DNA of 46,444 bases, from positions 1 through 46,444 of the forward strand of contig JBMFLE010000001.1 of the NCBI GenBank assembly GCA_049971355.1, written 5' to 3'. Shown piece by piece: positions 1 through 46,444 of this stretch. How positions within the stretch are numbered: the first letter of the stretch is position 1; each line of letters starts with the position of its first letter. A program made the position numbers and the translations under genes. The stretch comes from Patescibacteria group bacterium (GTDB lineage: Bacteria > Patescibacteriota > Patescibacteriia > UBA2591 > UBA4787). The notes below the pieces were generated by a model. That model did no database searches, had not been told where the DNA came from, and worked only from the letters and a program-made list of their open reading frames with translations.

Positions 1-28
1 GTTACCGAATTGGTTAGATAGTACAAAT
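1..28 (+). repeat. Solo terminal inverted repeat of an IS-like element at the window edge
   Basis: GTTACCGAATTGGTTAGATAGTACAAAT is the exact reverse complement of 10182-10209 and matches 10479-10506 at 21/28. Its inner-to-outer orientation implies the element body lies left of the window. Confidence 0.5.
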
Positions 29-90
29 GACTCAATCAACAAAACAGGATTATTAGATAGCAAACAGACAATGGCCGAATTATTTTCATA

Positions 91-117
91 AAAAAGGGCA
101 AATCAATTGCCCTTTTT
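91..117 (-). terminator. Bidirectional intrinsic terminator downstream of hppA
   Basis: Hairpin GGGCAA-ATCAA-TTGCCC flanked by A5 (91-95) and T5 (113-117), 24 nt past the hppA stop. Confidence 0.6.
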
Positions 118-140
118 AAATTTAATTTAATTGTTTTGTT

Positions 141-2294
141 TTAAAGCAAATGAAAGACAATAGTTAAACCAGCCACTACCACTGAAACCATGCTCATTAA
201 TTTAATTAAGATGTTTAAAGACGGACCAGCTGTATCTTTAAATGGATCGCCAACTGTGTCACCAACTACTGCTGCTTTATGCTCAGCTGACCCCTTGCCG
301 CCAAAATGTCCCTCTTCAATATATTTTTTAGCATTATCCCAAGCTCCGCCAGCATTAGCCATAAAAACAGCTAAAACAAAACCTGAAGTCAAAGCACCTA
401 ATAATAATCCCATTACGCCAGCCACACCTAAAAGTAGACCAACCAAAATCGGAGCAATGACCGCTATTAACGACGGCATAATCATTTCTCTTTGTGCGCC
501 TTTAGTGGCAATCGTTACACAATTAGCATAATCGGGTTGATTTTCACCAGTCATAATTCCTTTAATTTCTCGCCATTGACGGCGAACCTCCTCAACCATT
601 TTTGAAGCCACTCGTCCAACTGCTCGTAGGGTAAAAGAACAGAAAAGAAAAGAAAGCATCGCGCCAATAAAAATACCAATTAAAACTTTAGGATTTAATA
701 GATGAATTTGATAATATTCCATAAAATCATTTAAAGTTGCTTGACTAACTTCAACCAGTCGACCACTGACTTCCATTGTTTTAACGCCAACTCTTTCTAA
801 ACCAACCCTTACCTCTTCGATATAAGCGGCTAATAAAGCCAAAGCGGTTAAAGCAGCTGCGCTGATGGCAAAACCTTTACCAGTGGCGGCCGTGGTATTA
901 CCAAGTGCATCTAAAGCATCTGTTCTTTGACGAACAAATTCCGGCTGACCGGTCATTTGAGCATTACCGCCGGCATTATCAGCCACTGGCCCATAAGCAT
1001 CAGTAGCTAAAGTAAGACCCAAAGTAGAAAGCATGCCAACGCTAGCAATAGCAATTCCATAAAGTCCTAAAGATGGATTAGAAAAACCGCCAGCAGTGGC
1101 AAAAGCTAAGAGAGTGCCAAGGCAAACCACAGTCACTGGAATAAAAGTGCTTAACATTCCGGTCCCAATTCCTTCAATAATCACTGTAGCTGGACCAGTT
1201 TTGGCTTGACCGGCAATTTCTCGAGTCGGTTTAAAACCTGATGAAGTGTAATATTCAATTGACTTACCAACAATAATTCCCGCTAATAAGCCAATAAAAA
1301 TTGACCAAAAAATTCCAAAATTGTCAGGTAAAAGAAAATGAACTATGACGGCTGAAGCTATGGTTATTAAAATAGCAGCCAAATTAATCCCTCGACTTAA
1401 AGCAATCAATAATTCTTTTTGTTCAACCTTTTCTTTGGTTTTAACCAGATAAATTCCTAAAATTGAAGAAATAATTCCTAAACTAGCAATAATCATTGGG
1501 GCAATTACGCCAGACAAACCCAAACCAGCAGCCATGGCCAAAGCTGCAGTGGCTAAAATTGAACCACAATAAGATTCATAAAGATCAGCCCCCATACCAG
1601 CCACATCGCCAACATTATCGCCAACATTATCGGCAATCACGGCTGGATTGCGCGGGTCATCTTCTGGAATACCGGCCTCAACTTTGCCAACTAAATCAGC
1701 ACCAACATCCGCGCCTTTAGTAAAAATTCCTCCGCCAACTCTGGCGAAAAGGGCCTGGAAAGAAGCACCCATTCCAAAACAGAGCATGGTGGTGGTGACG
1801 ATAGGTATCGGATAATGTAAAAAATAATACAAAATAGTAAACCAAAGGCAGATATCTAATAAGCCAAGACCAACCACGGTTAGTCCCATCACTGCTCCGG
1901 CTCGAAAAGCAACTTGCAGACCTCGATTTAAAGATTCTTTAGCCGCTTGAGCAGTGCGCGAAGAAGCCAGGGTAGCGGTTTTCATACCAATATAGCCAGC
2001 CAAGCCAGAAAAAAATCCACCGCTTAAAAAAGCAAATGGCACCCAATTTGATTGAAGCTTTAAACCAAAAGATAAGATAGCAAAAAAAATAAAAGCCCCA
2101 ATAAAAAATTGAATTACTACTTTATATTGCTGTTTTAGGTAAGCTATTGCTCCAACTTTAACCACCTCAGCAATTTTTTTCATTTCTTCGCTCCCGGCCG
2201 GTTGTTTCATTACCTGGCGATAGAAGAACCAGGCAAAAAATAAACTAATCAAACTTCCAATTGGAGCAATAAAAAACAAAATTTCTGGTTTCAT
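141..2294 (-). CDS. hppA: Membrane-integral pyrophosphate-energised cation pump (K+-dependent-type H+/Na+ pyrophosphatase)
   Basis: 717 aa and highly hydrophobic. Hallmark motifs [26 protein letters not shown] and [23 protein letters not shown] are present. The [10 protein letters not shown] motif has Ala rather than Lys, the known signature of K+-dependent enzymes. Confidence 0.95.
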
Positions 2295-2334
2295 AGGCCC
2301 CCGAATTTCATTATTTCACTATTTCATTATTTCA

Positions 2335-3552
2335 TTATTTTTTACTCTCTATTTTCTCTTCCTCCTGAGTTTTATTTGTTTCTGTCTTTTTTACTTCTTC
2401 TTTTGTTTCCTCAGTTTTTTTAGTCTCTTTAGGAATCGTTTGAATCTCAATCTCATAGCCAGTTAATCTTGAAGCTAAGCGGACATTTTGACCAGCTCGA
2501 CCAATAGCCAAAGAAAGATACTCTTCTTTAATTTTTATCACTGCTTTCTTGGTCTCCTTGTCTATCTCAGCAGATTGAATTTTGGCTGGTGATAAAGCAT
2601 TGATGACAAATTTTAATGGATCTTCGTTCCATTCAATGATGTCAATTTTTTCACCACCCAATTCGGCAATAATAGTTTGAATTCGAATTCCTCTTTGTCC
2701 AATACAGGCCCCCACTGGATCAATACTTTTCTCTTTAGTCCAAACTGCCACTTTGGTCCGAGAGCCAGCCTCGCGAGCAATAGCCTTAATTTCAACTAAT
2801 CCATTGGCAATTTCTGGAATCTCTTGTCTGAAGAGTTCTCTCACAATTTCCGGATGCCGACGCGAGAGAATAACTTCCGGACCTTTAGTTGTTTGTTTAA
2901 CAGCTTGAAGATAAAATTGCATTTTTTGTCCGGGATTATATTTTTCTTCTAAAATTTGTTCTGAAGGTGGTAGAAGAGCGACAGTATCGGGTAAATCAAC
3001 TAAAACCAAATTTTTCTCCCGACGCTGAATTACACCAGTAATTATTTTTCCTTCCTGACTTTTATAACGGTCAAAAATAGTTTGCCTCTCAGCCTCACGC
3101 AATCTTTGAATAATTACTTGTTTGGCAGTTTGAGCTGCCACTCGGCCAAATCCGACTGGCAAAGGTAACTCAGTTATCACCATATCGCCGACTTTATAAC
3201 TTTTCTTGATTTTTCTTGCTTCGGATAATTGAATTTCGGTCCGGGGATTAAAATGGCGTTTCTCTGCCTCAACTAAAGTTTCGGTTGATAACTTCTCGGC
3301 TTCTACTTTTTTAACTTCAGACTTTGCTAAATCTTCTTCTGGCAGATCCTCAACTACTGTTTTGACATCAAAAACTTTCATTGAACCATCTTCAGGGTTA
3401 AATTCAACTTTGATATTTTGATTTTTTTGGCCATAATCTCGGCGATAAGCAGCAGCTAGCGCTTGTTCAATGGCGCCTAAAACTGTTTCTTTGGAAAGCT
3501 TCTTCTCCTGACAAATTTGTTCAATGGCCTGGAGAATAGTTAACTCAGCCAT
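2335..3552 (-). CDS. nusA: Transcription termination/antitermination factor NusA
   Basis: 405 aa with an N-terminal NusA domain, an S1-like segment (GKIITGVIQRREKNLVLVDL), two KH motifs (GACIGQRGIRIQ, LAIGRAGQNVRLAS) and a Lys/Glu-rich tail. Confidence 0.95.
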   Translation of the reverse strand: MAELTILQAIEQICQEKKLSKETVLGAIEQALAAAYRRDYGQKNQNIKVEFNPEDGSMKVFDVKTVVEDLPEEDLAKSEVKKVEAEKLSTETLVEAEKRHFNPRTEIQLSEARKIKKSYKVGDMVITELPLPVGFGRVAAQTAKQVIIQRLREAERQTIFDRYKSQEGKIITGVIQRREKNLVLVDLPDTVALLPPSEQILEEKYNPGQKMQFYLQAVKQTTKGPEVILSRRHPEIVRELFRQEIPEIANGLVEIKAIAREAGSRTKVAVWTKEKSIDPVGACIGQRGIRIQTIIAELGGEKIDIIEWNEDPLKFVINALSPAKIQSAEIDKETKKAVIKIKEEYLSLAIGRAGQNVRLASRLTGYEIEIQTIPKETKKTEETKEEVKKTETNKTQEEEKIESKK

Positions 3553-3743
3553 AATTTTAAAATTAATGTTTAATTCTTTAAAAGAGAATTAGCCTATTTT
3601 TAGGCTAACTTACTTATATAAAATTATATCAGATTTAAAATAATTTGCCTGTGGATAACTGAGCTGATGCATCAGCCGCAGACCCTTTGTTTCTAATTTC
3701 ATACGAATGAACCAAATTGGTCAGTGGCTACACTAATTTAAAA

Positions 3744-3814
3744 AGCGGGAGAAGGGAATCGAACCCTCGTAACCAGCTTGGAGGGCTGGCGCATTACCAC
3801 TATGCTACTCCCGC
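3744..3814 (-). tRNA. tRNA-Gly(UCC): tRNA-Gly(UCC), no encoded CCA
   Basis: Minus strand reads GCGGGAG-TA-GCAT-AGTGGTA-ATGC-G-CCAGC-CCTCCAA-GCTGG-TTAC-GAGGG-TTCGATT-CCCTT-CTCCCGC-T, a 71-nt cloverleaf with U73. The anticodon loop has C rather than U at position 33. Confidence 0.9.
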
Positions 3815-3817
3815 AAG

Positions 3818-4071
3818 TCGGAGTGGTGAGGTTCGCACCCACGATCTCCTGCTCCTTCACCCCGTTAGAAAAATATATGATGCATATATAGATTCTATCG
3901 GGGATGCCAGATTTGAACTGGCGACCTCTCGCTCCCAAAGCGAGCGCTCTAAACCAACTGAGCTAATCCCCGGCAACTCAATGTATAAAAGTTAAATTAT
4001 TCGTACTTTATACTTTGATAATTTCTAACGGGGCAAGAAGCAGGCGCCTTAAACTACTGGGCCACACTCCG
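3818..4071 (-). tRNA. Interrupted tRNA gene (5' part 4071->4034, 3' part 3853->3818) with a 180-nt anticodon-loop insertion; joined anticodon loop UUCUUGA (CUU, Lys-like)
   Basis: The joined halves give a 74-nt cloverleaf. It has a perfect 7-bp acceptor stem (CGGAGTG/CACTCCG), a D arm GCCC-AGTAGTTTA-AGGC, an anticodon stem CCTGC/GCAGG, a variable loop AGATC, a T arm GTGGG-TGCGAAC-CTCAC and A73. The insertion 3854-4033 is closed by a perfect 12-bp inverted repeat (3860-3871 / 4022-4033). Confidence 0.75.
3898..3972 (-). tRNA. tRNA-Pro(UGG): tRNA-Pro(UGG), nested inside the insertion of the interrupted tRNA
   Basis: CGGGGAT-TA-GCTC-AGTTGGTTTA-GAGC-G-CTCGC-TTTGGGA-GCGAG-AGGTC-GCCAG-TTCAAAT-CTGGC-ATCCCCG-A, 75 nt, with the C1-G72 pair typical of bacterial tRNA-Pro. 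Confidence 0.92.
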
Positions 4072-4087
4072 ACTTAAACACTAAAAT

Positions 4088-4115
4088 ATTTTAATATTTA
4101 TTTTATAAAAGTCAA
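4088..4115 (-). promoter_or_regulatory. Sigma70-like promoter for the tRNA cluster
   Basis: Minus strand reads TTGACT (4115->4110), N16, TAAAAT (4093->4088). The -10 box ends 16 nt upstream of position 1 of the interrupted tRNA. Confidence 0.55.
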
Positions 4116-4118
4116 TCA

Positions 4119-4141
4119 AATGCACGACCTAATAATACACT
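4119..4141 (-). promoter_or_regulatory. Conserved 23-nt box 3 nt upstream of a -35 hexamer (copy 1)
   Basis: AGTGTATTATTAGGTCGTGCATT on the minus strand, identical to 18961-18983 and at the same 3-nt distance from a TTGACT/TTGTCA -35. Confidence 0.45.
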
Positions 4142-4211
4142 TGACACTAAGGGGGCCAAACCAAAAATGAAGACGAAAATGAAAAAAATTTAATGACCGC
4201 TAAAATCAAGG

Positions 4212-4247
4212 GGTGGAATATGGAAGCGATCGCCGCGATATTCCACC
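4212..4247. repeat. Hairpin with GCGATCGC core
   Basis: GGTGGAATAT ... ATATTCCACC 10-bp stem enclosing the GCGATCGC palindrome. Confidence 0.5.
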
Positions 4248-4317
4248 TCTTTACCCCTACACCAATATATTAGCGCGGAGATAAATTGGGCTTACTTAGG
4301 TATCAATTATGTCAATT

Positions 4318-4338
4318 TCGGGAAGTCCGACCTCCCGA
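4318..4338. repeat. REP-like palindromic unit (TCGGGAGG-loop-CCTCCCGA family)
   Basis: tcgggaagtccgacctcccga. Related copies lie at 4573-4597, 23563-23587 and 23588-23610. Confidence 0.6.
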
Positions 4339-4407
4339 GACTTTATCAATAAATTGGAGTATATATTATATACCAATTTCTTTTATTCGCTATTTTTTGA
4401 GTTTTGG

Positions 4408-4441
4408 ACTATTTACCTATTCGGGCGAATAGGTAAATAGT
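4408..4441. repeat. 16-bp perfect hairpin
   Basis: ACTATTTACCTATTCG-GG-CGAATAGGTAAATAGT. Confidence 0.6.
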
Positions 4442-4572
4442 AAAATTTAAATATCAAAATCGTGCCAAATTTCAAAATTAATGATATAGATCAATTAATA
4501 GGGTCTGACCCGGAATCTCCATAGAAAAAGCAAAAGGAAGGTTTAAAATTAACTCCCTGAAACTACGTGGAA

Positions 4573-4597
4573 TTTCGGGGGGTCCGACCTCCCGAAA
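4573..4597. repeat. REP-like palindromic unit
   Basis: tttcggggggtccgacctcccgaaa. Confidence 0.6.
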
Positions 4598-4617
4598 AAT
4601 ACTTGAATGAAAATAAC

Positions 4618-5871
4618 CTAACAGCAATACAAATTTTCTGGCGGCTTATTTTCCGATATTTCGCCGAAAGGATTACCAAATTTTTGGATATTGGCAATCA
4701 TTTTTTTATTTTCTTCGGTTGATAAAACAGCGCCATTCAATTTATTTCTAATTTTTTTCATCAATTCTGGTAAATTAATTTTAACCGGACAATTTTCAAA
4801 ACAAGTCGAGCAAAGAGTGCAGGCATAAGCATTTGATTTTTTTGCTTGAAGTAAACTATCAGATAAAGCAGTAAAAATAATTCCCTTACTACCTAAATAT
4901 TTATCACCATAATTGCGACCTAATTGATGAAAGGCTGGACAAAAATTCAAACAAGCGCCACAATTTAAACAATATAATAATTCTTCAAAACCTTCTTTTA
5001 ATAACCGCGAACGACCATTATCAACTAAAATTAAATAAACTTCTTTTGCCCCTTGAGCGCCGATCACTAATCTATTTTGAATATCTGCTGTCTTTGATGG
5101 TCCAGAGATAATTGAAACATAAACCGGCCAATCCTGTCCAGCGCCCCAAATGGCTGAAGCTTTGACAATTTTCATCGCTGACTCAATATCTGGGGCCAAT
5201 TTTTCAACTCCAGAAATAATAATGTGCCTATCCGGCCAGCGTGAAACCAAAGAGATATTACCTTCGTTTTCTAATAAAATAATTCTGCCGTCAGCAGTAA
5301 TGACATTGGCTCCAGTAATACCAACTGTTGTTTCGGGAATTTTTTTTCTTAAATATTGACGGGCAAAATTGGCAATCACTTCTGCTTTTGGTTCAATTTT
5401 CTGACCAAATTTTTGATAAATTTTTTCAACAATCTTTTCTGGTGTTAAATGAAAGGCCGGAAAAACCGGATGTAAATCTTCCTCAGTCATCCACTGATTA
5501 ATCATGTCGCCCAAATCAGTCTCAATTAATTCTTTGCCTAAAAAAACTGATTTTAGATCAATCTCGTCAGCAATGTTTGATTTTGATTTTAAAATAACTC
5601 GGTCATCTTGAATCAATTTCTGAATAATCATTCGGGCATCAGCTGCATCTCTTGCCTCAAAAACTTTAATTTTATTTTTTTCTAAATTGGCAATGGTTTG
5701 TTTTTTAACTTCTTCTAAATTATCAATGGTAGCTTTTTTAATCTTATAAAGTTCCTCTCTCAATAATATCCGCTCTAAATCACTGGCTGTTTTTTCTCTT
5801 TTTTCTTTATATTCCAAAACCACCCGCCAAATATTTTCTTTGATTTGTGTGGATAAAAATTCTCTAATCAT
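4618..5871 (-). CDS. LutB-like iron-sulfur protein (LUD-type domain plus 2x[4Fe-4S] ferredoxin motifs)
   Basis: 417 aa. The C-terminal part has CLNCGACLNFCP and CTLCSTCFENCP motifs. The N-terminal 300 aa resemble the LUD/DUF162 fold of LutB/YkgF. Confidence 0.7.
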   Translation of the reverse strand: MIREFLSTQIKENIWRVVLEYKEKREKTASDLERILLREELYKIKKATIDNLEEVKKQTIANLEKNKIKVFEARDAADARMIIQKLIQDDRVILKSKSNIADEIDLKSVFLGKELIETDLGDMINQWMTEEDLHPVFPAFHLTPEKIVEKIYQKFGQKIEPKAEVIANFARQYLRKKIPETTVGITGANVITADGRIILLENEGNISLVSRWPDRHIIISGVEKLAPDIESAMKIVKASAIWGAGQDWPVYVSIISGPSKTADIQNRLVIGAQGAKEVYLILVDNGRSRLLKEGFEELLYCLNCGACLNFCPAFHQLGRNYGDKYLGSKGIIFTALSDSLLQAKKSNAYACTLCSTCFENCPVKINLPELMKKIRNKLNGAVLSTEENKKMIANIQKFGNPFGEISENKPPENLYCC

Positions 5872-5886
5872 ACTTGTTAGCAGTAA

Positions 5887-6606
5887 TTAGTAGCGATTTA
5901 ACAATTGTGATAATTCTTTAATTTCTATATCTTTAGTATTTTCTTTCAGGTGAAGATAACATAAAGGACAGGTGGTCACTAAAATTTTCACTCCAGTTTG
6001 TTCCGCTTGTTTTAATCTATCTTGGGCAATTTGATTGGCCAATTCCGGCTCATTAGATTTGACTCCGCCGCCTCCGCCACAGCAAAAAGAGTCAATTCGA
6101 TTTAATTTCATTTCTTTTATTTCGTATCCGAGCAATCTAATAATTTCTCGCGGTTCATCATAAACTCCCATTTGCCTGCCCAAATGACAAGGATCATGGT
6201 AACTGACCGCCTGGCGGTCAGAATTTTCAATTTTCAATTTCCAACTTTCATTTTTTTTGGCAATTGTTTGAGTGATGTGTTCAATTTGGATATCCCATTT
6301 TTCGCCCAAAATTTTCGGGTATTCTTTGCTAAAAATCATAAAACAGGCCGGACAATTAGTAATAATTTTAGAAACACTGTGTTCTTTAAAAATTTTTAAA
6401 TTCTTTTCAGCCAGTTTCTGAAAATCGTCAAAATAACCAGCCTTCAAAGCCGGCGAACCGCAACAAGCTTCAATCCCAGCCAATTCAATAAAATCAATTT
6501 TCAATTGGCGCAAAATCTGGCGATAATTATCCAACAAATCCTTGACGACAAATTTGGTTAGACAGCCGGGATAATATAAAATGTTGCCTCGGAATAATTT
6601 AAACAT
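5887..6606 (-). CDS. LutA/GlcF-like Fe-S oxidoreductase with two cysteine-rich (CCG) domains
   Basis: 239 aa with YYPGCL...CCGSPA and CPACF...CCGGGGG...TTCPLC patterns, immediately downstream of the LutB-like gene. Confidence 0.7.
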   Translation of the reverse strand: MFKLFRGNILYYPGCLTKFVVKDLLDNYRQILRQLKIDFIELAGIEACCGSPALKAGYFDDFQKLAEKNLKIFKEHSVSKIITNCPACFMIFSKEYPKILGEKWDIQIEHITQTIAKKNESWKLKIENSDRQAVSYHDPCHLGRQMGVYDEPREIIRLLGYEIKEMKLNRIDSFCCGGGGGVKSNEPELANQIAQDRLKQAEQTGVKILVTTCPLCYLHLKENTKDIEIKELSQLLNRY

Positions 6607-6658
6607 AATACAAATCTTTTTTATTCACAAATTTGTATTGATTTGTACATTCGTTGAT

Positions 6659-7330
6659 CTAAATCCTCCCTATCAACATCAAAACACCTAAAACCATTAA
6701 GAATAATCCGGCCAGTAATCTCATCCAACGGCGGTATTTCATCCGCCAAGTCTCTAACTTTGCGGAGGAACTGCCAAAATAAACCACGGCCAAAATTATT
6801 AGCAATGGCAGAACAAAAATTAAATTATATAAAAGAAGATATAAAATTCCTTGCCAGCGAGTACATTTTTCTGCCATTAGACAAAGCACGCCTAAATAAA
6901 TCCCGCCGGTACAAGGCAACTCAAAGGCGGCAACCAAAAAACCCAGAACAATCGCCCCGGGGATAGAAGCCCGATGAATATATTTTTCTAAAAGCGGCTT
7001 TTTTGACTCAGGAATAGCTAAACTAATTCCTTTGCCATACCAAAAAAAATCTTTCAAATTAACCAAACCCAAAATAATCAATAAAACAGCAGCAACTTTT
7101 GAAATAATTAAAGTCAGATGCAATGAGGTCAGAATTTTCAAAAGCCCCAGGCCGGCTAAAAAATAAACAATAAAAACAGTAAAAATATAAATCAAGCCGA
7201 CTCGCCAGACTCTTTTCGACGAACCAATCAGCGATAAATAGCCCAATAAAAAAATTAAAACAGCAAAAGCACAGGGATTGATAGAGTCAATAATTGCGGC
7301 GCCAATAATGGCCGGGATAGTTAAATTCAT
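6659..7330 (-). CDS. CcdA/DsbD-family thiol-disulfide electron transporter
   Basis: 223 aa with about 6 TM segments and conserved membrane cysteines in INPCAF and ELPCTGG. Confidence 0.75.
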   Translation of the reverse strand: MNLTIPAIIGAAIIDSINPCAFAVLIFLLGYLSLIGSSKRVWRVGLIYIFTVFIVYFLAGLGLLKILTSLHLTLIISKVAAVLLIILGLVNLKDFFWYGKGISLAIPESKKPLLEKYIHRASIPGAIVLGFLVAAFELPCTGGIYLGVLCLMAEKCTRWQGILYLLLYNLIFVLPLLIILAVVYFGSSSAKLETWRMKYRRWMRLLAGLFLMVLGVLMLIGRI

Positions 7331-7373
7331 AAAGGCTACGAAATACGAATTGATTACGAATATACTAAATAAA

Positions 7374-7910
7374 TTAAATCTTTTTCTTGCGAAAAATAAA
7401 TTTTATTAATAAAAAAACGATAGCTAAAACTATTAAACCAATGGCAATCCAGCCAATCATAACTTGTTTTGAACTTCTTTTACTGTCAAAATTTTGATTA
7501 TTTTGTTCTGATTGAATTTTCTCAATCGGCGAGGGACATTTCTGATTGAGACAGCGCAAAACTTCATTTCTAATTTGCGAACCAATAAAATCATTATAAC
7601 CAACGAATGATTTCTCACCAATGTAAATAACCGGCACCTGAATCTCAGTCAAACTTAATCCGTAAGCTCGAGCCATGGCTAAATAAATAAACCGATTATT
7701 TTGATTATAAAAAACTTCTAAAGGAAAAACATCTAATCCAGCGTACTGTTTCTTTAGTTGCTCTAAAAAGATTTCCGCTCGGGCACAATGCGGACAACCC
7801 TGACCATAGAAAAAATAAAGTCCAACCTGGTTTTGTTGAGCCAGAACAGGACTAAAAATTATTAGCAAAAAACCAACAACTAATAGTAATAAATTTAGAT
7901 GCCTTTGCAT
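7374..7910 (-). CDS. Secreted, membrane-anchored thioredoxin-fold protein (CPHC active site)
   Basis: 178 aa with an N-terminal signal/anchor, GQGCPHCARAE and a C-terminal TM helix, adjacent to the CcdA-like gene. Confidence 0.6.
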   Translation of the reverse strand: MQRHLNLLLLVVGFLLIIFSPVLAQQNQVGLYFFYGQGCPHCARAEIFLEQLKKQYAGLDVFPLEVFYNQNNRFIYLAMARAYGLSLTEIQVPVIYIGEKSFVGYNDFIGSQIRNEVLRCLNQKCPSPIEKIQSEQNNQNFDSKRSSKQVMIGWIAIGLIVLAIVFLLIKFIFRKKKI

Positions 7911-7980
7911 ATCTTTAATATTTTAAAGAATCTATATAAAAAGTCAAAATGCGGGCTGACAATTTTTATCGGGCCCGCAT

Positions 7981-8445
7981 TTATAGTTTTAAAATCGTCG
8001 GAAGACCAAAATAAAAGCAGATAGTAATAACCATTAAGGCTAACCAATAAACATTAGGCACGCCTAGCCACCAACGGCGATACCACCAAATTTCTAAATT
8101 GTCGCTCCGGAACTTTTTGATGCCGAAGGCCGGATTAAAAACGAACCAGAAAAAATCTTCCAACGTAACCAATGTGAAAAAAAATCCGACAATCAACATT
8201 TCTTTGCGCCAATTCCAGTGGGTAAAAAAGCAGGGTAAATGAATAATCATTAGCAGAAAAATCCACATCATCAAATGGTAACCGGTTAAGGGTCGACCGC
8301 CTAGTAGTTTGGATATCAATTTATTCGTACAACGCCAAGTCGGCAATTTTCCTGCCCAGCCGTTTTCGCCTTCGATCTGGATCTCCCACACAGCCAAAAC
8401 TATGGCTACTACTAAAGTATAAATCAAAAAGACTATAAAGAGCAC
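7981..8445 (-). CDS. Hypothetical Trp-rich integral membrane protein
   Basis: 154-aa ORF with four hydrophobic segments and no recognisable family. Confidence 0.45.
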   Translation of the reverse strand: MLFIVFLIYTLVVAIVLAVWEIQIEGENGWAGKLPTWRCTNKLISKLLGGRPLTGYHLMMWIFLLMIIHLPCFFTHWNWRKEMLIVGFFFTLVTLEDFFWFVFNPAFGIKKFRSDNLEIWWYRRWWLGVPNVYWLALMVITICFYFGLPTILKL

Positions 8446-8528
8446 TTTATCCTCCTTTCTTTTATTTATCTTAAGTATAACAAATTTGTCAAAAAGTCAA
8501 GTCTTTTCCCTGATTATTTTTTGGTTAA

Positions 8529-9842
8529 TCAGGCCCCTAAACTTTTTTGATTTATGATATTTTCAATATTGTATACTCCCATTTTTTCAATTTCAACAAA
8601 GCCTTGCATCGCCGCTTCGGCAAAAGCGCCAACTCGCCAATAATCAAAAAACCATTCGTTGGTATAATGTGGATTTTCTTGACAAATAGCCGCTCCTTTT
8701 TGTAAAAGCCAATCGCGATTAAAATCTTCCTGAGAGCCAATGGTTGGTGCCAAAATTATCGGAATTCCTAAGGCGCTATAAAATACCAATTCGCTCGGTT
8801 TTGTCCATAAAACATCAGTCACTCTTAAAGCCTGATTAAATTTGTCAAAATACTCATTAATTTCTGGGGCCCAAAGAATTTCAATATTCTGACCCAAATA
8901 ATTTTCTAAACCAAAGTGTTTAATCCAATAGAGAAAATGTTTTTTAACTTTTTCTTTAATCCCTGCAGAAAAAATAGTTTTAATTTCTCTGTTTTTAATA
9001 TTATTTAATAAACTTTTAAGAATGACTACCCCCATTTCTTTTTGGGCACCAGCTCCACCAATCGAAAACATTATAGTTAAAGGATGATTAGAATTTTCTG
9101 GTATTTTGCCTAAATATTTTTTAATCAAGACATCATATTGTTGACGATATTCTTTTTTTGGATCTAAATTAATTAAACGATTAGCTAGATCATTTTTAAT
9201 AATTTCCCTATTTGGGCCAATATTTTCTATGGGCAAGGGGTAACCGGTGACAAAGATATTTTCTTTTTTAACACCATAGAGTCGAAGACGATTAGCTGTT
9301 CTCCGGTTTGGGGTAAAGTATTTAATTTTACTTTCTTTAGGATTAAATGGCGCCCAGGTTCTGGCAATATCAGCATCGCAAACCACACAATAAATATCAT
9401 TTGGATAACCCCAAAATTCTGCCATAAAAGCTGGAGTAAAAAAAGTTGAAATAATTGGCAAAGGATTATTTTTTAGGCTCTCTATTAAATGTTTACCCCA
9501 CCCCTTTTTAATTAAAGAACAAATTTGACGTAGCTGAAAACTTGGTTTTGATAAATCCCTTTTTGGATAAAAACTCCAAATTTTTTGAAAACGATTAAAA
9601 AAGCCAAAAATGGCTTCGCCAATCAGAGGAATCCGTTTAAAATCAGAAATAAATTCATAAAATTTGCGGCTTGTTTCCCAAATCCGGCGATCATTTTTTG
9701 GAATTCCAGCGTAATCGTTGGCATTAATCACTTTTCCATTCGGCGCCAAATGTCTTAATGGATAAGCGGTCCGCTGATGGCCATAGCCCATATTAACTGA
9801 AATTACCCAAGCTTTTTGCTGAGATTGATTATTTTCGATCAT
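8529..9842 (-). CDS. Putative GT-B glycosyltransferase (UgtP/MGDG-synthase/MurG-like)
   Basis: 437 aa. The N-terminal VNMGYGHQRTAYPL resembles the G-x-GH motif of UgtP-type enzymes, and FSIGGAGAQKE resembles the nucleotide-sugar loop. Confidence 0.5.
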   Translation of the reverse strand: MIENNQSQQKAWVISVNMGYGHQRTAYPLRHLAPNGKVINANDYAGIPKNDRRIWETSRKFYEFISDFKRIPLIGEAIFGFFNRFQKIWSFYPKRDLSKPSFQLRQICSLIKKGWGKHLIESLKNNPLPIISTFFTPAFMAEFWGYPNDIYCVVCDADIARTWAPFNPKESKIKYFTPNRRTANRLRLYGVKKENIFVTGYPLPIENIGPNREIIKNDLANRLINLDPKKEYRQQYDVLIKKYLGKIPENSNHPLTIMFSIGGAGAQKEMGVVILKSLLNNIKNREIKTIFSAGIKEKVKKHFLYWIKHFGLENYLGQNIEILWAPEINEYFDKFNQALRVTDVLWTKPSELVFYSALGIPIILAPTIGSQEDFNRDWLLQKGAAICQENPHYTNEWFFDYWRVGAFAEAAMQGFVEIEKMGVYNIENIINQKSLGA

Positions 9843-9972
9843 ACTATAAAATTAACAAATTTAAAATGATTGAGCAAGACAATTAATCCATTCTTTAATC
9901 TTATTCACTAATTTTAGAAGTGGATTACCTCGTAAATTTATTGAGGGAACAGGCACCGGCCTTGATAAGGAT

Positions 9973-10154
9973 GTCATTGCGAGCCCTGACGAAGTCAGGG
10001 CGAAGCAATCTCTGTCTCCCTTTGTCATTGCGAGGAGCGGAGCGACGAAGCAATCTCAATCGTTATGGGATTGCTTCGGTCGTCCGCCTAAGGGCGGACT
10101 CCCTTGCAATGACGGACGAAAGAGATTGCTTCGGGCTAAAGCCCTGGCCATGAC
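9973..10154. repeat. Structured GC-rich repeat, outer copy, with a second copy (10024-10113) nested in its central loop
   Basis: Modules gtcattgcgag / hairpin / cgaagcaatctc...gagattgcttcg / hairpin / ..catgac. The inner copy sits in the loop of the outer central stem. Confidence 0.7.
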
Positions 10155-10181
10155 GGAAAAAAAGGAGCGAGTTAATAGTTT

Positions 10182-10506
10182 ATTTGTACTATCTAACCAA
10201 TTCGGTAACGAAATGATTAGATGTTAAATTAATTTCCTCAATTTGACCTTGATTAGTTTTAGTTGAGGGGTCTCGACCTTTTAAAGTCTTCTAATTCTAA
10301 TTTTAGTAGTTTTTCAGTAGGTATCAAGTAGTTAATTCCTTCATGTTTTCTCTCTTGATTGTAGTAACACATAAATAAACTGGTGAAGTTTGAGATTGGA
10401 ACAGCCGTCGGAGACCGGGACTCCGATTATGTTATGGAACTGGCGGAGGTCGGGACTCCAATTACATTCTACCAAACCGTTACCAAACTGGTTAGCAATT
10501 ACAGTT
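10182..10506 (-). mobile_element. Internally deleted IS relic bounded by about 28-nt terminal inverted repeats, retaining the C-terminal tail of an rve (DDE) transposase
   Basis: The left TIR is 10182-10209 and the right TIR is 10479-10506 (21/28). Minus-strand translation of about 10259-10400 gives ..FMCYYNQERKHEGINYLIPTEKLLKLE..*, matching the conserved YN..R.H..L...TP end of integrase-core transposases. The core TIR starts TG and ends CA. Confidence 0.55.
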
Positions 10507-10525
10507 TATTATATTTTGTGAAGCC

Positions 10526-10553
10526 AAAGACCTGTGAATATTCACAGGTCTTT
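10526..10553 (-). terminator. 13-bp hairpin just 3' of tRNA-Phe (possible terminator)
   Basis: AAAGACCTGTGAA-TA-TTCACAGGTCTTT. The following U-tract is weak. Confidence 0.35.
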
Positions 10554-10557
10554 GATA

Positions 10558-10629
10558 TGCCAGGGGGCAGAATCGAACTGCCGACGCCAGGATTTTCAGT
10601 CCTGCGCTCTACCACTGAGCTACCCTGGC
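10558..10629 (-). tRNA. tRNA-Phe(GAA): tRNA-Phe(GAA)
   Basis: GCCAGGG-TA-GCTC-AGTGGTA-GAGC-G-CAGGA-CTGAAAA-TCCTG-GCGTC-GGCAG-TTCGATT-CTGCC-CCCTGGC-A. Confidence 0.92.
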
Positions 10630-10741
10630 AAAAGAGAAGTTGATTGACACCGGTCATTACCCCAAAAAACGCTGAATTGAAAGTTAATAATTTCGCAACA
10701 ACTCGAAAATTTTAAAAGCGGTGACTATCCTCTTGTTTATT

Positions 10742-10815
10742 TGGTGGGCGACCAAGGAATCGAACCCTGTTTTCTTCCGTGTAAAGGAAGTGTTTTACCA
10801 TTAAACTAGTCGCCC
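10742..10815 (-). tRNA. tRNA-Val(UAC): tRNA-Val(UAC), CCA encoded
   Basis: GGGCGAC-TA-GTTT-AATGGTA-AAAC-A-CTTCC-TTTACAC-GGAAG-AAAA-CAGGG-TTCGATT-CCTTG-GTCGCCC-ACCA. Confidence 0.92.
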
Positions 10816-10827
10816 GGTCGCCAAAAG

Positions 10828-10898
10828 TGGACCCGCGGGGAGTCGCACCCCGGACTCCTCCATGCCATAGAGGTGTTTTACTGCTAGACTACGGGCCC
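10828..10898 (-). tRNA. tRNA-Ala(GGC): tRNA-Ala(GGC)
   Basis: The acceptor GGGCCCG/CGGGTCC gives the G3:U70 Ala identity pair and the anticodon loop is ATGGCAT. The D loop AGCAGTA and T loop TGCGACT are unusual. Confidence 0.88.
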
Positions 10899-10911
10899 AA
10901 TTTTTAATCAG

Positions 10912-11904
10912 CTAAAACCAATTAAAAAGTTTGGCAATAAAGAGGATATAAACAAGAAAATAAAAACTACCTTCCCAAATATGAATTTTACTTGAAATTC
11001 CTGAAATAACAAAAAGAAGTGTTGCTAAAGCCATGGTTGGGATACCAATCGCAAAAGTTTGACCATCAACTGACAAAACATGAAATAAGGCAGGAAAACC
11101 AATGACTACCAAACCATTAAAAACATTTGAACCCAAAATATTGCCAACAGCAATTTCTGACTTCTTCTTTAAAGCTGCTTTAACAGAAACTAATAATTCT
11201 GGGAGAGAAGTGCCAATTGCTACTGCGGTGACGGTAATTATTCCAGTTGCAACCTTTAAAATTTCTGAAAGCTTAATTAAAGCATTAATTAAATATTGAG
11301 CGCCTGCCAACAAAGCAAGAATTCCAATTATTAAGAGAAAAAAATCTTTAAAATTAAGTTTTGGCCGAGCCGGTATTTCTTTTTTAAGAATAATTATTTT
11401 TCTTCTTGTAACGCGATCAGGCAAAACTTCTTCAACTCCTTCCATTTTTTCCTCCTTCCTTTCTGAAACAGTGTAAAAAAGATAAATAACATAAGTAATA
11501 ATCAATAAAATTGATTCACCAAGAGTGACTTGTCGATCCCAAACAACGCCTATCACTAAAACTGTACTAATAGCCAGTAAAGGTAAATCTAAATCAATTA
11601 AATTTTTCTGAACAATTATTTTTCGAGCAAAGATTGCTGAAAGACCAATGATGAGTAAAATATTAGCGATATTAGAGCCAATAGCATTCGCTACCGGCAC
11701 ATCTGATACACCCTTAAAGACTGCTACTGATGAAGAAATAAGTTCTGGGAAGGAAGTGCCAACCCCAACAATTGTGATACCAATAATGAAGGGTGAAATA
11801 CCAATAGCCAGACCAATTTTTTCCGCACTAACAATTAACCAATCAGCGCCCTTAATTAGCACAAAAAGTGAAATAATGAAAATAATAATCCAAAAAATAA
11901 GCAT
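10912..11904 (-). CDS. CaCA-family Ca2+/Na+ antiporter (YrbG-like)
   Basis: Two alpha-repeats are present (GTSFPELISS, GTSLPELLVS; GSNIANILL, GSNVFNGLV). I place the start at MLIFWIII because the longer ORF (to 11988) runs into tRNA-Leu. Confidence 0.85.
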   Translation of the reverse strand: MLIFWIIIFIISLFVLIKGADWLIVSAEKIGLAIGISPFIIGITIVGVGTSFPELISSSVAVFKGVSDVPVANAIGSNIANILLIIGLSAIFARKIIVQKNLIDLDLPLLAISTVLVIGVVWDRQVTLGESILLIITYVIYLFYTVSERKEEKMEGVEEVLPDRVTRRKIIILKKEIPARPKLNFKDFFLLIIGILALLAGAQYLINALIKLSEILKVATGIITVTAVAIGTSLPELLVSVKAALKKKSEIAVGNILGSNVFNGLVVIGFPALFHVLSVDGQTFAIGIPTMALATLLFVISGISSKIHIWEGSFYFLVYILFIAKLFNWF

Positions 11905-11961
11905 AATTTTAATTTTATCCCGAGCGCATAGATTAACTATTACTCGCACCTGGTTAATAAA

Positions 11962-12045
11962 TGCCGGGAGGGAGATTCGCACTCCCACGACCCAAACGGG
12001 TCACAGGTCCTCAGCCTGTTGTGTCTACTATTCCACCACCCCGGC
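11962..12045 (-). tRNA. tRNA-Leu(GAG): tRNA-Leu(GAG), class II with long variable arm
   Basis: 84 nt with anticodon loop CTGAGGA, a variable arm GACCCGTTTGGGTCG, D loop AATAGTAGA and T loop TGCGAAT. Confidence 0.9.
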
Positions 12046-12046
12046 T

Positions 12047-12376
12047 TTATTTTATTTCGTTCAGTTTCTTTTTGTATCTTCTCAAATAATATAGTTTAGC
12101 TCGTCTCACTTTGTATTTTTTGATTATTTCAATATTAACAATGGTTGGCGAATGAAGAGGATAAATTTTTTCTGCCCCGATTCCGTCAGCGGCAATTTTG
12201 CGGACAGTAAAAGTCGCGCCTGGTTGATTGCCACCTTTGCGAGCAATTACAATTCCTTCAAAAATCTGAATTCTTTCTTTCGGGTTGCCTTTGGCATCTA
12301 ATTCTTTTATTTTTTGATGAACCCGAACTAACATTCCAGGCTTAATTTCTAGTAATTGTTTTTTTTCTTCTGTCAT
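12047..12376 (-). CDS. rplS: 50S ribosomal protein L19
   Basis: 109 aa with ..GMLVRVHQKIKE..ERIQIFEGIVIARKGG..ATFTVRKIA..GAEKIYPLHSP. Confidence 0.95.
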   Translation of the reverse strand: MTEEKKQLLEIKPGMLVRVHQKIKELDAKGNPKERIQIFEGIVIARKGGNQPGATFTVRKIAADGIGAEKIYPLHSPTIVNIEIIKKYKVRRAKLYYLRRYKKKLNEIK

Positions 12377-12448
12377 AAAATTATGGATACTGATGGATAT
12401 TAATTAATATATAATAAAATAATATTTTTAGGAAGAGGCTTTATTTAT

Positions 12449-13024
12449 TTAAGCCTCTAAAATGATTTTTTTAATTTGCCGAACAGTCTTTTCTAATTTC
12501 CCTTCTTCATTTTTAACTACATAATCCCATTGATCTAAAGTAGACAATTCCTTCTCAGCCTCAGCTAATCTTTTTTTAATTACTTCTTCTGAATCTTGAC
12601 CGCGAGTACGCAATCTTTTTTCTAAAATTTCAAGTGAGGGCGGAATAATGAAAATCACTATTACTTCAGGAAATTTATTTTTAATTGTCTTGGCTCCTTG
12701 ATAGTCAATTTTGAGAATAACTGGTTTATCTTCCTTTAAGAGTTTTTCAACATCCTTTTTCTGTAAGCCATAATAATAACCATAAACCAATGCCCATTCT
12801 AACAATTCATTATTTTGAATCATTTTTTCAAATTCTTCTTTTGAGACAAAATGGTAGGGACGACCTTCAGATTCACCTGACCGCATTGGTCGAGTGGTGG
12901 TGGTAATAACCCAATTAAAATTTAAATTTTCCTTCCTTAAACCTTCAATCACTGAATCTTTTCCTGCTCCGGAAAGACCAGAAATAACAAAAAGTTTAGA
13001 CATAAAATCCTCCATTTGACTCAT
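12449..13024 (-). CDS. gmk: Guanylate kinase
   Basis: P-loop SGLSGAGKDS and TTRPMRSGESEGRPYHFVSKEEF are present. The true start may be the internal Met at 13003. Confidence 0.9.
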   Translation of the reverse strand: MSQMEDFMSKLFVISGLSGAGKDSVIEGLRKENLNFNWVITTTTRPMRSGESEGRPYHFVSKEEFEKMIQNNELLEWALVYGYYYGLQKKDVEKLLKEDKPVILKIDYQGAKTIKNKFPEVIVIFIIPPSLEILEKRLRTRGQDSEEVIKKRLAEAEKELSTLDQWDYVVKNEEGKLEKTVRQIKKIILEA

Positions 13025-13140
13025 CCTTCATTTTGTTCAGGACTCGCTTATGGTCTTCGTTCTTCAATTCATTCAGAACTACGACCTTTCGCTCAGAACG
13101 AGTCGAATGTCCTGAGCGAGTAAAGCGAGTCGAAGGATTT

Positions 13141-13854
13141 TTATTTTAACTCACTTAAAAAATCATTTAGCTCAATTGGTAATTCACTTTTAAACTCTCT
13201 CCATTTTCCTTCTAAATCATAAAATCCTAAATAACTGGCGTGTAAAAAAATTCGAGTTAATTTACAATTTACAATTTTCAATTTACAATATTTTTTATCA
13301 TTTACAATCGGGCAGCCGATTGCTTTCAAATGGACCCTGATTTGATGTGTCCGACCAGTCAATGGTTTTACTTTTAATAGGGTATAATTTTTAAATTTTT
13401 GTATTATTTCATATTCAGTGATAGCCGGTTTTTCTAATTTAATTCCCTTTCGATACTTAACTGCCACTAATTTTCCTTTTTTTGTTCGGCCAATTGGTAA
13501 ATCAATTACACCCTTTTCTTCTGAGGGTTGACCATGAACTAAGGCTAAATATTCTTTCTTTATTTTATTTTCTGAAAATTGTTTAATCAAATGTTCATAC
13601 ATTCTCTTTGTTCTGGCAATAACCATTAAACCAGAAACCTCTTTATCTAAACGGTGAACAATACCCGATCTACTTTTTTCACCAACATTTTTAATTTCCG
13701 GATAATTTTCCAAAAGCCAATCAACCAAAGTTTTTTCTTTTGAATATTTTGTTGGATGAACAAGCAGTCCAGCTGGCTTATCTATAATTAGAAAATCATC
13801 ATCCTGATAGATAATATCTATATCAAATTTTGAAAAAAAGTCAAGTATGGCCAT
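13141..13854 (-). CDS. RluA-family pseudouridine synthase
   Basis: 237 aa with the catalytic HRLDKEVSGLMVIA motif and a GRTHQIRVH motif. Confidence 0.9.
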   Translation of the reverse strand: MAILDFFSKFDIDIIYQDDDFLIIDKPAGLLVHPTKYSKEKTLVDWLLENYPEIKNVGEKSRSGIVHRLDKEVSGLMVIARTKRMYEHLIKQFSENKIKKEYLALVHGQPSEEKGVIDLPIGRTKKGKLVAVKYRKGIKLEKPAITEYEIIQKFKNYTLLKVKPLTGRTHQIRVHLKAIGCPIVNDKKYCKLKIVNCKLTRIFLHASYLGFYDLEGKWREFKSELPIELNDFLSELK

Positions 13855-13865
13855 AGTTAATATTC

Positions 13866-13907
13866 TAACAAAAAACGAGAAAAGGGGGAGATGTCTATCT
13901 CCCCCTT
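13866..13907 (-). terminator. Intrinsic terminator of the 712-aa gene
   Basis: Minus strand reads AAGGGGGAGAT-AGAC-ATCTCCCCCTT followed by TTCTCGTTTTTTG. Confidence 0.75.
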
Positions 13908-13928
13908 CCGAGCAAGCGCTGCAGGATG

Positions 13929-16067
13929 TTATTTGGAGGGGTAATATTTAAGCACTACCCGGGTTAAATTATTCCTATTATCAGTATGAATCCGAGTAAT
14001 CCAAAAACCAAGATCCGGAATTAACATTCTGGAGGCTTCATAATTCGTCTGTTCTTCCAGGCACGAATTTAGTTTGGCCAGTATTCCTTTATAAACCATG
14101 GCATAGGCAACATGCAAGTGCCCGCAATCAATGCGTCGAGCTCCTGAGGTAGCATTTTTAGCCACTATCCGCTCAACCACCTGCTGAAGACGATAAGACA
14201 AGCCAAAAGGAATGCCGCCGGTGGGATGAAAGAGCATGACCTTAATCTTTTTTATCTCAGTAACTCCTTTATTCGCTTTATTGCTCTTCGCCCTGCCATT
14301 TTTCGGTCGATCACCAATATATTCGATATATCCATAACCCTTGGCGTGAAGTTTCTCAACAAAATGTTCGACCATATCGTGTCCAACCCTAAGAAGCTTT
14401 GCCTCATGGCTTGAACCTCGAATAATATAAGTCGGAATCCTCCAACGCGGCCAAATCCTTACGCCGTGGTCAACTTGTTCATCAGCGCCCCGGTCTATTA
14501 ATTCCTGATCTTGTCCTGGATGATTATCCACGCCGTCAAAAATATCCCCTGTGCAGATTACAGCATCCGGCTTCAGCTTTTCCCTTTCAATAATTTTTTC
14601 AATTTCCGGTAATATTTCATCCGCTCTCGACTCTTCATTACCAATGTGTAAGTCAGAAAAATCCACAGTTTTATGGCTATTGACATAAAGCCTATCCAAT
14701 GGAATCGGCTGATATTTTTTAACCCAAGGTTTCTTTAATTGATAATAACCATTTTCTTCTTTGATGGCCAATCTCTTTCTCAGAGATTCAATAATTTTCT
14801 GGACTTCTGATTTAGGTTTATTTGTCAATCTTGATAAAGCGCCCAGTCGACGAGGAAAATCTGAAATAGCCGCAATAATTTTCTTCTTATCCTCGCTTAA
14901 ATCGTCAGGAAAATTGTTGTCTTCAAAATAATCTCCGATTTTCTGATAAGCAGTAAGGGTTGAACATTCAACCTCTAAATCTTTAAGCGTACCATCTTGA
15001 TTAAAATCAAGAGACAAAATCACAAATCCTATTTCATGACTGCCGCCTCTCCTTTTTTTAGTCATTTTAGATGGTGGTAAGCTGTAAAGTGAGGGCAATT
15101 GTATAACATCAATGTCGTTGTCGTCTAATTTTTTCTCTCGTTTTGTTGATCTAGGTTTATAACTAAAAACATGTGAACCGGCCAAAACTAAAACGTCTGG
15201 TCTATATTTCTCAATAATTGGCGTGATGGCGCTTTGATAATTTTCTGCTGTCCCTTGAGCAGTATAACTCTTGGTATAGGGCGTATTTTCGCCGCTGTCC
15301 GCGACTATCAGTCTACAATTGTCGCTACCAATCGGAAAAACTTGTTCTATGTCTCCGGCATAGACGAAATTCTTAACTTGCTGGCAAATGGCGGCAATAA
15401 TATTTTGACCATATTCTGTTTTATGGCGCATATCTCGTTCACCGCCAACAACATAAACCTTAAATGGTAGATTCGCTGCTAGCCGCGAAAGATGTTTGAC
15501 AGCAAATTTAACCTGATCTTCAAAATAGTAGCCCCCCCTGAATTTCTTCTTCTTTTTCTTAGACTGTTTGCCCTCATTATCAGTCTCGCCTTTATCGTCA
15601 ATCTCTTTTTCAGGAAAATCACCTAATCTTTCCATAAAATCGCTCCCATCCTTTCTTCCGGGTCGCCCACCAGTCAGATCGACAACCACAGCAAAATTCA
15701 CATTTTCTTTTTTAAAATATTCAAATGCTGTAGCTAAAATAGTGCCCTGAAAAGTTTTTAGCCCAATGCCAACTTTCGCCAGAAAACCAATCTTAAGAGT
15801 CCTTCTCTTTGTTCCTTTTAATTTTATTGGTTCTCCAGGAATTGGCTCGCGCCTAAGAACGAGAAGGTCGCCCCTTTCCACGATGTCATAGCCATGCCGT
15901 TCTCTCAATTCACTGACAAAATAGTAAACATTTATCTTGGCAATACCGAGATGTTCACTGACCTCGCGAACGGTTCGACTACCCCCTTTCAACCAATCAA
16001 TGAATTCCCTAACTTTAACTGATTGAGTAGCAGCGGGTGTCGGGTATCTGGTCTTAATTTTTCCCAT
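13929..16067 (-). CDS. Internally duplicated wHTH-metallophosphoesterase protein (first copy degenerate, second catalytic); function unknown
   Basis: 712 aa. The C-terminal half has the calcineurin-like motifs DFSDLH, GDIFDG, GSSHE and CGHLH. Residues 90-375 align to it but have lost the metal ligands. Each half is preceded by a wHTH-like segment. The gene has higher GC than its neighbours and its own promoter, GGAGG SD and terminator. Confidence 0.85.
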   Translation of the reverse strand: MGKIKTRYPTPAATQSVKVREFIDWLKGGSRTVREVSEHLGIAKINVYYFVSELRERHGYDIVERGDLLVLRREPIPGEPIKLKGTKRRTLKIGFLAKVGIGLKTFQGTILATAFEYFKKENVNFAVVVDLTGGRPGRKDGSDFMERLGDFPEKEIDDKGETDNEGKQSKKKKKKFRGGYYFEDQVKFAVKHLSRLAANLPFKVYVVGGERDMRHKTEYGQNIIAAICQQVKNFVYAGDIEQVFPIGSDNCRLIVADSGENTPYTKSYTAQGTAENYQSAITPIIEKYRPDVLVLAGSHVFSYKPRSTKREKKLDDNDIDVIQLPSLYSLPPSKMTKKRRGGSHEIGFVILSLDFNQDGTLKDLEVECSTLTAYQKIGDYFEDNNFPDDLSEDKKKIIAAISDFPRRLGALSRLTNKPKSEVQKIIESLRKRLAIKEENGYYQLKKPWVKKYQPIPLDRLYVNSHKTVDFSDLHIGNEESRADEILPEIEKIIEREKLKPDAVICTGDIFDGVDNHPGQDQELIDRGADEQVDHGVRIWPRWRIPTYIIRGSSHEAKLLRVGHDMVEHFVEKLHAKGYGYIEYIGDRPKNGRAKSNKANKGVTEIKKIKVMLFHPTGGIPFGLSYRLQQVVERIVAKNATSGARRIDCGHLHVAYAMVYKGILAKLNSCLEEQTNYEASRMLIPDLGFWITRIHTDNRNNLTRVVLKYYPSK

Positions 16068-16096
16068 TTCCTACCTCCTTTTAAATATCTATTTTT

Positions 16097-16125
16097 AGTA
16101 TAGAATAAATAAAAAAAATTGTCAA
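16097..16125 (-). promoter_or_regulatory. Near-consensus promoter of the 712-aa gene
   Basis: Minus strand reads TTGACA (16125->16120), N17, TATACT (16102->16097). GGAGG at 16078->16074 lies 6 nt before the ATG. Confidence 0.65.
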
Positions 16126-16173
16126 CATAAATCTGTAAACAATTTTGTCGTGGGCTACAAAATACTACCGTAC

Positions 16174-17781
16174 TTATTCGTATTTAGTAGCCATTTGTTT
16201 TTGCAAAAATTTAATCGCTTCTTCCTTTTCTTTAATCCGACCGCTCAATTGTTCTTCTCGCAAAGCAGCCAAAAGCTGACCAATCTTTGGCCCTGGCTTT
16301 AAGTTAAACTCTTCCATTATCTCATAACCATTTAAAAGTGGTTTAGGTAATTCTTTTTTTGTCGCTGATAAACTTTTTAGCCGCTCAATTCTTTCAATCA
16401 TCTGATAAAAATTAGAAAAGTCTGGTTTGCCGTCAGGCGGAATAGTGGCTGAAATATCAACAAAAGCTAATTTTAATAAATTCTCGCCTGGCATATTTTG
16501 GTTGAAAAAATATTTTTCAATTGTTGATGGCCTCATTTTTGAAATATCGCCCTGAACCAACAACATATGATGTTGAACCAACCAAGCAACTTTTTCTGAA
16601 TCAACACCTAAATTTTCTGGACTTGATAATTTTAATCTTTCGCAGATTTGTTTTGTCATTTCTGCACCAACTATATCATGCTCATCAAAGCGGATGCGAT
16701 CGGTTTTATCTTTTTCCGGTGTCTTAATTGTCGCCGGTTTACCAAGATCATGAAATAAAACAGCCATAATTAATTCAGTTGATGGTCTTTCACTGCCAAA
16801 TTGTTTTTTGAATTCATTTGAAGACAATTTGTCTAAAGCTAATTTTGTATGAGTCCAAACGTCTCCCTCTGAATGAAAATTTTCCGGCTGAGGACAATTT
16901 TTTAATTTTAGAACTTCTGGTATTAATTCACGAAATGCGCCACTCTGATCATATAAATCAAAAGCTTTGGTCGGAGAATAATAAAATGATTTTAAAAATT
17001 CTTTAGCTATCACTTCATAAGACACAACTCTATTTTCTAAAATCTCCGGTTCAGCATAAACCGTTTCGCCAACCATTTCTACTTCACGCCGAATGTCATT
17101 TAGGTGACTAATATTTTTAAAAATTGCTCTCCGAGTTTTATCCTCAATTGAAAAATCAAGTTGACAAGCAAAACGAATTGCTCTTAACATTCTTGAATAA
17201 TCTTCTTTAAATCTCTCCTCTGGTTTGCCAACCGCTCGAATTACTTTTTTCTCAACATCTCGACGGCCATTAAAAGGATCAACCAATTCGTATTTTCCTG
17301 AATTAAAAATTTTAAGAGCCATGGCATTAATAGTAAAATCGCGTCGAGATAAATCTTCTTTAACTGAAAGTTTTGGATCCGATTGAACTTCAAAATCTCG
17401 ATAGCCGCCGGTACCAAAAGCATGTTCTCTCCTCGGCAAAGCAAAATCAATCGCTTCATAGGCCCATTCTTTAGGCGTAAATTTTAAAACACCAAAAGTT
17501 TTACCAACTAAATTAACTTGACCAAATTTAGACAGAAACTCTTCCAAATCTTTACCTTCAACATTCCGAATAACAAAATCGAAGTCTTTAATCTCCCTTT
17601 TTAAAATAAAATCTCTAACCGCGCCGCCAACCAGATAAATTTCAGCCTTATTAAATTTTTCTCTTAACTCTTTAAGACAAAGTTCTTCCAAAAATTTAAG
17701 TTTTTGGAAATTTGTTTCCACTGTTTCCAGTTTTTTTTCGTTATTAGATTTCATAAAATTGTGTTCAAACGTTTCTCTCAT
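16174..17781 (-). CDS. cca: CCA-adding tRNA nucleotidyltransferase with HD domain
   Basis: 535 aa with LVGGAVRDFIL..DFDFV (pol-beta NTase head) and an HD motif FHDLGKP. Its ATG overlaps the upstream stop (ATGA). Eight of the 11 tRNA genes here lack an encoded CCA. Confidence 0.85.
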   Translation of the reverse strand: MRETFEHNFMKSNNEKKLETVETNFQKLKFLEELCLKELREKFNKAEIYLVGGAVRDFILKREIKDFDFVIRNVEGKDLEEFLSKFGQVNLVGKTFGVLKFTPKEWAYEAIDFALPRREHAFGTGGYRDFEVQSDPKLSVKEDLSRRDFTINAMALKIFNSGKYELVDPFNGRRDVEKKVIRAVGKPEERFKEDYSRMLRAIRFACQLDFSIEDKTRRAIFKNISHLNDIRREVEMVGETVYAEPEILENRVVSYEVIAKEFLKSFYYSPTKAFDLYDQSGAFRELIPEVLKLKNCPQPENFHSEGDVWTHTKLALDKLSSNEFKKQFGSERPSTELIMAVLFHDLGKPATIKTPEKDKTDRIRFDEHDIVGAEMTKQICERLKLSSPENLGVDSEKVAWLVQHHMLLVQGDISKMRPSTIEKYFFNQNMPGENLLKLAFVDISATIPPDGKPDFSNFYQMIERIERLKSLSATKKELPKPLLNGYEIMEEFNLKPGPKIGQLLAALREEQLSGRIKEKEEAIKFLQKQMATKYE

Positions 17782-18860
17782 ATCACTTTTTGAACAAAAT
17801 CTTTAACCTCTTTTTTAAATCTTTCTTTCGAAAATTTAAGAGCATGCTGGCGAATTTTTTCTGGCTCAAAATCTTCTGGTCGAAATTTAATTACTGCTTC
17901 AGCCAAACTTTCCCAATTTTGCTCTTCAAAAAATTTTCCGGTCAGGCCTTCAACCACTGTCTCTAAGGCTCCGCCAGCTTTATAAGCAATGACTGGCCGG
18001 CCAGCAGCCATTGCCTCAACCGCGGTAATGCCGAAATCTTCCTCCTGAGGAAAAATTAAGGCCTGGCAATGGGCTAAATATTCTGCTTTTTTTTCGTCGC
18101 TAACCGAACCAACAAATTCAATATAAGGACCGGCTATTTGCCGTAAAGTCTTATCTTCACCAGAGCCGATAATTTTTAAAGGAATCTTCAATTTATTAAA
18201 TGCTTTAATCGCTAAATCAATTTTTTTGTAGGGCCTAAAGCGGGAAACAAGTAAAAAATAATCTCCAATTTCTTTTGAGATGAAAAACTTTTCCGTTTCC
18301 ACTGGTGGATAGATAACCACTGAATCACGATGATAATATTTTTTAATTCGCTCGACAACAAAATTCGAATTAGTTAAAAAATAATCAGGCCGCTGAGCAG
18401 CTAAATAATCCCAATTTCTTAAATAAGTCAAAAGTGGCGGCAAAAATTTTTTAAACAGTCTCTCTAAGCTACGCAAACCGGCCAAATATTCATAAGCATC
18501 AGACCAGAGATAACGGGTTGGCGAATGGCAATAACAAATATGAGGTGTCTTGCCGTGGATTAAAACGCCTTTTGAATAAGCCGAAGAATCAGAAACAACC
18601 AAATCATAATTACGCAAATCAAACCTTTCAATTGCCACCGGCATCAGAGCTAAATAAGCCCGATAATAACCAACTGCTAAAGGTAAATTTTGAATTGGCG
18701 AAACACGAATATCCCAATTTTGAAATTTATCGCCCATTGCTTTTTTGTCATAAAATAAAGTATAAATCGGCGCTTCTGGCCAAATTTCGTGAAAGGCCTC
18801 TAAAACTTTTTCCGCTCCGCCATATTGAGTGAGGAAATCATGGACTAAAGCAACTTTCAT
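17778..18860 (-). CDS. GT4-family glycosyltransferase
   Basis: 360 aa with MKVALVHDFLTQYGGAEKV.. at the N-terminus and a C-terminal EDFGITAVEAMAAGRPVIA (E-x7-E type) motif. Confidence 0.85.
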   Translation of the reverse strand: MKVALVHDFLTQYGGAEKVLEAFHEIWPEAPIYTLFYDKKAMGDKFQNWDIRVSPIQNLPLAVGYYRAYLALMPVAIERFDLRNYDLVVSDSSAYSKGVLIHGKTPHICYCHSPTRYLWSDAYEYLAGLRSLERLFKKFLPPLLTYLRNWDYLAAQRPDYFLTNSNFVVERIKKYYHRDSVVIYPPVETEKFFISKEIGDYFLLVSRFRPYKKIDLAIKAFNKLKIPLKIIGSGEDKTLRQIAGPYIEFVGSVSDEKKAEYLAHCQALIFPQEEDFGITAVEAMAAGRPVIAYKAGGALETVVEGLTGKFFEEQNWESLAEAVIKFRPEDFEPEKIRQHALKFSKERFKKEVKDFVQKVI

Positions 18861-18928
18861 AAAAACTTACTAATTACGAATTTAGAAAATAGGTCGAAAA
18901 TCTAACTGGCTAACGAATTACAAATATT

Positions 18929-18957
18929 ATCTTAACACAACCAAATCCAATTGACAA
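18929..18957 (-). promoter_or_regulatory. Putative promoter of the GT4-cca operon
   Basis: Minus strand reads TTGTCA (18957->18952), N17, TAAGAT (18934->18929), about 65 nt upstream of the GT4 start. Confidence 0.45.
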
Positions 18958-18960
18958 GTG

Positions 18961-18983
18961 AATGCACGACCTAATAATACACT
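18961..18983 (-). promoter_or_regulatory. Conserved 23-nt box 3 nt upstream of a -35 hexamer (copy 2)
   Basis: Identical to 4119-4141. Confidence 0.45.
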
Positions 18984-19213
18984 CAGACTATTGCTCAACT
19001 ATGACATTTATTATTTTAACTTTTTCTTTGGGAACAGTCCATTTATTAGATATTTTCTGAATGTTATTGGATTTCCAGAACCCAATAATAATTTTTGGGG
19101 GGGCTATCCCCTATTCTAATTATAAAAATGGCCATAGTTTTAAAACTCAAGATGGTTCTTTGTCTTGCCATTTTAAACAGACAATTGCCGTAATCAAAAA
19201 TGACTGTCAGGTC

Positions 19214-19241
19214 TTGACAGAGTTAAAATAATGAGTAATAT
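19214..19241 (+). promoter_or_regulatory. Promoter of the 87-aa zinc-ribbon gene
   Basis: TTGACA (19214-19219), N16, TAATAT (19236-19241). Confidence 0.55.
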
Positions 19242-19271
19242 AAAATTAGCACAAAAAAGGAGGTGATATAA

Positions 19272-19535
19272 ATGAACGGGGAAGATTTGGGGATTGGGAT
19301 GGGGATCTGCCCCCGATGCGGGGGAGAGATGATCGGGGGTAGTTTATTTGCCGGATCTCCCGAGTCTCCCGAGTATAGATTGAAAGTATATTTTAAGAAA
19401 GAGCCGGCGCTGGAATTTCCTGGCGTGATCCAGGAAGCATACCCAGTAATCGCCTGGGTGTGCGGGGACTGCAGTTATATCGAGTTAGAAGTGGATCTTC
19501 AGAAAAGAAAATTAGTCAGTAAAATGATTAGGTAG
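19272..19535 (+). CDS. Small zinc-ribbon protein, unknown function
   Basis: 87 aa with CPRCGG...CGDCSY cysteine pairs. It is preceded by GGAGGTGAT 7 nt upstream, is GC-rich relative to its flanks, and is followed by a terminator. Confidence 0.7.
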   Translation: MNGEDLGIGMGICPRCGGEMIGGSLFAGSPESPEYRLKVYFKKEPALEFPGVIQEAYPVIAWVCGDCSYIELEVDLQKRKLVSKMIR

Positions 19536-19555
19536 ATTTGGGTAGATAATGAAAT

Positions 19556-19598
19556 GGGGCGAGAGCATCTCGGCTTGAGCCCCTATTTTTTTAAAAAA
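19556..19598 (+). terminator. Intrinsic terminator after the 87-aa gene
   Basis: GGGGC...GCCCC hairpin followed by TATTTTTTT. Confidence 0.6.
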
Positions 19599-19886
19599 AT
19601 TTTATGGTAAAACAAATCTCCGGATCCGCAGCGCGTAAAAAAATCAAAACGCTCTGTTCTAAAATAGGGTTGCGAGAATACCGATCAGGTGAATTTGAAA
19701 AACAATGCAATCAAATTAACAATAACAAAAAATTACAATTTAATTTCGCTAAAACTTCTTTCCGGGCGTTAAAGAATAAATTCAAAAAATTTTTAACATA
19801 AATCTATGCCGCAAAACAGAATCAGACCCAAGGTGAATCATTATTAATTATTAACAATTTCAAATCTATAAACAACCCACTATTCG

Positions 19887-19918
19887 CTTTGGTCATATTC
19901 TCGAGAATATGACCAAAG
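19887..19918. repeat. 32-bp perfect palindrome centred on CTCGAG
   Basis: CTTTGGTCATATTCTC|GAGAATATGACCAAAG with no loop nucleotides. Confidence 0.7.
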
Positions 19919-20082
19919 AAAACAGATAACAAAAACAATGAGATAATAAAGGTGAAAAGCGTGGGTAAAATACTAAATGGAATAAAACTCTAATCTCTAT
20001 AAATATCTTTGAATAATCTTCATTAAGTCCTTAACCATTGCTTGGTCAATAAATTCGTCTCCATTCGTAAATTAGTATCGTG

Positions 20083-20958
20083 TTATTTTCTCTTAAAAAG
20101 TAAGAATGGAGTGGCAATGGAAATTGAGGACCAAGTACCGGTAGAAATACCAAGAGCCATGGCTAACATAAAATCACGGATTGATTCACCGCCGAAAATA
20201 ATAATTATTAAAATAGCCAAAACAGTAGTTAAGGTGGTATTTAAAGAACGTATCAATGTTTCGTTCAAACTGCGATTGATTGTCTCTTCAAAATTTCGCC
20301 AACCGTAAATCAAAAAATTCTCCCGAATTCGATCATAGACAATAATTGTATCATTAACTGAATAACCCAAAACGGTTAAAATCGCGACAATAAAAGTACT
20401 ATTTAATTCTGTGCCCTTGAAGTGGCCTAAAATTGCATAAAGACCCAATATCAATATTAAATCATGGATTAAAGCTAAAATTGCCCCGCCGCCGTAACGC
20501 CAGGATTCTCCTTTTTTAATAATTTTTGATAATTTACGAAAAGCCCAAGCAATATAAATTAAAATTGCCACTACCGCTATTAAAATTGCCCAACGTGCCT
20601 TTCGAGTTAATTCTCGACCTATAGTCGGGCCAATTGATTCAAAACGAATTTCTTCGGGTCTGTCTAATTTTTCTAATATTTTTTGGTGAGTTGCTTCATC
20701 AACATTTTTAAACCTTAAAATCAAACTTTTCTCGCCACTTCTCTGGATAATAATTTCAGGCAAATTTAAATCTTTTAATTTATCTTTTATCTCCTGATTA
20801 GATGGTAATTGATTGGAATAATTCAATTCCATAATAGTCCCGCCAGAAAAATCAATCCCCGTTTTTAATCCCCAGAAAATTAAAGCTAAAATTGAAATAC
20901 CACAAAGTATTGCCGAGATAGTTAAAAAAATCTTTCTTTTTTGAATAATGTGATACAT
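20083..20958 (-). CDS. secF: Protein translocase subunit SecF
   Basis: 291 aa with a TM1-periplasmic domain-5 TM layout and GIDFSGGT and DTIIVYDRIREN motifs. Confidence 0.9.
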   Translation of the reverse strand: MYHIIQKRKIFLTISAILCGISILALIFWGLKTGIDFSGGTIMELNYSNQLPSNQEIKDKLKDLNLPEIIIQRSGEKSLILRFKNVDEATHQKILEKLDRPEEIRFESIGPTIGRELTRKARWAILIAVVAILIYIAWAFRKLSKIIKKGESWRYGGGAILALIHDLILILGLYAILGHFKGTELNSTFIVAILTVLGYSVNDTIIVYDRIRENFLIYGWRNFEETINRSLNETLIRSLNTTLTTVLAILIIIIFGGESIRDFMLAMALGISTGTWSSISIATPFLLFKRK

Positions 20959-20985
20959 AAGCCAATTTAAGGTGAATAATTCATA

Positions 20986-22617
20986 TTATTTGCGAGCTGA
21001 AAGAATTAGTTTAAGTATCGTTTTCGTGACCGTGATAGCCGTAAACATGGAAGTTAAAATTCCTAAACCAAGGGTTAGGCCAAAACCCCGAACCAATCCG
21101 GTACCAAATTGATAAAGAATAAAACAAGAAATTAAAGTAGTAATATTACTATCTCTGATTGCCGTCCAGGCATGGCGAAAACCATCATCGATAACTGTTA
21201 AACCTGATTTGCCTAAACGTTTTTCGTCTTTAATTCTTTCAAAAATTAAAACATTGGCGTCAACAGCCATACCAAGAGAAACAATAAAACCAGCAATCCC
21301 GGAGAGTGTTAAGGTTACCGGAATTAATTTATATAAAGCTACGTTTATTAACGCATAAATAAAAAGAGCAAGAGCGGCAATTAAACCATAGCAACCGTAA
21401 AACAAAATCATAAAAAGAGCAATAGCCAAGAGACCAATAATTCCGGCAATAAAACTTTTTTCAACAGCGATTCGACCCAAACTCGGACCGATATTTTGTT
21501 GGCTGACCAATTTAATTGGTACTGGCAAAGCGCCGGCTGATAGTCGTTCAGCCAATTCTTTAGCTTCTTTTAAATTAAACTTTCCAGTAATCACTGCCTT
21601 ACCACTAGTAATTGGTTCCTGAACTCTGGGAATACTGATTGGATAACCATCTAAGAAAATCGCCACTGGTTTACCAACATTACGAGTGGTGATTTCGCCG
21701 AAAAGTTTAGCCCCTTCGTCATTAAACTCCAAAGCCACCTGCGGCTCATTAGTTTGGGGATTAAAACTAAGCATCGCGCTTTTCAGTTGCTTACCGGTTA
21801 ATCCAGTATAAGCCCAACCGCCTCCACCAGCAATTTCTTCTTCTGATTTAGTTTTAATCAAAATATGGCTGGCTAAAATTTCCTCTTCGTTTTTTTCATT
21901 TTTTCGTTCGTCAATCTTCTTAATAATATGGTAGCCAAATTGGGTTTTAACTAATTCTTTAGTTATTTCACCTTTTTTTAAACTAAAGGCTGCTTCTTCA
22001 AATTCTTTGATCATCACTCCTTTGCTAAACCAACCCAAATTACCTCCCTGATCCTTAGAGCCTGGATCTTCAGAATATTCCTTGGCTAAAGCAGCGAAAT
22101 CCGAATCCGGTTTAAAAACTAATTTTAAAACATCTTTCGCTTTTTTTTCCGCTTTTTTATTGTAATCAGCAATTTCTTTTTTCTCGGCTTCAGTTAATTC
22201 TCTTGGTGGCGCCTGTTCTTTAAATTCCAAAATCGGTGTCTCGCCAATCATTTTTATTGCCTCATTAACATTTTTAATTCCGGGTAATTCAATAATAATT
22301 TTCCATTCATTGCCGGCCTTGGCAGTTTGAATTAGCGGTTCAGTCACGCCGAAAACATTAATCCGGCGTTCAATTACATCACGGGCACCTTCAATAGCGC
22401 TTGCTCTTTGCTCGGCTGGAATTTCTGAAGTATCAGTTTGATAAATCAATTGCGTTCCACCCTGAAGGTCCAAGCCGAGATGAATTTTCTGCTTAGTAAA
22501 CCATTCAGCACCAGGAACCCAAGAAGGCAATCGTGGAATATCAACCAAAAGAACAAAAATGACAATGATAAAAACAAAAATTAATGTTGTCCAAAGTTTA
22601 TTATTTACCATAATCAA
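20986..22617 (-). CDS. secD: Protein translocase subunit SecD with an inserted parvulin-type PPIase module
   Basis: 543 aa. SecD motifs are present ([43 protein letters not shown]). Residues about 135-265 contain [28 protein letters not shown]...TQFGYHIIK, which is typical of PpiC/PrsA rotamases. Confidence 0.9.
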
Positions 22618-22683
22618 CAGATTTAAATTATAATAGAATAAAATTATTTAGCAACAGGATCTACTTCAGATTAGAGTTCCACC

Positions 22684-23250
22684 TCAATTATATTTATTCA
22701 TTGTTTTTTCTAGACCATTTTTGATAGCAAATTCGAGAGCATTAACTGTTAATTGAATAACTTTTTGAACAATTTTTTGTTCGTTTTTAGTAAATTTTTG
22801 TAAAACAAATTTTTCACTGGACAAATTTTTGCTGGTTGCAGTTTGAATGCCGATTCTGAAACGGACGAAATCTTGTGTTCCAAGATAGTCAATAATTGAT
22901 TGTACACCTTTATGACCAGCGCTGGAACGATTTTTTGAAATGCGAATTTTACCAAGAGGTAAATCGATGTCATCGTGAATTACCCAGAGATTAATTAATG
23001 ATAAATGATAATTGATTATTAATTTTTTAAGACTCTGGCCAGACTCATTCATATAGGTAATAGGTAGAGCTAAAATAATTTCCTGGTTATCAATATTATT
23101 TTTACTAATTTCAGATTTTAACTTTTTGTCAATTTTAAATTTTGGAAAATCAAAACTTTTGGCAAAATTTTTGACAATAGTTTTGCCGAGATTATGTCGC
23201 GTTAAATCATATTTTTTGCCTGGATTACCCAGGCCGACAATAAGAATCAT
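22684..23250 (-). CDS. pth: Peptidyl-tRNA hydrolase
   Basis: 188 aa with MILIVGLGNPGKKYDLTRHNLG and the later HDDIDLPLGKIR motif. Confidence 0.95.
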   Translation of the reverse strand: MILIVGLGNPGKKYDLTRHNLGKTIVKNFAKSFDFPKFKIDKKLKSEISKNNIDNQEIILALPITYMNESGQSLKKLIINYHLSLINLWVIHDDIDLPLGKIRISKNRSSAGHKGVQSIIDYLGTQDFVRFRIGIQTATSKNLSSEKFVLQKFTKNEQKIVQKVIQLTVNALEFAIKNGLEKTMNKYN

Positions 23251-23418
23251 ACAACAAGAAGAGCCCTTAATCTGGAACGGGGACCAAAATTTTCAATTAT
23301 TCGTATATTCGTAACCAATTCGTTATTCGTTGATTTGTAATTCGTTAAAATTTGTAATTAGTAGGGGTTGGTAGACAAATACGGAGGACTGTTCTGTGTT
23401 AAAATCTCCTCTCTCTTT

Positions 23419-23536
23419 GTCATTGCGAGGACTGCGAGCCCCGAGCGTCAGCGAGGGGCGAAGCAGGACGAAGCAATCTCAATCGTTATGAGATTGCTTC
23501 GGTCGTCCGCCTAAGGGCGGACTCCCTCGCCATGAC
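23419..23536. repeat. Structured GC-rich repeat, same family as 9973-10154
   Basis: A 59-nt core (23468-23526) matches 10045-10103 with one mismatch and has the same outer stem gtcattgcgagg/cctcgccatgac. Confidence 0.7.
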
Positions 23537-23562
23537 AGAAAGGGGGTGTGATGGCGAGTGGA

Positions 23563-23610
23563 TTTCGGGAGGTCGGACCTCCCGAAATTCGGGAGGTCGG
23601 ACCTCCAAAA
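23563..23610. repeat. Two tandem REP-like palindromic units, inverted relative to the 4.3-4.6 kb copies
   Basis: tttcgggaggtcggacctcccgaaa followed by ttcgggaggtcggacctccaaaa. Confidence 0.6.
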
Positions 23611-23715
23611 GTTCAATAGTTCGCCTTCAGTCGAGGGACTGTCCCTGATTACATTTTGAATTTTGAGGTTTGAATTTTGAATTTTGAATGTGCCTGTCCC
23701 CTTTCCTTCGTAAAA

Positions 23716-25044
23716 TCATTTTGCTGCCAAACTAATTTTAATTGGCGTTCCTTCAAAATGCCACTTTTTTCTTAATTCTTTTTCAATGATATTTAATTGG
23801 GCTTGAGGAATCAATTTTCTTCGAGCAACGACTTTCGGGATTTTTAAAATAAATTGAGGTGGTTTTGTTTTAATTTGTTCTAATTTTATTTTTGACCAAA
23901 TTTTTTGGTCAAAATTTTTATTATTAATGATTATTGGTAAATAATTTTGTAGTTCATTTTTATTAATTTTTCTTTTGCGGTTTTCTTTAACTTGCCAGAT
24001 TAGATCAAAAATTTTTTCCACATTCTCTCCGGTTTTAGCTGAGACAAAAATAATTGGCGCCCAAGAAGCATTTGGCAAATTCCACTGATAATATTCAACA
24101 AATTTTGTAAATTTTTCAGCGAATTTTTTTTCTAAATCGATTTTATTAATCGCCAAAATTAAACCTTTGCTGTTTTCACTAACTAAATCAACCAAGGCCT
24201 TATCTTGATGACTGATTTTTTCTGTGATGTCAAGAACCAAAATAACAATCTCTGCTTTTTTAATAGTTTTAATCGATTTTTCGACCCCTAATCTTTCAAT
24301 TTCTAATTTAATTTTTGATTTTTTGCGAATGCCGGCGGTATCAATTAAAAGCAGCGGCTTTTCTCGGTAAAACATTAAAGTATCTTCAGGTTCGCGGGTA
24401 GTGTGAGGAATTGGAGAGACAATAACTCTTTCTTCTTTTAGTAAAGCATTAAGTAAACTTGATTTGCCAACATTGGGCCGGCCAATAATTGCTACTTTGA
24501 TTGGTTGGCCAATTGATAATTGACTATTAATAGTTGGCAATTTTTTGACTATTTCATCAAGTAAGTCACCAATTCCTGAACCATTAATGGCCGAAACTGG
24601 CCAAGGTTGGCCAAATCCAAGTTGCCAGTATTCTGGCGATAAAGCCTGCTGGCGCCATTTTGGATTATCAGCCTTATTAAGAACAAGAAGAGTGGGTTTT
24701 CCTGACCGGCGAATCATTTTAGCAATTTCTAAATCAGTATTAATTAATCCTTTTTGAATATCAAAAATAAATAAAATTAAATTTGCTTCTTCAATTGCTT
24801 TTTTAATTTGTTTTTGAATTTCTCTCCCCAAAACATCGGCTTTTGCTTTTTCAACTCCGGCCAAATCAATTAAAATAAATTTTTTATTTCGCCATTCGCA
24901 TTTGGCATAATTTCTGTCCCGGGTAGTGCCCGGGATTTTAGAAACCAAAGCTTTGGGTTTTTCGGCAATACGGTTAAAAAGAGAAGATTTGCCAACATTA
25001 ACTCGGCCGATCAGAGCAATTTTCGGATAACCTAAGTTTTCCAT
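23716..25044 (-). CDS. der: Ribosome-assembly GTPase Der (EngA)
   Basis: 442 aa with two GTPase domains (GRVNVGKSSLFN, GRPNVGKSSLLN; NKAD, NKID) plus a KH-like C-terminus. Confidence 0.95.
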   Translation of the reverse strand: MENLGYPKIALIGRVNVGKSSLFNRIAEKPKALVSKIPGTTRDRNYAKCEWRNKKFILIDLAGVEKAKADVLGREIQKQIKKAIEEANLILFIFDIQKGLINTDLEIAKMIRRSGKPTLLVLNKADNPKWRQQALSPEYWQLGFGQPWPVSAINGSGIGDLLDEIVKKLPTINSQLSIGQPIKVAIIGRPNVGKSSLLNALLKEERVIVSPIPHTTREPEDTLMFYREKPLLLIDTAGIRKKSKIKLEIERLGVEKSIKTIKKAEIVILVLDITEKISHQDKALVDLVSENSKGLILAINKIDLEKKFAEKFTKFVEYYQWNLPNASWAPIIFVSAKTGENVEKIFDLIWQVKENRKRKINKNELQNYLPIIINNKNFDQKIWSKIKLEQIKTKPPQFILKIPKVVARRKLIPQAQLNIIEKELRKKWHFEGTPIKISLAAK

Positions 25045-25049
25045 AAAGA

Positions 25050-26489
25050 TTATTTTGTTCCTAAGATAATTAGAAAATCAGTTTCTGGAGTAATTAGATA
25101 TTTTAAATTTTCTGGTAAGGTGACTATTTCTGTCTTCAGTTCTTTTTTTAAAGATTCGGCGGCTTTGGGATCAATTTCTTTAACTGAATAAATAATGGTT
25201 TTTTGATAATTGCGAGTTGGGGCATTACCGATTTTTGAAACTTGATAGCCAAGAGATTCGAGTTTATTTTTTGTTTTTTGGGCCAAACCAGTAATAAGGG
25301 TTCCGTTAAGAATAATTAATTTTGGTTTAACCTCTGATTGAATGGCTGGCGAATGATTGGCAATTTGTTTTTGACCAAAAATAGAATTTTTTGCAGAAAA
25401 AGCGTTTTTGATAATTTCAGCCATTTCTTTAAAATTTCCCGATTTTGGTTTGAGAATATAAGCGCCATTAAGAGCGGTCTCCGAATAAAGTAATCCTTCA
25501 GGACCGGCTTCAAAAGTATAAGTTTTAACTTGCTTTAAATTAAGATTGGCAAAGATTTTGGCCAAACGGACTGTTTCGCTAAAATCCAAATTTGTTGAAA
25601 TCTTATCGTGAAAAATATTATAAATTTCCCAAATTTTTAATGGTGGAGTGATTAGATTTTCTTTTTTCATTTTTTCTGCCACGGCTAAAATAAGCTTTTG
25701 TTGCCTTTTCGTTCTAGCAAAGTCAGTGCTTTCATTGTTGGTCCCGTGTCGGGAGCGAACAAATTGTAAAGCCCGTTCGCCATCCATTATTTGTCGACCG
25801 GCCTTAAAACTGATGGTTTGAAAACGAAAATTGGGGGCTGGGTATTGATAGTCAACAAAACTCCGTTCAACATCAATTTCTACTCCGCCCAACCAATCAA
25901 TAAATTTTTTAAAAGCGGAAAAATCAACTCTTAGCCAGTAATGAACTGGCAGTTCAAAAATTTCGCTAATTGTTTGGCTGGTTAAAGCACCACCATCATT
26001 CATTCTGACCGTTCCCAGAGAATTGATATTATTAATTTTTTGCCAGCCAAAATCCGCGGTTGGCACATATAAGTCGCGAGGAATAGAAAAAAGAGCTAAC
26101 TCTTTCGTTGATGGTTTTAGGCTGGCCAAAATAATTGTATCAGTTAAATAGGGGCCCTCGTGTTCAGCTCCACCTATTCCTAAAATTAAAATATTAGTTC
26201 GGTCAGTTAATTCTCCTTTTAAAATTTTGTCTTTACCCGAAGCCAAATGGACTAAACTCTGCCAAAACGAGAGTCTGCCTAAATTAGAGATAATTCCTTG
26301 AGAAGGGATAATAGTATTAACTGAGAAAAAAACAACAATTACTAAAACTACAATAACCAGACGGAAAAAAAGACGACCTAAACTGATTTTAGGTTTTTGA
26401 TACTCAATTCTTGAAACTTGAGTTTCAGTTTCGGGTTTAGTTTCAATAGGTTTGATGCCGTCAATTAAATTAATTCGGTATTCTGCCAT
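25050..26489 (-). CDS. LCP (LytR-CpsA-Psr) family cell-wall glycopolymer transferase with LytR_C domain
   Basis: TM anchor, NILILGIGG..DTIILASL..SIPRDLYV, and a C-terminal KLIILNGT..GLA domain. I place the start at ATG 26489 (MAEYRIN); the longer ORF to 26534 begins with TTG. Confidence 0.85.
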   Translation of the reverse strand: MAEYRINLIDGIKPIETKPETETQVSRIEYQKPKISLGRLFFRLVIVVLVIVVFFSVNTIIPSQGIISNLGRLSFWQSLVHLASGKDKILKGELTDRTNILILGIGGAEHEGPYLTDTIILASLKPSTKELALFSIPRDLYVPTADFGWQKINNINSLGTVRMNDGGALTSQTISEIFELPVHYWLRVDFSAFKKFIDWLGGVEIDVERSFVDYQYPAPNFRFQTISFKAGRQIMDGERALQFVRSRHGTNNESTDFARTKRQQKLILAVAEKMKKENLITPPLKIWEIYNIFHDKISTNLDFSETVRLAKIFANLNLKQVKTYTFEAGPEGLLYSETALNGAYILKPKSGNFKEMAEIIKNAFSAKNSIFGQKQIANHSPAIQSEVKPKLIILNGTLITGLAQKTKNKLESLGYQVSKIGNAPTRNYQKTIIYSVKEIDPKAAESLKKELKTEIVTLPENLKYLITPETDFLIILGTK

Positions 26490-26541
26490 AATTGTTAAAA
26501 ATTTACGAGCAAAGCGAAGAAAATTTTTGTACAATTATGAG

Positions 26542-26657
26542 CACCCCGCACCAATCCGACTCTCTAAAAATGTAATCCAACTAACAAAGCCGAAGGCGAT
26601 TTAACAGCCAGGAACTCACTCTAATCTAGAAACTTGGTTGGGATTTGGTGCGTGGGT
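26542..26657. repeat. About 116-nt long hairpin flanked by a duplicated LCP start region
   Basis: The arms ACCCCGCACCAATCC (26543-26557) and GGATTTGGTGCGTGGGT (26641-26657) pair. The hairpin is flanked by 21-nt perfect direct repeats gccataattgttaaaaattta at 26485 and 26659. Confidence 0.5.
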
Positions 26658-26777
26658 CGCCATAATTGTTAAAAATTTATGGGTTTGTAACAAGAGAAAT
26701 TTTTGGGCAAAGAATATTATAACAACATAAAAAAAATAGACAAGATTGCGCGTGGCCCAATAGTTCAATTTTCCATT

Positions 26778-26912
26778 ACTAATTTCCAATGTCTAATGAA
26801 ATGTCAAGGTTCCAATGTTAAATGTCTAATAATTCCTTTTTGACATTTTGACATTTGATATGGACATAAACCCCGAAAAATGGGACTAAGGATAAGTTTG
26901 ATTTTGGGGCCA
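26778..26912 (+). repeat. Intergenic repeat modules B1+A1
   Basis: B is ..tttccaatgtctaatgaaatgtcaaggttccaatgttaaatgtctaataattcctttttgacatt. A is atggacataaaccccgaaaaatgggac... These recur at 37898-37947 and, inverted, at 40011-40136. Confidence 0.6.
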
Positions 26913-27090
26913 GGAAAGTTAATTTGACAAACTAACACCATCCAAACAATCCGAACATATCCGAACACCCCGAATACAGCATCCAAATAGCGCATCACGA
27001 AGACATTCATTCAAATGTTCGTGGCGTTCGGATATGTTCGTTGGTTAGGATGATTTTAATTAGCTCTGGCTCAGTGGTATAAACTCATTA

Positions 27091-27210
27091 AAAAGCGAGA
27101 AAGTGTTCCACAAAAGCGGCTTACTTCAGATTTTTTAGATTTTTATTAGAAATTAGAAATTTGGAATTAGATATTTTTGAATGTCCCGCCACAAGGGGGC
27201 TCACTTCAAT
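27091..27210 (+). repeat. Two copies of repeat family C (..TGTyCCACrAAAGsGGCTyACTTCA)
   Basis: 27091-27130 and 27183-27210. Further copies lie at 38085-38125 and, inverted, at 39834-39857. Confidence 0.55.
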
Positions 27211-27222
27211 TTTTTTGGTTTT

Positions 27223-27687
27223 ATGATAAATTTAAAGAGATATTATAATTCTATTGTTGAAAGAATACGTTTTTTACCTTTTGCTAAAGATCACCCCTGG
27301 ATTCGGCAGTTCTTTAAATTTTCTGTTGTTGGCGGTACTTGCATGATTCTTGATTTTTTAATTTATATTTTTTTAACCAGATTATTTTCTTTTTGGCAAA
27401 ATCATTTAGCTTGGGCTAATTTTTTATCTATCTGTTTATCTGCTACAGTTAATTTTGTTTGGAATAAAAAGTGGACCTTTAGAGACAAAGATCAAAAAAT
27501 TTTCTGGCAATATATTAAATTTTGGGTTGTTGTTATTGGTGGCCTTATTTTATATCAATTGATTTTTATTTTTTCAGTTCAAAATTTAAAACTTTATGAT
27601 TTGTTAAGTAAAGCAATTGCCGCAATTATTGTTTGGATATTACGATTTATTTTTAATAAATTCTGGACATTCCGAGCCCCATATTAA
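27223..27687 (+). CDS. GtrA-family membrane protein
   Basis: FFKFSVVGGTCMILDFLIY.. and NFVWNKKWTF are typical of GtrA. I place the start at Met15 because the first 42 nt of the ORF are repeat family C. Confidence 0.75.
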   Translation: MINLKRYYNSIVERIRFLPFAKDHPWIRQFFKFSVVGGTCMILDFLIYIFLTRLFSFWQNHLAWANFLSICLSATVNFVWNKKWTFRDKDQKIFWQYIKFWVVVIGGLILYQLIFIFSVQNLKLYDLLSKAIAAIIVWILRFIFNKFWTFRAPY

Positions 27688-27722
27688 TCTTTAAAATAAT
27701 TTCGAAGTGAAATAAACCTATT

Positions 27723-28178
27723 ATGATTAAAGATGTTCAACTTAAACAATTAAATTTAAATTTTGATGATCGCGGATTTTTAGTGGAGGTCTTAAAAAAA
27801 ACAGATCCAATTTTTAAAGAGATTAAACAGACAACTTATACTGAAACGTATCCGGGAGTAATCAAAGCTTTTCATTGGCATAAAAGACAATGGGATTTTT
27901 GGTTTATTATTAAAGGTATGGCCCAGGTAGTTCTTTATGATTTAAGAGAAGATTCGCCCACTAAAGGTGAGACAAATGTCTTTTATTTAGGAGAAAAAAA
28001 TTTAGCTGTTTTAGCCATTCCTCCAGGCGTGGCACACGGCTATCGAGTTTTAGGTAATCAGCCAATCGGCTTGCTTTATCAGACCACCGAAATTTATAAT
28101 CCAGAGAATCCCGATGAAGGAAGAATTTCTTTTGATGATAAAAAAATAGGATTTGATTGGACGACCAGACCCCGCTAA
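27723..28178 (+). CDS. rfbC: dTDP-4-dehydrorhamnose 3,5-epimerase-like cupin
   Basis: 151 aa with FHWHKRQWDFWF..GVAHGY..Y.PENPDEGRISFDD. It is shorter than classical RmlC. Confidence 0.8.
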   Translation: MIKDVQLKQLNLNFDDRGFLVEVLKKTDPIFKEIKQTTYTETYPGVIKAFHWHKRQWDFWFIIKGMAQVVLYDLREDSPTKGETNVFYLGEKNLAVLAIPPGVAHGYRVLGNQPIGLLYQTTEIYNPENPDEGRISFDDKKIGFDWTTRPR

Positions 28179-28207
28179 TCGTAGTAGCCATTGGTGATAG
28201 AATTAGT

Positions 28208-29071
28208 ATGATTAGTGATATTAAAATTCTAATTCTTGGTGCTAAAGGAATGCTTGGCCATGATTTAATGGCAGTTTTTGAAGATCATCAGCCAACTGGT
28301 TGGGATATTAATGAAATTGATATTACCAATAAAGACGATGTTTTTAAAAAAATAGGCACTCTGAACCCTGAAATAATTATTAATGCCGCCGCTTATACTG
28401 ATGTAGATGGGGCAGAAAAAAATAAAGAATTGGCCATGAGGGTTAATAGAGAAGCGGTTGGTTATTTAGCCGAGATTTGCGTTCAAAATAATATCATTTT
28501 AGTTCACTACAGCACTGACTATGTTTTTCACGGTAACAAGAAAGAAGGATATAAAGAAGAAGATATTCCGGAAGATCCGGTTAATTTTTACGGCCAATCA
28601 AAACTTCTCGGTGAAAAAGAGATTAAAGATTGTAAATTGAAAATTGAAAATTTTAAGTATTATTTGATTCGCACTGCTTGGCTTTTTGGGCCGAAATCTA
28701 ATCCCCATCAGCATAAAAATTTTGTGGACACAATTTTAAAACTAGCTCAAGAAAGAAAGGAAATTAAAGTAGTGGATGATCAATTCGGTTCGCCAACTTA
28801 TACTTATGATTTGGCCCGAGCAACTAAAGAGTTAATAGAAAAAAACTATCCGTCTGGTATTTATCATTTAACTAATTCAGGAATGACTAATTGGTATCAA
28901 TTTGCTAAAAAAATTGTTAAATTATCAGGCCTTAAAACTAAGATTTTGCCTTGTTCAAGTAAAGAATTTCTGCGACCAGCCAAAAGACCAAAGTATTCTT
29001 TTCTAGTTAATACTAAATTTCCAAAAATGAGATTTTGGCAAGAGGCCTTGAGTGATTATTTAAATCTTTAA
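28208..29071 (+). CDS. rfbD: dTDP-4-dehydrorhamnose reductase
   Basis: ILILGAKGMLG Rossmann start and STDYVFHG..YGQSKLLGE (YxxxK). I place the start at MISDIK. Confidence 0.85.
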   Translation: MISDIKILILGAKGMLGHDLMAVFEDHQPTGWDINEIDITNKDDVFKKIGTLNPEIIINAAAYTDVDGAEKNKELAMRVNREAVGYLAEICVQNNIILVHYSTDYVFHGNKKEGYKEEDIPEDPVNFYGQSKLLGEKEIKDCKLKIENFKYYLIRTAWLFGPKSNPHQHKNFVDTILKLAQERKEIKVVDDQFGSPTYTYDLARATKELIEKNYPSGIYHLTNSGMTNWYQFAKKIVKLSGLKTKILPCSSKEFLRPAKRPKYSFLVNTKFPKMRFWQEALSDYLNL

Positions 29072-29085
29072 TCTAAACAAATTTT

Positions 29086-30093
29086 ATGAAGTTATTAATT
29101 ACAGGGGGAGCTGGGTTTATCGGCAGTAATTTCATCAGCTATATTTTAAAGAAATATCCAAATGACCGGATTATTAATTTGGATAAGTTGACTTATTGCG
29201 GAAATTTGGGAAATTTAAGAGCTGTTGAAAAAAATCCTTGCTACAAATTTATTAAAGGTGATATCTGTGATAATAAATTAGTTGATAATTTAATTTCTCA
29301 AGAAAGGCCAGATGCAATTATAAATTTTGCTGCCCAAACACATGTCGATCGTTCTATTTTAGATCCTTTTGAGTTTGTCAGAACAAATATTTTAGGAGTT
29401 CATATTCTGTTAGAAGCAGTAAAAAAATACAGAGTTAAAAAATATGTTCAAATAAGTACTGACGAAGTTTATGGTAGTATTACCAGAGGAAAATTTAGAG
29501 AAACAGATAACTTAAATCCTTCTAGCCCATATGCGGCAACCAAAGCAAGTGCTGATTTACTCGCTCTTTCTTATTTTAAAACTTTTAATTTACCGGTTTT
29601 GATCACCCGTTCTTCTAATAATTATGGTCCTTATCAATATCCAGAAAAATTAATACCTTTATTTATTACTAATTTATTGGAGAACAAAAAAGTTCCTCTT
29701 TATGGAACAGGTAGAAATGTGCGTGACTGGCTTTATGTTTTGGACAATTGTTCGGCAATAGATTTGGTTTTGCGTAAAGGAAAAATTGGTGAAATTTATA
29801 ATATTGGCGGTGACCGCGAAAAAGAAAATATTGAAATTGCAAAAGTTATTTTAAAAATATTGGGAAAAACTGAAGAGTGGATTGAATATGTTAAAGATCG
29901 ACCGGCCCATGATTTTCGTTACGCTCTCGATAGCTCAAAAATCAAAAAATTAGGCTGGCGACCAAAATATAAATTTGAAGAGGCAATAGAAAAAACAATT
30001 AAATGGTATAAAGAAAATCAAGATTGGTGGAAAAAGATTAAAAGCGGAGAATATTTGAAATATTATAAAAAGCAGTATTTAAAAAATCTATGA
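29086..30093 (+). CDS. rfbB: dTDP-glucose 4,6-dehydratase
   Basis: 335 aa with ITGGAGFIGSNF, STDEVYG and YAATKASAD motifs. Confidence 0.9.
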   Translation: MKLLITGGAGFIGSNFISYILKKYPNDRIINLDKLTYCGNLGNLRAVEKNPCYKFIKGDICDNKLVDNLISQERPDAIINFAAQTHVDRSILDPFEFVRTNILGVHILLEAVKKYRVKKYVQISTDEVYGSITRGKFRETDNLNPSSPYAATKASADLLALSYFKTFNLPVLITRSSNNYGPYQYPEKLIPLFITNLLENKKVPLYGTGRNVRDWLYVLDNCSAIDLVLRKGKIGEIYNIGGDREKENIEIAKVILKILGKTEEWIEYVKDRPAHDFRYALDSSKIKKLGWRPKYKFEEAIEKTIKWYKENQDWWKKIKSGEYLKYYKKQYLKNL

Positions 30094-30812
30094 AAGGCGT
30101 TATTTTAGCTGGTGGCTTTGGAACTCGATTATTACCCTGCACAAAGGTCACTAATAAACATTGTTTACCAGTCTATAACAAACCAATGATTTACTATCCT
30201 TTAGAAACATTGGTGGGGGCCGGCTTAAAAGAGATTCTAATAGTTACTGGCGGCAATAGTCCTGGTGATTTTCTTAAACTTCTCGGGAATGGCAAGGAAT
30301 TTGGCTTAAAAGAAATTCATTATACTTATCAAGAGGGAGCAGGCGGAATTGCTGAGGCCCTGGGTTTGGCTGAAGATTTTGCCGATAGAGGAAAAGTTGC
30401 CGTTATTCTTGGTGATAATATTTTTGAAGACGATTTTACTCAGTCAGTGCAGGATTTCGAAAGACAAAATTGGGGGGCTAAACTATTTTTGAAAGAAGTG
30501 CCTGACCCTCAACGTTTTGGTGCGGCTGAGATAAAAGACGGAAAGTTAATCAACATCGAAGAAAAACCCAAGAAGCCAAAATCAAAATATGCGGTCACCG
30601 GTTTATATATGTATGATAGCCAAGTTTGGGATGTGATAAAAACATTAAAGCCCTCCCAGAGAGGAGAGCTAGAAATCACTGATGTCAATAATTTTTATAT
30701 TGAGAAAGGGATTGTTACTTATGAGATTTTAAAAGGTTTTTGGTCAGATGCCGGTACATTTGAATCCCTATTAAATGCAGCAAATTTTTTAAGAAGTAAA
30801 AAAATAACTTAA
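30090..30812 (+). CDS. rfbA: Glucose-1-phosphate thymidylyltransferase (short form)
   Basis: MKGVILAGGFGTRLLPCT..NKPMIYYPL. Its ATG overlaps the rfbB stop (ATGA). Confidence 0.85.
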   Translation: MKGVILAGGFGTRLLPCTKVTNKHCLPVYNKPMIYYPLETLVGAGLKEILIVTGGNSPGDFLKLLGNGKEFGLKEIHYTYQEGAGGIAEALGLAEDFADRGKVAVILGDNIFEDDFTQSVQDFERQNWGAKLFLKEVPDPQRFGAAEIKDGKLINIEEKPKKPKSKYAVTGLYMYDSQVWDVIKTLKPSQRGELEITDVNNFYIEKGIVTYEILKGFWSDAGTFESLLNAANFLRSKKIT

Positions 30813-32245
30813 TGAATTTGCGCTTGCCAGATTCCTTCTTGATCGTTAATCTCCCCCCAAATATAAAGATATCGAGGATTTTCTCTGAACCAGATTTTTT
30901 TAATTTTATTACCAGTCAATAATTTATAAATATTTCTTGTCCCGGAACCGTCAATTTCCATAGCCCAAATTTCATCTTTACTGACGAAGATTAAATATGT
31001 ATTATCAGGATGCCAGATGACCTGATTCAAAATTTGACCACTGCGGTTAATTAATTCTTCTATTATTTTTGGTTGACCCTCTGGATTTTGTGTTATGTTA
31101 GCTAAAATTATTTCAAAGTCATTATAGTAAAGCATTTTCTTGTCGCCCGGTTGAGTTAAAATTTCATTAGCTTGATTTTTTAAAATTATTGGATTGTTTT
31201 TTTGATTAAGATCAATAATAAAGAGGTCCTGGGCGGCTTTAAGGATAATTAAATTATTATCAATTGAAAGGGGATAGAATTTAAATTGATAGGCAGGTAA
31301 ATTTAGATAAGTAGATTCTGATTCAAGATTTCCTAAAACTTGATTTAACTTAGTCTTTTTAAGACAAATGCCATTTGGTGTGCTTCCAAGTAAAAACCAA
31401 TTATTTTCTTTGACTAACCAATCTTGGATAATAAAATTTTTGAATTTTAAATTTAGGACCAACTTAATTTGTTTGGTTTTAGGGTTGAAGGAGTAAATAA
31501 TATCAGCAGATTGAACATAAAATAAATTTTCATCATAGACCACTTTATTTGGATTTTTAAAAAAATTGTTAAGATTGATGATTATTTGCGGTGTCGACGA
31601 ATTAATAATAAAAATTTTTGATTTAGAGGTGTAGATTATAAAGTAGGGACCGGCTTCTTCAATTTTTAGAATTCGACCGCTAACTGTCGCCAAATGATCT
31701 TGAAAAATTTCGGTTAAAGATATTAATTTAATTTGGGAATTTTGTGAAGAAGGATCATAGATTGAATAAATTAAATTTTTATCTTTAGTTAGCGGATAAA
31801 TGAAATCAATTTTTTCTTTAATTAATAATTTTAACCCTGGCTGCTTCAGAAAGAGAAAAATTTTGTTAGTTTCAGTGGTTTTTTCGGCCCGAATTTCTAA
31901 TTTTTTCTGCCAAGAATAATAGCCAGGTTTATAAACAGTAATTTGATAATTATCAGGCAGTAAATTGGGGATTACGGTTGGCGTAGTGTCTTGTATCTTT
32001 ATCAACCCTAAAAATTTTTTATAAAATAGTAATTGCCGGTACCATTTAGGAGTTAAAGGTTGGTTATTGATAATAACTCGGGCACCAGGGGGTATGGATT
32101 TAATAAAAAAATTGCCTGTTTTTGTTAAACGGCGATTTCTAAAATCATAACGATATCCCTGACCGTAAAGGATGAGAGCCGGGGTCAGAGTGACAAAAAT
32201 CAGGGTAAAGAATATAATTAAAATGAGACGATAACGAAATGGCAT
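30809..32245 (-). CDS. Membrane-anchored PEGA-domain protein with beta-propeller-like C-terminal region
   Basis: 478 aa with an N-terminal TM, a PEGA-like IKSIPPGARVIINN segment and a repetitive beta-rich remainder. Confidence 0.6.
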   Translation of the reverse strand: MPFRYRLILIIFFTLIFVTLTPALILYGQGYRYDFRNRRLTKTGNFFIKSIPPGARVIINNQPLTPKWYRQLLFYKKFLGLIKIQDTTPTVIPNLLPDNYQITVYKPGYYSWQKKLEIRAEKTTETNKIFLFLKQPGLKLLIKEKIDFIYPLTKDKNLIYSIYDPSSQNSQIKLISLTEIFQDHLATVSGRILKIEEAGPYFIIYTSKSKIFIINSSTPQIIINLNNFFKNPNKVVYDENLFYVQSADIIYSFNPKTKQIKLVLNLKFKNFIIQDWLVKENNWFLLGSTPNGICLKKTKLNQVLGNLESESTYLNLPAYQFKFYPLSIDNNLIILKAAQDLFIIDLNQKNNPIILKNQANEILTQPGDKKMLYYNDFEIILANITQNPEGQPKIIEELINRSGQILNQVIWHPDNTYLIFVSKDEIWAMEIDGSGTRNIYKLLTGNKIKKIWFRENPRYLYIWGEINDQEGIWQAQIH

Positions 32246-32288
32246 AAACTGCTATAAATATATAAAAATAAAGCGAACAAAGTGAGCT

Positions 32289-33542
32289 ATGAAATTTATA
32301 ATTGAAGGCGGTTACCCTTTAAAGGGTGAAATTGAAGTAATGGGCATGAAGAATGCAGCTACACCGATTTTAGTGGCTACGCTTTTAACATCCGAGCCCT
32401 GCCTGTTGAAAAATGTTCCTAAAATTTCTGATGTTGGGAATATGCTTGAAATTCTAGAAAGTTTAGGCGCAGAAATAAATTATTTAGATGAACATTCAAT
32501 TCAAATTTCCAATCAAAATATTAGTTTGCATCGTTTAGACAAAGATGCGGTCTGCAAAATGCGCTCTTCAATTCTTTTTATGGGGCCGCTTCTCTCTCGT
32601 TTTGGCCAAATTGAATTACCAGAGCCGGGCGGTTGTATTATCGGAAATCGACCGATTGATACCCATCTTTACGCCTTAGAGCAATTAGGGGCAAAGATTG
32701 AAAGGGAAAATGGTTTTTATGGAGTGAAGGCTAATGGTTTAAAGGGCACTGTTATTATTTTACCAGAATTTTCTGTGACGGCAACAGAGAATGCACTAAT
32801 GGCAGCGGTATTGGCCAAAGGGCGAACAATTATTAAACTAGCGGCTGCTGAGCCCCATGTCCAAGATTTATGTAGTTTTCTAAATAAAATGGGAGCGAAA
32901 ATTAGCGGCATTGGAACTCATACTTTAATCATTGACGGAGTTAAAAAATTGAAAGGCGCAGAGCATACAATTATTCCAGACCAAATTGAAATTGGAACTT
33001 TTGCTGTTGCTGCTGCGGTAAGTAGGGGAGAGGTAAAAATAAAAAATATTATCCCCGAGCATTTGGAAATTATTTGTTTAAAATTAAAACAAATTGGCGT
33101 CAAATTTGATTTAGACGAGAATTCTTTGTACATTCATCCGTCGACTAATCTCAGGGCTTTTCGATTACAAACAATGCCTTATCCTGGCTTTCCGACTGAT
33201 TTACAGGCGCCCTTCGGTGTCTTAGCCACTCAATGCCAAGGCACGAGCCTGATTCAGGACCCTCTTTTTGAGGGAAGGATGGGTTATGTTCAAGAATTAA
33301 TAAAAATGGGGGCCAATGCCATTGTCGCCGACCCTCATCGAGTAGTCATTACCGGTCCGACCCCTCTTTATGGTCAAGAAATTAAAAGTTTTGATTTACG
33401 AGCAGGCGCAACCTTAATTATTGCTGGACTGATTGCCCAGGGCCAAACTATTATTAATCAGGCCGAAGTAGTTGACCGAGGTTATGAAAAAATAGAGGAA
33501 AGGTTATCTAAATTAGGAGCAAAAATTAAAAGGGTAGAATAG
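32289..33542 (+). CDS. murA: UDP-N-acetylglucosamine 1-carboxyvinyltransferase
   Basis: 417 aa with GMKNAATPILVATLL, the active-site GGCIIGNRPID loop and FPTDLQAPF. Confidence 0.95.
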   Translation: MKFIIEGGYPLKGEIEVMGMKNAATPILVATLLTSEPCLLKNVPKISDVGNMLEILESLGAEINYLDEHSIQISNQNISLHRLDKDAVCKMRSSILFMGPLLSRFGQIELPEPGGCIIGNRPIDTHLYALEQLGAKIERENGFYGVKANGLKGTVIILPEFSVTATENALMAAVLAKGRTIIKLAAAEPHVQDLCSFLNKMGAKISGIGTHTLIIDGVKKLKGAEHTIIPDQIEIGTFAVAAAVSRGEVKIKNIIPEHLEIICLKLKQIGVKFDLDENSLYIHPSTNLRAFRLQTMPYPGFPTDLQAPFGVLATQCQGTSLIQDPLFEGRMGYVQELIKMGANAIVADPHRVVITGPTPLYGQEIKSFDLRAGATLIIAGLIAQGQTIINQAEVVDRGYEKIEERLSKLGAKIKRVE

Positions 33543-33544
33543 AA

Positions 33545-33970
33545 TATTAATTTTCGGACCAAAATTGACCGATTTTCGAACTCTTGATCTAAAAACTGAA
33601 TAATTTTTTCTCTAAATTTTTGGTATCTATCTCTAATTGTAGTATAACTTAAATTTAGAAAATTTGTCAAGCATCCATTTTTAGACAGATTGTCTCTCCG
33701 CATTCTTTAGCCAACCCCCTTTTACTTTTAAAAGGAGCTGTCTGATTAACGGCCATAGCGATGCTTGATTTTTTTCCCAGTCCCTGATCAACAGTCAGCT
33801 GACCCACTATTTTCAAAAGAGCGTCTTTCTCTCTTTTCAGCCCGGACAATTCCAGTAAGGTTCCCGAGTTCTGACCAGAACGGCTTAAATAGCCATGGAT
33901 AATTCTGGGTTGAACTCCGTATTTTTGGGCTAAACCCCCACACCAAGTTTTGGTGTGGGGTAAATTTTAG
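33545..33970 (-). pseudogene. Decayed IS3-family OrfA (COG2963-type) remnant plus other transposase-like debris
   Basis: One minus frame reads ..GGLAQKYGVQPRIIHGYLS..LKREKDALLKIVGQLTVDQGLGKKS, the HTH and leucine-zipper region of IS3 OrfA. There is no proper start, the sequence is split over frames, and no OrfB is present. Confidence 0.55.
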
Positions 33971-33971
33971 G

Positions 33972-34044
33972 GGTGGCATACGGGATTTGCACCCGTGCTG
34001 AAAGTTCCACAGACTTCCGTGCTAACTACTACACCAATGCCACC
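33972..34044 (-). tRNA. tRNA-His(GUG): tRNA-His(GUG) with encoded G-1
   Basis: G(-1)-GTGGCAT-TG-GTGT-AGTAGTTA-GCAC-G-GAAGT-CTGTGGA-ACTTT-CAGC-ACGGG-TGCAAAT-CCCGT-ATGCCAC-C. Confidence 0.9.
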
Positions 34045-34208
34045 ACACTCCGCTTCTGCGGAAAATTCTAAATTTTAAATTCGAAATCCGAAATAAATTC
34101 TAATGCCCAAAATTCAAATTCTATTTTTTACCCTCGGCAAATCTGGTTTGCCAAGCCGAAGCTCTCAATGGAGGGCAAAGGCTGGTACCCCCAGGCTGAA
34201 TTGCCCTG

Positions 34209-34505
34209 TCATCCGACAGGACACCCTATCGAATGATAGGGCGAACCACCAACGAAATTAATATAATCTCTAATTTGTTGTCTTAATAATCTTTTACCTT
34301 CTGTAGTTTTTAAAAATTTTTCTCGTCTTAGAGCATCGCTTTTTAACAGATAAGCTTCATAATAAATTAATTTGAGAGGACGCCTGTTTTTTGTAGATTT
34401 AACTTTTCCTAAATTATGTTCCTTAATTCTTCGCCTTAAATCATCTGTTACTCCAATATAAAATTTTTTATCTTTAAGACTAAGTAAAATATAGAGATAA
34501 TACAT
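34209..34505 (-). CDS. GIY-YIG nuclease-superfamily small protein
   Basis: YYLYILLSLKDKKFYIGVTDDLRRRIKEHN.. matches the GIY...YIG...R...E pattern. The C-terminal about 15 aa run into a structured repeat and may not be genuine. Confidence 0.75.
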   Translation of the reverse strand: MYYLYILLSLKDKKFYIGVTDDLRRRIKEHNLGKVKSTKNRRPLKLIYYEAYLLKSDALRREKFLKTTEGKRLLRQQIRDYINFVGGSPYHSIGCPVG

Positions 34506-34527
34506 ACGTAACAAATTAGATAGATAA

Positions 34528-34599
34528 TACCCTCGGTGGGAATCGGACCCACATCTCGGGCTTAGAAGGCCCGAACTCTATCCATTGAGCTACGAGGGC
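34528..34599 (-). tRNA. tRNA-Arg(UCU): tRNA-Arg(UCU)
   Basis: GCCCTCG-TA-GCTC-AATGGATA-GAGT-T-CGGGC-CTTCTAA-GCCCG-AGAT-GTGGG-TCCGATT-CCCAC-CGAGGGT-A. It has a G1:U72 wobble pair and C at position 55. Confidence 0.88.
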
Positions 34600-34731
34600 C
34601 AAATAAGTTAAAAGTTTAAATTATTTTAATATTTTAGCAGAAAATAAGATAAAGTCAATATTTGTAAAAATTTTTAGTTGTAAAGTTTCATGACATTATT
34701 AACAGCAAGAGTAGATTGATTCTCTAATAGA

Positions 34732-35667
34732 TTAGTGAGATTTTTTTATTTTATCGTGAAACGCTTGATAAATTTTTTTAAGATCTTGATTAGCGATTCG
34801 AGTGTAAATTTGGGTAGTAGTGATGTTTTTATGACCCAGTAATTTCTGAATCGTTTGCAAGTTAACTCCAGCGGCTAATAAATTAACGGCAAATGAATGG
34901 CGCAAACTGTGAGTGGTAATTTTTTCAGTCAGGCCGGCAATTTTTACGTATTTTTTTATCAGACGTTGAATACTTCTCGGGCTGAGCTTATTTTTAGGCT
35001 CTTTCTGATCCACCTCTTTTTGGCCGCGATCATGACGAATAAATAAAGACGAATCGAAATCAATTCTTTTTTCCAAATATCTTTTTAACCAATACCTTGC
35101 TCGATTAGAAAGGAAAACCGTTCGCCATTTACCATCTTTACCTTTAATTGAGAATTTATCTTCAGTCAAATTAATATCTTGTCTCTTTAAATTTGTTAAT
35201 TCGGAAATTCGTAGACCAGTTGAAAATAGTAATTCTAAAATTGCCTTATCTCGAAATTTGATAATTTCTTGCTGGTCAACTTGAAGTGGCATGTTTAAAA
35301 ATTTTTCTAAATTATCCCCCCGAAGAAAAGAAATTTCTTTTGAAATTTTGGCTAATTCAATTTTTTCTGGGGTCAAAGTTTTAACACCACGTTTAGCTAA
35401 ATATCTAAGAAAAGATCTCAGGGCAATTAAATAGTAATTTTGAGTTGCAGCTGAAAAATTGCCACCACGTCGATTTTGTTGTTTGGCTAACCAAAGTTTA
35501 TATTGGCGCACCAAATCAAGATCAATCTCTTTGGGTTGCTTGATTTTAGCCCAGGCCAAGAAACTTTTTAAATAAAAATCATAATTGCGGATTGTTAATT
35601 GGTTGAGACCTTTCTCAAATTTTAAATGTTCCAGAAATTCAGTGATGAGTTGTTTGAGAGTAAACAT
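34732..35667 (-). CDS. Tyrosine site-specific recombinase (XerC/XerD-like)
   Basis: 311 aa with an N-terminal SAM-like domain. The catalytic region has ..TGLRISE.., HSLRHSFAVNLL and LLGHKNITTTQIYT. Confidence 0.85.
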   Translation of the reverse strand: MFTLKQLITEFLEHLKFEKGLNQLTIRNYDFYLKSFLAWAKIKQPKEIDLDLVRQYKLWLAKQQNRRGGNFSAATQNYYLIALRSFLRYLAKRGVKTLTPEKIELAKISKEISFLRGDNLEKFLNMPLQVDQQEIIKFRDKAILELLFSTGLRISELTNLKRQDINLTEDKFSIKGKDGKWRTVFLSNRARYWLKRYLEKRIDFDSSLFIRHDRGQKEVDQKEPKNKLSPRSIQRLIKKYVKIAGLTEKITTHSLRHSFAVNLLAAGVNLQTIQKLLGHKNITTTQIYTRIANQDLKKIYQAFHDKIKKSH

Positions 35668-35889
35668 AGGAAATTTTTATGCGAATTTATCTGTTTGCTA
35701 GTTGTTGTCTTTCGTTAAGACAGGCACTGGTAGCTGAGTGTAAATAATTGAGATTAATATTATATCAGAGGTATTTGTGGATGTCAAAATCTTACGACAC
35801 TTGAGGTTTAACCGGTCAAAAGTTATCCACAGGCCAAATTTAAAAATTAATTTATAATAAAAAGGAAGGAGTAATTAATAAATCAGGCT

Positions 35890-36138
35890 ATGGGCGGGAG
35901 GCAATTCGAACAATTACTTCAGCCTGGATTTGAAGGTAAGGGGGAAAAGGTCGAATCTCAGAAACTTCTTGACAAAATCTACGAACTGAAAAATCGAATA
36001 GGCGACCTACAGGCTGAATTGGGTTGTCTCTCGGCTGATCCGGGGGGAAACAAAAACAGGCTTGATTTCCTTCGAGGGCTAATTGCTAAGTTAAATGTCG
36101 AGATTAGCCGATTGGAGGCGTCAATGAAGTTGGTTTAA
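35890..36138 (+). CDS. Hypothetical coiled-coil protein
   Basis: 82-aa ORF with heptad-like LLDKIYELKNRIGDLQAEL and higher GC than its surroundings. The AGGAAGGAG box is too far (over 20 nt) from the ATG to be a clear SD. Confidence 0.4.
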   Translation: MGGRQFEQLLQPGFEGKGEKVESQKLLDKIYELKNRIGDLQAELGCLSADPGGNKNRLDFLRGLIAKLNVEISRLEASMKLV

Positions 36139-36325
36139 AGATGATAATTCAGGCTGAAAATTAAACTTTCAAAAATTCTCATTAAGAGAAATGAGCGTGG
36201 TTTTGTGACGTTCATTTTTTTATTTGCTATAATTAATCTATTATCCGTAAAACGTTATACGCTATAATTGGACAGGAGCCCAAAATTTTGGACATGGATT
36301 AAGTTTGTAAAAAGGATATGATAAG

Positions 36326-36520
36326 ATGGATTCGAAAGGTAAAATAATTATCATTAACCTAATGGCTTATGAGAAAAAACTTAATTCTCAAACCAAGTTC
36401 CAAATTGTTTTAGAAACTATTTCTGGTCAAAAATCTCATCCCGAGATTGCCAGAACCTACGGCATCCACCCTCAACTTATTACCAATTGGAAGAAAGTGG
36501 GCTTTTTCAAAGAGTTTTTC
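36326..36520 (+). pseudogene. IS3-family OrfA N-terminal remnant
   Basis: ..KLNSQTKFQIVLETISGQKSHPEIARTYGIHPQLITNWKK matches the HTH_Tnp_1 region of IS3 OrfA. The reading frame degenerates afterwards and no OrfB follows. Confidence 0.6.
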
Positions 36521-36607
36521 CGAATATCTAAAATTTTTTCTTCGGGCAGAGCTGTGGGAATATTACTAGTCATCCTTCTCCCGGCTGATTCTGGCGGATA
36601 TTTGTGT

Positions 36608-37147
36608 TTAAGGATTTTGTTGATAATTTCCATATGATTTAAGCAGTTGTTTCAATTTTTCTTTTATCTCTTCTCGATTTTCTCTAGTTAAATAAAAAAC
36701 TTTGGTATCTTTTCGCTTTTTTATTTTATCGGTAAAAGGATCAGGGGTTAACTTAATCGTGCCCAAAACCTTATTTTTACTATCCAAGGCAGTCAAAACT
36801 GCTTTTTTAAATTTCTCGGAGAAAAGTTCCATTTTTCCTATTTCATCAATGATACAAATTTTATCCCTTTTTAATGCCCCCAAAACAGCTTTAACCACAA
36901 TTTTTTCTAAGTCTTTTATATTTACTCCATACTTTGAAACTTTATAAGGGCTTTTAATATTTTGATGGGCTAAAATTCCTTCTTTGCCATCTATGGTGAT
37001 AATTTTAAATCCTTTTCTCATTCCCTTTTCCCGAATTTCTGCAGTATAAAAACCTCCGACACTTAAATCTATCCCCCTGAGGATTTCCATTATTAAGGTA
37101 GTTTTGCCGCAACCCGGCCGACCAGTGATGAAAATATTTTTTATCAT
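36608..37147 (-). CDS. THEP1-like P-loop nucleoside triphosphatase
   Basis: 179 aa with IFITGRPGCGKTT (Walker A) and CIIDEIGKMELFS (Walker B region), typical of the NTPase_1 family. Confidence 0.75.
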   Translation of the reverse strand: MIKNIFITGRPGCGKTTLIMEILRGIDLSVGGFYTAEIREKGMRKGFKIITIDGKEGILAHQNIKSPYKVSKYGVNIKDLEKIVVKAVLGALKRDKICIIDEIGKMELFSEKFKKAVLTALDSKNKVLGTIKLTPDPFTDKIKKRKDTKVFYLTRENREEIKEKLKQLLKSYGNYQQNP

Positions 37148-37368
37148 TTGAAAAATCGAGAAATAATATAGAAAATAATAGACAAAATAATACTGATTAA
37201 AATGCAGGTACCGATTGGAGCAAAGAAGGTAAAATTTCCCTTTTTAATATAAATATCACCAGGTAGTTTACCAAAACAAGGAACTTTTGAACCAAATAAA
37301 AAAATTACTCCAATTAAAATTAGGAGAAAACCCACCAATATCAAAATTTTAGCAAACTGATGAAACAT
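37144..37368 (-). CDS. DUF2905-like small membrane protein
   Basis: 74 aa with two TM helices flanking GKLPGDIYIKKGNFTFFAPIGT. Confidence 0.65.
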   Translation of the reverse strand: MFHQFAKILILVGFLLILIGVIFLFGSKVPCFGKLPGDIYIKKGNFTFFAPIGTCILISIILSIIFYIISRFFK

Positions 37369-37553
37369 GGTTGAAACTCATTATTAACGCCATAAAGTAA
37401 TTTGGGGCACTGGAGTATTTTAGAGCGATTTTATCACCTCGAAGGAATCACTTCGCGACCCTACGGGGCGAAAAATTCGGCGGTGGAAAAATCGGCGACT
37501 GATTTCAAAAATCCGTGGAATTATCTTGCCGAAATGCCCGCCGAAGCGAGGGG

Positions 37554-37672
37554 CCCCGCACAACCCCGCCCTCTAAGTATAATAATTTGGTCTAATAACT
37601 TTAATTATCTCTTGTATTCAAATTACTTCATTTAAGAAATATAAAACAGCATAGAGGGCGGGGTATGCGGGG
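37554..37672. repeat. Long-range inverted repeat (about 21-bp GC-rich stem, 76-nt AT-rich loop)
   Basis: CCCCGCACAACCCCGCCCTCTA (37554-37575) pairs with TAGAGGGCGGGGTATGCGGGG (37652-37672). Confidence 0.6.
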
Positions 37673-37707
37673 TAAACTCCGCCCCGAGCGAGGCGGCTAA
37701 TTCAATA

Positions 37708-37781
37708 TGGTGGACCTGGGCGGAATCGAACCGCCGTTTCGTCAATGCGAATGACGTGTTTTACCACTAAACTACAGGCCC
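37708..37781 (-). tRNA. tRNA-Ala(CGC): tRNA-Ala(CGC), CCA encoded
   Basis: GGGCCTG/CAGGTCC gives G3:U70, the anticodon loop is TTCGCAT and the T loop is TTCGATT. Confidence 0.9.
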
Positions 37782-38158
37782 ACAACCGCGACAATGTCGC
37801 GGAATTTCTAATTTCCAATTTCTGTCCCCACAGGACATCTCCCGAAGGGAGATAATTTCTAAATAATCTCAAATTTCTAAAATTCAAAACATTTAGAATG
37901 GACATGAACCCCAAAAATGGGACTGAGAGTAAATTTGTTTTTGAGACTAATTTGATTGACCAAGGTTATAATCTTACTAAAGTACTAATTTGTACTAATA
38001 TTACTAATTATTAGTACAATTAGTAAAAGATTAGTAATTTGGTAAGAATCTTTAACTATTTCAAACAGCCCAAACTAAATTACTAAAAGCGGAAAATTGT
38101 CCCACGAAAGGGGCTCACTTCAAATTAGAGATTTTGAGTTTCCGCTGCTTTGCAACAG

Positions 38159-38233
38159 TGGTGCTCCCACTCCGAATCGAACGGAGATTTATTCCTTAGG
38201 ACGGAATCGTTTTATCCGTTAAACTATGGGAGC
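38159..38233 (-). tRNA. tRNA-Arg(CCU): tRNA-Arg(CCU), CCA encoded
   Basis: GCTCCCA-TA-GTTT-AACGGATA-AAAC-G-ATTCC-GTCCTAA-GGAAT-AAAT-CTCCG-TTCGATT-CGGAG-TGGGAGC-ACCA. Confidence 0.9.
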
Positions 38234-38265
38234 CTATTTAAAATTTCTAATTTCCAATTTTTAAA

Positions 38266-38451
38266 TTACCTCTTTGGTATAATTTGCTCGGCTAATTTAG
38301 TCAAAATATTAATCTTCGAATCAATGAGAGCTAATCCAATTAAAACAACTGCCAGAATTAAAATAATTATCAGCAATTTTTTTAGGTCCTGTTTTAAATA
38401 ATCGGCTTTTGATTCAATGGTTTGAGATGTTAATATTTTTTCTTTTTTCAT
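38266..38451 (-). CDS. Possible small single-pass membrane protein
   Basis: 61-aa ORF with one hydrophobic helix (LIIILILAVVLIGLALI) and no other support. Confidence 0.3.
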   Translation of the reverse strand: MKKEKILTSQTIESKADYLKQDLKKLLIIILILAVVLIGLALIDSKINILTKLAEQIIPKR

Positions 38452-38455
38452 AGTC

Positions 38456-38484
38456 TTGTTAATTATTTAAGAATTTGCTATAAT
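38456..38484 (+). promoter_or_regulatory. Extended -10 promoter upstream of the bactofilin gene
   Basis: TTGTTA (38456-38461), N17, TGC-TATAAT (38476-38484). Confidence 0.5.
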
Positions 38485-38547
38485 GATAGCACGATTTTTA
38501 TTAATGTCAATTTTGTGTTGACTTATTTAAATTAAATATTAAAATAG

Positions 38548-38967
38548 ATGAACATCCTAACTTGTAGTAATTTATCTATGTTTCACGACAAAGAACAAAA
38601 AATAAAACCAGAAGATGCGCAAACTGTTATTGGCGCCGGGGTAAAAGTTGAAGGGACATTTGTTGCTTTTGGAGATGTTATTGTTAAAGGTCAAGTTGTT
38701 GGAACCCTAGAAACTAAAAACGATTTACATCTTGAGAAGGGTGCGTTTATTGATGGTGATGTTTCGGCTAATAATGCTTATTTAGCCGGCGAAATTAAGG
38801 GTAATGTTAAAGTGAACGAGCAGGCAGTTTTTGATAAAACAGCTCGATTGACCGGTGACCTGGAATGTAAAGTTTTATCTGTTGAAGCCGGAGCTGTTTT
38901 TAATGGTCGTTGCCAAATGGGTCAAGAGGTGGAACTAAAAACTGAAGAGTTAAAAACTGAAGAATAA
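38548..38967 (+). CDS. Bactofilin-family cytoskeletal protein
   Basis: The beta-helical repeat pattern VKVEGTFVAFGDVIVKGQVVGTLETKNDLHLEKGAFIDGDVSANNAYLAGEIKGNV.. is present. An alternative start is Met11 (38578), because a second TTGACT-N16-TAAAAT promoter ends at 38545. Confidence 0.85.
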   Translation: MNILTCSNLSMFHDKEQKIKPEDAQTVIGAGVKVEGTFVAFGDVIVKGQVVGTLETKNDLHLEKGAFIDGDVSANNAYLAGEIKGNVKVNEQAVFDKTARLTGDLECKVLSVEAGAVFNGRCQMGQEVELKTEELKTEE

Positions 38968-39011
38968 AGATGTAACACAAATTGCCAGGCGAATTAAATT
39001 AGTAGATCACT

Positions 39012-39791
39012 ATGTATTTTTATTTATACGATTCATTTTTAATTGAGCCGAAATATAGGAATTTAATTAACCAAATCGAGACCAGGTTAACTGATTTAGG
39101 GATTAGTGGTAAGGCTGTCAGATTAACTATTTTGAAAAATGCCACCGAGGTTATTAAAGATAATTTAAAACGTGGCATTCAAACTGTGGTAGCAATTGGT
39201 AGCGATCGTCTGTTTACTGAATCAGCCATTGCTTTGGCTGGTACTGAAGCGGTTTTAGGTTTTATCCCGATCGGCCCCTCTGAATTGGCAGAAATTTTAG
39301 GCATTCCGTTAGCAGATTACGCTTGTGATGTTATTTCTGGCCGGCGAATCGAAAAAATAGATTTAGGTAAAATTAATAACCAATACTTTTTAAGCTCAAT
39401 TCAAATTGATGATTCAAATATTAATTTGCGATGCGATGGCTCTTACCAAATTTCTCCTGTTTCCATAAAAACAGTTAAAATAATTAATCTCGATTGGTTG
39501 AATTTTTCCTCGCCAACATCAAGAATTAATCTGCAAAAAAAATCTAGTAATCCAAAGGATGGTTTATTAGAAATTCTTTCGGTTAAAAAACCAAAAATTA
39601 CTTTGCCATTTTTTAAAAAAGCTGAGCGAAAAGACAGCCTTTTTTATGTTAAAAAAGTTGATATTGAAGCAAATAAAGAAAAAGAGATTTTCATTACAGT
39701 TGATAATGAAAAAGTTTTTAAAACTCCGGCCGAAGTTGAAGTTGTGCCAAATTGTTTAAAAGTTATCGTTGGACGAGATAGGTTAATATAA
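39012..39791 (+). CDS. DAGK/YegS-like lipid-kinase-fold protein with a degenerate glycine motif
   Basis: 259 aa. The overall pattern resembles the diacylglycerol-kinase catalytic domain, but the usual GGDGT reads GSDRL. Confidence 0.45.
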   Translation: MYFYLYDSFLIEPKYRNLINQIETRLTDLGISGKAVRLTILKNATEVIKDNLKRGIQTVVAIGSDRLFTESAIALAGTEAVLGFIPIGPSELAEILGIPLADYACDVISGRRIEKIDLGKINNQYFLSSIQIDDSNINLRCDGSYQISPVSIKTVKIINLDWLNFSSPTSRINLQKKSSNPKDGLLEILSVKKPKITLPFFKKAERKDSLFYVKKVDIEANKEKEIFITVDNEKVFKTPAEVEVVPNCLKVIVGRDRLI

Positions 39792-40010
39792 AAAGGGGGG
39801 AACTAATTAAACTCGGTTAGAGAAGAGCAGATATGAAGTGAGCGCTTTTCATGGGACGTTCAAAAATATCTAAAATAATTTTGCCACAGCCCTTATTAAG
39901 GGGCTGGGCAGCCCAGCCCATTGAAAATGGGCTGTGGTTGAATTTTGCCGCCCAACGAAGTTGGGCGAGCCTCGCCCCTTTGGGCCGGGAATTTTGAATG
40001 AATTTTGAAC

Positions 40011-40136
40011 GAATGTCAAAAAGGAATTATTAGACCTAGACATTTAACATTGGAACTTTGACGTTTCATTAGAAATTGAAAATTAGGGCTTGGAAATTAC
40101 ACAAATGGTGTCCCATTTTGGGGGTTCATGTCCATT
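40011..40136 (-). repeat. Intergenic repeat modules B2 and A3 (inverted relative to 26778-26912)
   Basis: The reverse complement of 40011-40100 matches module B, and that of 40108-40136 matches module A (cgaatggacatgaacccccaaaatgggac). Confidence 0.6.
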
Positions 40137-40216
40137 CGTTGATTATAATAAATGTTTGGTCCGAAAATTAACTAATTCCCCAATAAAAGTATTGTTTAAT
40201 AACTCAATTAACATAA

Positions 40217-40245
40217 CAGAACTGGACTATTAGATAACAAGTTTA
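40217..40245 (+). promoter_or_regulatory. 29-nt conserved box upstream of deoC (copy 1)
   Basis: cagaactggactattagataacaagttta, identical to 43428-43456, ending 17 nt before the ATG. Confidence 0.4.
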
Positions 40246-40262
40246 TTGTTGGACACTTTAAT

Positions 40263-40925
40263 ATGGATATTGCAAAATACATTGACCACACCAATGTTAA
40301 ACCAACGGCGACAGCTGGGGATATTAAAAAACTTTGCCAAGAGGCAAAAAAATTTGGTTTTCATTCGGTTTGTGTTACGCCAACCTATGTTAAATTAGCC
40401 AAAAGATTGTTAATCGGCTCTAAGGTTAAGACAATTGTGGTGATTGGTTTTCCTCATGGTTCGGAGACAACAGTAACTAAGGCTGTTGCGACTAAAGAGG
40501 CGATTAAAAATGGTGCTGAAGAAATTGATTTTGTGATGAATATTGGTTTGATGAAAGACAAAAAATATCAGCTAGTGAAAAAAGAGATGCAAGCAGTTAA
40601 AAAGGCGGCTGGTCTTCGTAACGTGAAAGTGATTTTAGAAACAGGTTATTTGACTAAATCAGAAATTAAAAAGGCCTGCCAATTAGCCAAGCAGGCCGGT
40701 TTAGATTTTGTTAAAACCTGCACTGGTTTCGGCCCCGGTCAAGCAAAAGTTGAAGATATTAAATTGATGCGTCGGGCGGTTGGTCCAAAAATAGGAGTAA
40801 AGGCCTCAGGTGGAATTCGCGATTATCAAACAGCTATAAAAATGATTAAAGCTGGGGCCAATCGAATCGGTACTAGCGCTGGAGTAGAAATTGTAGTTGG
40901 GGGAAAATCCAAAAACGCCTATTAA
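40263..40925 (+). CDS. deoC: Deoxyribose-phosphate aldolase
   Basis: 220 aa with IDHTNVKP.., DFVMNIG and the Schiff-base region LDFVKTCTGF. Confidence 0.9.
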   Translation: MDIAKYIDHTNVKPTATAGDIKKLCQEAKKFGFHSVCVTPTYVKLAKRLLIGSKVKTIVVIGFPHGSETTVTKAVATKEAIKNGAEEIDFVMNIGLMKDKKYQLVKKEMQAVKKAAGLRNVKVILETGYLTKSEIKKACQLAKQAGLDFVKTCTGFGPGQAKVEDIKLMRRAVGPKIGVKASGGIRDYQTAIKMIKAGANRIGTSAGVEIVVGGKSKNAY

Positions 40926-40941
40926 ATTTTAGACTGTCTTT

Positions 40942-41535
40942 TTATAGTGTTTCTCTTTTTTTGATCGCCTTTGAGAGGGTAATTTTATCAGCATACTTTA
41001 AATCACTGCCCATTGGCAAGCCGCGAGCAAGGCAAGTAATTTTTATTTTAAAAGGTTTTAGTAAATCGATTAAATAGAGAGAAGTTGTTTCACCTCCTAG
41101 GTCAGGATTAAGGGCGAGGATAATTTCTTTGATTGGATTTTTTTTAATTCTTTGAAGTAATTCGTTAATTCTTAATTTTTCCGGATCGATGCCTTGAATA
41201 TTATCAATCACCCCGCCGAGAACATGATAAACCCCTTTATATTCATTAGTTTTTTCAATAGCCATTAAATCTTGTGGTTCGGCTACCAGACAAATTGTAG
41301 AGTGGTCGCGTTGCCTTTCAGCACAAATTGGACAAATATTTTTTTCCGAAAAGTTGCCACAGATTTGACAGGACGAGAATTGTTTTAAATTTTTTATTAA
41401 ATTGGCCAATTTTTCCAGACCTTGAGGTGATTTTTTTAATAAATAAAAAACAAATCGCTCAGCTGTTTTTGGCCCGATAGTTGGAAAGCGACTAAATTCA
41501 TTAATTAGGTTTTGAAGAGAAGGTGGATAAATCAT
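40942..41535 (-). CDS. recR: Recombination protein RecR
   Basis: 197 aa with an HhH (FPTIGPKTAERF), a C4 zinc finger (CQICGN..CPIC) and a Toprim domain. Confidence 0.95.
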   Translation of the reverse strand: MIYPPSLQNLINEFSRFPTIGPKTAERFVFYLLKKSPQGLEKLANLIKNLKQFSSCQICGNFSEKNICPICAERQRDHSTICLVAEPQDLMAIEKTNEYKGVYHVLGGVIDNIQGIDPEKLRINELLQRIKKNPIKEIILALNPDLGGETTSLYLIDLLKPFKIKITCLARGLPMGSDLKYADKITLSKAIKKRETL

Positions 41536-41632
41536 TTTGATAAATTAAAAGAGATTCCGTAAAAATAACAGCCACAAAGAGGCAGGAAATGCCCCTCTTT
41601 TTGTCTGTATTTCATCATCCTTGTTAGTTTTT

Positions 41633-43030
41633 CTAAAACGGTTCTTCATTATTTTCTTCTCCCAGCATAGCCTCTTCTAAATTTATTTGTAGATTTTTAA
41701 AGCTGGCTGTTTGTTCATTAAAATAAAGTCGAACAACTACTCCAGCTGGCCCGTGCCGATGTTTAGCTACATGGATTTCAGTGATTGATCGTTCCTCGGG
41801 TGGACAAATTTTAATACCACGGTCCATTGCTTTACGATAAATAAAAAGCACCACATCGCTATCTTGCTCAAGACTCCCACTTTCCCGTAAATCAGCCAAT
41901 TTTGGAATAGCTGGCGTTCTAGTTTCAGTAGCCCGGGAAAGTTGGGAAATGGCTAAAACCGGGATATTTAATTCGCGAGCAATAGCTTTTAATGCCCTTG
42001 AAATCTCTGAGACCTCCTGAACGCGATTCTCCAGTTTTTCGCCACCCTCCATTAATTGAAGGTAATCTAAAATAATTAGACCGAGACCATATTCTGCTTG
42101 CAATCGCCGGGCCTTGGTTCTGATTTCTAAAACATTAGCCGTTGGCGAATCATCAATAAAAATTGGGGCTTCCGAGAGAGTACTGATTGCTTCACCGATT
42201 TTTGAAAAATCACCATTATTATCTTTAGAAAGATAACCAGTTCTCATTTTCCAAAGATTAACATTGGCTTGAGCGCAAATCATTCTATCAACAATTTGTT
42301 CACGAGACATTTCTAAACTAAAAATACCAACCGGGATTTTATGAATGACAGCAACTTGACGAGCAATATCCAGAGCTAAAGCACTTTTGCCAATTGATGG
42401 GCGGGCAGCTAAAATAATTAAATCAGATGGTTGAAGTCCTGCCAAAACATTATCTAAGTCGATAAAACCGGTTGGTATACCGCGTAGACATCTTTCGCCG
42501 CGATGGATTTCTTCGATACGAGAAAATGCTTCGCCTAAAATATCTTGAATAGGAATAAAATTTTGTTTTAAAAATCTTTGTGAGACAGCAAATAATTTTT
42601 GTTCTGATTTATCTAAAATTTTTTCTACAGTTTCTTGTTCATCGTAAGCCATTTTAATAATTTCAGAACCGGCTTTTATTAAATTTCTTAAAGTTGCTTT
42701 TCTTTGAACAATTTGTGCGTAGGAGACAACATGTGTTGCACTCGGTACTATATTAGCTAGCTCAGCCAAATAAGTTCGACCGCCAATTAATTCCAATTGA
42801 CCCTTTTCTTCCAAACGATTAGAGATACTTAAAATGTCAATTGGTTCATGTCGGTTATAAACCTCAAGCATGGCTTCATAAATAATTTTGTGAGTATCTT
42901 TATAAAAATCATCCAATCTAACGATGTCGGCCACTTTTATAATTGCTTCTTTATCAATTAGAAGCGAACCCAATAGAGCCGCTTCAGCTTCAAGATTTTG
43001 TGGTGGAAGTTTTTCAATATTTTTTTCCAT
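41633..43030 (-). CDS. dnaB: Replicative DNA helicase DnaB
   Basis: 465 aa with PPQNLEAEAALLGSLL at the N-terminus, Walker A ARPSIGKSALAL, and LIILDYLQLM and SQLSR motifs. There is no intein. Confidence 0.95.
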   Translation of the reverse strand: MEKNIEKLPPQNLEAEAALLGSLLIDKEAIIKVADIVRLDDFYKDTHKIIYEAMLEVYNRHEPIDILSISNRLEEKGQLELIGGRTYLAELANIVPSATHVVSYAQIVQRKATLRNLIKAGSEIIKMAYDEQETVEKILDKSEQKLFAVSQRFLKQNFIPIQDILGEAFSRIEEIHRGERCLRGIPTGFIDLDNVLAGLQPSDLIILAARPSIGKSALALDIARQVAVIHKIPVGIFSLEMSREQIVDRMICAQANVNLWKMRTGYLSKDNNGDFSKIGEAISTLSEAPIFIDDSPTANVLEIRTKARRLQAEYGLGLIILDYLQLMEGGEKLENRVQEVSEISRALKAIARELNIPVLAISQLSRATETRTPAIPKLADLRESGSLEQDSDVVLFIYRKAMDRGIKICPPEERSITEIHVAKHRHGPAGVVVRLYFNEQTASFKNLQINLEEAMLGEENNEEPF

Positions 43031-43427
43031 ATTAGTACTTTAGGGATTTACATATTTTCTTTTTTATTTTACAATTTTAATAAATTTAAAGCAAATTAAT
43101 TTTTCACAAGTTATCCCCTGTTGATGACTAATCAAACATATATAACAAATACTTTGTTTTGCGAAAAGAAACTCTTTTGTCTATGAAGAATTATTCTCGA
43201 AAAATTAATAAAAAAGTAATTCGTTTCCGAACACCAAGATATTTTAAAAAAGCAGACAGGCGTCGCCCCTAAAATTCACATATGGCTACTAAATACCAAA
43301 AGATACGAATATACGAAAAATTATCCTATGTTTAATATTCTTTTTGTTTTCGCACCGCTCTTGGTAAAATATTTCGTATATTCGTACATTTTCGTATTTC
43401 GTAGCCTGCCTGTTCGTGGCCTAGTAG

Positions 43428-43456
43428 CAGAACTGGACTATTAGATAACAAGTTTA
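43428..43456 (+). promoter_or_regulatory. 29-nt conserved box upstream of asnS (copy 2)
   Basis: Identical to 40217-40245, ending 11 nt before the ATG. Confidence 0.4.
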
Positions 43457-43467
43457 ATAATTTATTT

Positions 43468-44760
43468 ATGAAATACACACTTCTTAAAAATGTTTCAAAA
43501 TTTCTTGAACAAGATGTAATTTTAAAGGGTTGGATTTTTAATTTTCGTTCTTCTGGCTCGATTTATTTTCTACAATTTCGTGACGGCACCGGCCAGATTC
43601 AAATCATTGTTTCCAAAAAGGACGTTAATGAAAAAATTTGGCAAAATTGTCAAAAATTGACTATTGAAAGCAGCGTTGAAGTTTCGGGCAAGATTTATGA
43701 AGACAAAAGGTCACCCTACGGTTACGAGATGCAAGCCAAAGATTTAAAAATTATTCAGATAGCCAAAGAATATCCCATTGCTAAAAAAGAACACGGTATT
43801 GATTTTTTAATGGACCACCGTCACTTATGGATTCGTTCAGCGCGTCAGGCTGCTATTCTTAAAATTCGCGATGAAACTATTTGGGCGATTCGTTCATTTT
43901 TTCGCCAAGAAGGTTTTACTTTGACCGATGCGCCAATTTTAACCCCAACTTCTTGTGAAGGGACAACTACGCTTTTTGAGACAGAATATTTTGGCGAGAA
44001 GGCTTATTTATCCCAATCGGGACAATTATATATAGAAGCGCTGATTTATTCTTTGGGCAAAGTTTATGATTTTGGTCCGACTTTTCGGGCAGAAAAATCC
44101 AAAACTCGCCGACATTTGATTGAATTTTGGATGATGGATGCGGAGGCTGCTTTTGTTGAGCATGAAGAGAATATGAAAATACAAGAAAAATTAATTGAGC
44201 ACTTAGTTAGTCAGGTAATTAGGAACAGAAAGAAAGAGTTAGAAATTTTAAAAAGAGACCCTAAACCTTTAGAAAAAATAAAAGCGCCATTTTATAAAAT
44301 AACTTATGATGAAGCGATAAAACTTCTTCAGAAAAATGGCGCGAAAATTAAATGGGGTGATGATTTCGGGGGCGATGAGGAAACAATGATTTCTAAATCA
44401 TTTGATAAGCCAGTTTTTATTGAAAAATATCCGGCCAAAATTAAAGCTTTTTATATGAAACCAGATCCAGAAAATTCAGAATTAGTTCTTAATGATGATT
44501 TGATTGCGCCTGAAGGTTATGGCGAAATTATCGGTGGTTCGCAAAGAGTTGATGATTTAGAAGTATTAGAAAGAAAATTAAAAGAATTTAAATTGCCGAA
44601 AAAACCTTTTGAATGGTATTTAGATTTGCGGCGCTACGGCTCAGTTCCACATTCTGGTTTTGGTCTTGGCCTAGAGCGCGTAGTTGCCTGGCTTTGTGGT
44701 TTAGACCACATTCGTGAAACCATTCCTTTTCCCAGGATGTTAAACAGATTAAGACCCTAA
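43468..44760 (+). CDS. asnS: Asparagine--tRNA ligase
   Basis: 430 aa, class IIb, with an OB anticodon-binding start, FRAEKSKTRRHLIEFWMMDAE and GFGLGLERVV motifs. Confidence 0.88.
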   Translation: MKYTLLKNVSKFLEQDVILKGWIFNFRSSGSIYFLQFRDGTGQIQIIVSKKDVNEKIWQNCQKLTIESSVEVSGKIYEDKRSPYGYEMQAKDLKIIQIAKEYPIAKKEHGIDFLMDHRHLWIRSARQAAILKIRDETIWAIRSFFRQEGFTLTDAPILTPTSCEGTTTLFETEYFGEKAYLSQSGQLYIEALIYSLGKVYDFGPTFRAEKSKTRRHLIEFWMMDAEAAFVEHEENMKIQEKLIEHLVSQVIRNRKKELEILKRDPKPLEKIKAPFYKITYDEAIKLLQKNGAKIKWGDDFGGDEETMISKSFDKPVFIEKYPAKIKAFYMKPDPENSELVLNDDLIAPEGYGEIIGGSQRVDDLEVLERKLKEFKLPKKPFEWYLDLRRYGSVPHSGFGLGLERVVAWLCGLDHIRETIPFPRMLNRLRP

Positions 44761-44828
44761 AGACGCGGATTAAAAAAAGACAAGGAGATTATCTTTTTGT
44801 CTTTGTTTTTTTATAATTAATTTTGTCT

Positions 44829-46034
44829 TTAGTTGGGATAAATGTAACCAAGGATATGTGAACTGTCTTTAGGATAACTTCTAGTAGAGATTACCCAAGG
44901 CCCATTGAAATTCATTTCTGAAAAAGTAATAGTTGCTTCATCAAATGATTCAACATAACCTACATGACCATAGCGTTGAGCTGCCCAACCTGATTCTTTT
45001 AAGACGACAATTGCTCCAATTTGAGGACCATCAGAGCGGCTGCCTATTTTAAAGTCAGCAATTTTCGCTGATGAGAGCCAAGATTTAGCATGACCTGTCC
45101 AGGGTATACATCGTCCTAATTTAGTTGCCCATTTAAAAGCAACCCAAGAAGTACATTGTCCATAAACAAAACGGCGACACTGGGTATTTTTTAACCAAAG
45201 CTTATAATTCGAATAATTTTCGTTAACAAAGAGGACCTTTGTTCTGGCTGGCGAAGTTGGTTTTGGTTTTGGCGCTGGCGGTTTTTTGCCAAAAGGTATA
45301 ATTAAAACATCGCCGACAAAAATATCACTTGGATCAGCTAAGTTGTTAAAATCAATAATATCTTCTATGGACGTTTTATACTTTTGAGCCAGGGCATCAA
45401 GAGTGTCGCCAGCTAGAACTTTATGAGTCAAGCCACTAACTGGTAGAATTTTTAATTCCTGACCAACCTTTAGAACCGCCCCGCTTGATAATTTATTTTC
45501 CCAACAAATGGTTTCAACACTGATATTAAATTTTTTAGCAATTGATTCTAAAGTATCTCCTGGTTGGACGATGTAAGTTTCAATCTCGGTCCTCATTATC
45601 GGCATTTCGTTAGTTATTAAATCAGAACCAACTAAAGCCGCCCCACCCATGGCGGTAGATGGATAAACAATATTTTCTTGATCATTTCGAGTTGAGGCAA
45701 TAATAAAGTCAGGTTTTTTTTCTTCCTGTTTATCTTCCTGATTAAAATTAATTTCTTCAACAATAGTCTCTACTTTTTGTTTATTGAATTTTGCTAGAAA
45801 TATTTGTTGGGTTGGATTTTCGTTTTGAATTGCCCAGCCACTTTCTGCCATTGCCAAAATAATTAGGAGAACGGTTGTGGTCAAACAGAGGGAATAATTT
45901 AGATTGACTAAATTTTTTGGGGAAATTTTTTTAACAGATAAATATAAAGAAAAAATTAGATAGAAAAAAGTTTTCCACAACCAAATTAAAACCTCTTTTA
46001 ATTTTTGTTTTAGGGGGACGAGAATTTTTAGCAT
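44829..46034 (-). CDS. Peptidoglycan hydrolase with two LysM domains and a C-terminal CHAP domain
   Basis: TM anchor, YIVQPGDTLESIAKKFNIS and HKVLAGDTLDALAQKYKTS (LysM), a Pro/Lys linker, then GQCTSWVAFKW...GHVGYVES (the Cys/His of CHAP). Confidence 0.8.
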   Translation of the reverse strand: MLKILVPLKQKLKEVLIWLWKTFFYLIFSLYLSVKKISPKNLVNLNYSLCLTTTVLLIILAMAESGWAIQNENPTQQIFLAKFNKQKVETIVEEINFNQEDKQEEKKPDFIIASTRNDQENIVYPSTAMGGAALVGSDLITNEMPIMRTEIETYIVQPGDTLESIAKKFNISVETICWENKLSSGAVLKVGQELKILPVSGLTHKVLAGDTLDALAQKYKTSIEDIIDFNNLADPSDIFVGDVLIIPFGKKPPAPKPKPTSPARTKVLFVNENYSNYKLWLKNTQCRRFVYGQCTSWVAFKWATKLGRCIPWTGHAKSWLSSAKIADFKIGSRSDGPQIGAIVVLKESGWAAQRYGHVGYVESFDEATITFSEMNFNGPWVISTRSYPKDSSHILGYIYPN

Positions 46035-46444
46035 AAAATAAGCCTAATTTGAGCTTATTACTATTATAGCCTAAAATTAATAAAAATCAAGCCCTTATAA
46101 TATTTAAAGGGAATTGATTCACCCCGATTAGAGAATAGCTAACGCTTCACCCAAATGCTTCGCACTTCGTAGAGCCTGATACGTTATACGCTGTAATTTC
46201 TTGGAGTTGAAAAACGATTAAAAGACCTTTTGAAAAAATCTGTTGGCTCGTCCCCACATCAATACATTGGTGTGGGGTAATACTCTTGCCTATTTTAAGA
46301 AAAATTGATAAAATGAAGATAGTAAACCCGTTAGAAATTAAATATATGGTATGTCTATGTTTTACAAAATACCAAAGGTAAGTGGTATATCGGTTCAATT
46401 AGAGATTTGCGAAAAAGAATTTTAACGGGATTCGTATAATATAC

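Follow-up and report, generated by a model that had tools for sequence, protein, structure and literature searches.

Organisation of the locus

The locus lies on the minus strand of a 46,444-bp contig from an uncultured, ultra-small member of the Patescibacteria, the whole of which was analysed (hereafter the window); the contig belongs to a metagenome-assembled genome (MAG) and its NusA is 100% identical to MGC9048606.1. Read in the direction of transcription, the locus begins with a sigma-70-like promoter, TTGACT-N16-TAAAAT (4088..4115), which is a 10/12 match; the three tRNAs have no other promoter-like site upstream. The promoter is followed by the 5′ half of a tRNA interrupted in its anticodon loop, hereafter the outer tRNA (4034..4071, minus strand), a 180-nt insert (3854..4033) that contains an inner tRNA-Pro(UGG) (3898..3972), and the 3′ half of the outer tRNA (3818..3853). 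A tRNA-Gly(UCC) (3744..3814), identified by both ARAGORN and Rfam, starts 3 nt (CTT) after the outer 3′ half and is presumably part of the same transcript, and a terminator-like hairpin with a T run (3587..3610) is a candidate transcript end before nusA. Since a single promoter implies a single transcript, the promoter, both outer halves, tRNA-Pro and tRNA-Gly probably form one transcription unit. A copy of the promoter region (38518-38546), identical at 26 of 29 positions, precedes a bactofilin gene.

Ordinary housekeeping genes are present on the contig, among them those for a CCA-adding enzyme, Pth, SecDF, DnaB and AsnRS. None of its 41 ORFs encodes an RNA ligase or splicing endonuclease, and none matches EndA or RtcB, 46 kb being a small sample of the genome.

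An outer tRNA in two halves

The 5′ half of the outer tRNA (4071->4034, 38 nt) runs from the acceptor 5′ strand through U8, a D arm with a stem of 3 bp and a loop of the A18 type, and the 5′ strand of the anticodon stem to the loop nucleotides UUCUUG. The 3′ half (3853->3818, 36 nt) resumes at A38 and continues through the 3′ strand of the anticodon stem, a variable loop of 5 nt, a G55-bearing T arm and the acceptor 3′ strand to A73. Joined, the two halves form a 74-nt cloverleaf that ARAGORN calls as tRNA-Lys(CUU), and neither half alone gives a tRNA call. The stems are whole (acceptor 7/7, anticodon 5/5, T 5/5), and the conserved U8, A14, A21, G53, C56, A58 and C61 are kept together with a matched A18/G55. 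When introns were allowed and overlap was permitted (ARAGORN -io) the outer tRNA was called in place, as c[3817,4071] i(38,180), and this call was unchanged when the inner tRNA-Pro was masked. A first-pass annotation made from the sequence had proposed the arrangement and suggested running ARAGORN with long introns allowed. Its statements about the sequence are borne out throughout: the coordinates of both halves and of the 180-nt insert, two halves that form a tRNA only when joined, the promoter before the 5′ half (4115-4088) and a tRNA-Gly starting at 3814, 3 nt past the 3′ half.

In order to gauge how readily such a call arises, several controls were used. The outer tRNA call survives to 115% of the ARAGORN default thresholds, compared with 105-120% for the ten intact tRNAs of the contig, and shuffled outer halves gave a tRNA in 0 of 5000 cases. 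A frame of 42 nt, a skip of 180 nt and a further 39 nt, moved over 92,368 positions on both strands of the window, gave tRNA calls at this locus only. Across 813 kb of other loci ARAGORN -io made 56 intron calls, nearly all of which stitched together halves of neighbouring intact tRNAs; the exons lay outside an intact tRNA in six of these calls, and none enclosed an intact tRNA. The nested tRNA structure is real, not a product of chance, and very unusual.

The insert and the predicted fold

The insert is the 180-nt ‘intron’ of a model with the break at 37/38, and alternative bounds, if inverted repeats and a duplication define it, would be 3860-4033 plus one TG (166 nt). It opens with the 5′ arm of a perfect 12-bp inverted repeat (4022..4033, CCCCGTTAGAAA), followed by an AT-rich hairpin, HP1 (3978..4018), between the closing helix and tRNA-Pro. 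The inner tRNA-Pro(UGG) is canonical (C1-G72, A73, G37, with no encoded CCA), is called by ARAGORN and scores 69.7 bits against the Rfam tRNA model; it is separated from the 5′ junction by 61 nt and from the 3′ junction by 44 nt, and about 105 nt of the insert thus lie outside tRNA-Pro. A 7-bp hairpin, HP2 (3873..3889), separates tRNA-Pro from the closing helix, to which the 3′ arm of the repeat (3860..3871, TTTCTAACGGGG) contributes. A UGAAGG segment (3854..3859) completes the insert: in the predicted fold G4034 is the partner of its U, G3858 bulges out, and AAGG is paired to U33-U36 of the outer loop, such that four insert nucleotides pair with the anticodon region and mask the anticodon. 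The two arms match at 12 of 12 positions (4033-4022 / 3871-3860) and are the only exact occurrences of the repeat in the 46 kb. Both the tRNA-Pro(UGG) at 3898-3972 and the perfect 12-bp repeat at the insert ends had been read correctly in the first pass. TG flanks both arms, a 2-bp repeat for which the chance expectation is 1/16.

Several candidate origins for the insert were considered and set aside. The 5′ arm resembles the tRNA-Pro 3′ end plus trailer (CCCCGATAGAAT, 10/12), a suggestive likeness, although some five matches of this quality are to be expected in the window. A 14-mer, CCCGTTAGAAATTA (46327-46340), lies beside a truncated GIY-YIG motif at the contig end and is unconvincing as a second arm copy (E = 0.04). 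An integron attC-like core (GTTAGAA/TTCTAAC) occurs as a single site pair with no second core, and ARAGORN found no tmRNA.

CCA is the commonest Pro codon on the contig. Among 120 other tRNA-Pro(UGG) loci, taken from a metagenome scan with an anticodon-arm 21-mer that proved too generic a motif, none was nested; a leader-trailer helix of at least 12 bp occurred at two of the 120, with a tRNA-shaped frame at neither. Pairing between leader and trailer was not seen as a general habit of the tRNAs of this genome.

As predicted by RNAfold, 4075-3815 folds as a cloverleaf nested within a cloverleaf (-105.5 kcal/mol, z = -7.15, with 0 of 200 shuffles as good). The acceptor helix of the outer tRNA is prolonged into leader and trailer, to 11 bp (4075-4065 / 3825-3815), and the anticodon stem runs on for five pairs into loop and insert, giving 10 bp (4044-4035 / 3857-3848). 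Past the bulged G3858 a further 13 bp follow, including the perfect 12-bp inverted repeat (CCCCGUUAGAAA / UUUCUAACGGGG), which makes a stalk of 23 bp in total (10 + 13; 4044-4022 / 3871-3848) stacked on the anticodon stem. Beyond the stalk lies a four-way junction with the AT-rich hairpin (4018-3978), tRNA-Pro and the 7-bp hairpin (3889-3873). The long helix of roughly 22 bp described in the first-pass annotation is thus present and is slightly more continuous, its proposed 1x2 internal loop being a single bulged G. The fold has no 3-nt bulges and no bulge-helix-bulge (BHB), as had been suggested, and the formal 3′ junction is buried inside the helix.

Junction and identity of the outer tRNA

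ARAGORN accepts any junction that leaves a 7-nt loop, with the anticodon CUU, CUG, CAG or AAG depending on the choice. Removal of the stretch from repeat to repeat plus one TG (166 nt) yields a 78-nt tRNA(UGA) with a 6-7-bp anticodon stem, the loop CUUGAAG and A37, and this version is accepted to the same 115% threshold. Judged from sequence, the Lys(CUU) identity would follow only if exactly 180 nt were removed, and the junction itself is not set by the sequence. A Lys-like tRNA broken at 37/38, as first annotated, agrees with ARAGORN in placing the insert at 38, but other junctions and the 166-nt excision are equally acceptable.

In its body (a GCC/GGC D stem of 3 bp, a D loop of 11 nt, the acceptor and the T arm) the outer tRNA is nearest to Ser, Cys or Pro-type tRNAs among those sampled, and not to Lys; its C1-G72, A73 and G37 we take to be Pro-like features. 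tRNAs that read ANN codons, with an anticodon ending in U, normally carry A37 (t6A37), and the CUU model puts G at position 37. AAG accounts for 163 of the 1081 Lys codons on the contig, and there is no other Lys tRNA on its 46 kb.

The D loop of the outer tRNA has AG in place of G18-G19 and the T loop has G in place of U55. Across all sequences analysed G55 was found in 14 of 505 tRNAs, and GG was absent from the D loop in 14/14 of these; in this sample A18/G55 is a genuine covarying pair. The same pair occurs in the intact Ala(GGC), Leu(GAG) and His tRNAs of the window, as the first-pass annotation had pointed out for three intact tRNAs. In a syntenic relative (NusA 68% identical) the orthologous tRNA-Leu(GAG) and tRNA-Ala(GGC) are G18/U55, compared with A18/G55 for the copies in the window, and the tRNA-Gly(GCC) of that relative is A18/G55; as far as these genes indicate, the comparison shows that the 18/55 state flips between lineages. 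Since the two halves of the outer tRNA have a matched A18/G55 and pair at 7/7 acceptor positions, they derive from one gene. The pair does not establish the further proposal that the halves still evolve as one molecule, for it could have changed before the split.

Distribution among relatives

The arrangement was not found in any of the relatives searched (NusA relatives of 68-81% and LutB relatives of 74-86% identity), and the tRNA operon was at neither flank. In the nearest NusA relatives (77-81%) nusA is preceded by PrkA or SpoVR, and LutB relatives of 74-86% identity have no tRNA operon downstream and no tRNA between lutB and nusA. In the closest relative the orthologous tRNA-Gly(UCC), identical at 66 of 71 positions, lacks a neighbouring outer 3′ half and comes directly after a serpin gene on the opposite strand. 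The first-pass annotation had proposed comparing the tRNA cluster upstream of nusA in related genomes; the relatives examined lack the arrangement and offer no counterpart of the stalk and outer stems in which conservation or covariation could be seen.

A 19-mer from the outer D arm had no match in 185,579 species genomes or in viral contigs, and an 18-mer from the outer T arm had only 37 chance matches in the 185,579 species genomes, in GC-rich organisms and in no relative. When a 92-aa ORF antisense to the tRNA cluster was used as a protein query, an indexed search returned nothing and a full HMMER search returned only matches antisense to tRNA-Gly; in a search of phage DNA with the locus, tRNA-Pro alone was matched. 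Within the genomes compared, the locus is a singleton at a rearrangement point.

Comparison with known interrupted RNAs

To our knowledge group I introns are the only established class of bacterial tRNA intron. Those in tRNA-Leu(UAA), tRNA-fMet and other bacterial tRNAs share the anticodon-loop site with the insert described here, which lacks a group I core. No group I, group II or other Rfam intron matched 3600-4500 even at E <= 10, in line with the first-pass exclusion of a group I intron, and the approximately 105 nt that are not tRNA-Pro are too little sequence for one.

tRNAs that are split, or spliced by proteins, are considered characteristic of archaea and eukaryotes. The split and intron-containing tRNAs of archaea (the Nanoarchaeum halves; the tRNA-Trp intron with a box C/D RNA) resemble the locus in having complementary arms of about 12 nt and a second functional RNA within the intron; the break position is canonical in form if the insert is placed at 37/38. 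They differ in needing a BHB, the EndA endonuclease and the RtcB ligase, whereas the locus is bacterial, has no BHB and carries its halves on what is probably a single transcript and not at loci of their own. The BHB consists of two 3-nt bulges separated by 4 bp and presents both splice sites. In the literature we found no report of EndA in CPR bacteria, nor of tRNA introns or split tRNAs in Patescibacteria.

rRNA intervening sequences (IVS) and RNase III stalks share with the locus an AT-rich insert that prolongs a host helix by the pairing of its ends over a long stretch, a sporadic distribution, tRNAs between the arms of a stalk (spacer tRNAs) and fragmentation in which religation is not expected. 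An insert-end helix of about 20 bp or more that continues the host helix is found here too, at 23 bp. IVS differ in that they occupy dispensable hairpin tips and the fragmented rRNA works, whereas the insert at this locus destroys an anticodon loop, and we know of no IVS in a tRNA gene. Palindromic mini mobile elements such as the Rickettsia palindromic elements are likewise small and inserted in a structured RNA gene, with perfect terminal repeats, and the 2-bp TG of the locus is a candidate target duplication; but they are multicopy and carry no gene, whereas the locus is one copy with a tRNA as cargo and no convincing further copy occurs in the 46 kb.

The closest precedent is provided by the tRNA-containing tRNA introns of Lak megaphages, a precedent that the first-pass annotation had not mentioned, and the layout was previously noted only in giant gut phages. 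In the Lak megaphages of Prevotella, tRNA-Tyr, -Phe, -Thr and -Gly carry ‘enigmatic’ introns of 79-114 nt by the anticodon (36/37 or 37/38) (Devoto et al., 2019; PMC6784885, Table S6), and the tRNA contained in the tRNA-Thr intron was recognised by Rfam (PMC6784885). In the Table S6 sequences the four introns share a plan, consisting of a short 5′ hairpin, an A/U linker and a tRNA-like cloverleaf that ends 1-3 nt before the 3′ junction, and none of the four folds has a closing stalk. The locus shares with them a bacterial setting, an insert that adjoins the anticodon and bears a cloverleaf, a hairpin and linker before the inner tRNA, and the lack of group I or BHB features. It differs in that the Lak introns, at 79-114 nt, have no closing inverted repeat and hold a mostly degenerate inner element at the 3′ junction, whereas the tRNA-Pro of the locus is canonical, presumably essential, and central in a four-way junction closed by a stalk (61 and 44 nt from the junctions, with neither the hairpin at the 5′ junction nor the inner 3′ end 1-3 nt from the 3′ junction). 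The host is cellular, and there is no sequence similarity. The locus is a variant of a barely described kind, a tRNA within an insert in the anticodon loop of another tRNA, here in a cellular bacterium.

Interpretation of the locus

We favour, with moderate confidence, the explanation that the outer tRNA gene was disrupted by an insertion and that its two halves have become the structured leader and trailer of tRNA-Pro. Transcription from one promoter would yield an RNA in which tRNA-Pro(UGG) lies between the 5′ and 3′ halves of the outer tRNA and tRNA-Gly(UCC) comes last. The outer gene, formerly a single tRNA, would have been interrupted in its anticodon loop by a cassette of 166-180 bp with perfect 12-bp inverted-repeat ends and the tRNA-Pro gene inside, between two small hairpins; in the RNA the cassette ends would pair and stack on the anticodon stem to build the 23-bp stalk. 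RNase P and RNase Z, recognising acceptor/T-arm modules, would be expected to cleave at the termini of three units, namely the outer frame, tRNA-Pro and tRNA-Gly, the last two of which would be completed by the CCA-adding enzyme of the contig. Because CCA is the most used Pro codon the inner tRNA-Pro must be released, and its release would necessarily cut the outer tRNA in two. The severed halves would stay annealed through the stalk and the 7-11-bp acceptor helix, without an anticodon loop, and the two hairpins would cap the new fragment ends. Cleavage of the stalk by RNase III is plausible, but the ends would be staggered by 2 nt and the loop would not have the right size. The 12-bp arm helix (7 + 5 bp) resembles an acceptor-T minihelix; an RNase P cut at its base would fall at the 5′ junction, and the RNase Z counterpart of that cut would leave five nucleotides too many.

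Since the known bacterial nucleases, in whatever combination, do not rebuild the 7-nt loop, we consider the outer gene to have lost its decoding role. A tRNA fragmented in its anticodon loop cannot decode, and we know of no bacterial activity that trims such halves exactly and rejoins them. That both halves are still intact would be explained by the interruption being, as is probable, evolutionarily recent. Disruption of the outer gene is supported by the canonical state of the inner tRNA-Pro, by the position of the promoter before the outer 5′ half, by the lack of a BHB, of a group I intron and of a ligase or splicing endonuclease on the contig, by the undefined junction, G37, the rearranged locus and the 0/120 nested tRNA-Pro loci, and by the perfect TG-flanked terminal repeats together with a duplication model that restores an acceptable tRNA. 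Counting against it, the completely intact halves fit selection too, pseudogenes are uncommon in streamlined genomes, no convincing second copy of the arm exists in the 46 kb, and we know of no precedent for a MITE-sized cassette carrying a working tRNA gene. The locus may capture how tRNA genes become split, which bears on theories linking split tRNAs, introns and mobile elements.

A tentative alternative is that the outer tRNA is functional, as an intron-containing or split tRNA from which the insert is exactly removed, or whose stalk-held halves are joined after the release of tRNA-Pro. Such a route would call for an endonuclease/ligase pair, or for RNase P and RNase Z with trimming and an RNA ligase (all hypothetical in this role), and would yield a decoding tRNA, with CUU or another anticodon, and an excised insert that doubles as the tRNA-Pro precursor. 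The intact cloverleaf, which scores like the real tRNAs of the contig, and the matched A18/G55 are consistent with function, and the 12-bp complementary arms recall the 12-14-nt arms of the Nanoarchaeum split tRNAs. Three further points both favour function and count against a disrupted gene: the pairing of the insert with the anticodon, as in true pre-tRNA introns; the use of AAG codons with no other Lys tRNA on the contig; and the Lak megaphage Tyr, Phe, Thr and Gly tRNAs, whose introns beside the anticodon, bearing a tRNA or tRNA-like element, are conserved and presumably spliced in a bacterial host. Against function, the BHB is absent and the 3′ junction is buried in a helix, cuts by RNase III or by RNase P and RNase Z would leave no 7-nt loop, G37 next to U36 is atypical and both junction and anticodon are ambiguous, no relative was found with the arrangement, and candidate enzymes are absent from the contig.

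It is doubtful, more specifically, that Patescibacteria rebuild a working tRNA from this tRNA-interrupted gene in a protein-dependent manner, the stalk holding the exons, RNase P and RNase Z excising the inner tRNA, and trimming and ligation following. Were such rebuilding to occur, it would be a bacterial counterpart of archaeal split-tRNA trans-splicing, mechanistically akin to the processing of the Lak introns, and the locus would point to a bacterial joining pathway not yet known, which would also explain those introns.

It is unlikely that the outer frame is instead selected for a non-decoding role, either as a processing or stability scaffold, whose ends would admit RNase P and RNase Z and whose RNase III-type stalk would surround tRNA-Pro, or as a tRNA-like RNA that is stable in two pieces and has a separate function. 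The ordered architecture, with its 11-bp acceptor helix, 23-bp stalk, four-way junction and two hairpins capping the fragment ends, would suit such a role, as would the likeness to the leader-trailer stalks of rRNA operons and to rRNA intervening sequences, which RNase III cuts and which are not religated. However, the frame appears unneeded, tRNA-Gly and tRNA-Pro having RNase P and RNase Z determinants of their own; just two of the 120 other tRNA-Pro loci have a leader-trailer helix of at least 12 bp, neither of them with a tRNA-shaped frame, and conservation of the outer frame was not seen in the relatives examined.

An assembly chimera or sequencing artefact is scarcely credible, for although the locus is known from a single MAG contig and the search yielded no second assembly of the strain made independently (NusA and LutB each occurring on one contig), a misjoin would not make exactly complementary 12-nt arms abutting both break points, nor perfect 7-bp acceptor pairing across 180 nt with a matched A18/G55, and on either flank the gene order agrees with that in relatives. 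A 260-nt transcript of the locus would be a concrete, testable substrate with defined predictions for RNase P, RNase Z and RNase III.

The A18/G55 pair at the tRNA elbow

Sequence comparison shows that the G18-U55 elbow pair has been replaced repeatedly, and with covariation of both positions, by A18/G55. On this contig it is carried by four tRNAs, namely the split outer tRNA (window 3818-4071) and those at window 10827-10898, 11962-12045 and 33970-34043. When the elbow pair was compared with tRNAs of the syntenic relative L170 (L170 2286-2360 and 20833-21000), the orthologues Leu(GAG) and Ala(GGC) were canonical at this pair, unlike the copies in the window, and the L170 Gly(GCC) had A18/G55. 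Across 505 tRNAs G55 was found in 14, and every one of these (14/14) had a D loop without GG.

Context and promoter of the tRNA operon

Judged by gene order, the lutB-nusA junction that carries the tRNA operon (window 3552-5871) is a rearrangement point with respect to the relatives' loci L001, L125 and L126; in the nearest relatives PrkA or SpoVR lies upstream of nusA, and a 259-aa ORF lies downstream of lutB. Within the lutB-tRNA spacer the hairpin motif CGGGAGGTCGGAC(C/T)(C/T)CCCG occurs twice (window ~4319-4337 and ~4573-4593), and a similar hairpin motif follows lutB in L126 (~3665-3690); the motif could be a small palindromic repeat or represent a family of terminators. A 29-nt promoter block preceding the bactofilin gene (window 38518-38546) is identical to the tRNA operon promoter at 26 of 29 positions, a likeness that suggests a strong-promoter consensus common to this genome.

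Sequences near tRNA-His and the GIY-YIG reading frames

The outer tRNA begins with the 10-nt sequence CGGAGTGTGG, and an exact second copy of it, with a similar AAG ahead, was found at window 34043-34052, immediately 5' of tRNA-His and sharing its base 1. The chance expectation for such a recurrence is ~0.1-0.5 copies, and the copy could either have survived from a related 5' end or be coincidental. The interval from tRNA-Arg(UCU) to tRNA-His contains a small ORF for a GIY-YIG nuclease (window 34209-34514), and between this ORF and tRNA-His there is a GC-rich, visibly self-complementary stretch of ~150 nt (window ~34060-34240) in a contig of otherwise 35% GC, for which Rfam returned no match. 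A truncated GIY-YIG N-terminal motif, WYVYVLQNTKGKWYIGSIRDLRKRI, is present at the contig end (window 46335-46439), and just ahead of it the 14-mer CCCGTTAGAAATTA (window 46327-46340) equals the 5' arm of the insert, with an E value of only 0.04.

Other tRNA-Pro(UGG) loci

At the surveyed locus L029, an intact tRNA-Pro(UGG) is directly followed by three tandem repeats of ~120 nt each (L029 230-560), every one terminating in the final ~35 nt of tRNA-Pro(UGG); the pattern resembles attachment-site scars left one after another as elements integrated into tRNA-Pro. A second surveyed locus, L075, lies on a metagenome contig of 87 kb and comprises an array of 20 tRNAs, in which ARAGORN finds two more with anticodon-loop inserts, a Pro(UGG) with a 61-nt insert (L075 7479-7611) and a Leu(CAG) with a 36-nt insert (L075 10856-10974). 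Both calls persist to 115% of the default thresholds. The inserts may be genuine introns of short length, and the tRNA array that of a phage or a bacterium.

Follow-up and report, generated by a model that had tools for sequence, protein, structure and literature searches.

Four of the eleven tRNA genes in a 46,444-nucleotide stretch of a very small Patescibacteria (CPR) genome (the window) carried A18 and G55 in place of the G18 and U55 of the tRNA elbow, and the two changes always occurred together. These are quite probably working tRNAs that use a second way to build the elbow, with two fit states between which lineages jump by paired changes. What the data show is the sequences themselves, the strict coupling of the two changes, repeated switches on backbones that are otherwise conserved, and indications of function.

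Elbow bases of the tRNAs in the window

Ten tRNAs were called in the window by ARAGORN, and the eleventh is an interrupted gene (3818–4071, minus strand). Additional low-threshold calls ('Pyl', '???') folded poorly and were taken as false positives. The sequence-only reading had assigned A18/G19 and U54/G55/C56 to tRNA-His, tRNA-Ala(GGC), tRNA-Leu(GAG), and the interrupted gene. Infernal alignment to RF00005 bore this out for the first three, with A at the model's G18 and U-G-C at 54–56 in tRNA-His (34043–33972, 59.2 bits), tRNA-Ala(GGC) (10898–10828, 49.6 bits), and tRNA-Leu(GAG) (12045–11962, 48.7 bits), all scoring above the gathering threshold of 29 bits. Leu(GAG) was absent from the whole-window Infernal list at that threshold; ARAGORN called all three. 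The conserved elbow bases of the model, G18 and U55, were therefore replaced by A18 and G55 in these alignments, which also ruled out a wrong loop register, the first of two outcomes that the earlier reading had named as able to overturn it.

All of the genes given here with coordinates in the window lie on the minus strand. tRNA-Ala(GGC) (10828–10898) has D loop AGCAGTA, T loop TGCGACT, and a G3:U70 pair, and the class II tRNA-Leu(GAG) (11962–12045) has D loop GAATAGTAGA, T loop TGCGAAT, and A73; neither encodes CCA. tRNA-His(GUG) (33972–34044) has D loop AGTAGTTA, T loop TGCAAAT, an encoded G-1 at 34044, and C73. A CCA-adding-type nucleotidyltransferase gene, with PolyA_pol head, HD, and tRNA_NucTran2_2 domains, is present at 16174–17781; those A18/G55 tRNAs whose genes do not encode CCA depend on such an enzyme. 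As in canonical bacterial elongator tRNAs (RF00005), the A18/G55 tRNAs form a full cloverleaf and keep G19:C56, U54, A58, a purine at 57, U8, A14, A21, U33, and a 7-nt anticodon loop, and their anticodon loops and identity elements are normal. They differ from the canonical elbow (G18-Ψ55, G19:C56, T54-A58) in that G18 becomes A and U55 becomes G, always together, giving the T loops TGCGACT, TGCGAAT, TGCAAAT, TGCAATT, and TGCGAAC.

The six tRNAs previously described as canonical did have GG in the D loop and TTC in the T loop. Among these, tRNA-Phe(GAA) and tRNA-Val(UAC) (10558–10815) cluster with Ala(GGC) in the gene order of family member G001, and tRNA-Ala(CGC) and tRNA-Arg(CCU) (37711–38233) are paired as in G001 and a second family member, G002. 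The reported coupling in the window, 4 of 4 against 0 of 6, was likewise upheld, and became 7 of 7 against 0 of 36 over the whole genome. Two further deviations were also correctly identified. tRNA-Arg(UCU) (34528–34599) keeps G18 G19 but has C55 (T loop TCCGATT), a feature that recurs across many genomes of the order. tRNA-Gly(UCC) (3744–3814) has a canonical elbow with C32 and C33 in the RF00005 alignment (anticodon loop CCUCCAA); position 33 is U in five relatives. The assembly yielded no Gly(GCC) gene.

Coupling of positions 18 and 55 across the order

The assembly is a MAG of 77 contigs, 97.5%-complete with an estimated contamination of 7.8%. Seven of its 43 tRNAs were A18/G55, spread over contigs C1, C5, C15, and C17, and none was mixed. 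Other isoacceptors could in principle cover Ala(GGC), Leu(GAG), and Pro(CGG). When six tRNA sets of the order were combined (n = 259), 14 tRNAs were A18/G55, 232 were G18/U55, 13 were G18/C55, and none was mixed; here Gly(GCC) of G001, which a simple scoring rule gave as 'G/G', was counted as A18 from the ortholog alignment. A pattern search of 41 genomes of the order returned 81 A18/G55 matches compared with 27 in the built-in control, of which about 51 were real tRNAs (45 under a strict filter). The G18+G55 pattern returned 21 matches in these 41 genomes and 21 in the control, and none was a tRNA in register. One apparent case, in G021, was a normal tRNA-Ser(GGA) whose GTGCAAG sits in the variable arm.

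Two tRNAs were surveyed individually in 55 genomes of the order. For tRNA-Cys, 21 genes were A18/G55, 22 were G18/U55, and one was A18/U55; for tRNA-His, 14 were A18/G55 and 13 were G18/U55, with none mixed. The lone A18/U55 gene (G012:C22) is a redundant copy with a stem mismatch, and is the only mixed gene among the 71. The absence of mixed genes among the 259 tRNAs and of real G18+G55 tRNAs in the 41 genomes, together with these single-gene surveys, strongly supports the original suggestion of a single tertiary contact whose two positions, 18 and 55, covary.

Both elbow states were seen within three families (f1, f4, and f9) and within two genera (g17 and g22). Ortholog pairs for His, Cys, Tyr, Gly(GCC), Ala(GGC), and Pro(UGG) differed chiefly at 18 and 55, and often at 57, besides compensated stem changes. 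Since a single family or genus can contain both states, on backbones that are almost identical, the 18/55 pair has switched many times in the order. The state can also be shared, as in the near-identical A18/G55 ortholog of Leu(GAG) in G006. The Ala(GGC) gene of G038 has the same backbone as that in the window but is G18/U55. In Cys, His, and Tyr, A57 goes with G55, and so the elbow change may involve more than two positions.

Signs of function and genomic setting

Judged from their sequences, the A18/G55 genes look functional. For Cys and Tyr, the genome yielded no tRNA other than an A18/G55 one. Identity elements are present: G-1 and C73 in His, G3:U70 in Ala, U73 in Cys, and C1:G72 with A73 in Pro; the A18/G55 Leu and Tyr tRNAs have long variable arms and A73. 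Stems of tRNA-Cys were 98.4% paired, with changes on both sides in 5 of 8 pairs. CCA is unencoded in four of the A18/G55 tRNAs, which must thus undergo 3′ processing and CCA addition.

These observations bear on whether the genes are decaying pseudogenes that have the two changes in common by chance. Their covariance-model scores are lower than those of the other tRNAs in the window (48.7–59.2 compared with 59.7–72.3 bits), one of them is interrupted, and the D stem of Ala(GGC) contains a C-A mismatch. However, the coupling is perfect over dozens of genes, stem changes are compensatory, identity elements are intact, and two of the genes are the only ones found for their amino acids. Decay would be expected to yield genes such as G012:C22, a redundant, mismatched copy, which stands alone among the Cys and His genes. 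When broken stems, loss of identity elements, and a canonical paralogue were looked for, only the interrupted gene had the character of a pseudogene, with G012:C22 a possible second. The pseudogene reading is already contradicted by these data, and we consider it extremely improbable. The earlier reading had itself named unexpressed pseudogenes with canonical paralogues as its second possible refutation. That refutation failed: the genes are not pseudogenes, as the set includes the only Cys and Tyr tRNAs found and identity elements are intact. Two caveats are that the interrupted gene is probably disabled and that contig C2 carries another tRNA-His gene, which is canonical.

The A18/G55 genes could instead be foreign accessory tRNAs, from a phage, an island, or contaminating DNA, outside the organism's own working set. 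The estimated contamination would allow for this, in the vicinity of tRNA-His are IS remnants and two genes, one of GIY-YIG type and one for a tyrosine recombinase, and C2 has a canonical His gene as well. The genes are, however, interleaved with canonical tRNAs and with housekeeping genes (nusA, rplS, gmk, and secDF among them), and their order is common to family members (Ala(GGC)-Val-Phe and Arg(UCU)-His in G001, Pro(UGG)-Gly(UCC) in G002). Being scattered, beside housekeeping genes, and in family-conserved order, they do not resemble a mobile or phage-type tRNA array. A search for tRNAs next to nusA in 80 related loci gave nothing useful. A18/G55 orthologs of His and Cys occur across many families of the order, and it is rather the canonical His of C2 whose type is missing from G001 and G002. 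The idea that the A18/G55 His is a foreign copy in an IS-flanked islet was ruled out, as G001 has its Arg(UCU)-His neighbourhood too, and genes of its type are found widely across the order. With the only Cys and Tyr genes found also being A18/G55, a foreign origin seems very unlikely.

The interrupted tRNA gene

The 5′ part of the interrupted gene (4034–4071) comprises the acceptor 5′ strand, the D arm with CAGTAGTTTAA, the 5′ anticodon stem, and the start of the loop. The 3′ part (3818–3859) comprises the 3′ anticodon stem, variable loop AGATC, the T arm with TGCGAAC, the acceptor 3′ strand, and A73. Between them, an insertion of about 180 nt in the anticodon loop (3860–4033), bounded by a 12-bp inverted repeat (CCCCGTTAGAAA / TTTCTAACGGGG), contains a complete canonical tRNA-Pro(UGG) called by ARAGORN (3898–3972). 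The D arm and variable loop are identical to those of tRNA-Pro(CGG) on contig C15, which makes the register secure, and G002 has an uninterrupted A18/G55 tRNA-Pro(UGG) whose 5′ half corresponds to the 5′ part. The A18/G55 state claimed for this fourth gene was thus borne out by homology.

A search of 54 other genomes of the order did not turn up this arrangement of a tRNA within an anticodon loop, and a conserved intron was rejected. A manual reading of the fold gave a single long, nearly continuous helix in place of a bulge-helix-bulge. Among the genomes compared, the interrupted gene is unique to this one, and it is probably disabled.

Modification enzymes and possible adaptation

Ψ55 and Gm18 are chemically impossible on A18/G55 tRNAs. 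The statement in the sequence-only reading that this subset could not carry Ψ55 is therefore true, though nearly moot: the check for truB that it proposed found none in this genome, and none was found in its family. This suggests that Ψ55 is probably made on no tRNA of this genome. TrmFO was not found in the genome either, nor was a clear TrmA, and of 41 genomes of the order, 29 gave no truB match.

Under an alternative explanation, the swap is an adaptation, which either takes certain tRNAs out of reach of factors that read U55/G18 or the T loop, such as a modification enzyme (TruB, TrmH) or a tRNA-directed nuclease in phage-host conflict, or stabilises T loops that lack m5U54 and Ψ55. The failure to detect TruB and TrmFO, or a clear TrmA, in this genome counts in favour of this explanation. 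Certain tRNAs (Cys, His, Tyr, Gly(GCC), and Pro) show the swap repeatedly, the same identities returning across the order and phylum. In the six tRNA sets, G34 was present in 12 of 14 A18/G55 tRNAs compared with 82 of 245 others, an excess that is no independent test because the genes are related. Such recurrence and the G34 excess could hint at selection.

Against this, A18/G55 counts did not vary with truB, with a mean per genome of 1.08 where truB was found and 1.10 where it was not (41 genomes), and at least one A18/G55 tRNA in 5 of 12 and 18 of 29 genomes, respectively. G006 has truB together with five A18/G55 tRNAs. Loss of TruB as a requirement for freeing position 55 was rejected on these equal counts; C55 tRNAs also occur in genomes both with and without a truB match. 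Close relatives alternate between states, a pattern that a one-way advantage explains less well than two states of roughly equal standing, and no nuclease or defence gene was linked to the A18/G55 tRNAs in the window. Adaptation is therefore rather unlikely. The specific form in which the elbow has two flip states, and A18/G55 is favoured in particular tRNAs by hiding them from a U55/G18-reading factor, seems quite improbable; candidates for such a factor are a nuclease aimed at the T loop or elbow, a factor from phage, or a quality-control step that depends on modification. Were this so, the swap would mark molecular conflict and would not be neutral.

A candidate G-clamp elbow

In the standard elbow, G18 slots between T-loop bases 57 and 58 and contacts U/Ψ55. 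In the alternative elbow that we favour, A18 would take the intercalating place of G18, and the T-loop U-turn would begin with G55 in place of U55, so turning the rare 'U-clamp' T loop of tRNA into a common 'G-clamp' T loop with an adenine intercalated in it. Both the U54-A58 pair and the outer G19:C56 platform would be retained, and the elbow readers RNase P, the CCA-adding enzyme, and the ribosome should for this reason still work. G18/U55 and A18/G55 would both be fit and single-change intermediates unfit, so that lineages would jump by paired changes, repeatedly in this order and probably in both directions. We infer the three-dimensional A18-G55 contact from the data and assume the near-neutrality of the two states.

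The T-loop literature offers a precedent. Intercalating-nucleotide contacts use a UA_handle and a 'G-clamp', 'more rarely a U-clamp', with tRNAPhe the U-clamp case; G-clamp T loops occur in rRNA, riboswitches, and aptamers, and the clamp G hydrogen-bonds the intercalated base (Jaeger et al. 2009, PMC2615604). The A18/G55 T loops carry the G-clamp signature as defined there, U-G-N-R-A closed by a stem. As in the examples from 23S rRNA, the TPP riboswitch, and the AMP aptamer, a U·A handle is present and G at position 2 starts a GNR U-turn. In those RNAs a distant purine lies between positions 4 and 5; for U54-G55-C56-R57-A58, A18 is the candidate inserted base, and the strict 18/55 covariation suggests that it intercalates there and bonds the clamp G. 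The known G-clamp T loops sit in non-tRNA RNAs, whereas the described tRNA form is a U-clamp, and the likeness is at the level of sequence motif.

Two known tRNA systems are also relevant. An engineered U18-G55 double mutant of an E. coli tRNA regained the elbow-dependent TrmJ activity that was lost in the single mutants, so positions 18 and 55, when changed together, can restore a functional elbow; that construct was laboratory-made, with U18 and not A18, and tried with one enzyme only (PMC4551947). tRNAPyl is, like the tRNAs described here, a functional natural tRNA without U55: it lacks G18G19 and T54-Ψ55-C56, and has G55 in Desulfitobacterium hafniense (PMC1851642). It has, however, lost both elbow pairs (A56), its D loop is 5 nt long, and its core is altered, while the A18/G55 tRNAs keep G19:C56 and normal loop sizes. 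Reviews call Ψ55 'universally conserved' (PMC4810234), and our literature search found no paper describing a natural A18/G55 tRNA.

Implications

The G18-Ψ55 contact is taught as universal, and in work from 2006 by Pan and colleagues rapid translocation reportedly depended on it. A natural, strictly covarying substitute in apparently essential tRNAs indicates that the contact can be rebuilt with other bases. With both states on the same backbone in close relatives, these genes form a ready-made two-state system for testing the role of the 18/55 pair. A18/G55 tRNAs score 10–20 bits lower in standard models, and one went unlisted when the whole window was scanned at default settings. As scaffolds, they might be used to make tRNAs that TruB or TrmH cannot recognise. 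The finding also fits into a wider picture of reduced tRNA modification in Patescibacteria, in an order where most of the genomes searched yielded no truB. A18/G55 looks like a working alternative tRNA design, into and out of which relatives have repeatedly switched.

A18/G55 tRNAs in the genome

The genome that contains the window (G000) was assembled to 662 kb in 77 contigs, of which the window is C1, with 97.5% completeness, a contamination estimate of 7.8% and a G+C content of ~35%. Housekeeping genes on the window include nusA, secDF, rplS and gmk, together with those for an H+-pyrophosphatase, a MurA/EPSP-type enzyme and a CCA-adding-type nucleotidyltransferase. The nearest relatives of its NusA are from MAGs labelled Patescibacteria group, Falkowbacteria and Uhrbacteria, and the organism is a CPR bacterium. 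ARAGORN identified 42 tRNAs in the whole genome, covering 20/20 amino acids; ten of these lie on the window, all on the minus strand, and an interrupted gene (3818-4071, minus strand) is the eleventh there. tRNA-Ser(GCU) is present twice (contigs C3 and C7).

The sequence-only reading had proposed that four of the eleven window tRNAs carry a coupled A18/G55 replacement of the canonical G18/U55 elbow pair, and all of its factual statements were borne out on checking. Infernal alignments to RF00005 placed A18 and U54-G55-C56 in the proposed registers for tRNA-His (59.2 bits) and tRNA-Ala(GGC) (49.6 bits). tRNA-Leu(GAG) (11962-12045), missing from the default whole-window Rfam scan, was confirmed as A18/G55 by a local search of the region (48.7 bits). 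The interrupted gene shares its D arm and variable loop exactly with tRNA-Pro(CGG) of contig C15, and its register is thereby established as A18/G55 too. The remaining window tRNAs have the canonical GG and TTC, except tRNA-Arg(UCU) (34528-34599), which keeps GG and has C55, as had been read. Elsewhere in the genome, A18/G55 occurs in tRNA-Cys(GCA) on contig C5, in the C15 tRNA-Pro(CGG) and in tRNA-Tyr(GUA) on contig C17. A18 was found in 7/7 genes with G55 and in 0/36 others. Rfam scores of the A18/G55 tRNAs were 10-20 bits under those of their neighbours, and such tRNAs may be under-annotated.

A second, canonical tRNA-His is present at C2:28144-28219. Its 'GAAC' type of D stem occurs in families f6, f9 and f16 of the order and is absent from two relatives of the same family, G001 and G002. 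This copy may represent acquired DNA or contamination.

Distribution among relatives

tRNA sets were taken from five relatives: in full for G001 and G002, and for G034 and G038, which bear truB and belong to another family, and mostly for G005. Together with G000 these gave 259 tRNAs, of which 14 were A18/G55, 232 G18/U55, 13 G18/C55 and none mixed (A18/U55 or G18/G55), after one assignment by a crude rule was corrected through ortholog alignment. Across 41 genomes of the order, an A18/G55 elbow pattern produced 81 matches, compared with 27 for its built-in reversed control; ~51 of the 81 were tRNAs, or 45 under a strict automatic filter. The matches that were tRNAs comprise Cys, His, Tyr, Gly(GCC), Pro, Ala(GGC), Leu(GAG), Trp and Met. 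A pattern for G18 with G55 in the same 41 genomes matched 21 times, as did its control (21), with no tRNA in register. In a phylum sample of 301 genomes the A18/G55 excess over control was ~0.37 per genome, indicating that the swap is widespread and thinner outside the order. G000 was among the richest in A18/G55 of the genomes sampled.

A second class without U55, having C55 with G18 kept, is common across the order, with at least five members in some genomes. It includes Arg-UCU, seen in many of the order's genomes, along with Phe, Thr-UGU, Trp, Val and others, and is common in genomes with and without truB.

One gene in two states

tRNA-Cys was traced by a pattern independent of the elbow state, which found 44 genes in 42/55 genomes of the order. 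Of these, 21 were A18/G55, 22 G18/U55, one A18/U55 and none G18/G55. The order survey of tRNA-His gave 14 A18/G55 genes, 13 G18/U55 and no mixed gene. The lone mixed gene, at G012:C22:7589-7639 (locus L194), has an A-C mismatch in the anticodon stem and is a second Cys copy in a genome that also has an A18/G55 tRNA-Cys; it may be a duplicate in decay or an intermediate of the switch.

Both states coexist within families f1, f4 and f9 and within genera g17 and g22, and alignments of ortholog pairs showed differences almost confined to the elbow. For His, the acceptor, D and T stems are identical between G001 and G002; for Cys, position 18 is the sole D-arm difference between G000 and G034. Ala(GGC) (G000 and G038), Gly(GCC) (G002 and G038) and Tyr (G000 and G034) behaved alike. 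Positions 18 and 55 have thus been switched in place many times. On the His backbone A18/G55 is the commoner state across families, and the G002 gene is canonical; this distribution suggests that switching ran in both directions. A57 accompanies G55 in Cys (21/21), His (13/14) and Tyr, and G57 is retained in A18/G55 Gly, Ala, Leu and most Pro genes.

Modification enzymes

No TruB_N match was found in G000 or in the other three genomes of its family, and two TruB proteins of the order, used as tblastn queries, recovered nothing from G000 (best E-value 4). In the order, TruB_N was found in 12/41 genomes and not in 29/41, the latter including 4/4 of the G000 family. There was no GIDA/TrmFO match in G000, and the sole hit similar to TrmA was marginal and partial. 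Two small SpoU-type methyltransferases are present, for which TrmH and RlmB assignments are not separable. Psi55 is therefore likely to be absent from all tRNAs of G000, whose T loop probably carries U-U-C without modification; bacteria of the order, too, probably leave U54-U55 unmodified. Loss of truB was rejected as the cause of the swap, as genomes with and without truB carry a mean of 1.08 and 1.10 A18/G55 tRNAs, respectively. One truB-bearing genome (G006) has five.

A candidate elbow contact

In the account of Jaeger et al., a T loop combines a U·A handle with a UNR or GNR U-turn, and intercalating nucleotides are contacted through a 'G-clamp', 'more rarely a U-clamp', as in tRNAPhe; the clamp G forms the bond to the inserted base (PMC2615604). 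The U54-G55-C56-R57-A58 of the swapped tRNAs fits the signature of a G-clamp T loop. By this geometry, A18 would slot in between 57 and 58, with G55 holding it in place, and G19:C56 would stay unchanged. An engineered U18-G55 double mutant regained elbow-dependent TrmJ activity (PMC4551947), which indicates that the 18/55 pair can be rebuilt.

Evidence for function

Indirect evidence says that the A18/G55 tRNAs are functional. Those for Cys and Tyr are the sole genes for their amino acids in the assembly. Identity elements are kept (His G-1 and C73, Ala G3:U70, Cys U73). The Ala, Leu, His and Cys A18/G55 tRNAs have no encoded CCA, and so must undergo 3' processing and the action of the CCA-adding enzyme; RNase P, RNase Z and CC-/A-adding enzymes recognise the tRNA elbow (PMC4810234). 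Among Cys orthologs 98.4% of stem cells were paired, and both sides had changed at 5/8 pairs. The order of genes around A18/G55 tRNAs is the same as in family members.

The interrupted tRNA-Pro locus

The two parts of the interrupted gene, split in the anticodon loop, match the uninterrupted A18/G55 tRNA-Pro(UGG) of G002, its ortholog, and both genes lie directly upstream of tRNA-Gly(UCC). The 174-bp insert (3860-4033, minus strand) has a 12-bp inverted repeat, CCCCGTTAGAAA/TTTCTAACGGGG, at its borders and contains a complete canonical tRNA-Pro(UGG). The whole of 3818-4071 folds into a single long helix from which the inner tRNA branches at the side. The interruption might be an unusual processed intron; joining the two parts does not restore the UGG anticodon, and the split arrangement occurred in 0/54 other genomes of the order searched, making it unique among 55. 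We read the locus instead as a resident A18/G55 gene that was disabled, with its function taken over by the incoming canonical tRNA-Pro(UGG). Since a compensated A4:U69 pair is still preserved in the split parts, the disruption is probably recent.

A 13-14-nt word, CCC(C)GTTAGAAAT(T), occurs at window 46327-46340, at C12:9641-9654 and at window 4020-4033, upstream of promoter-like sequences; after the C12 copy come TTGACT, 17 nt and TAGAAT. This word, possibly a regulatory or UP-like element, is repeated in one arm of the inverted repeat flanking the inserted tRNA-Pro.

Neighbouring loci

tRNA-Gly(UCC) (3744-3814, minus strand) has the C33 noted in the sequence-only reading and also C32; five relatives carry U33. 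No gene for tRNA-Gly(GCC) was found in the G000 assembly, and one is present in G001 and G002. C32 in tRNA-Gly(UCC) reportedly lets the anticodon read all four GGN codons, in work of Lustig et al. from 1993, and on that basis C32/C33 may compensate for a lost tRNA-Gly(GCC).

A GIY-YIG nuclease gene (34209-34514, minus strand) separates tRNA-Arg(UCU) from tRNA-His; in G001 only 8 nt lie between these two tRNAs. Close to this locus are a tyrosine recombinase gene (34732-35667) and also a transposase HTH fragment (36326-36637).

Relation to known tRNA elbows

Searches of the open literature yielded no account of natural tRNAs with A18/G55 as a class, and Psi55 is termed universally conserved in a standard review (PMC4810234). 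Added here are surveys of single genes in two states, the lack of a link to truB, the association with A57, one redundant copy in a mixed state (G012:C22) and a proposed replacement event at 3818-4071.

Follow-up and report, generated by a model that had tools for sequence, protein, structure and literature searches.

The window analysed is the whole stretch of 46,444 nucleotides from contig JBMFLE010000001.1 of a Patescibacteria group bacterium, and it has the gene content of an ordinary chromosome, including NusA, DnaB, Der, SecDF, MurA, an H+-pyrophosphatase and tRNAs. The gene under study lies beside genes for an HD-domain CCA-adding enzyme and an RluA-type pseudouridine synthase. [quoted passage not shown] This arrangement, with a dead first and a live second copy, had been proposed in the original prediction and was borne out by Pfam, hhalign, the ligand positions and an AF2 model; the peptide strings and residue numbers given there were each found in place.

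Table 1. Coding sequence, protein parts and expression signals of the tandem wHTH-MPE gene (positions within the window).
Feature	Position	Strand	Evidence or detail
CDS, 712 aa, (wHTH - dead MPE) - (wHTH - live MPE)	13929..16067	-	ORF, Pfam, hhalign, AF2
wHTH 1, residues 15-75	15843..16025	-	Pfam, AF2, PDB matches
N-terminal degenerate MPE module, predicted catalytically dead, residues 86-378	14934..15812	-	hhalign, ligand positions
Clade-specific acidic/basic insert with KKKKKK tract, probably disordered, residues 141-180	15528..15647	-	
wHTH 2, residues 385-447	14727..14915	-	Profile comparison, PDB, AF2
C-terminal intact DP1-like MPE module, residues 455-712	13932..14705	-	Pfam, PDB profile, Foldseek
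Sigma-70-type promoter, TTGACA-N17-TATACT	16097..16125	-	11/12 consensus positions
Imperfect palindrome overlapping the -35 box, candidate operator	16115..16146	.	13-nt arms, 85% complementary, 6-nt spacer
Shine-Dalgarno (SD) AGGAGG	16074..16079	-	6 nt 5' of ATG
Intrinsic terminator	13870..13909	-	13-bp stem (13909..13880), 6 G-C pairs, then T tract

The winged-helix segment expected ahead of each half was recovered by several methods. Within wHTH 1, residues 23-57 matched TrmB, IclR and ArsR HTH families in Pfam (TrmB, E = 6.9e-6), the PDB profile search returned MarR, Lrp and Csa3 matches, and the AF2 model showed three helices and a beta hairpin at pLDDT 85-94. The PDB matches of wHTH 2 were of the AdcR/MarR type, and its pLDDT was 90-97. 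Residues 20-57 and 380-444 had wHTH-level matches to Csa3/CasR/CARF models of PADLOC-DB, and the profiles of the two wHTH domains matched each other at E = 6.5e-13. The AF2 model, which was built from a 46-sequence alignment, placed all four domains in a defined arrangement (pLDDT 87.9, pTM 0.89), with the wHTH running directly into MPE strand 1 in both halves. The poly-Lys tract reported for the first half is present at residues 170-175, within an insert that was modelled with low confidence (pLDDT 55-77) and is just 36-45% identical even to close relatives.

Membership of the Pfam Metallophos family (PF00149) was judged by the motifs D-x-H, G-D, G-N-H-D/E, H and G-H-x-H on a beta-alpha-beta-alpha-beta sandwich, together with the Pfam gathering threshold. 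The C-half scored 25.3 bits against a cut-off of 21.5 (E = 2.3e-5), possesses all five motifs save for an Asn to Ser replacement in motif III, and was confirmed as an MPE fold by Foldseek. The N-half is placed in PF00149 only via its homology to the C-half and the direct Pfam matches of relatives, which were obtained for the N-halves of 8 out of 18. When searched alone against the PDB, the N-half profile gave just a weak match to motifs I-II of Mre11 (E = 0.3).

Profiles of the two halves, made from 55 relatives, were aligned by hhalign over 296 collinear columns with a probability of 100% (E = 4e-54), and the MPE parts alone matched at E = 2e-46. The register was exactly the block-by-block correspondence listed in the original prediction. 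Pairwise BLASTP of the halves had given E = 0.15 and a misleading register (272-345 versus 476-555), and was superseded by the profile comparison.

The ligand positions of the C-half are D472, H474, D508, S553, H554, E555, H614, H650 and H652, and the equivalent residues of the N-half are K98, G100, D130, E210, R211, D212, D257, G297 and H299. Comparison across the 55 relatives confirmed that the metal ligands have been lost from the first copy, which as a set are gone from every relative with two modules, and that the catalytic set has been retained in the second. In the C-half the ligands are kept in 48-54 of the 55, except for the first His of motif V (His in 34, Asn in 17). Only two relatives have the catalytic His of motif III in the N-half, where the first His position of motif V is Gly in 46 of the 55. 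In the present clade the Asn ligand of motif III is replaced by Ser (G-S-S-H-E), so the metal site of the C-half is not fully canonical.

Identities to close relatives (72-77% for the N-module and 70-71% for the C-module) show that the predicted dead module is as conserved as the predicted live one, with purifying selection acting on both. A neighbor-joining tree put 52 of the 55 N-modules in one group and 49 of the 54 C-modules in another, which suggests that a single duplication lies behind the family. As read from the aligned residues, these comparisons show a tandem duplication with loss of the ligands in the N-module and their retention in the C-module.

The family was uncovered by an exhaustive HMMER search, a word-index homologue search having given only two close relatives. 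As originally supposed, the architecture does not belong to a described family: no account of a wHTH-MPE or DP1-like family in bacteria came up in a literature search, and the tandem wHTH-MPE family is undescribed, its members carrying the database names 'hypothetical protein' or, in IMG, 'biotin operon repressor/predicted phosphodiesterase'.

Single-module relatives are common on phage contigs; viral contigs almost never carry the two-module form. The phage relatives in BFVD are automatically named 'DNA polymerase II small subunit', and PHROG phrog_7339, 'DNA repair exonuclease', matches the family. A homologue in Halorubrum virus BLv36 sits between the portal and major-capsid genes. Searching 50,697 GenBank phages by tblastn with the C-half gave no match, and with a single-module relative gave one haloarchaeal virus only. 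The viral neighbourhoods are heterogeneous (polymerase, helicase, ligase, ParB, portal, lysin), and no consistent partner emerged near 34 dereplicated viral loci by BLAST clustering, PHROGs or Pfam. In bacterial and phage loci alike, no replication or repair gene was consistently adjacent. Some single-module relatives bear inteins; three relatives have ones that contain LAGLIDADG, and these interrupt the MPE domain at either of two conserved motifs.

Related loci were searched for with an 11-sequence alignment. Homologues with 30-68% identity were located on other Parcubacteria contigs. On six of these they lie between the CCA-adding enzyme and RluA-Gmk-L19, the order CCA-enzyme / gene / RluA / Gmk / L19 being complete in three loci and partial in three; identity among the syntenic neighbours on these contigs is 54-74%. 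On four more contigs the homologue adjoins PCMT and YceG.

The near-consensus promoter, the SD and the terminator noted in the original prediction are all real. Only six promoter sites in the whole window, this one among them, matched at least 11 of the 12 consensus positions, and SDs are as rare among host genes as was noted, with one of any kind found for 2 of 36 window ORFs. The same arrangement is conserved among relatives: comparable -35 and -10 boxes lie upstream of the homologue, a GGAGG-type SD precedes it in 7 of 9 relatives, and a stem-loop with a T-tract terminator follows it in 7 of 9. The hand counts of G+C (30/60, 29/60 and 17/60) were exact on recount, and the gene exceeds its flanking genes in both G+C and GC3. 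Its description as compositionally foreign is not supported: with 40.4% G+C, where the mean is 34.5% (sd 3.1), the gene has a z of 1.9 and equals the H+-pyrophosphatase gene at 141..2294, which puts it at the high end of the range but does not make it an outlier. In AT-rich relatives the homologue is also G+C-richer than its neighbours, so the offset is a property of the gene and not a sign of recent transfer.

The original prediction had speculatively read the locus as an autonomous cassette of the mobile or defence type, in contrast to a conserved core gene of the lineage with typical composition. Horizontal acquisition of such a self-contained accessory unit, as part of a mobile or anti-phage defence locus, would account for the raised G+C and GC3, for a strong SD in a genome nearly without SDs and for the plentiful single-module relatives in phages. 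It is nevertheless extremely improbable, and is contradicted by the deep conserved synteny with housekeeping genes, which bears no sign of recent transfer. No integrase, transposase or repeats flank the gene, and the sole tyrosine recombinase in the window (34732..35667) is about 19 kb away. The PADLOC defence models gave wHTH-level matches only (Csa3/CasR/CARF3, E 1e-4 to 7e-3), with housekeeping neighbours, and the recurrence of the compositional offset and the SD in relatives, like the near absence of the two-module form from viral contigs, speaks against import. Synteny thus largely favours the core gene, composition being the exception, and the locus is best explained as a monocistronic chromosomal gene that was probably inherited vertically in a Parcubacteria (candidate-phyla-radiation, CPR) lineage. 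The higher G+C and the dedicated expression signals (strong promoter, SD, terminator) gave an impression of import, but are here conserved traits of such a gene.

The comparison with Mre11/SbcD and PolD-DP1 that had been proposed at the outset placed DP1 nearest. The family profile matched the phosphodiesterase (PDE) domain of DP1 first among PDB entries (E = 3e-14), followed by Mre11 (1.5e-6) and SbcD (2e-3), and in NCBIfam the PolD small subunit was best and SbcD next. With Foldseek, DP1 entries took the first nine places among PDB structures (top E = 6e-10). These rankings make DP1, the small subunit of PolD, a nearer relative than Mre11/SbcD and the nearest characterised one by sequence profile, NCBIfam and predicted fold. 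Foldseek also ranked purple acid phosphatases, GpdQ and Rv0805 highly, so the fold alone leaves the substrate unfixed.

On balance, the protein is probably a metal-dependent DNA exo- or endonuclease that works as a fused pseudo-dimer. The family would have originated when a single-module protein, of a sort that is widespread in phages, was duplicated in tandem, after which the N-terminal active site would have decayed and the C-terminal site been kept. The product would then be an intramolecular pseudo-dimer of two modules, each a wHTH with an MPE of the DP1/Mre11 class. Its C-module may be a phosphodiesterase that uses two metal ions (Mn/Fe/Zn) and, like DP1 and Mre11, cleaves DNA, whether as a 3'-5' exonuclease, as a single-strand endonuclease or as both. 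The dead N-module, which has retained the motif P-Y-T-K-S-Y-x-x-Q peculiar to the family and a conserved loop, KKRRGG, may serve as a structural second protomer and a DNA-binding surface, and the two wHTH domains may hold DNA or a partner protein. A cellular role in DNA replication or repair would be expected. Enzymes of DNA replication and repair are typical carriers of inteins, which together with the abundance in phages would fit a DNA enzyme better than a ligand-hydrolysing regulator. CPR bacteria have reduced genomes and their DNA maintenance is poorly understood; the family therefore offers a candidate DNA-maintenance nuclease.

Fusions of a wHTH to an enzyme are typical also of metabolite-sensing regulators, which counts against a nuclease, as do the Ser in motif III and the want of a replication or repair gene as a regular neighbour. 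In a ligand-hydrolysing transcription factor the wHTH domains would bind an operator, possibly the gene's own palindrome over the -35 box, while the live MPE would hydrolyse a nucleotide messenger or small phosphodiester and the dead module would bind the ligand without turnover. The TrmB/MarR/Csa3-like character of both wHTH domains, the IMG name of a relative and the good fold matches to the cyclic-nucleotide MPE Rv0805 and the glycerophosphodiester MPE GpdQ are consistent with such a regulator, and sensors are often built around a catalytic pocket that is dead but conserved. The sequence affinity is, however, to the nucleases DP1, Mre11 and SbcD and not to class III phosphodiesterases, and the inteins and phage abundance again suit a DNA enzyme better. 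Inverted repeats do occur in the promoter or 5' UTR of relatives, but their sequences are not conserved and the region is AT-rich. A transcription factor is therefore considered unlikely.

Since one clade always has the gene between the CCA-adding enzyme and the RluA-type pseudouridine synthase, the protein could instead be an RNA-end healing or processing phosphoesterase that partners the adjoining tRNA enzymes, for example as a 3'-phosphatase or as a 2',3'-cyclic phosphodiesterase; 2',3'-cNMP phosphodiesterases exist among MPE enzymes (PMC4996933). This is a poor prospect, given that the gene's own promoter and terminator set it outside any operon with the CCA-adding enzyme and RluA genes, that PCMT and YceG are the neighbours in four other relatives, and that no RNA-repair family was matched in Pfam or NCBIfam.

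Mre11 and SbcD work as dimers of nuclease domains, and by analogy the fused two-module protein may mimic such a dimer. By profile and fold it belongs to the same MPE nuclease clade, but it differs in its wHTH domains and in having one dead site, and its scores are below the family cut-offs (TIGR00619, 23.2 versus 77.65; NF041754, 12.4 versus 750). No adjacent Rad50/SbcC ATPase gene was found in 11 related loci or in the window. Two phage MPE proteins that are structurally near DP1/Mre11, Bxb1 gp47 and A10ZJ24 gp48, have nuclease activity and act on DNA, and replication of the phage DNA requires them (PMC11795197; PMC12287305). Bxb1 gp47, a recombination directionality factor, was rejected as a family member: unlike the present family it has no wHTH, and the family HMMs match only its generic MPE motifs (3.7-6 bits).

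Phosphodiesterases of the DP1 type are viewed as a signature of archaeal PolD, and their inactivated versions as a signature of the replicative polymerases of eukaryotes. The profile match to DP1, the proofreading 3'-5' exonuclease of the archaeal family-D polymerase (5ihe, 6hms, 8ppt), spans motif I to past motif V. Shared elements are D-x-H, G-D-x-x-D-G-x-x-x-Y/H-P-G-Q, G-x-H-D/E, H and G-H-x-H-V, together with a 'Q-T' segment after motif V, and D472, H474, D508, H554, H614, H650 and H652 align with the ligands and proton donor of DP1 (PMC4996933). The 712-residue protein falls outside the DP1 family, since it lacks the OB fold (AF2, Pfam) and its NF003118 score of 33.5 bits is far below the equivalog cut-off of 445. 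It also has wHTH domains instead of the DP1 N-terminal domain, is a tandem-duplicated module, and comes from a bacterial/phage rather than an archaeal host; no DP2-like ORF was found among the scanned ORFs of the window. PolD is described as exclusive to Archaea (PMC10721889). Phages and CPR bacteria are shown here to encode a family of DP1-like enzymes that is of considerable size and has no name.

The B-subunits of eukaryotic polymerases have the DP1-type PDE fold, with the architecture kept and all catalytic residues lost (PMC4996933). The N-module is in the same ligand-less state as those of Pol alpha, delta and epsilon, and the fold search with Foldseek returned the Pol alpha B-subunit (8fod_C). 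In contrast to the B-subunits, the 712-residue protein joins its inactivated copy to an active one in a single chain, lacks an OB fold and has no known polymerase partner. An active/inactive pair maintained under selection in this way is a tractable case of pseudoenzyme evolution via tandem duplication. Quite unlikely, though worth stating, is that the phage/CPR family is the bacterial-world sister of the archaeal DP1/eukaryotic B-subunit lineage, acting in Parcubacteria as a replisome-associated, trans-acting proofreading or end-processing exonuclease. If true, a module considered exclusive to replication in archaea and eukaryotes would extend to bacteria and their viruses, and one polypeptide would display both the active DP1-like and the inactivated B-subunit-like states.

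Pfam placed a TrmB-type wHTH at residues 23-57 of the 712-aa window protein and the start of a calcineurin-like phosphoesterase (metallophosphoesterase, MPE) at residue 470. Its own N-half gave no Pfam Metallophos match, a pairwise BLAST of N-half against C-half was not significant (E = 0.15), and 8 of 18 relatives had a direct Metallophos match in the N-half. An exhaustive HMMER search recovered 774 relatives (253 at E <= 1e-10), and the two-part structure was common to about 55 representative clusters of 640-880 aa. When profiles built from these two-module representatives were compared by hhalign, residues 15-378 and 385-712 aligned over 296 collinear columns (probability 100%, E = 4e-54); the MPE parts alone gave E = 2e-46 and the two wHTH domains E = 6.5e-13. 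The internal duplication described in the original prediction is real and lies in the register given there, and the peptides, residue numbers and hand G+C counts quoted with it were all exact on recheck. In the AlphaFold2 model (46-sequence alignment; pLDDT 87.9, pTM 0.89) secondary-structure elements follow in identical order in both halves. The (wHTH-MPE) x2 architecture is thus real and statistically solid, and the model combines the tandem duplication, an intact dinuclear site, a degenerate site and two wHTH domains in a compact, confidently predicted assembly.

Features of the gene, its expression signals and the aligned blocks of its two halves
Feature	Position	Strand	Detail
CDS	13929..16067	-	uninterrupted ORF, 712 aa
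Promoter	16125..16097	-	TTGACA-N17-TATACT, 11/12 positions matched
Shine-Dalgarno (SD)	6 nt before ATG		AGGAGG
Terminator	13909..13870	-	13-bp stem + T tract
Imperfect palindrome	16115-16146		AAAATTGTTTACA-N6-TGTTGACAATTTT; overlaps -35 box of the promoter
Aligned block 1			N-half KIGFLAKVG; C-half VDFSDLHIG
Aligned block 2			N-half VVVDLTGG; C-half CTGDIFDG
Aligned block 3			N-half VVGGERD; C-half IRGSSHE
Aligned block 4			N-half LIVADSG..PYTKSY; C-half LFHPTGG..GLSY
Aligned block 5			N-half LAGSHV; C-half CGHLHV
Aligned block 6			N-half HEIGFVILSLDF; C-half DLGFWITRIHTD

The proposal of one dead and one live catalytic copy was upheld across the family. Each of the C-module residues D472, H474, D508, H554, E555, H614 and H652 is shared by 48-54 of the 55 relatives. 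At H650, 34 of them have His and 17 have Asn, and the Asn position of motif III is variable (Asn in 20, Ser in 19; Ser in the window clade). At the equivalent N-module positions the window protein has K98, G100, D130, E210, R211, D212, D257, G297 and H299. Only two family members have kept the catalytic His of motif III in this module, and in 46 of 55 relatives Gly replaces the first His of motif V. Two features are kept in the N-module: the P-Y-T-K-S-Y-x-x-Q motif specific to the family and the basic loop KKRRGG. Compared with the two close relatives, the N-module is 72-77% identical and the C-module 70-71%; by sequence comparison the dead module is as conserved as the live one, and both are under selection. 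In a rough NJ tree of 55 N-modules and 54 C-modules, 52 and 49, respectively, clustered with their own kind, suggesting a single ancient duplication behind the two-module family.

The gene has its own promoter, SD and terminator, as had been claimed, and the latter two are conserved among relatives. Only 2 of 36 window ORFs had any SD (core of at least 4 nt, no more than 20 nt from the start codon), in line with the statement that most host genes lack one, a scarcity that may partly reflect mechanically chosen start codons. The palindrome could be an operator, or AT-rich DNA could have produced it by chance; in relatives, too, the promoter or 5' UTR contains inverted repeats, but their sequences differ. 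The gene had been called compositionally foreign. Its G+C of 40.4% (mean 34.5%, z = 1.9) equals that of the H+-PPase gene, and in every AT-rich relative (loci L005, L007 and L009) G+C and GC3 are above those of the syntenic neighbours, as in L009 (GC3 0.34 against 0.20 +/- 0.01, an excess of up to about 13 points). The offset is gone, and the gene equals its neighbours, in relatives whose G+C is about 41%. Since offset, SD and terminator recur in relatives, these oddities are properties of the gene itself and do not point to recent transfer; raised G+C/GC3, a compositional constraint particular to this gene, and the expression signals may be linked to expression level.

The only other window ORF with an AGGAGG SD, 7981-8445 (-), has the window's highest GC3 (0.47), so that SD and raised GC3 occur together in two unrelated genes. 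Its product (154 aa, hydrophobic, Trp-rich) had no Pfam match.

Both close homologues (68% and 64% identical) lie on short contigs, one with a CCA-adding enzyme upstream (74% identical to that of the window), the other with RluA downstream (70%). When one genome per species was scanned, nine loci were added, all from MAGs, titled Parcubacteria, Nealsonbacteria, Tagabacteria or Patescibacteria group, and in two cases (L005 and L007) Gammaproteobacteria. L005, L007, L009 and L010 share the order CCA-enzyme, gene, RluA, guanylate kinase, L19, except that the upstream side is missing in L010, where the contig ends inside the gene; PCMT and/or YceG are among the downstream genes in four others (L003, L006, L008 and L011). 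No SbcC/Rad50-type ATPase, recombinase or defence gene adjoined the gene in any related locus, and PADLOC gave only wHTH-level matches to the window protein. The window itself (H+-PPase, NusA, Der, DnaB, SecDF, MurA, Pth, ten tRNAs) is ordinary chromosome. The original suggestion of a mobile or defence cassette is therefore wrong in its framing, given the housekeeping synteny and the oddities shared by relatives, and we regard it as highly improbable.

L005 and L007 are titled 'uncultured Gammaproteobacteria bacterium'. Housekeeping genes on both contigs show 54-67% identity to their window counterparts and are syntenic with them, as on the Patescibacteria contigs, and these labels are probably wrong. 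Within the window, a tyrosine recombinase (34732..35667; Phage_integrase with a SAM-like N-domain) adjoins tRNA-Arg (34528-34599) and tRNA-His (33970-34043), has a 31%-identical homologue in L010, and could be XerC/D or an island integrase. The SecD homologue (20986-22617, -) is unusual in having a PpiC-type peptidyl-prolyl isomerase (rotamase) domain inserted at residues 146-237, which separates the first SecD domain from the P1 head subdomain. A Na+/Ca2+ exchanger ORF (10912-11988, -) has a mechanically called GTG start that overlaps tRNA-Leu (11962-12045, -) by 27 nt; the true start is probably further downstream.

Single-module relatives (350-430 aa) were confirmed at 242 loci on IMG/VR viral contigs, against 1-2 for the two-module form. 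These phage proteins begin with an HTH or Myb-like region, followed by a wHTH and an MPE domain; they were the best BFVD structural matches (TM-score 0.74-0.82 on target), several auto-named 'DNA polymerase II small subunit'. Three relatives outside the window (P0050, P0067 and P0086) contain LAGLIDADG-bearing inteins at two different conserved MPE motifs, after GG-x-S-Y-A-R and inside C-F-Q/S-Q-T. Inteins concentrate at functionally critical sites in enzymes of DNA replication, repair and nucleotide metabolism, and their presence gives indirect support for a DNA-related function. A C-terminal tail, K-x-[DN]-[YFW]-COOH (e.g. VKERDY), occurs in 34 of 80 single-module, 3 of 3 intein-bearing and 7 of 55 two-module proteins, is absent from the window protein, and may be a docking motif. 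Phage neighbourhoods varied: polymerase B, helicases, ligase and ParB occur there, and so do portal and lysis genes. Among GenBank phage records, the single-module query P0044 matched only an unannotated ORF (5746-6906) of Halorubrum tailed virus BLv36, which lies in the morphogenesis module between portal (ORF39) and HK97-type major capsid (ORF46). Context thus does not single out a pathway.

The structural observation holds up; the family's function is a prediction, as follows. The ancestral single-module protein would have been a homodimer, as are Mre11 and SbcD, and fusion would have locked the dimer in one chain and freed one site from catalytic constraint. The N-module may then have become a scaffold and nucleic-acid-binding module, the live C-module site would cleave phosphodiester bonds in DNA (acting as ssDNA endonuclease, 3'-5' exonuclease or both), and the wHTH domains would position DNA or recruit a partner. 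We consider this fused-dimer DNA nuclease, as a whole, somewhat better than an even bet. That the protein is a transcription regulator hydrolysing a messenger seems unlikely. Processing of RNA ends, in connection with the tRNA enzymes that adjoin the gene, is more doubtful still.

Three independent methods all ranked DP1, the PolD small subunit, first. The family profile matched six DP1 entries among PDB sequences over the whole PDE domain (E = 3e-14 to 3e-11), ahead of Mre11 (1.5e-6) and SbcD (2e-3); the best NCBIfam match was NF003118 (PolD small subunit), then SbcD; and the top nine Foldseek hits among PDB structures were all DP1 (best E = 5.9e-10), followed by purple acid phosphatases, GpdQ, Rv0805, Mre11, Vps29 and the Pol alpha B-subunit. 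An orthologue of DP1 was rejected, because the window protein lacks the OB fold, having a wHTH in its place, lacks the DP1 N-domain, and scores far below the family cut-off. Bxb1 gp47, a DP1/Mre11-like phage MPE required for DNA replication (PMC11795197), is a relative at superfamily level only.

In line with the original prediction, which did not recognise the architecture as a described family, no published description was found in the literature, and members go under the names 'hypothetical protein' or 'biotin operon repressor/predicted phosphodiesterase' in the source databases. MPE enzymes of the nuclease type are themselves known; this one stands out for its unusual active/inactive tandem design and for an unexpected affinity to a replication module of archaea and eukaryotes. 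DP1 proofreads as a two-metal 3'-5' exonuclease resembling Mre11, and its eukaryotic homologues, the B-subunits, have kept the fold and lost every catalytic residue (PMC4996933), two states mirrored by the live and dead modules of the window protein.
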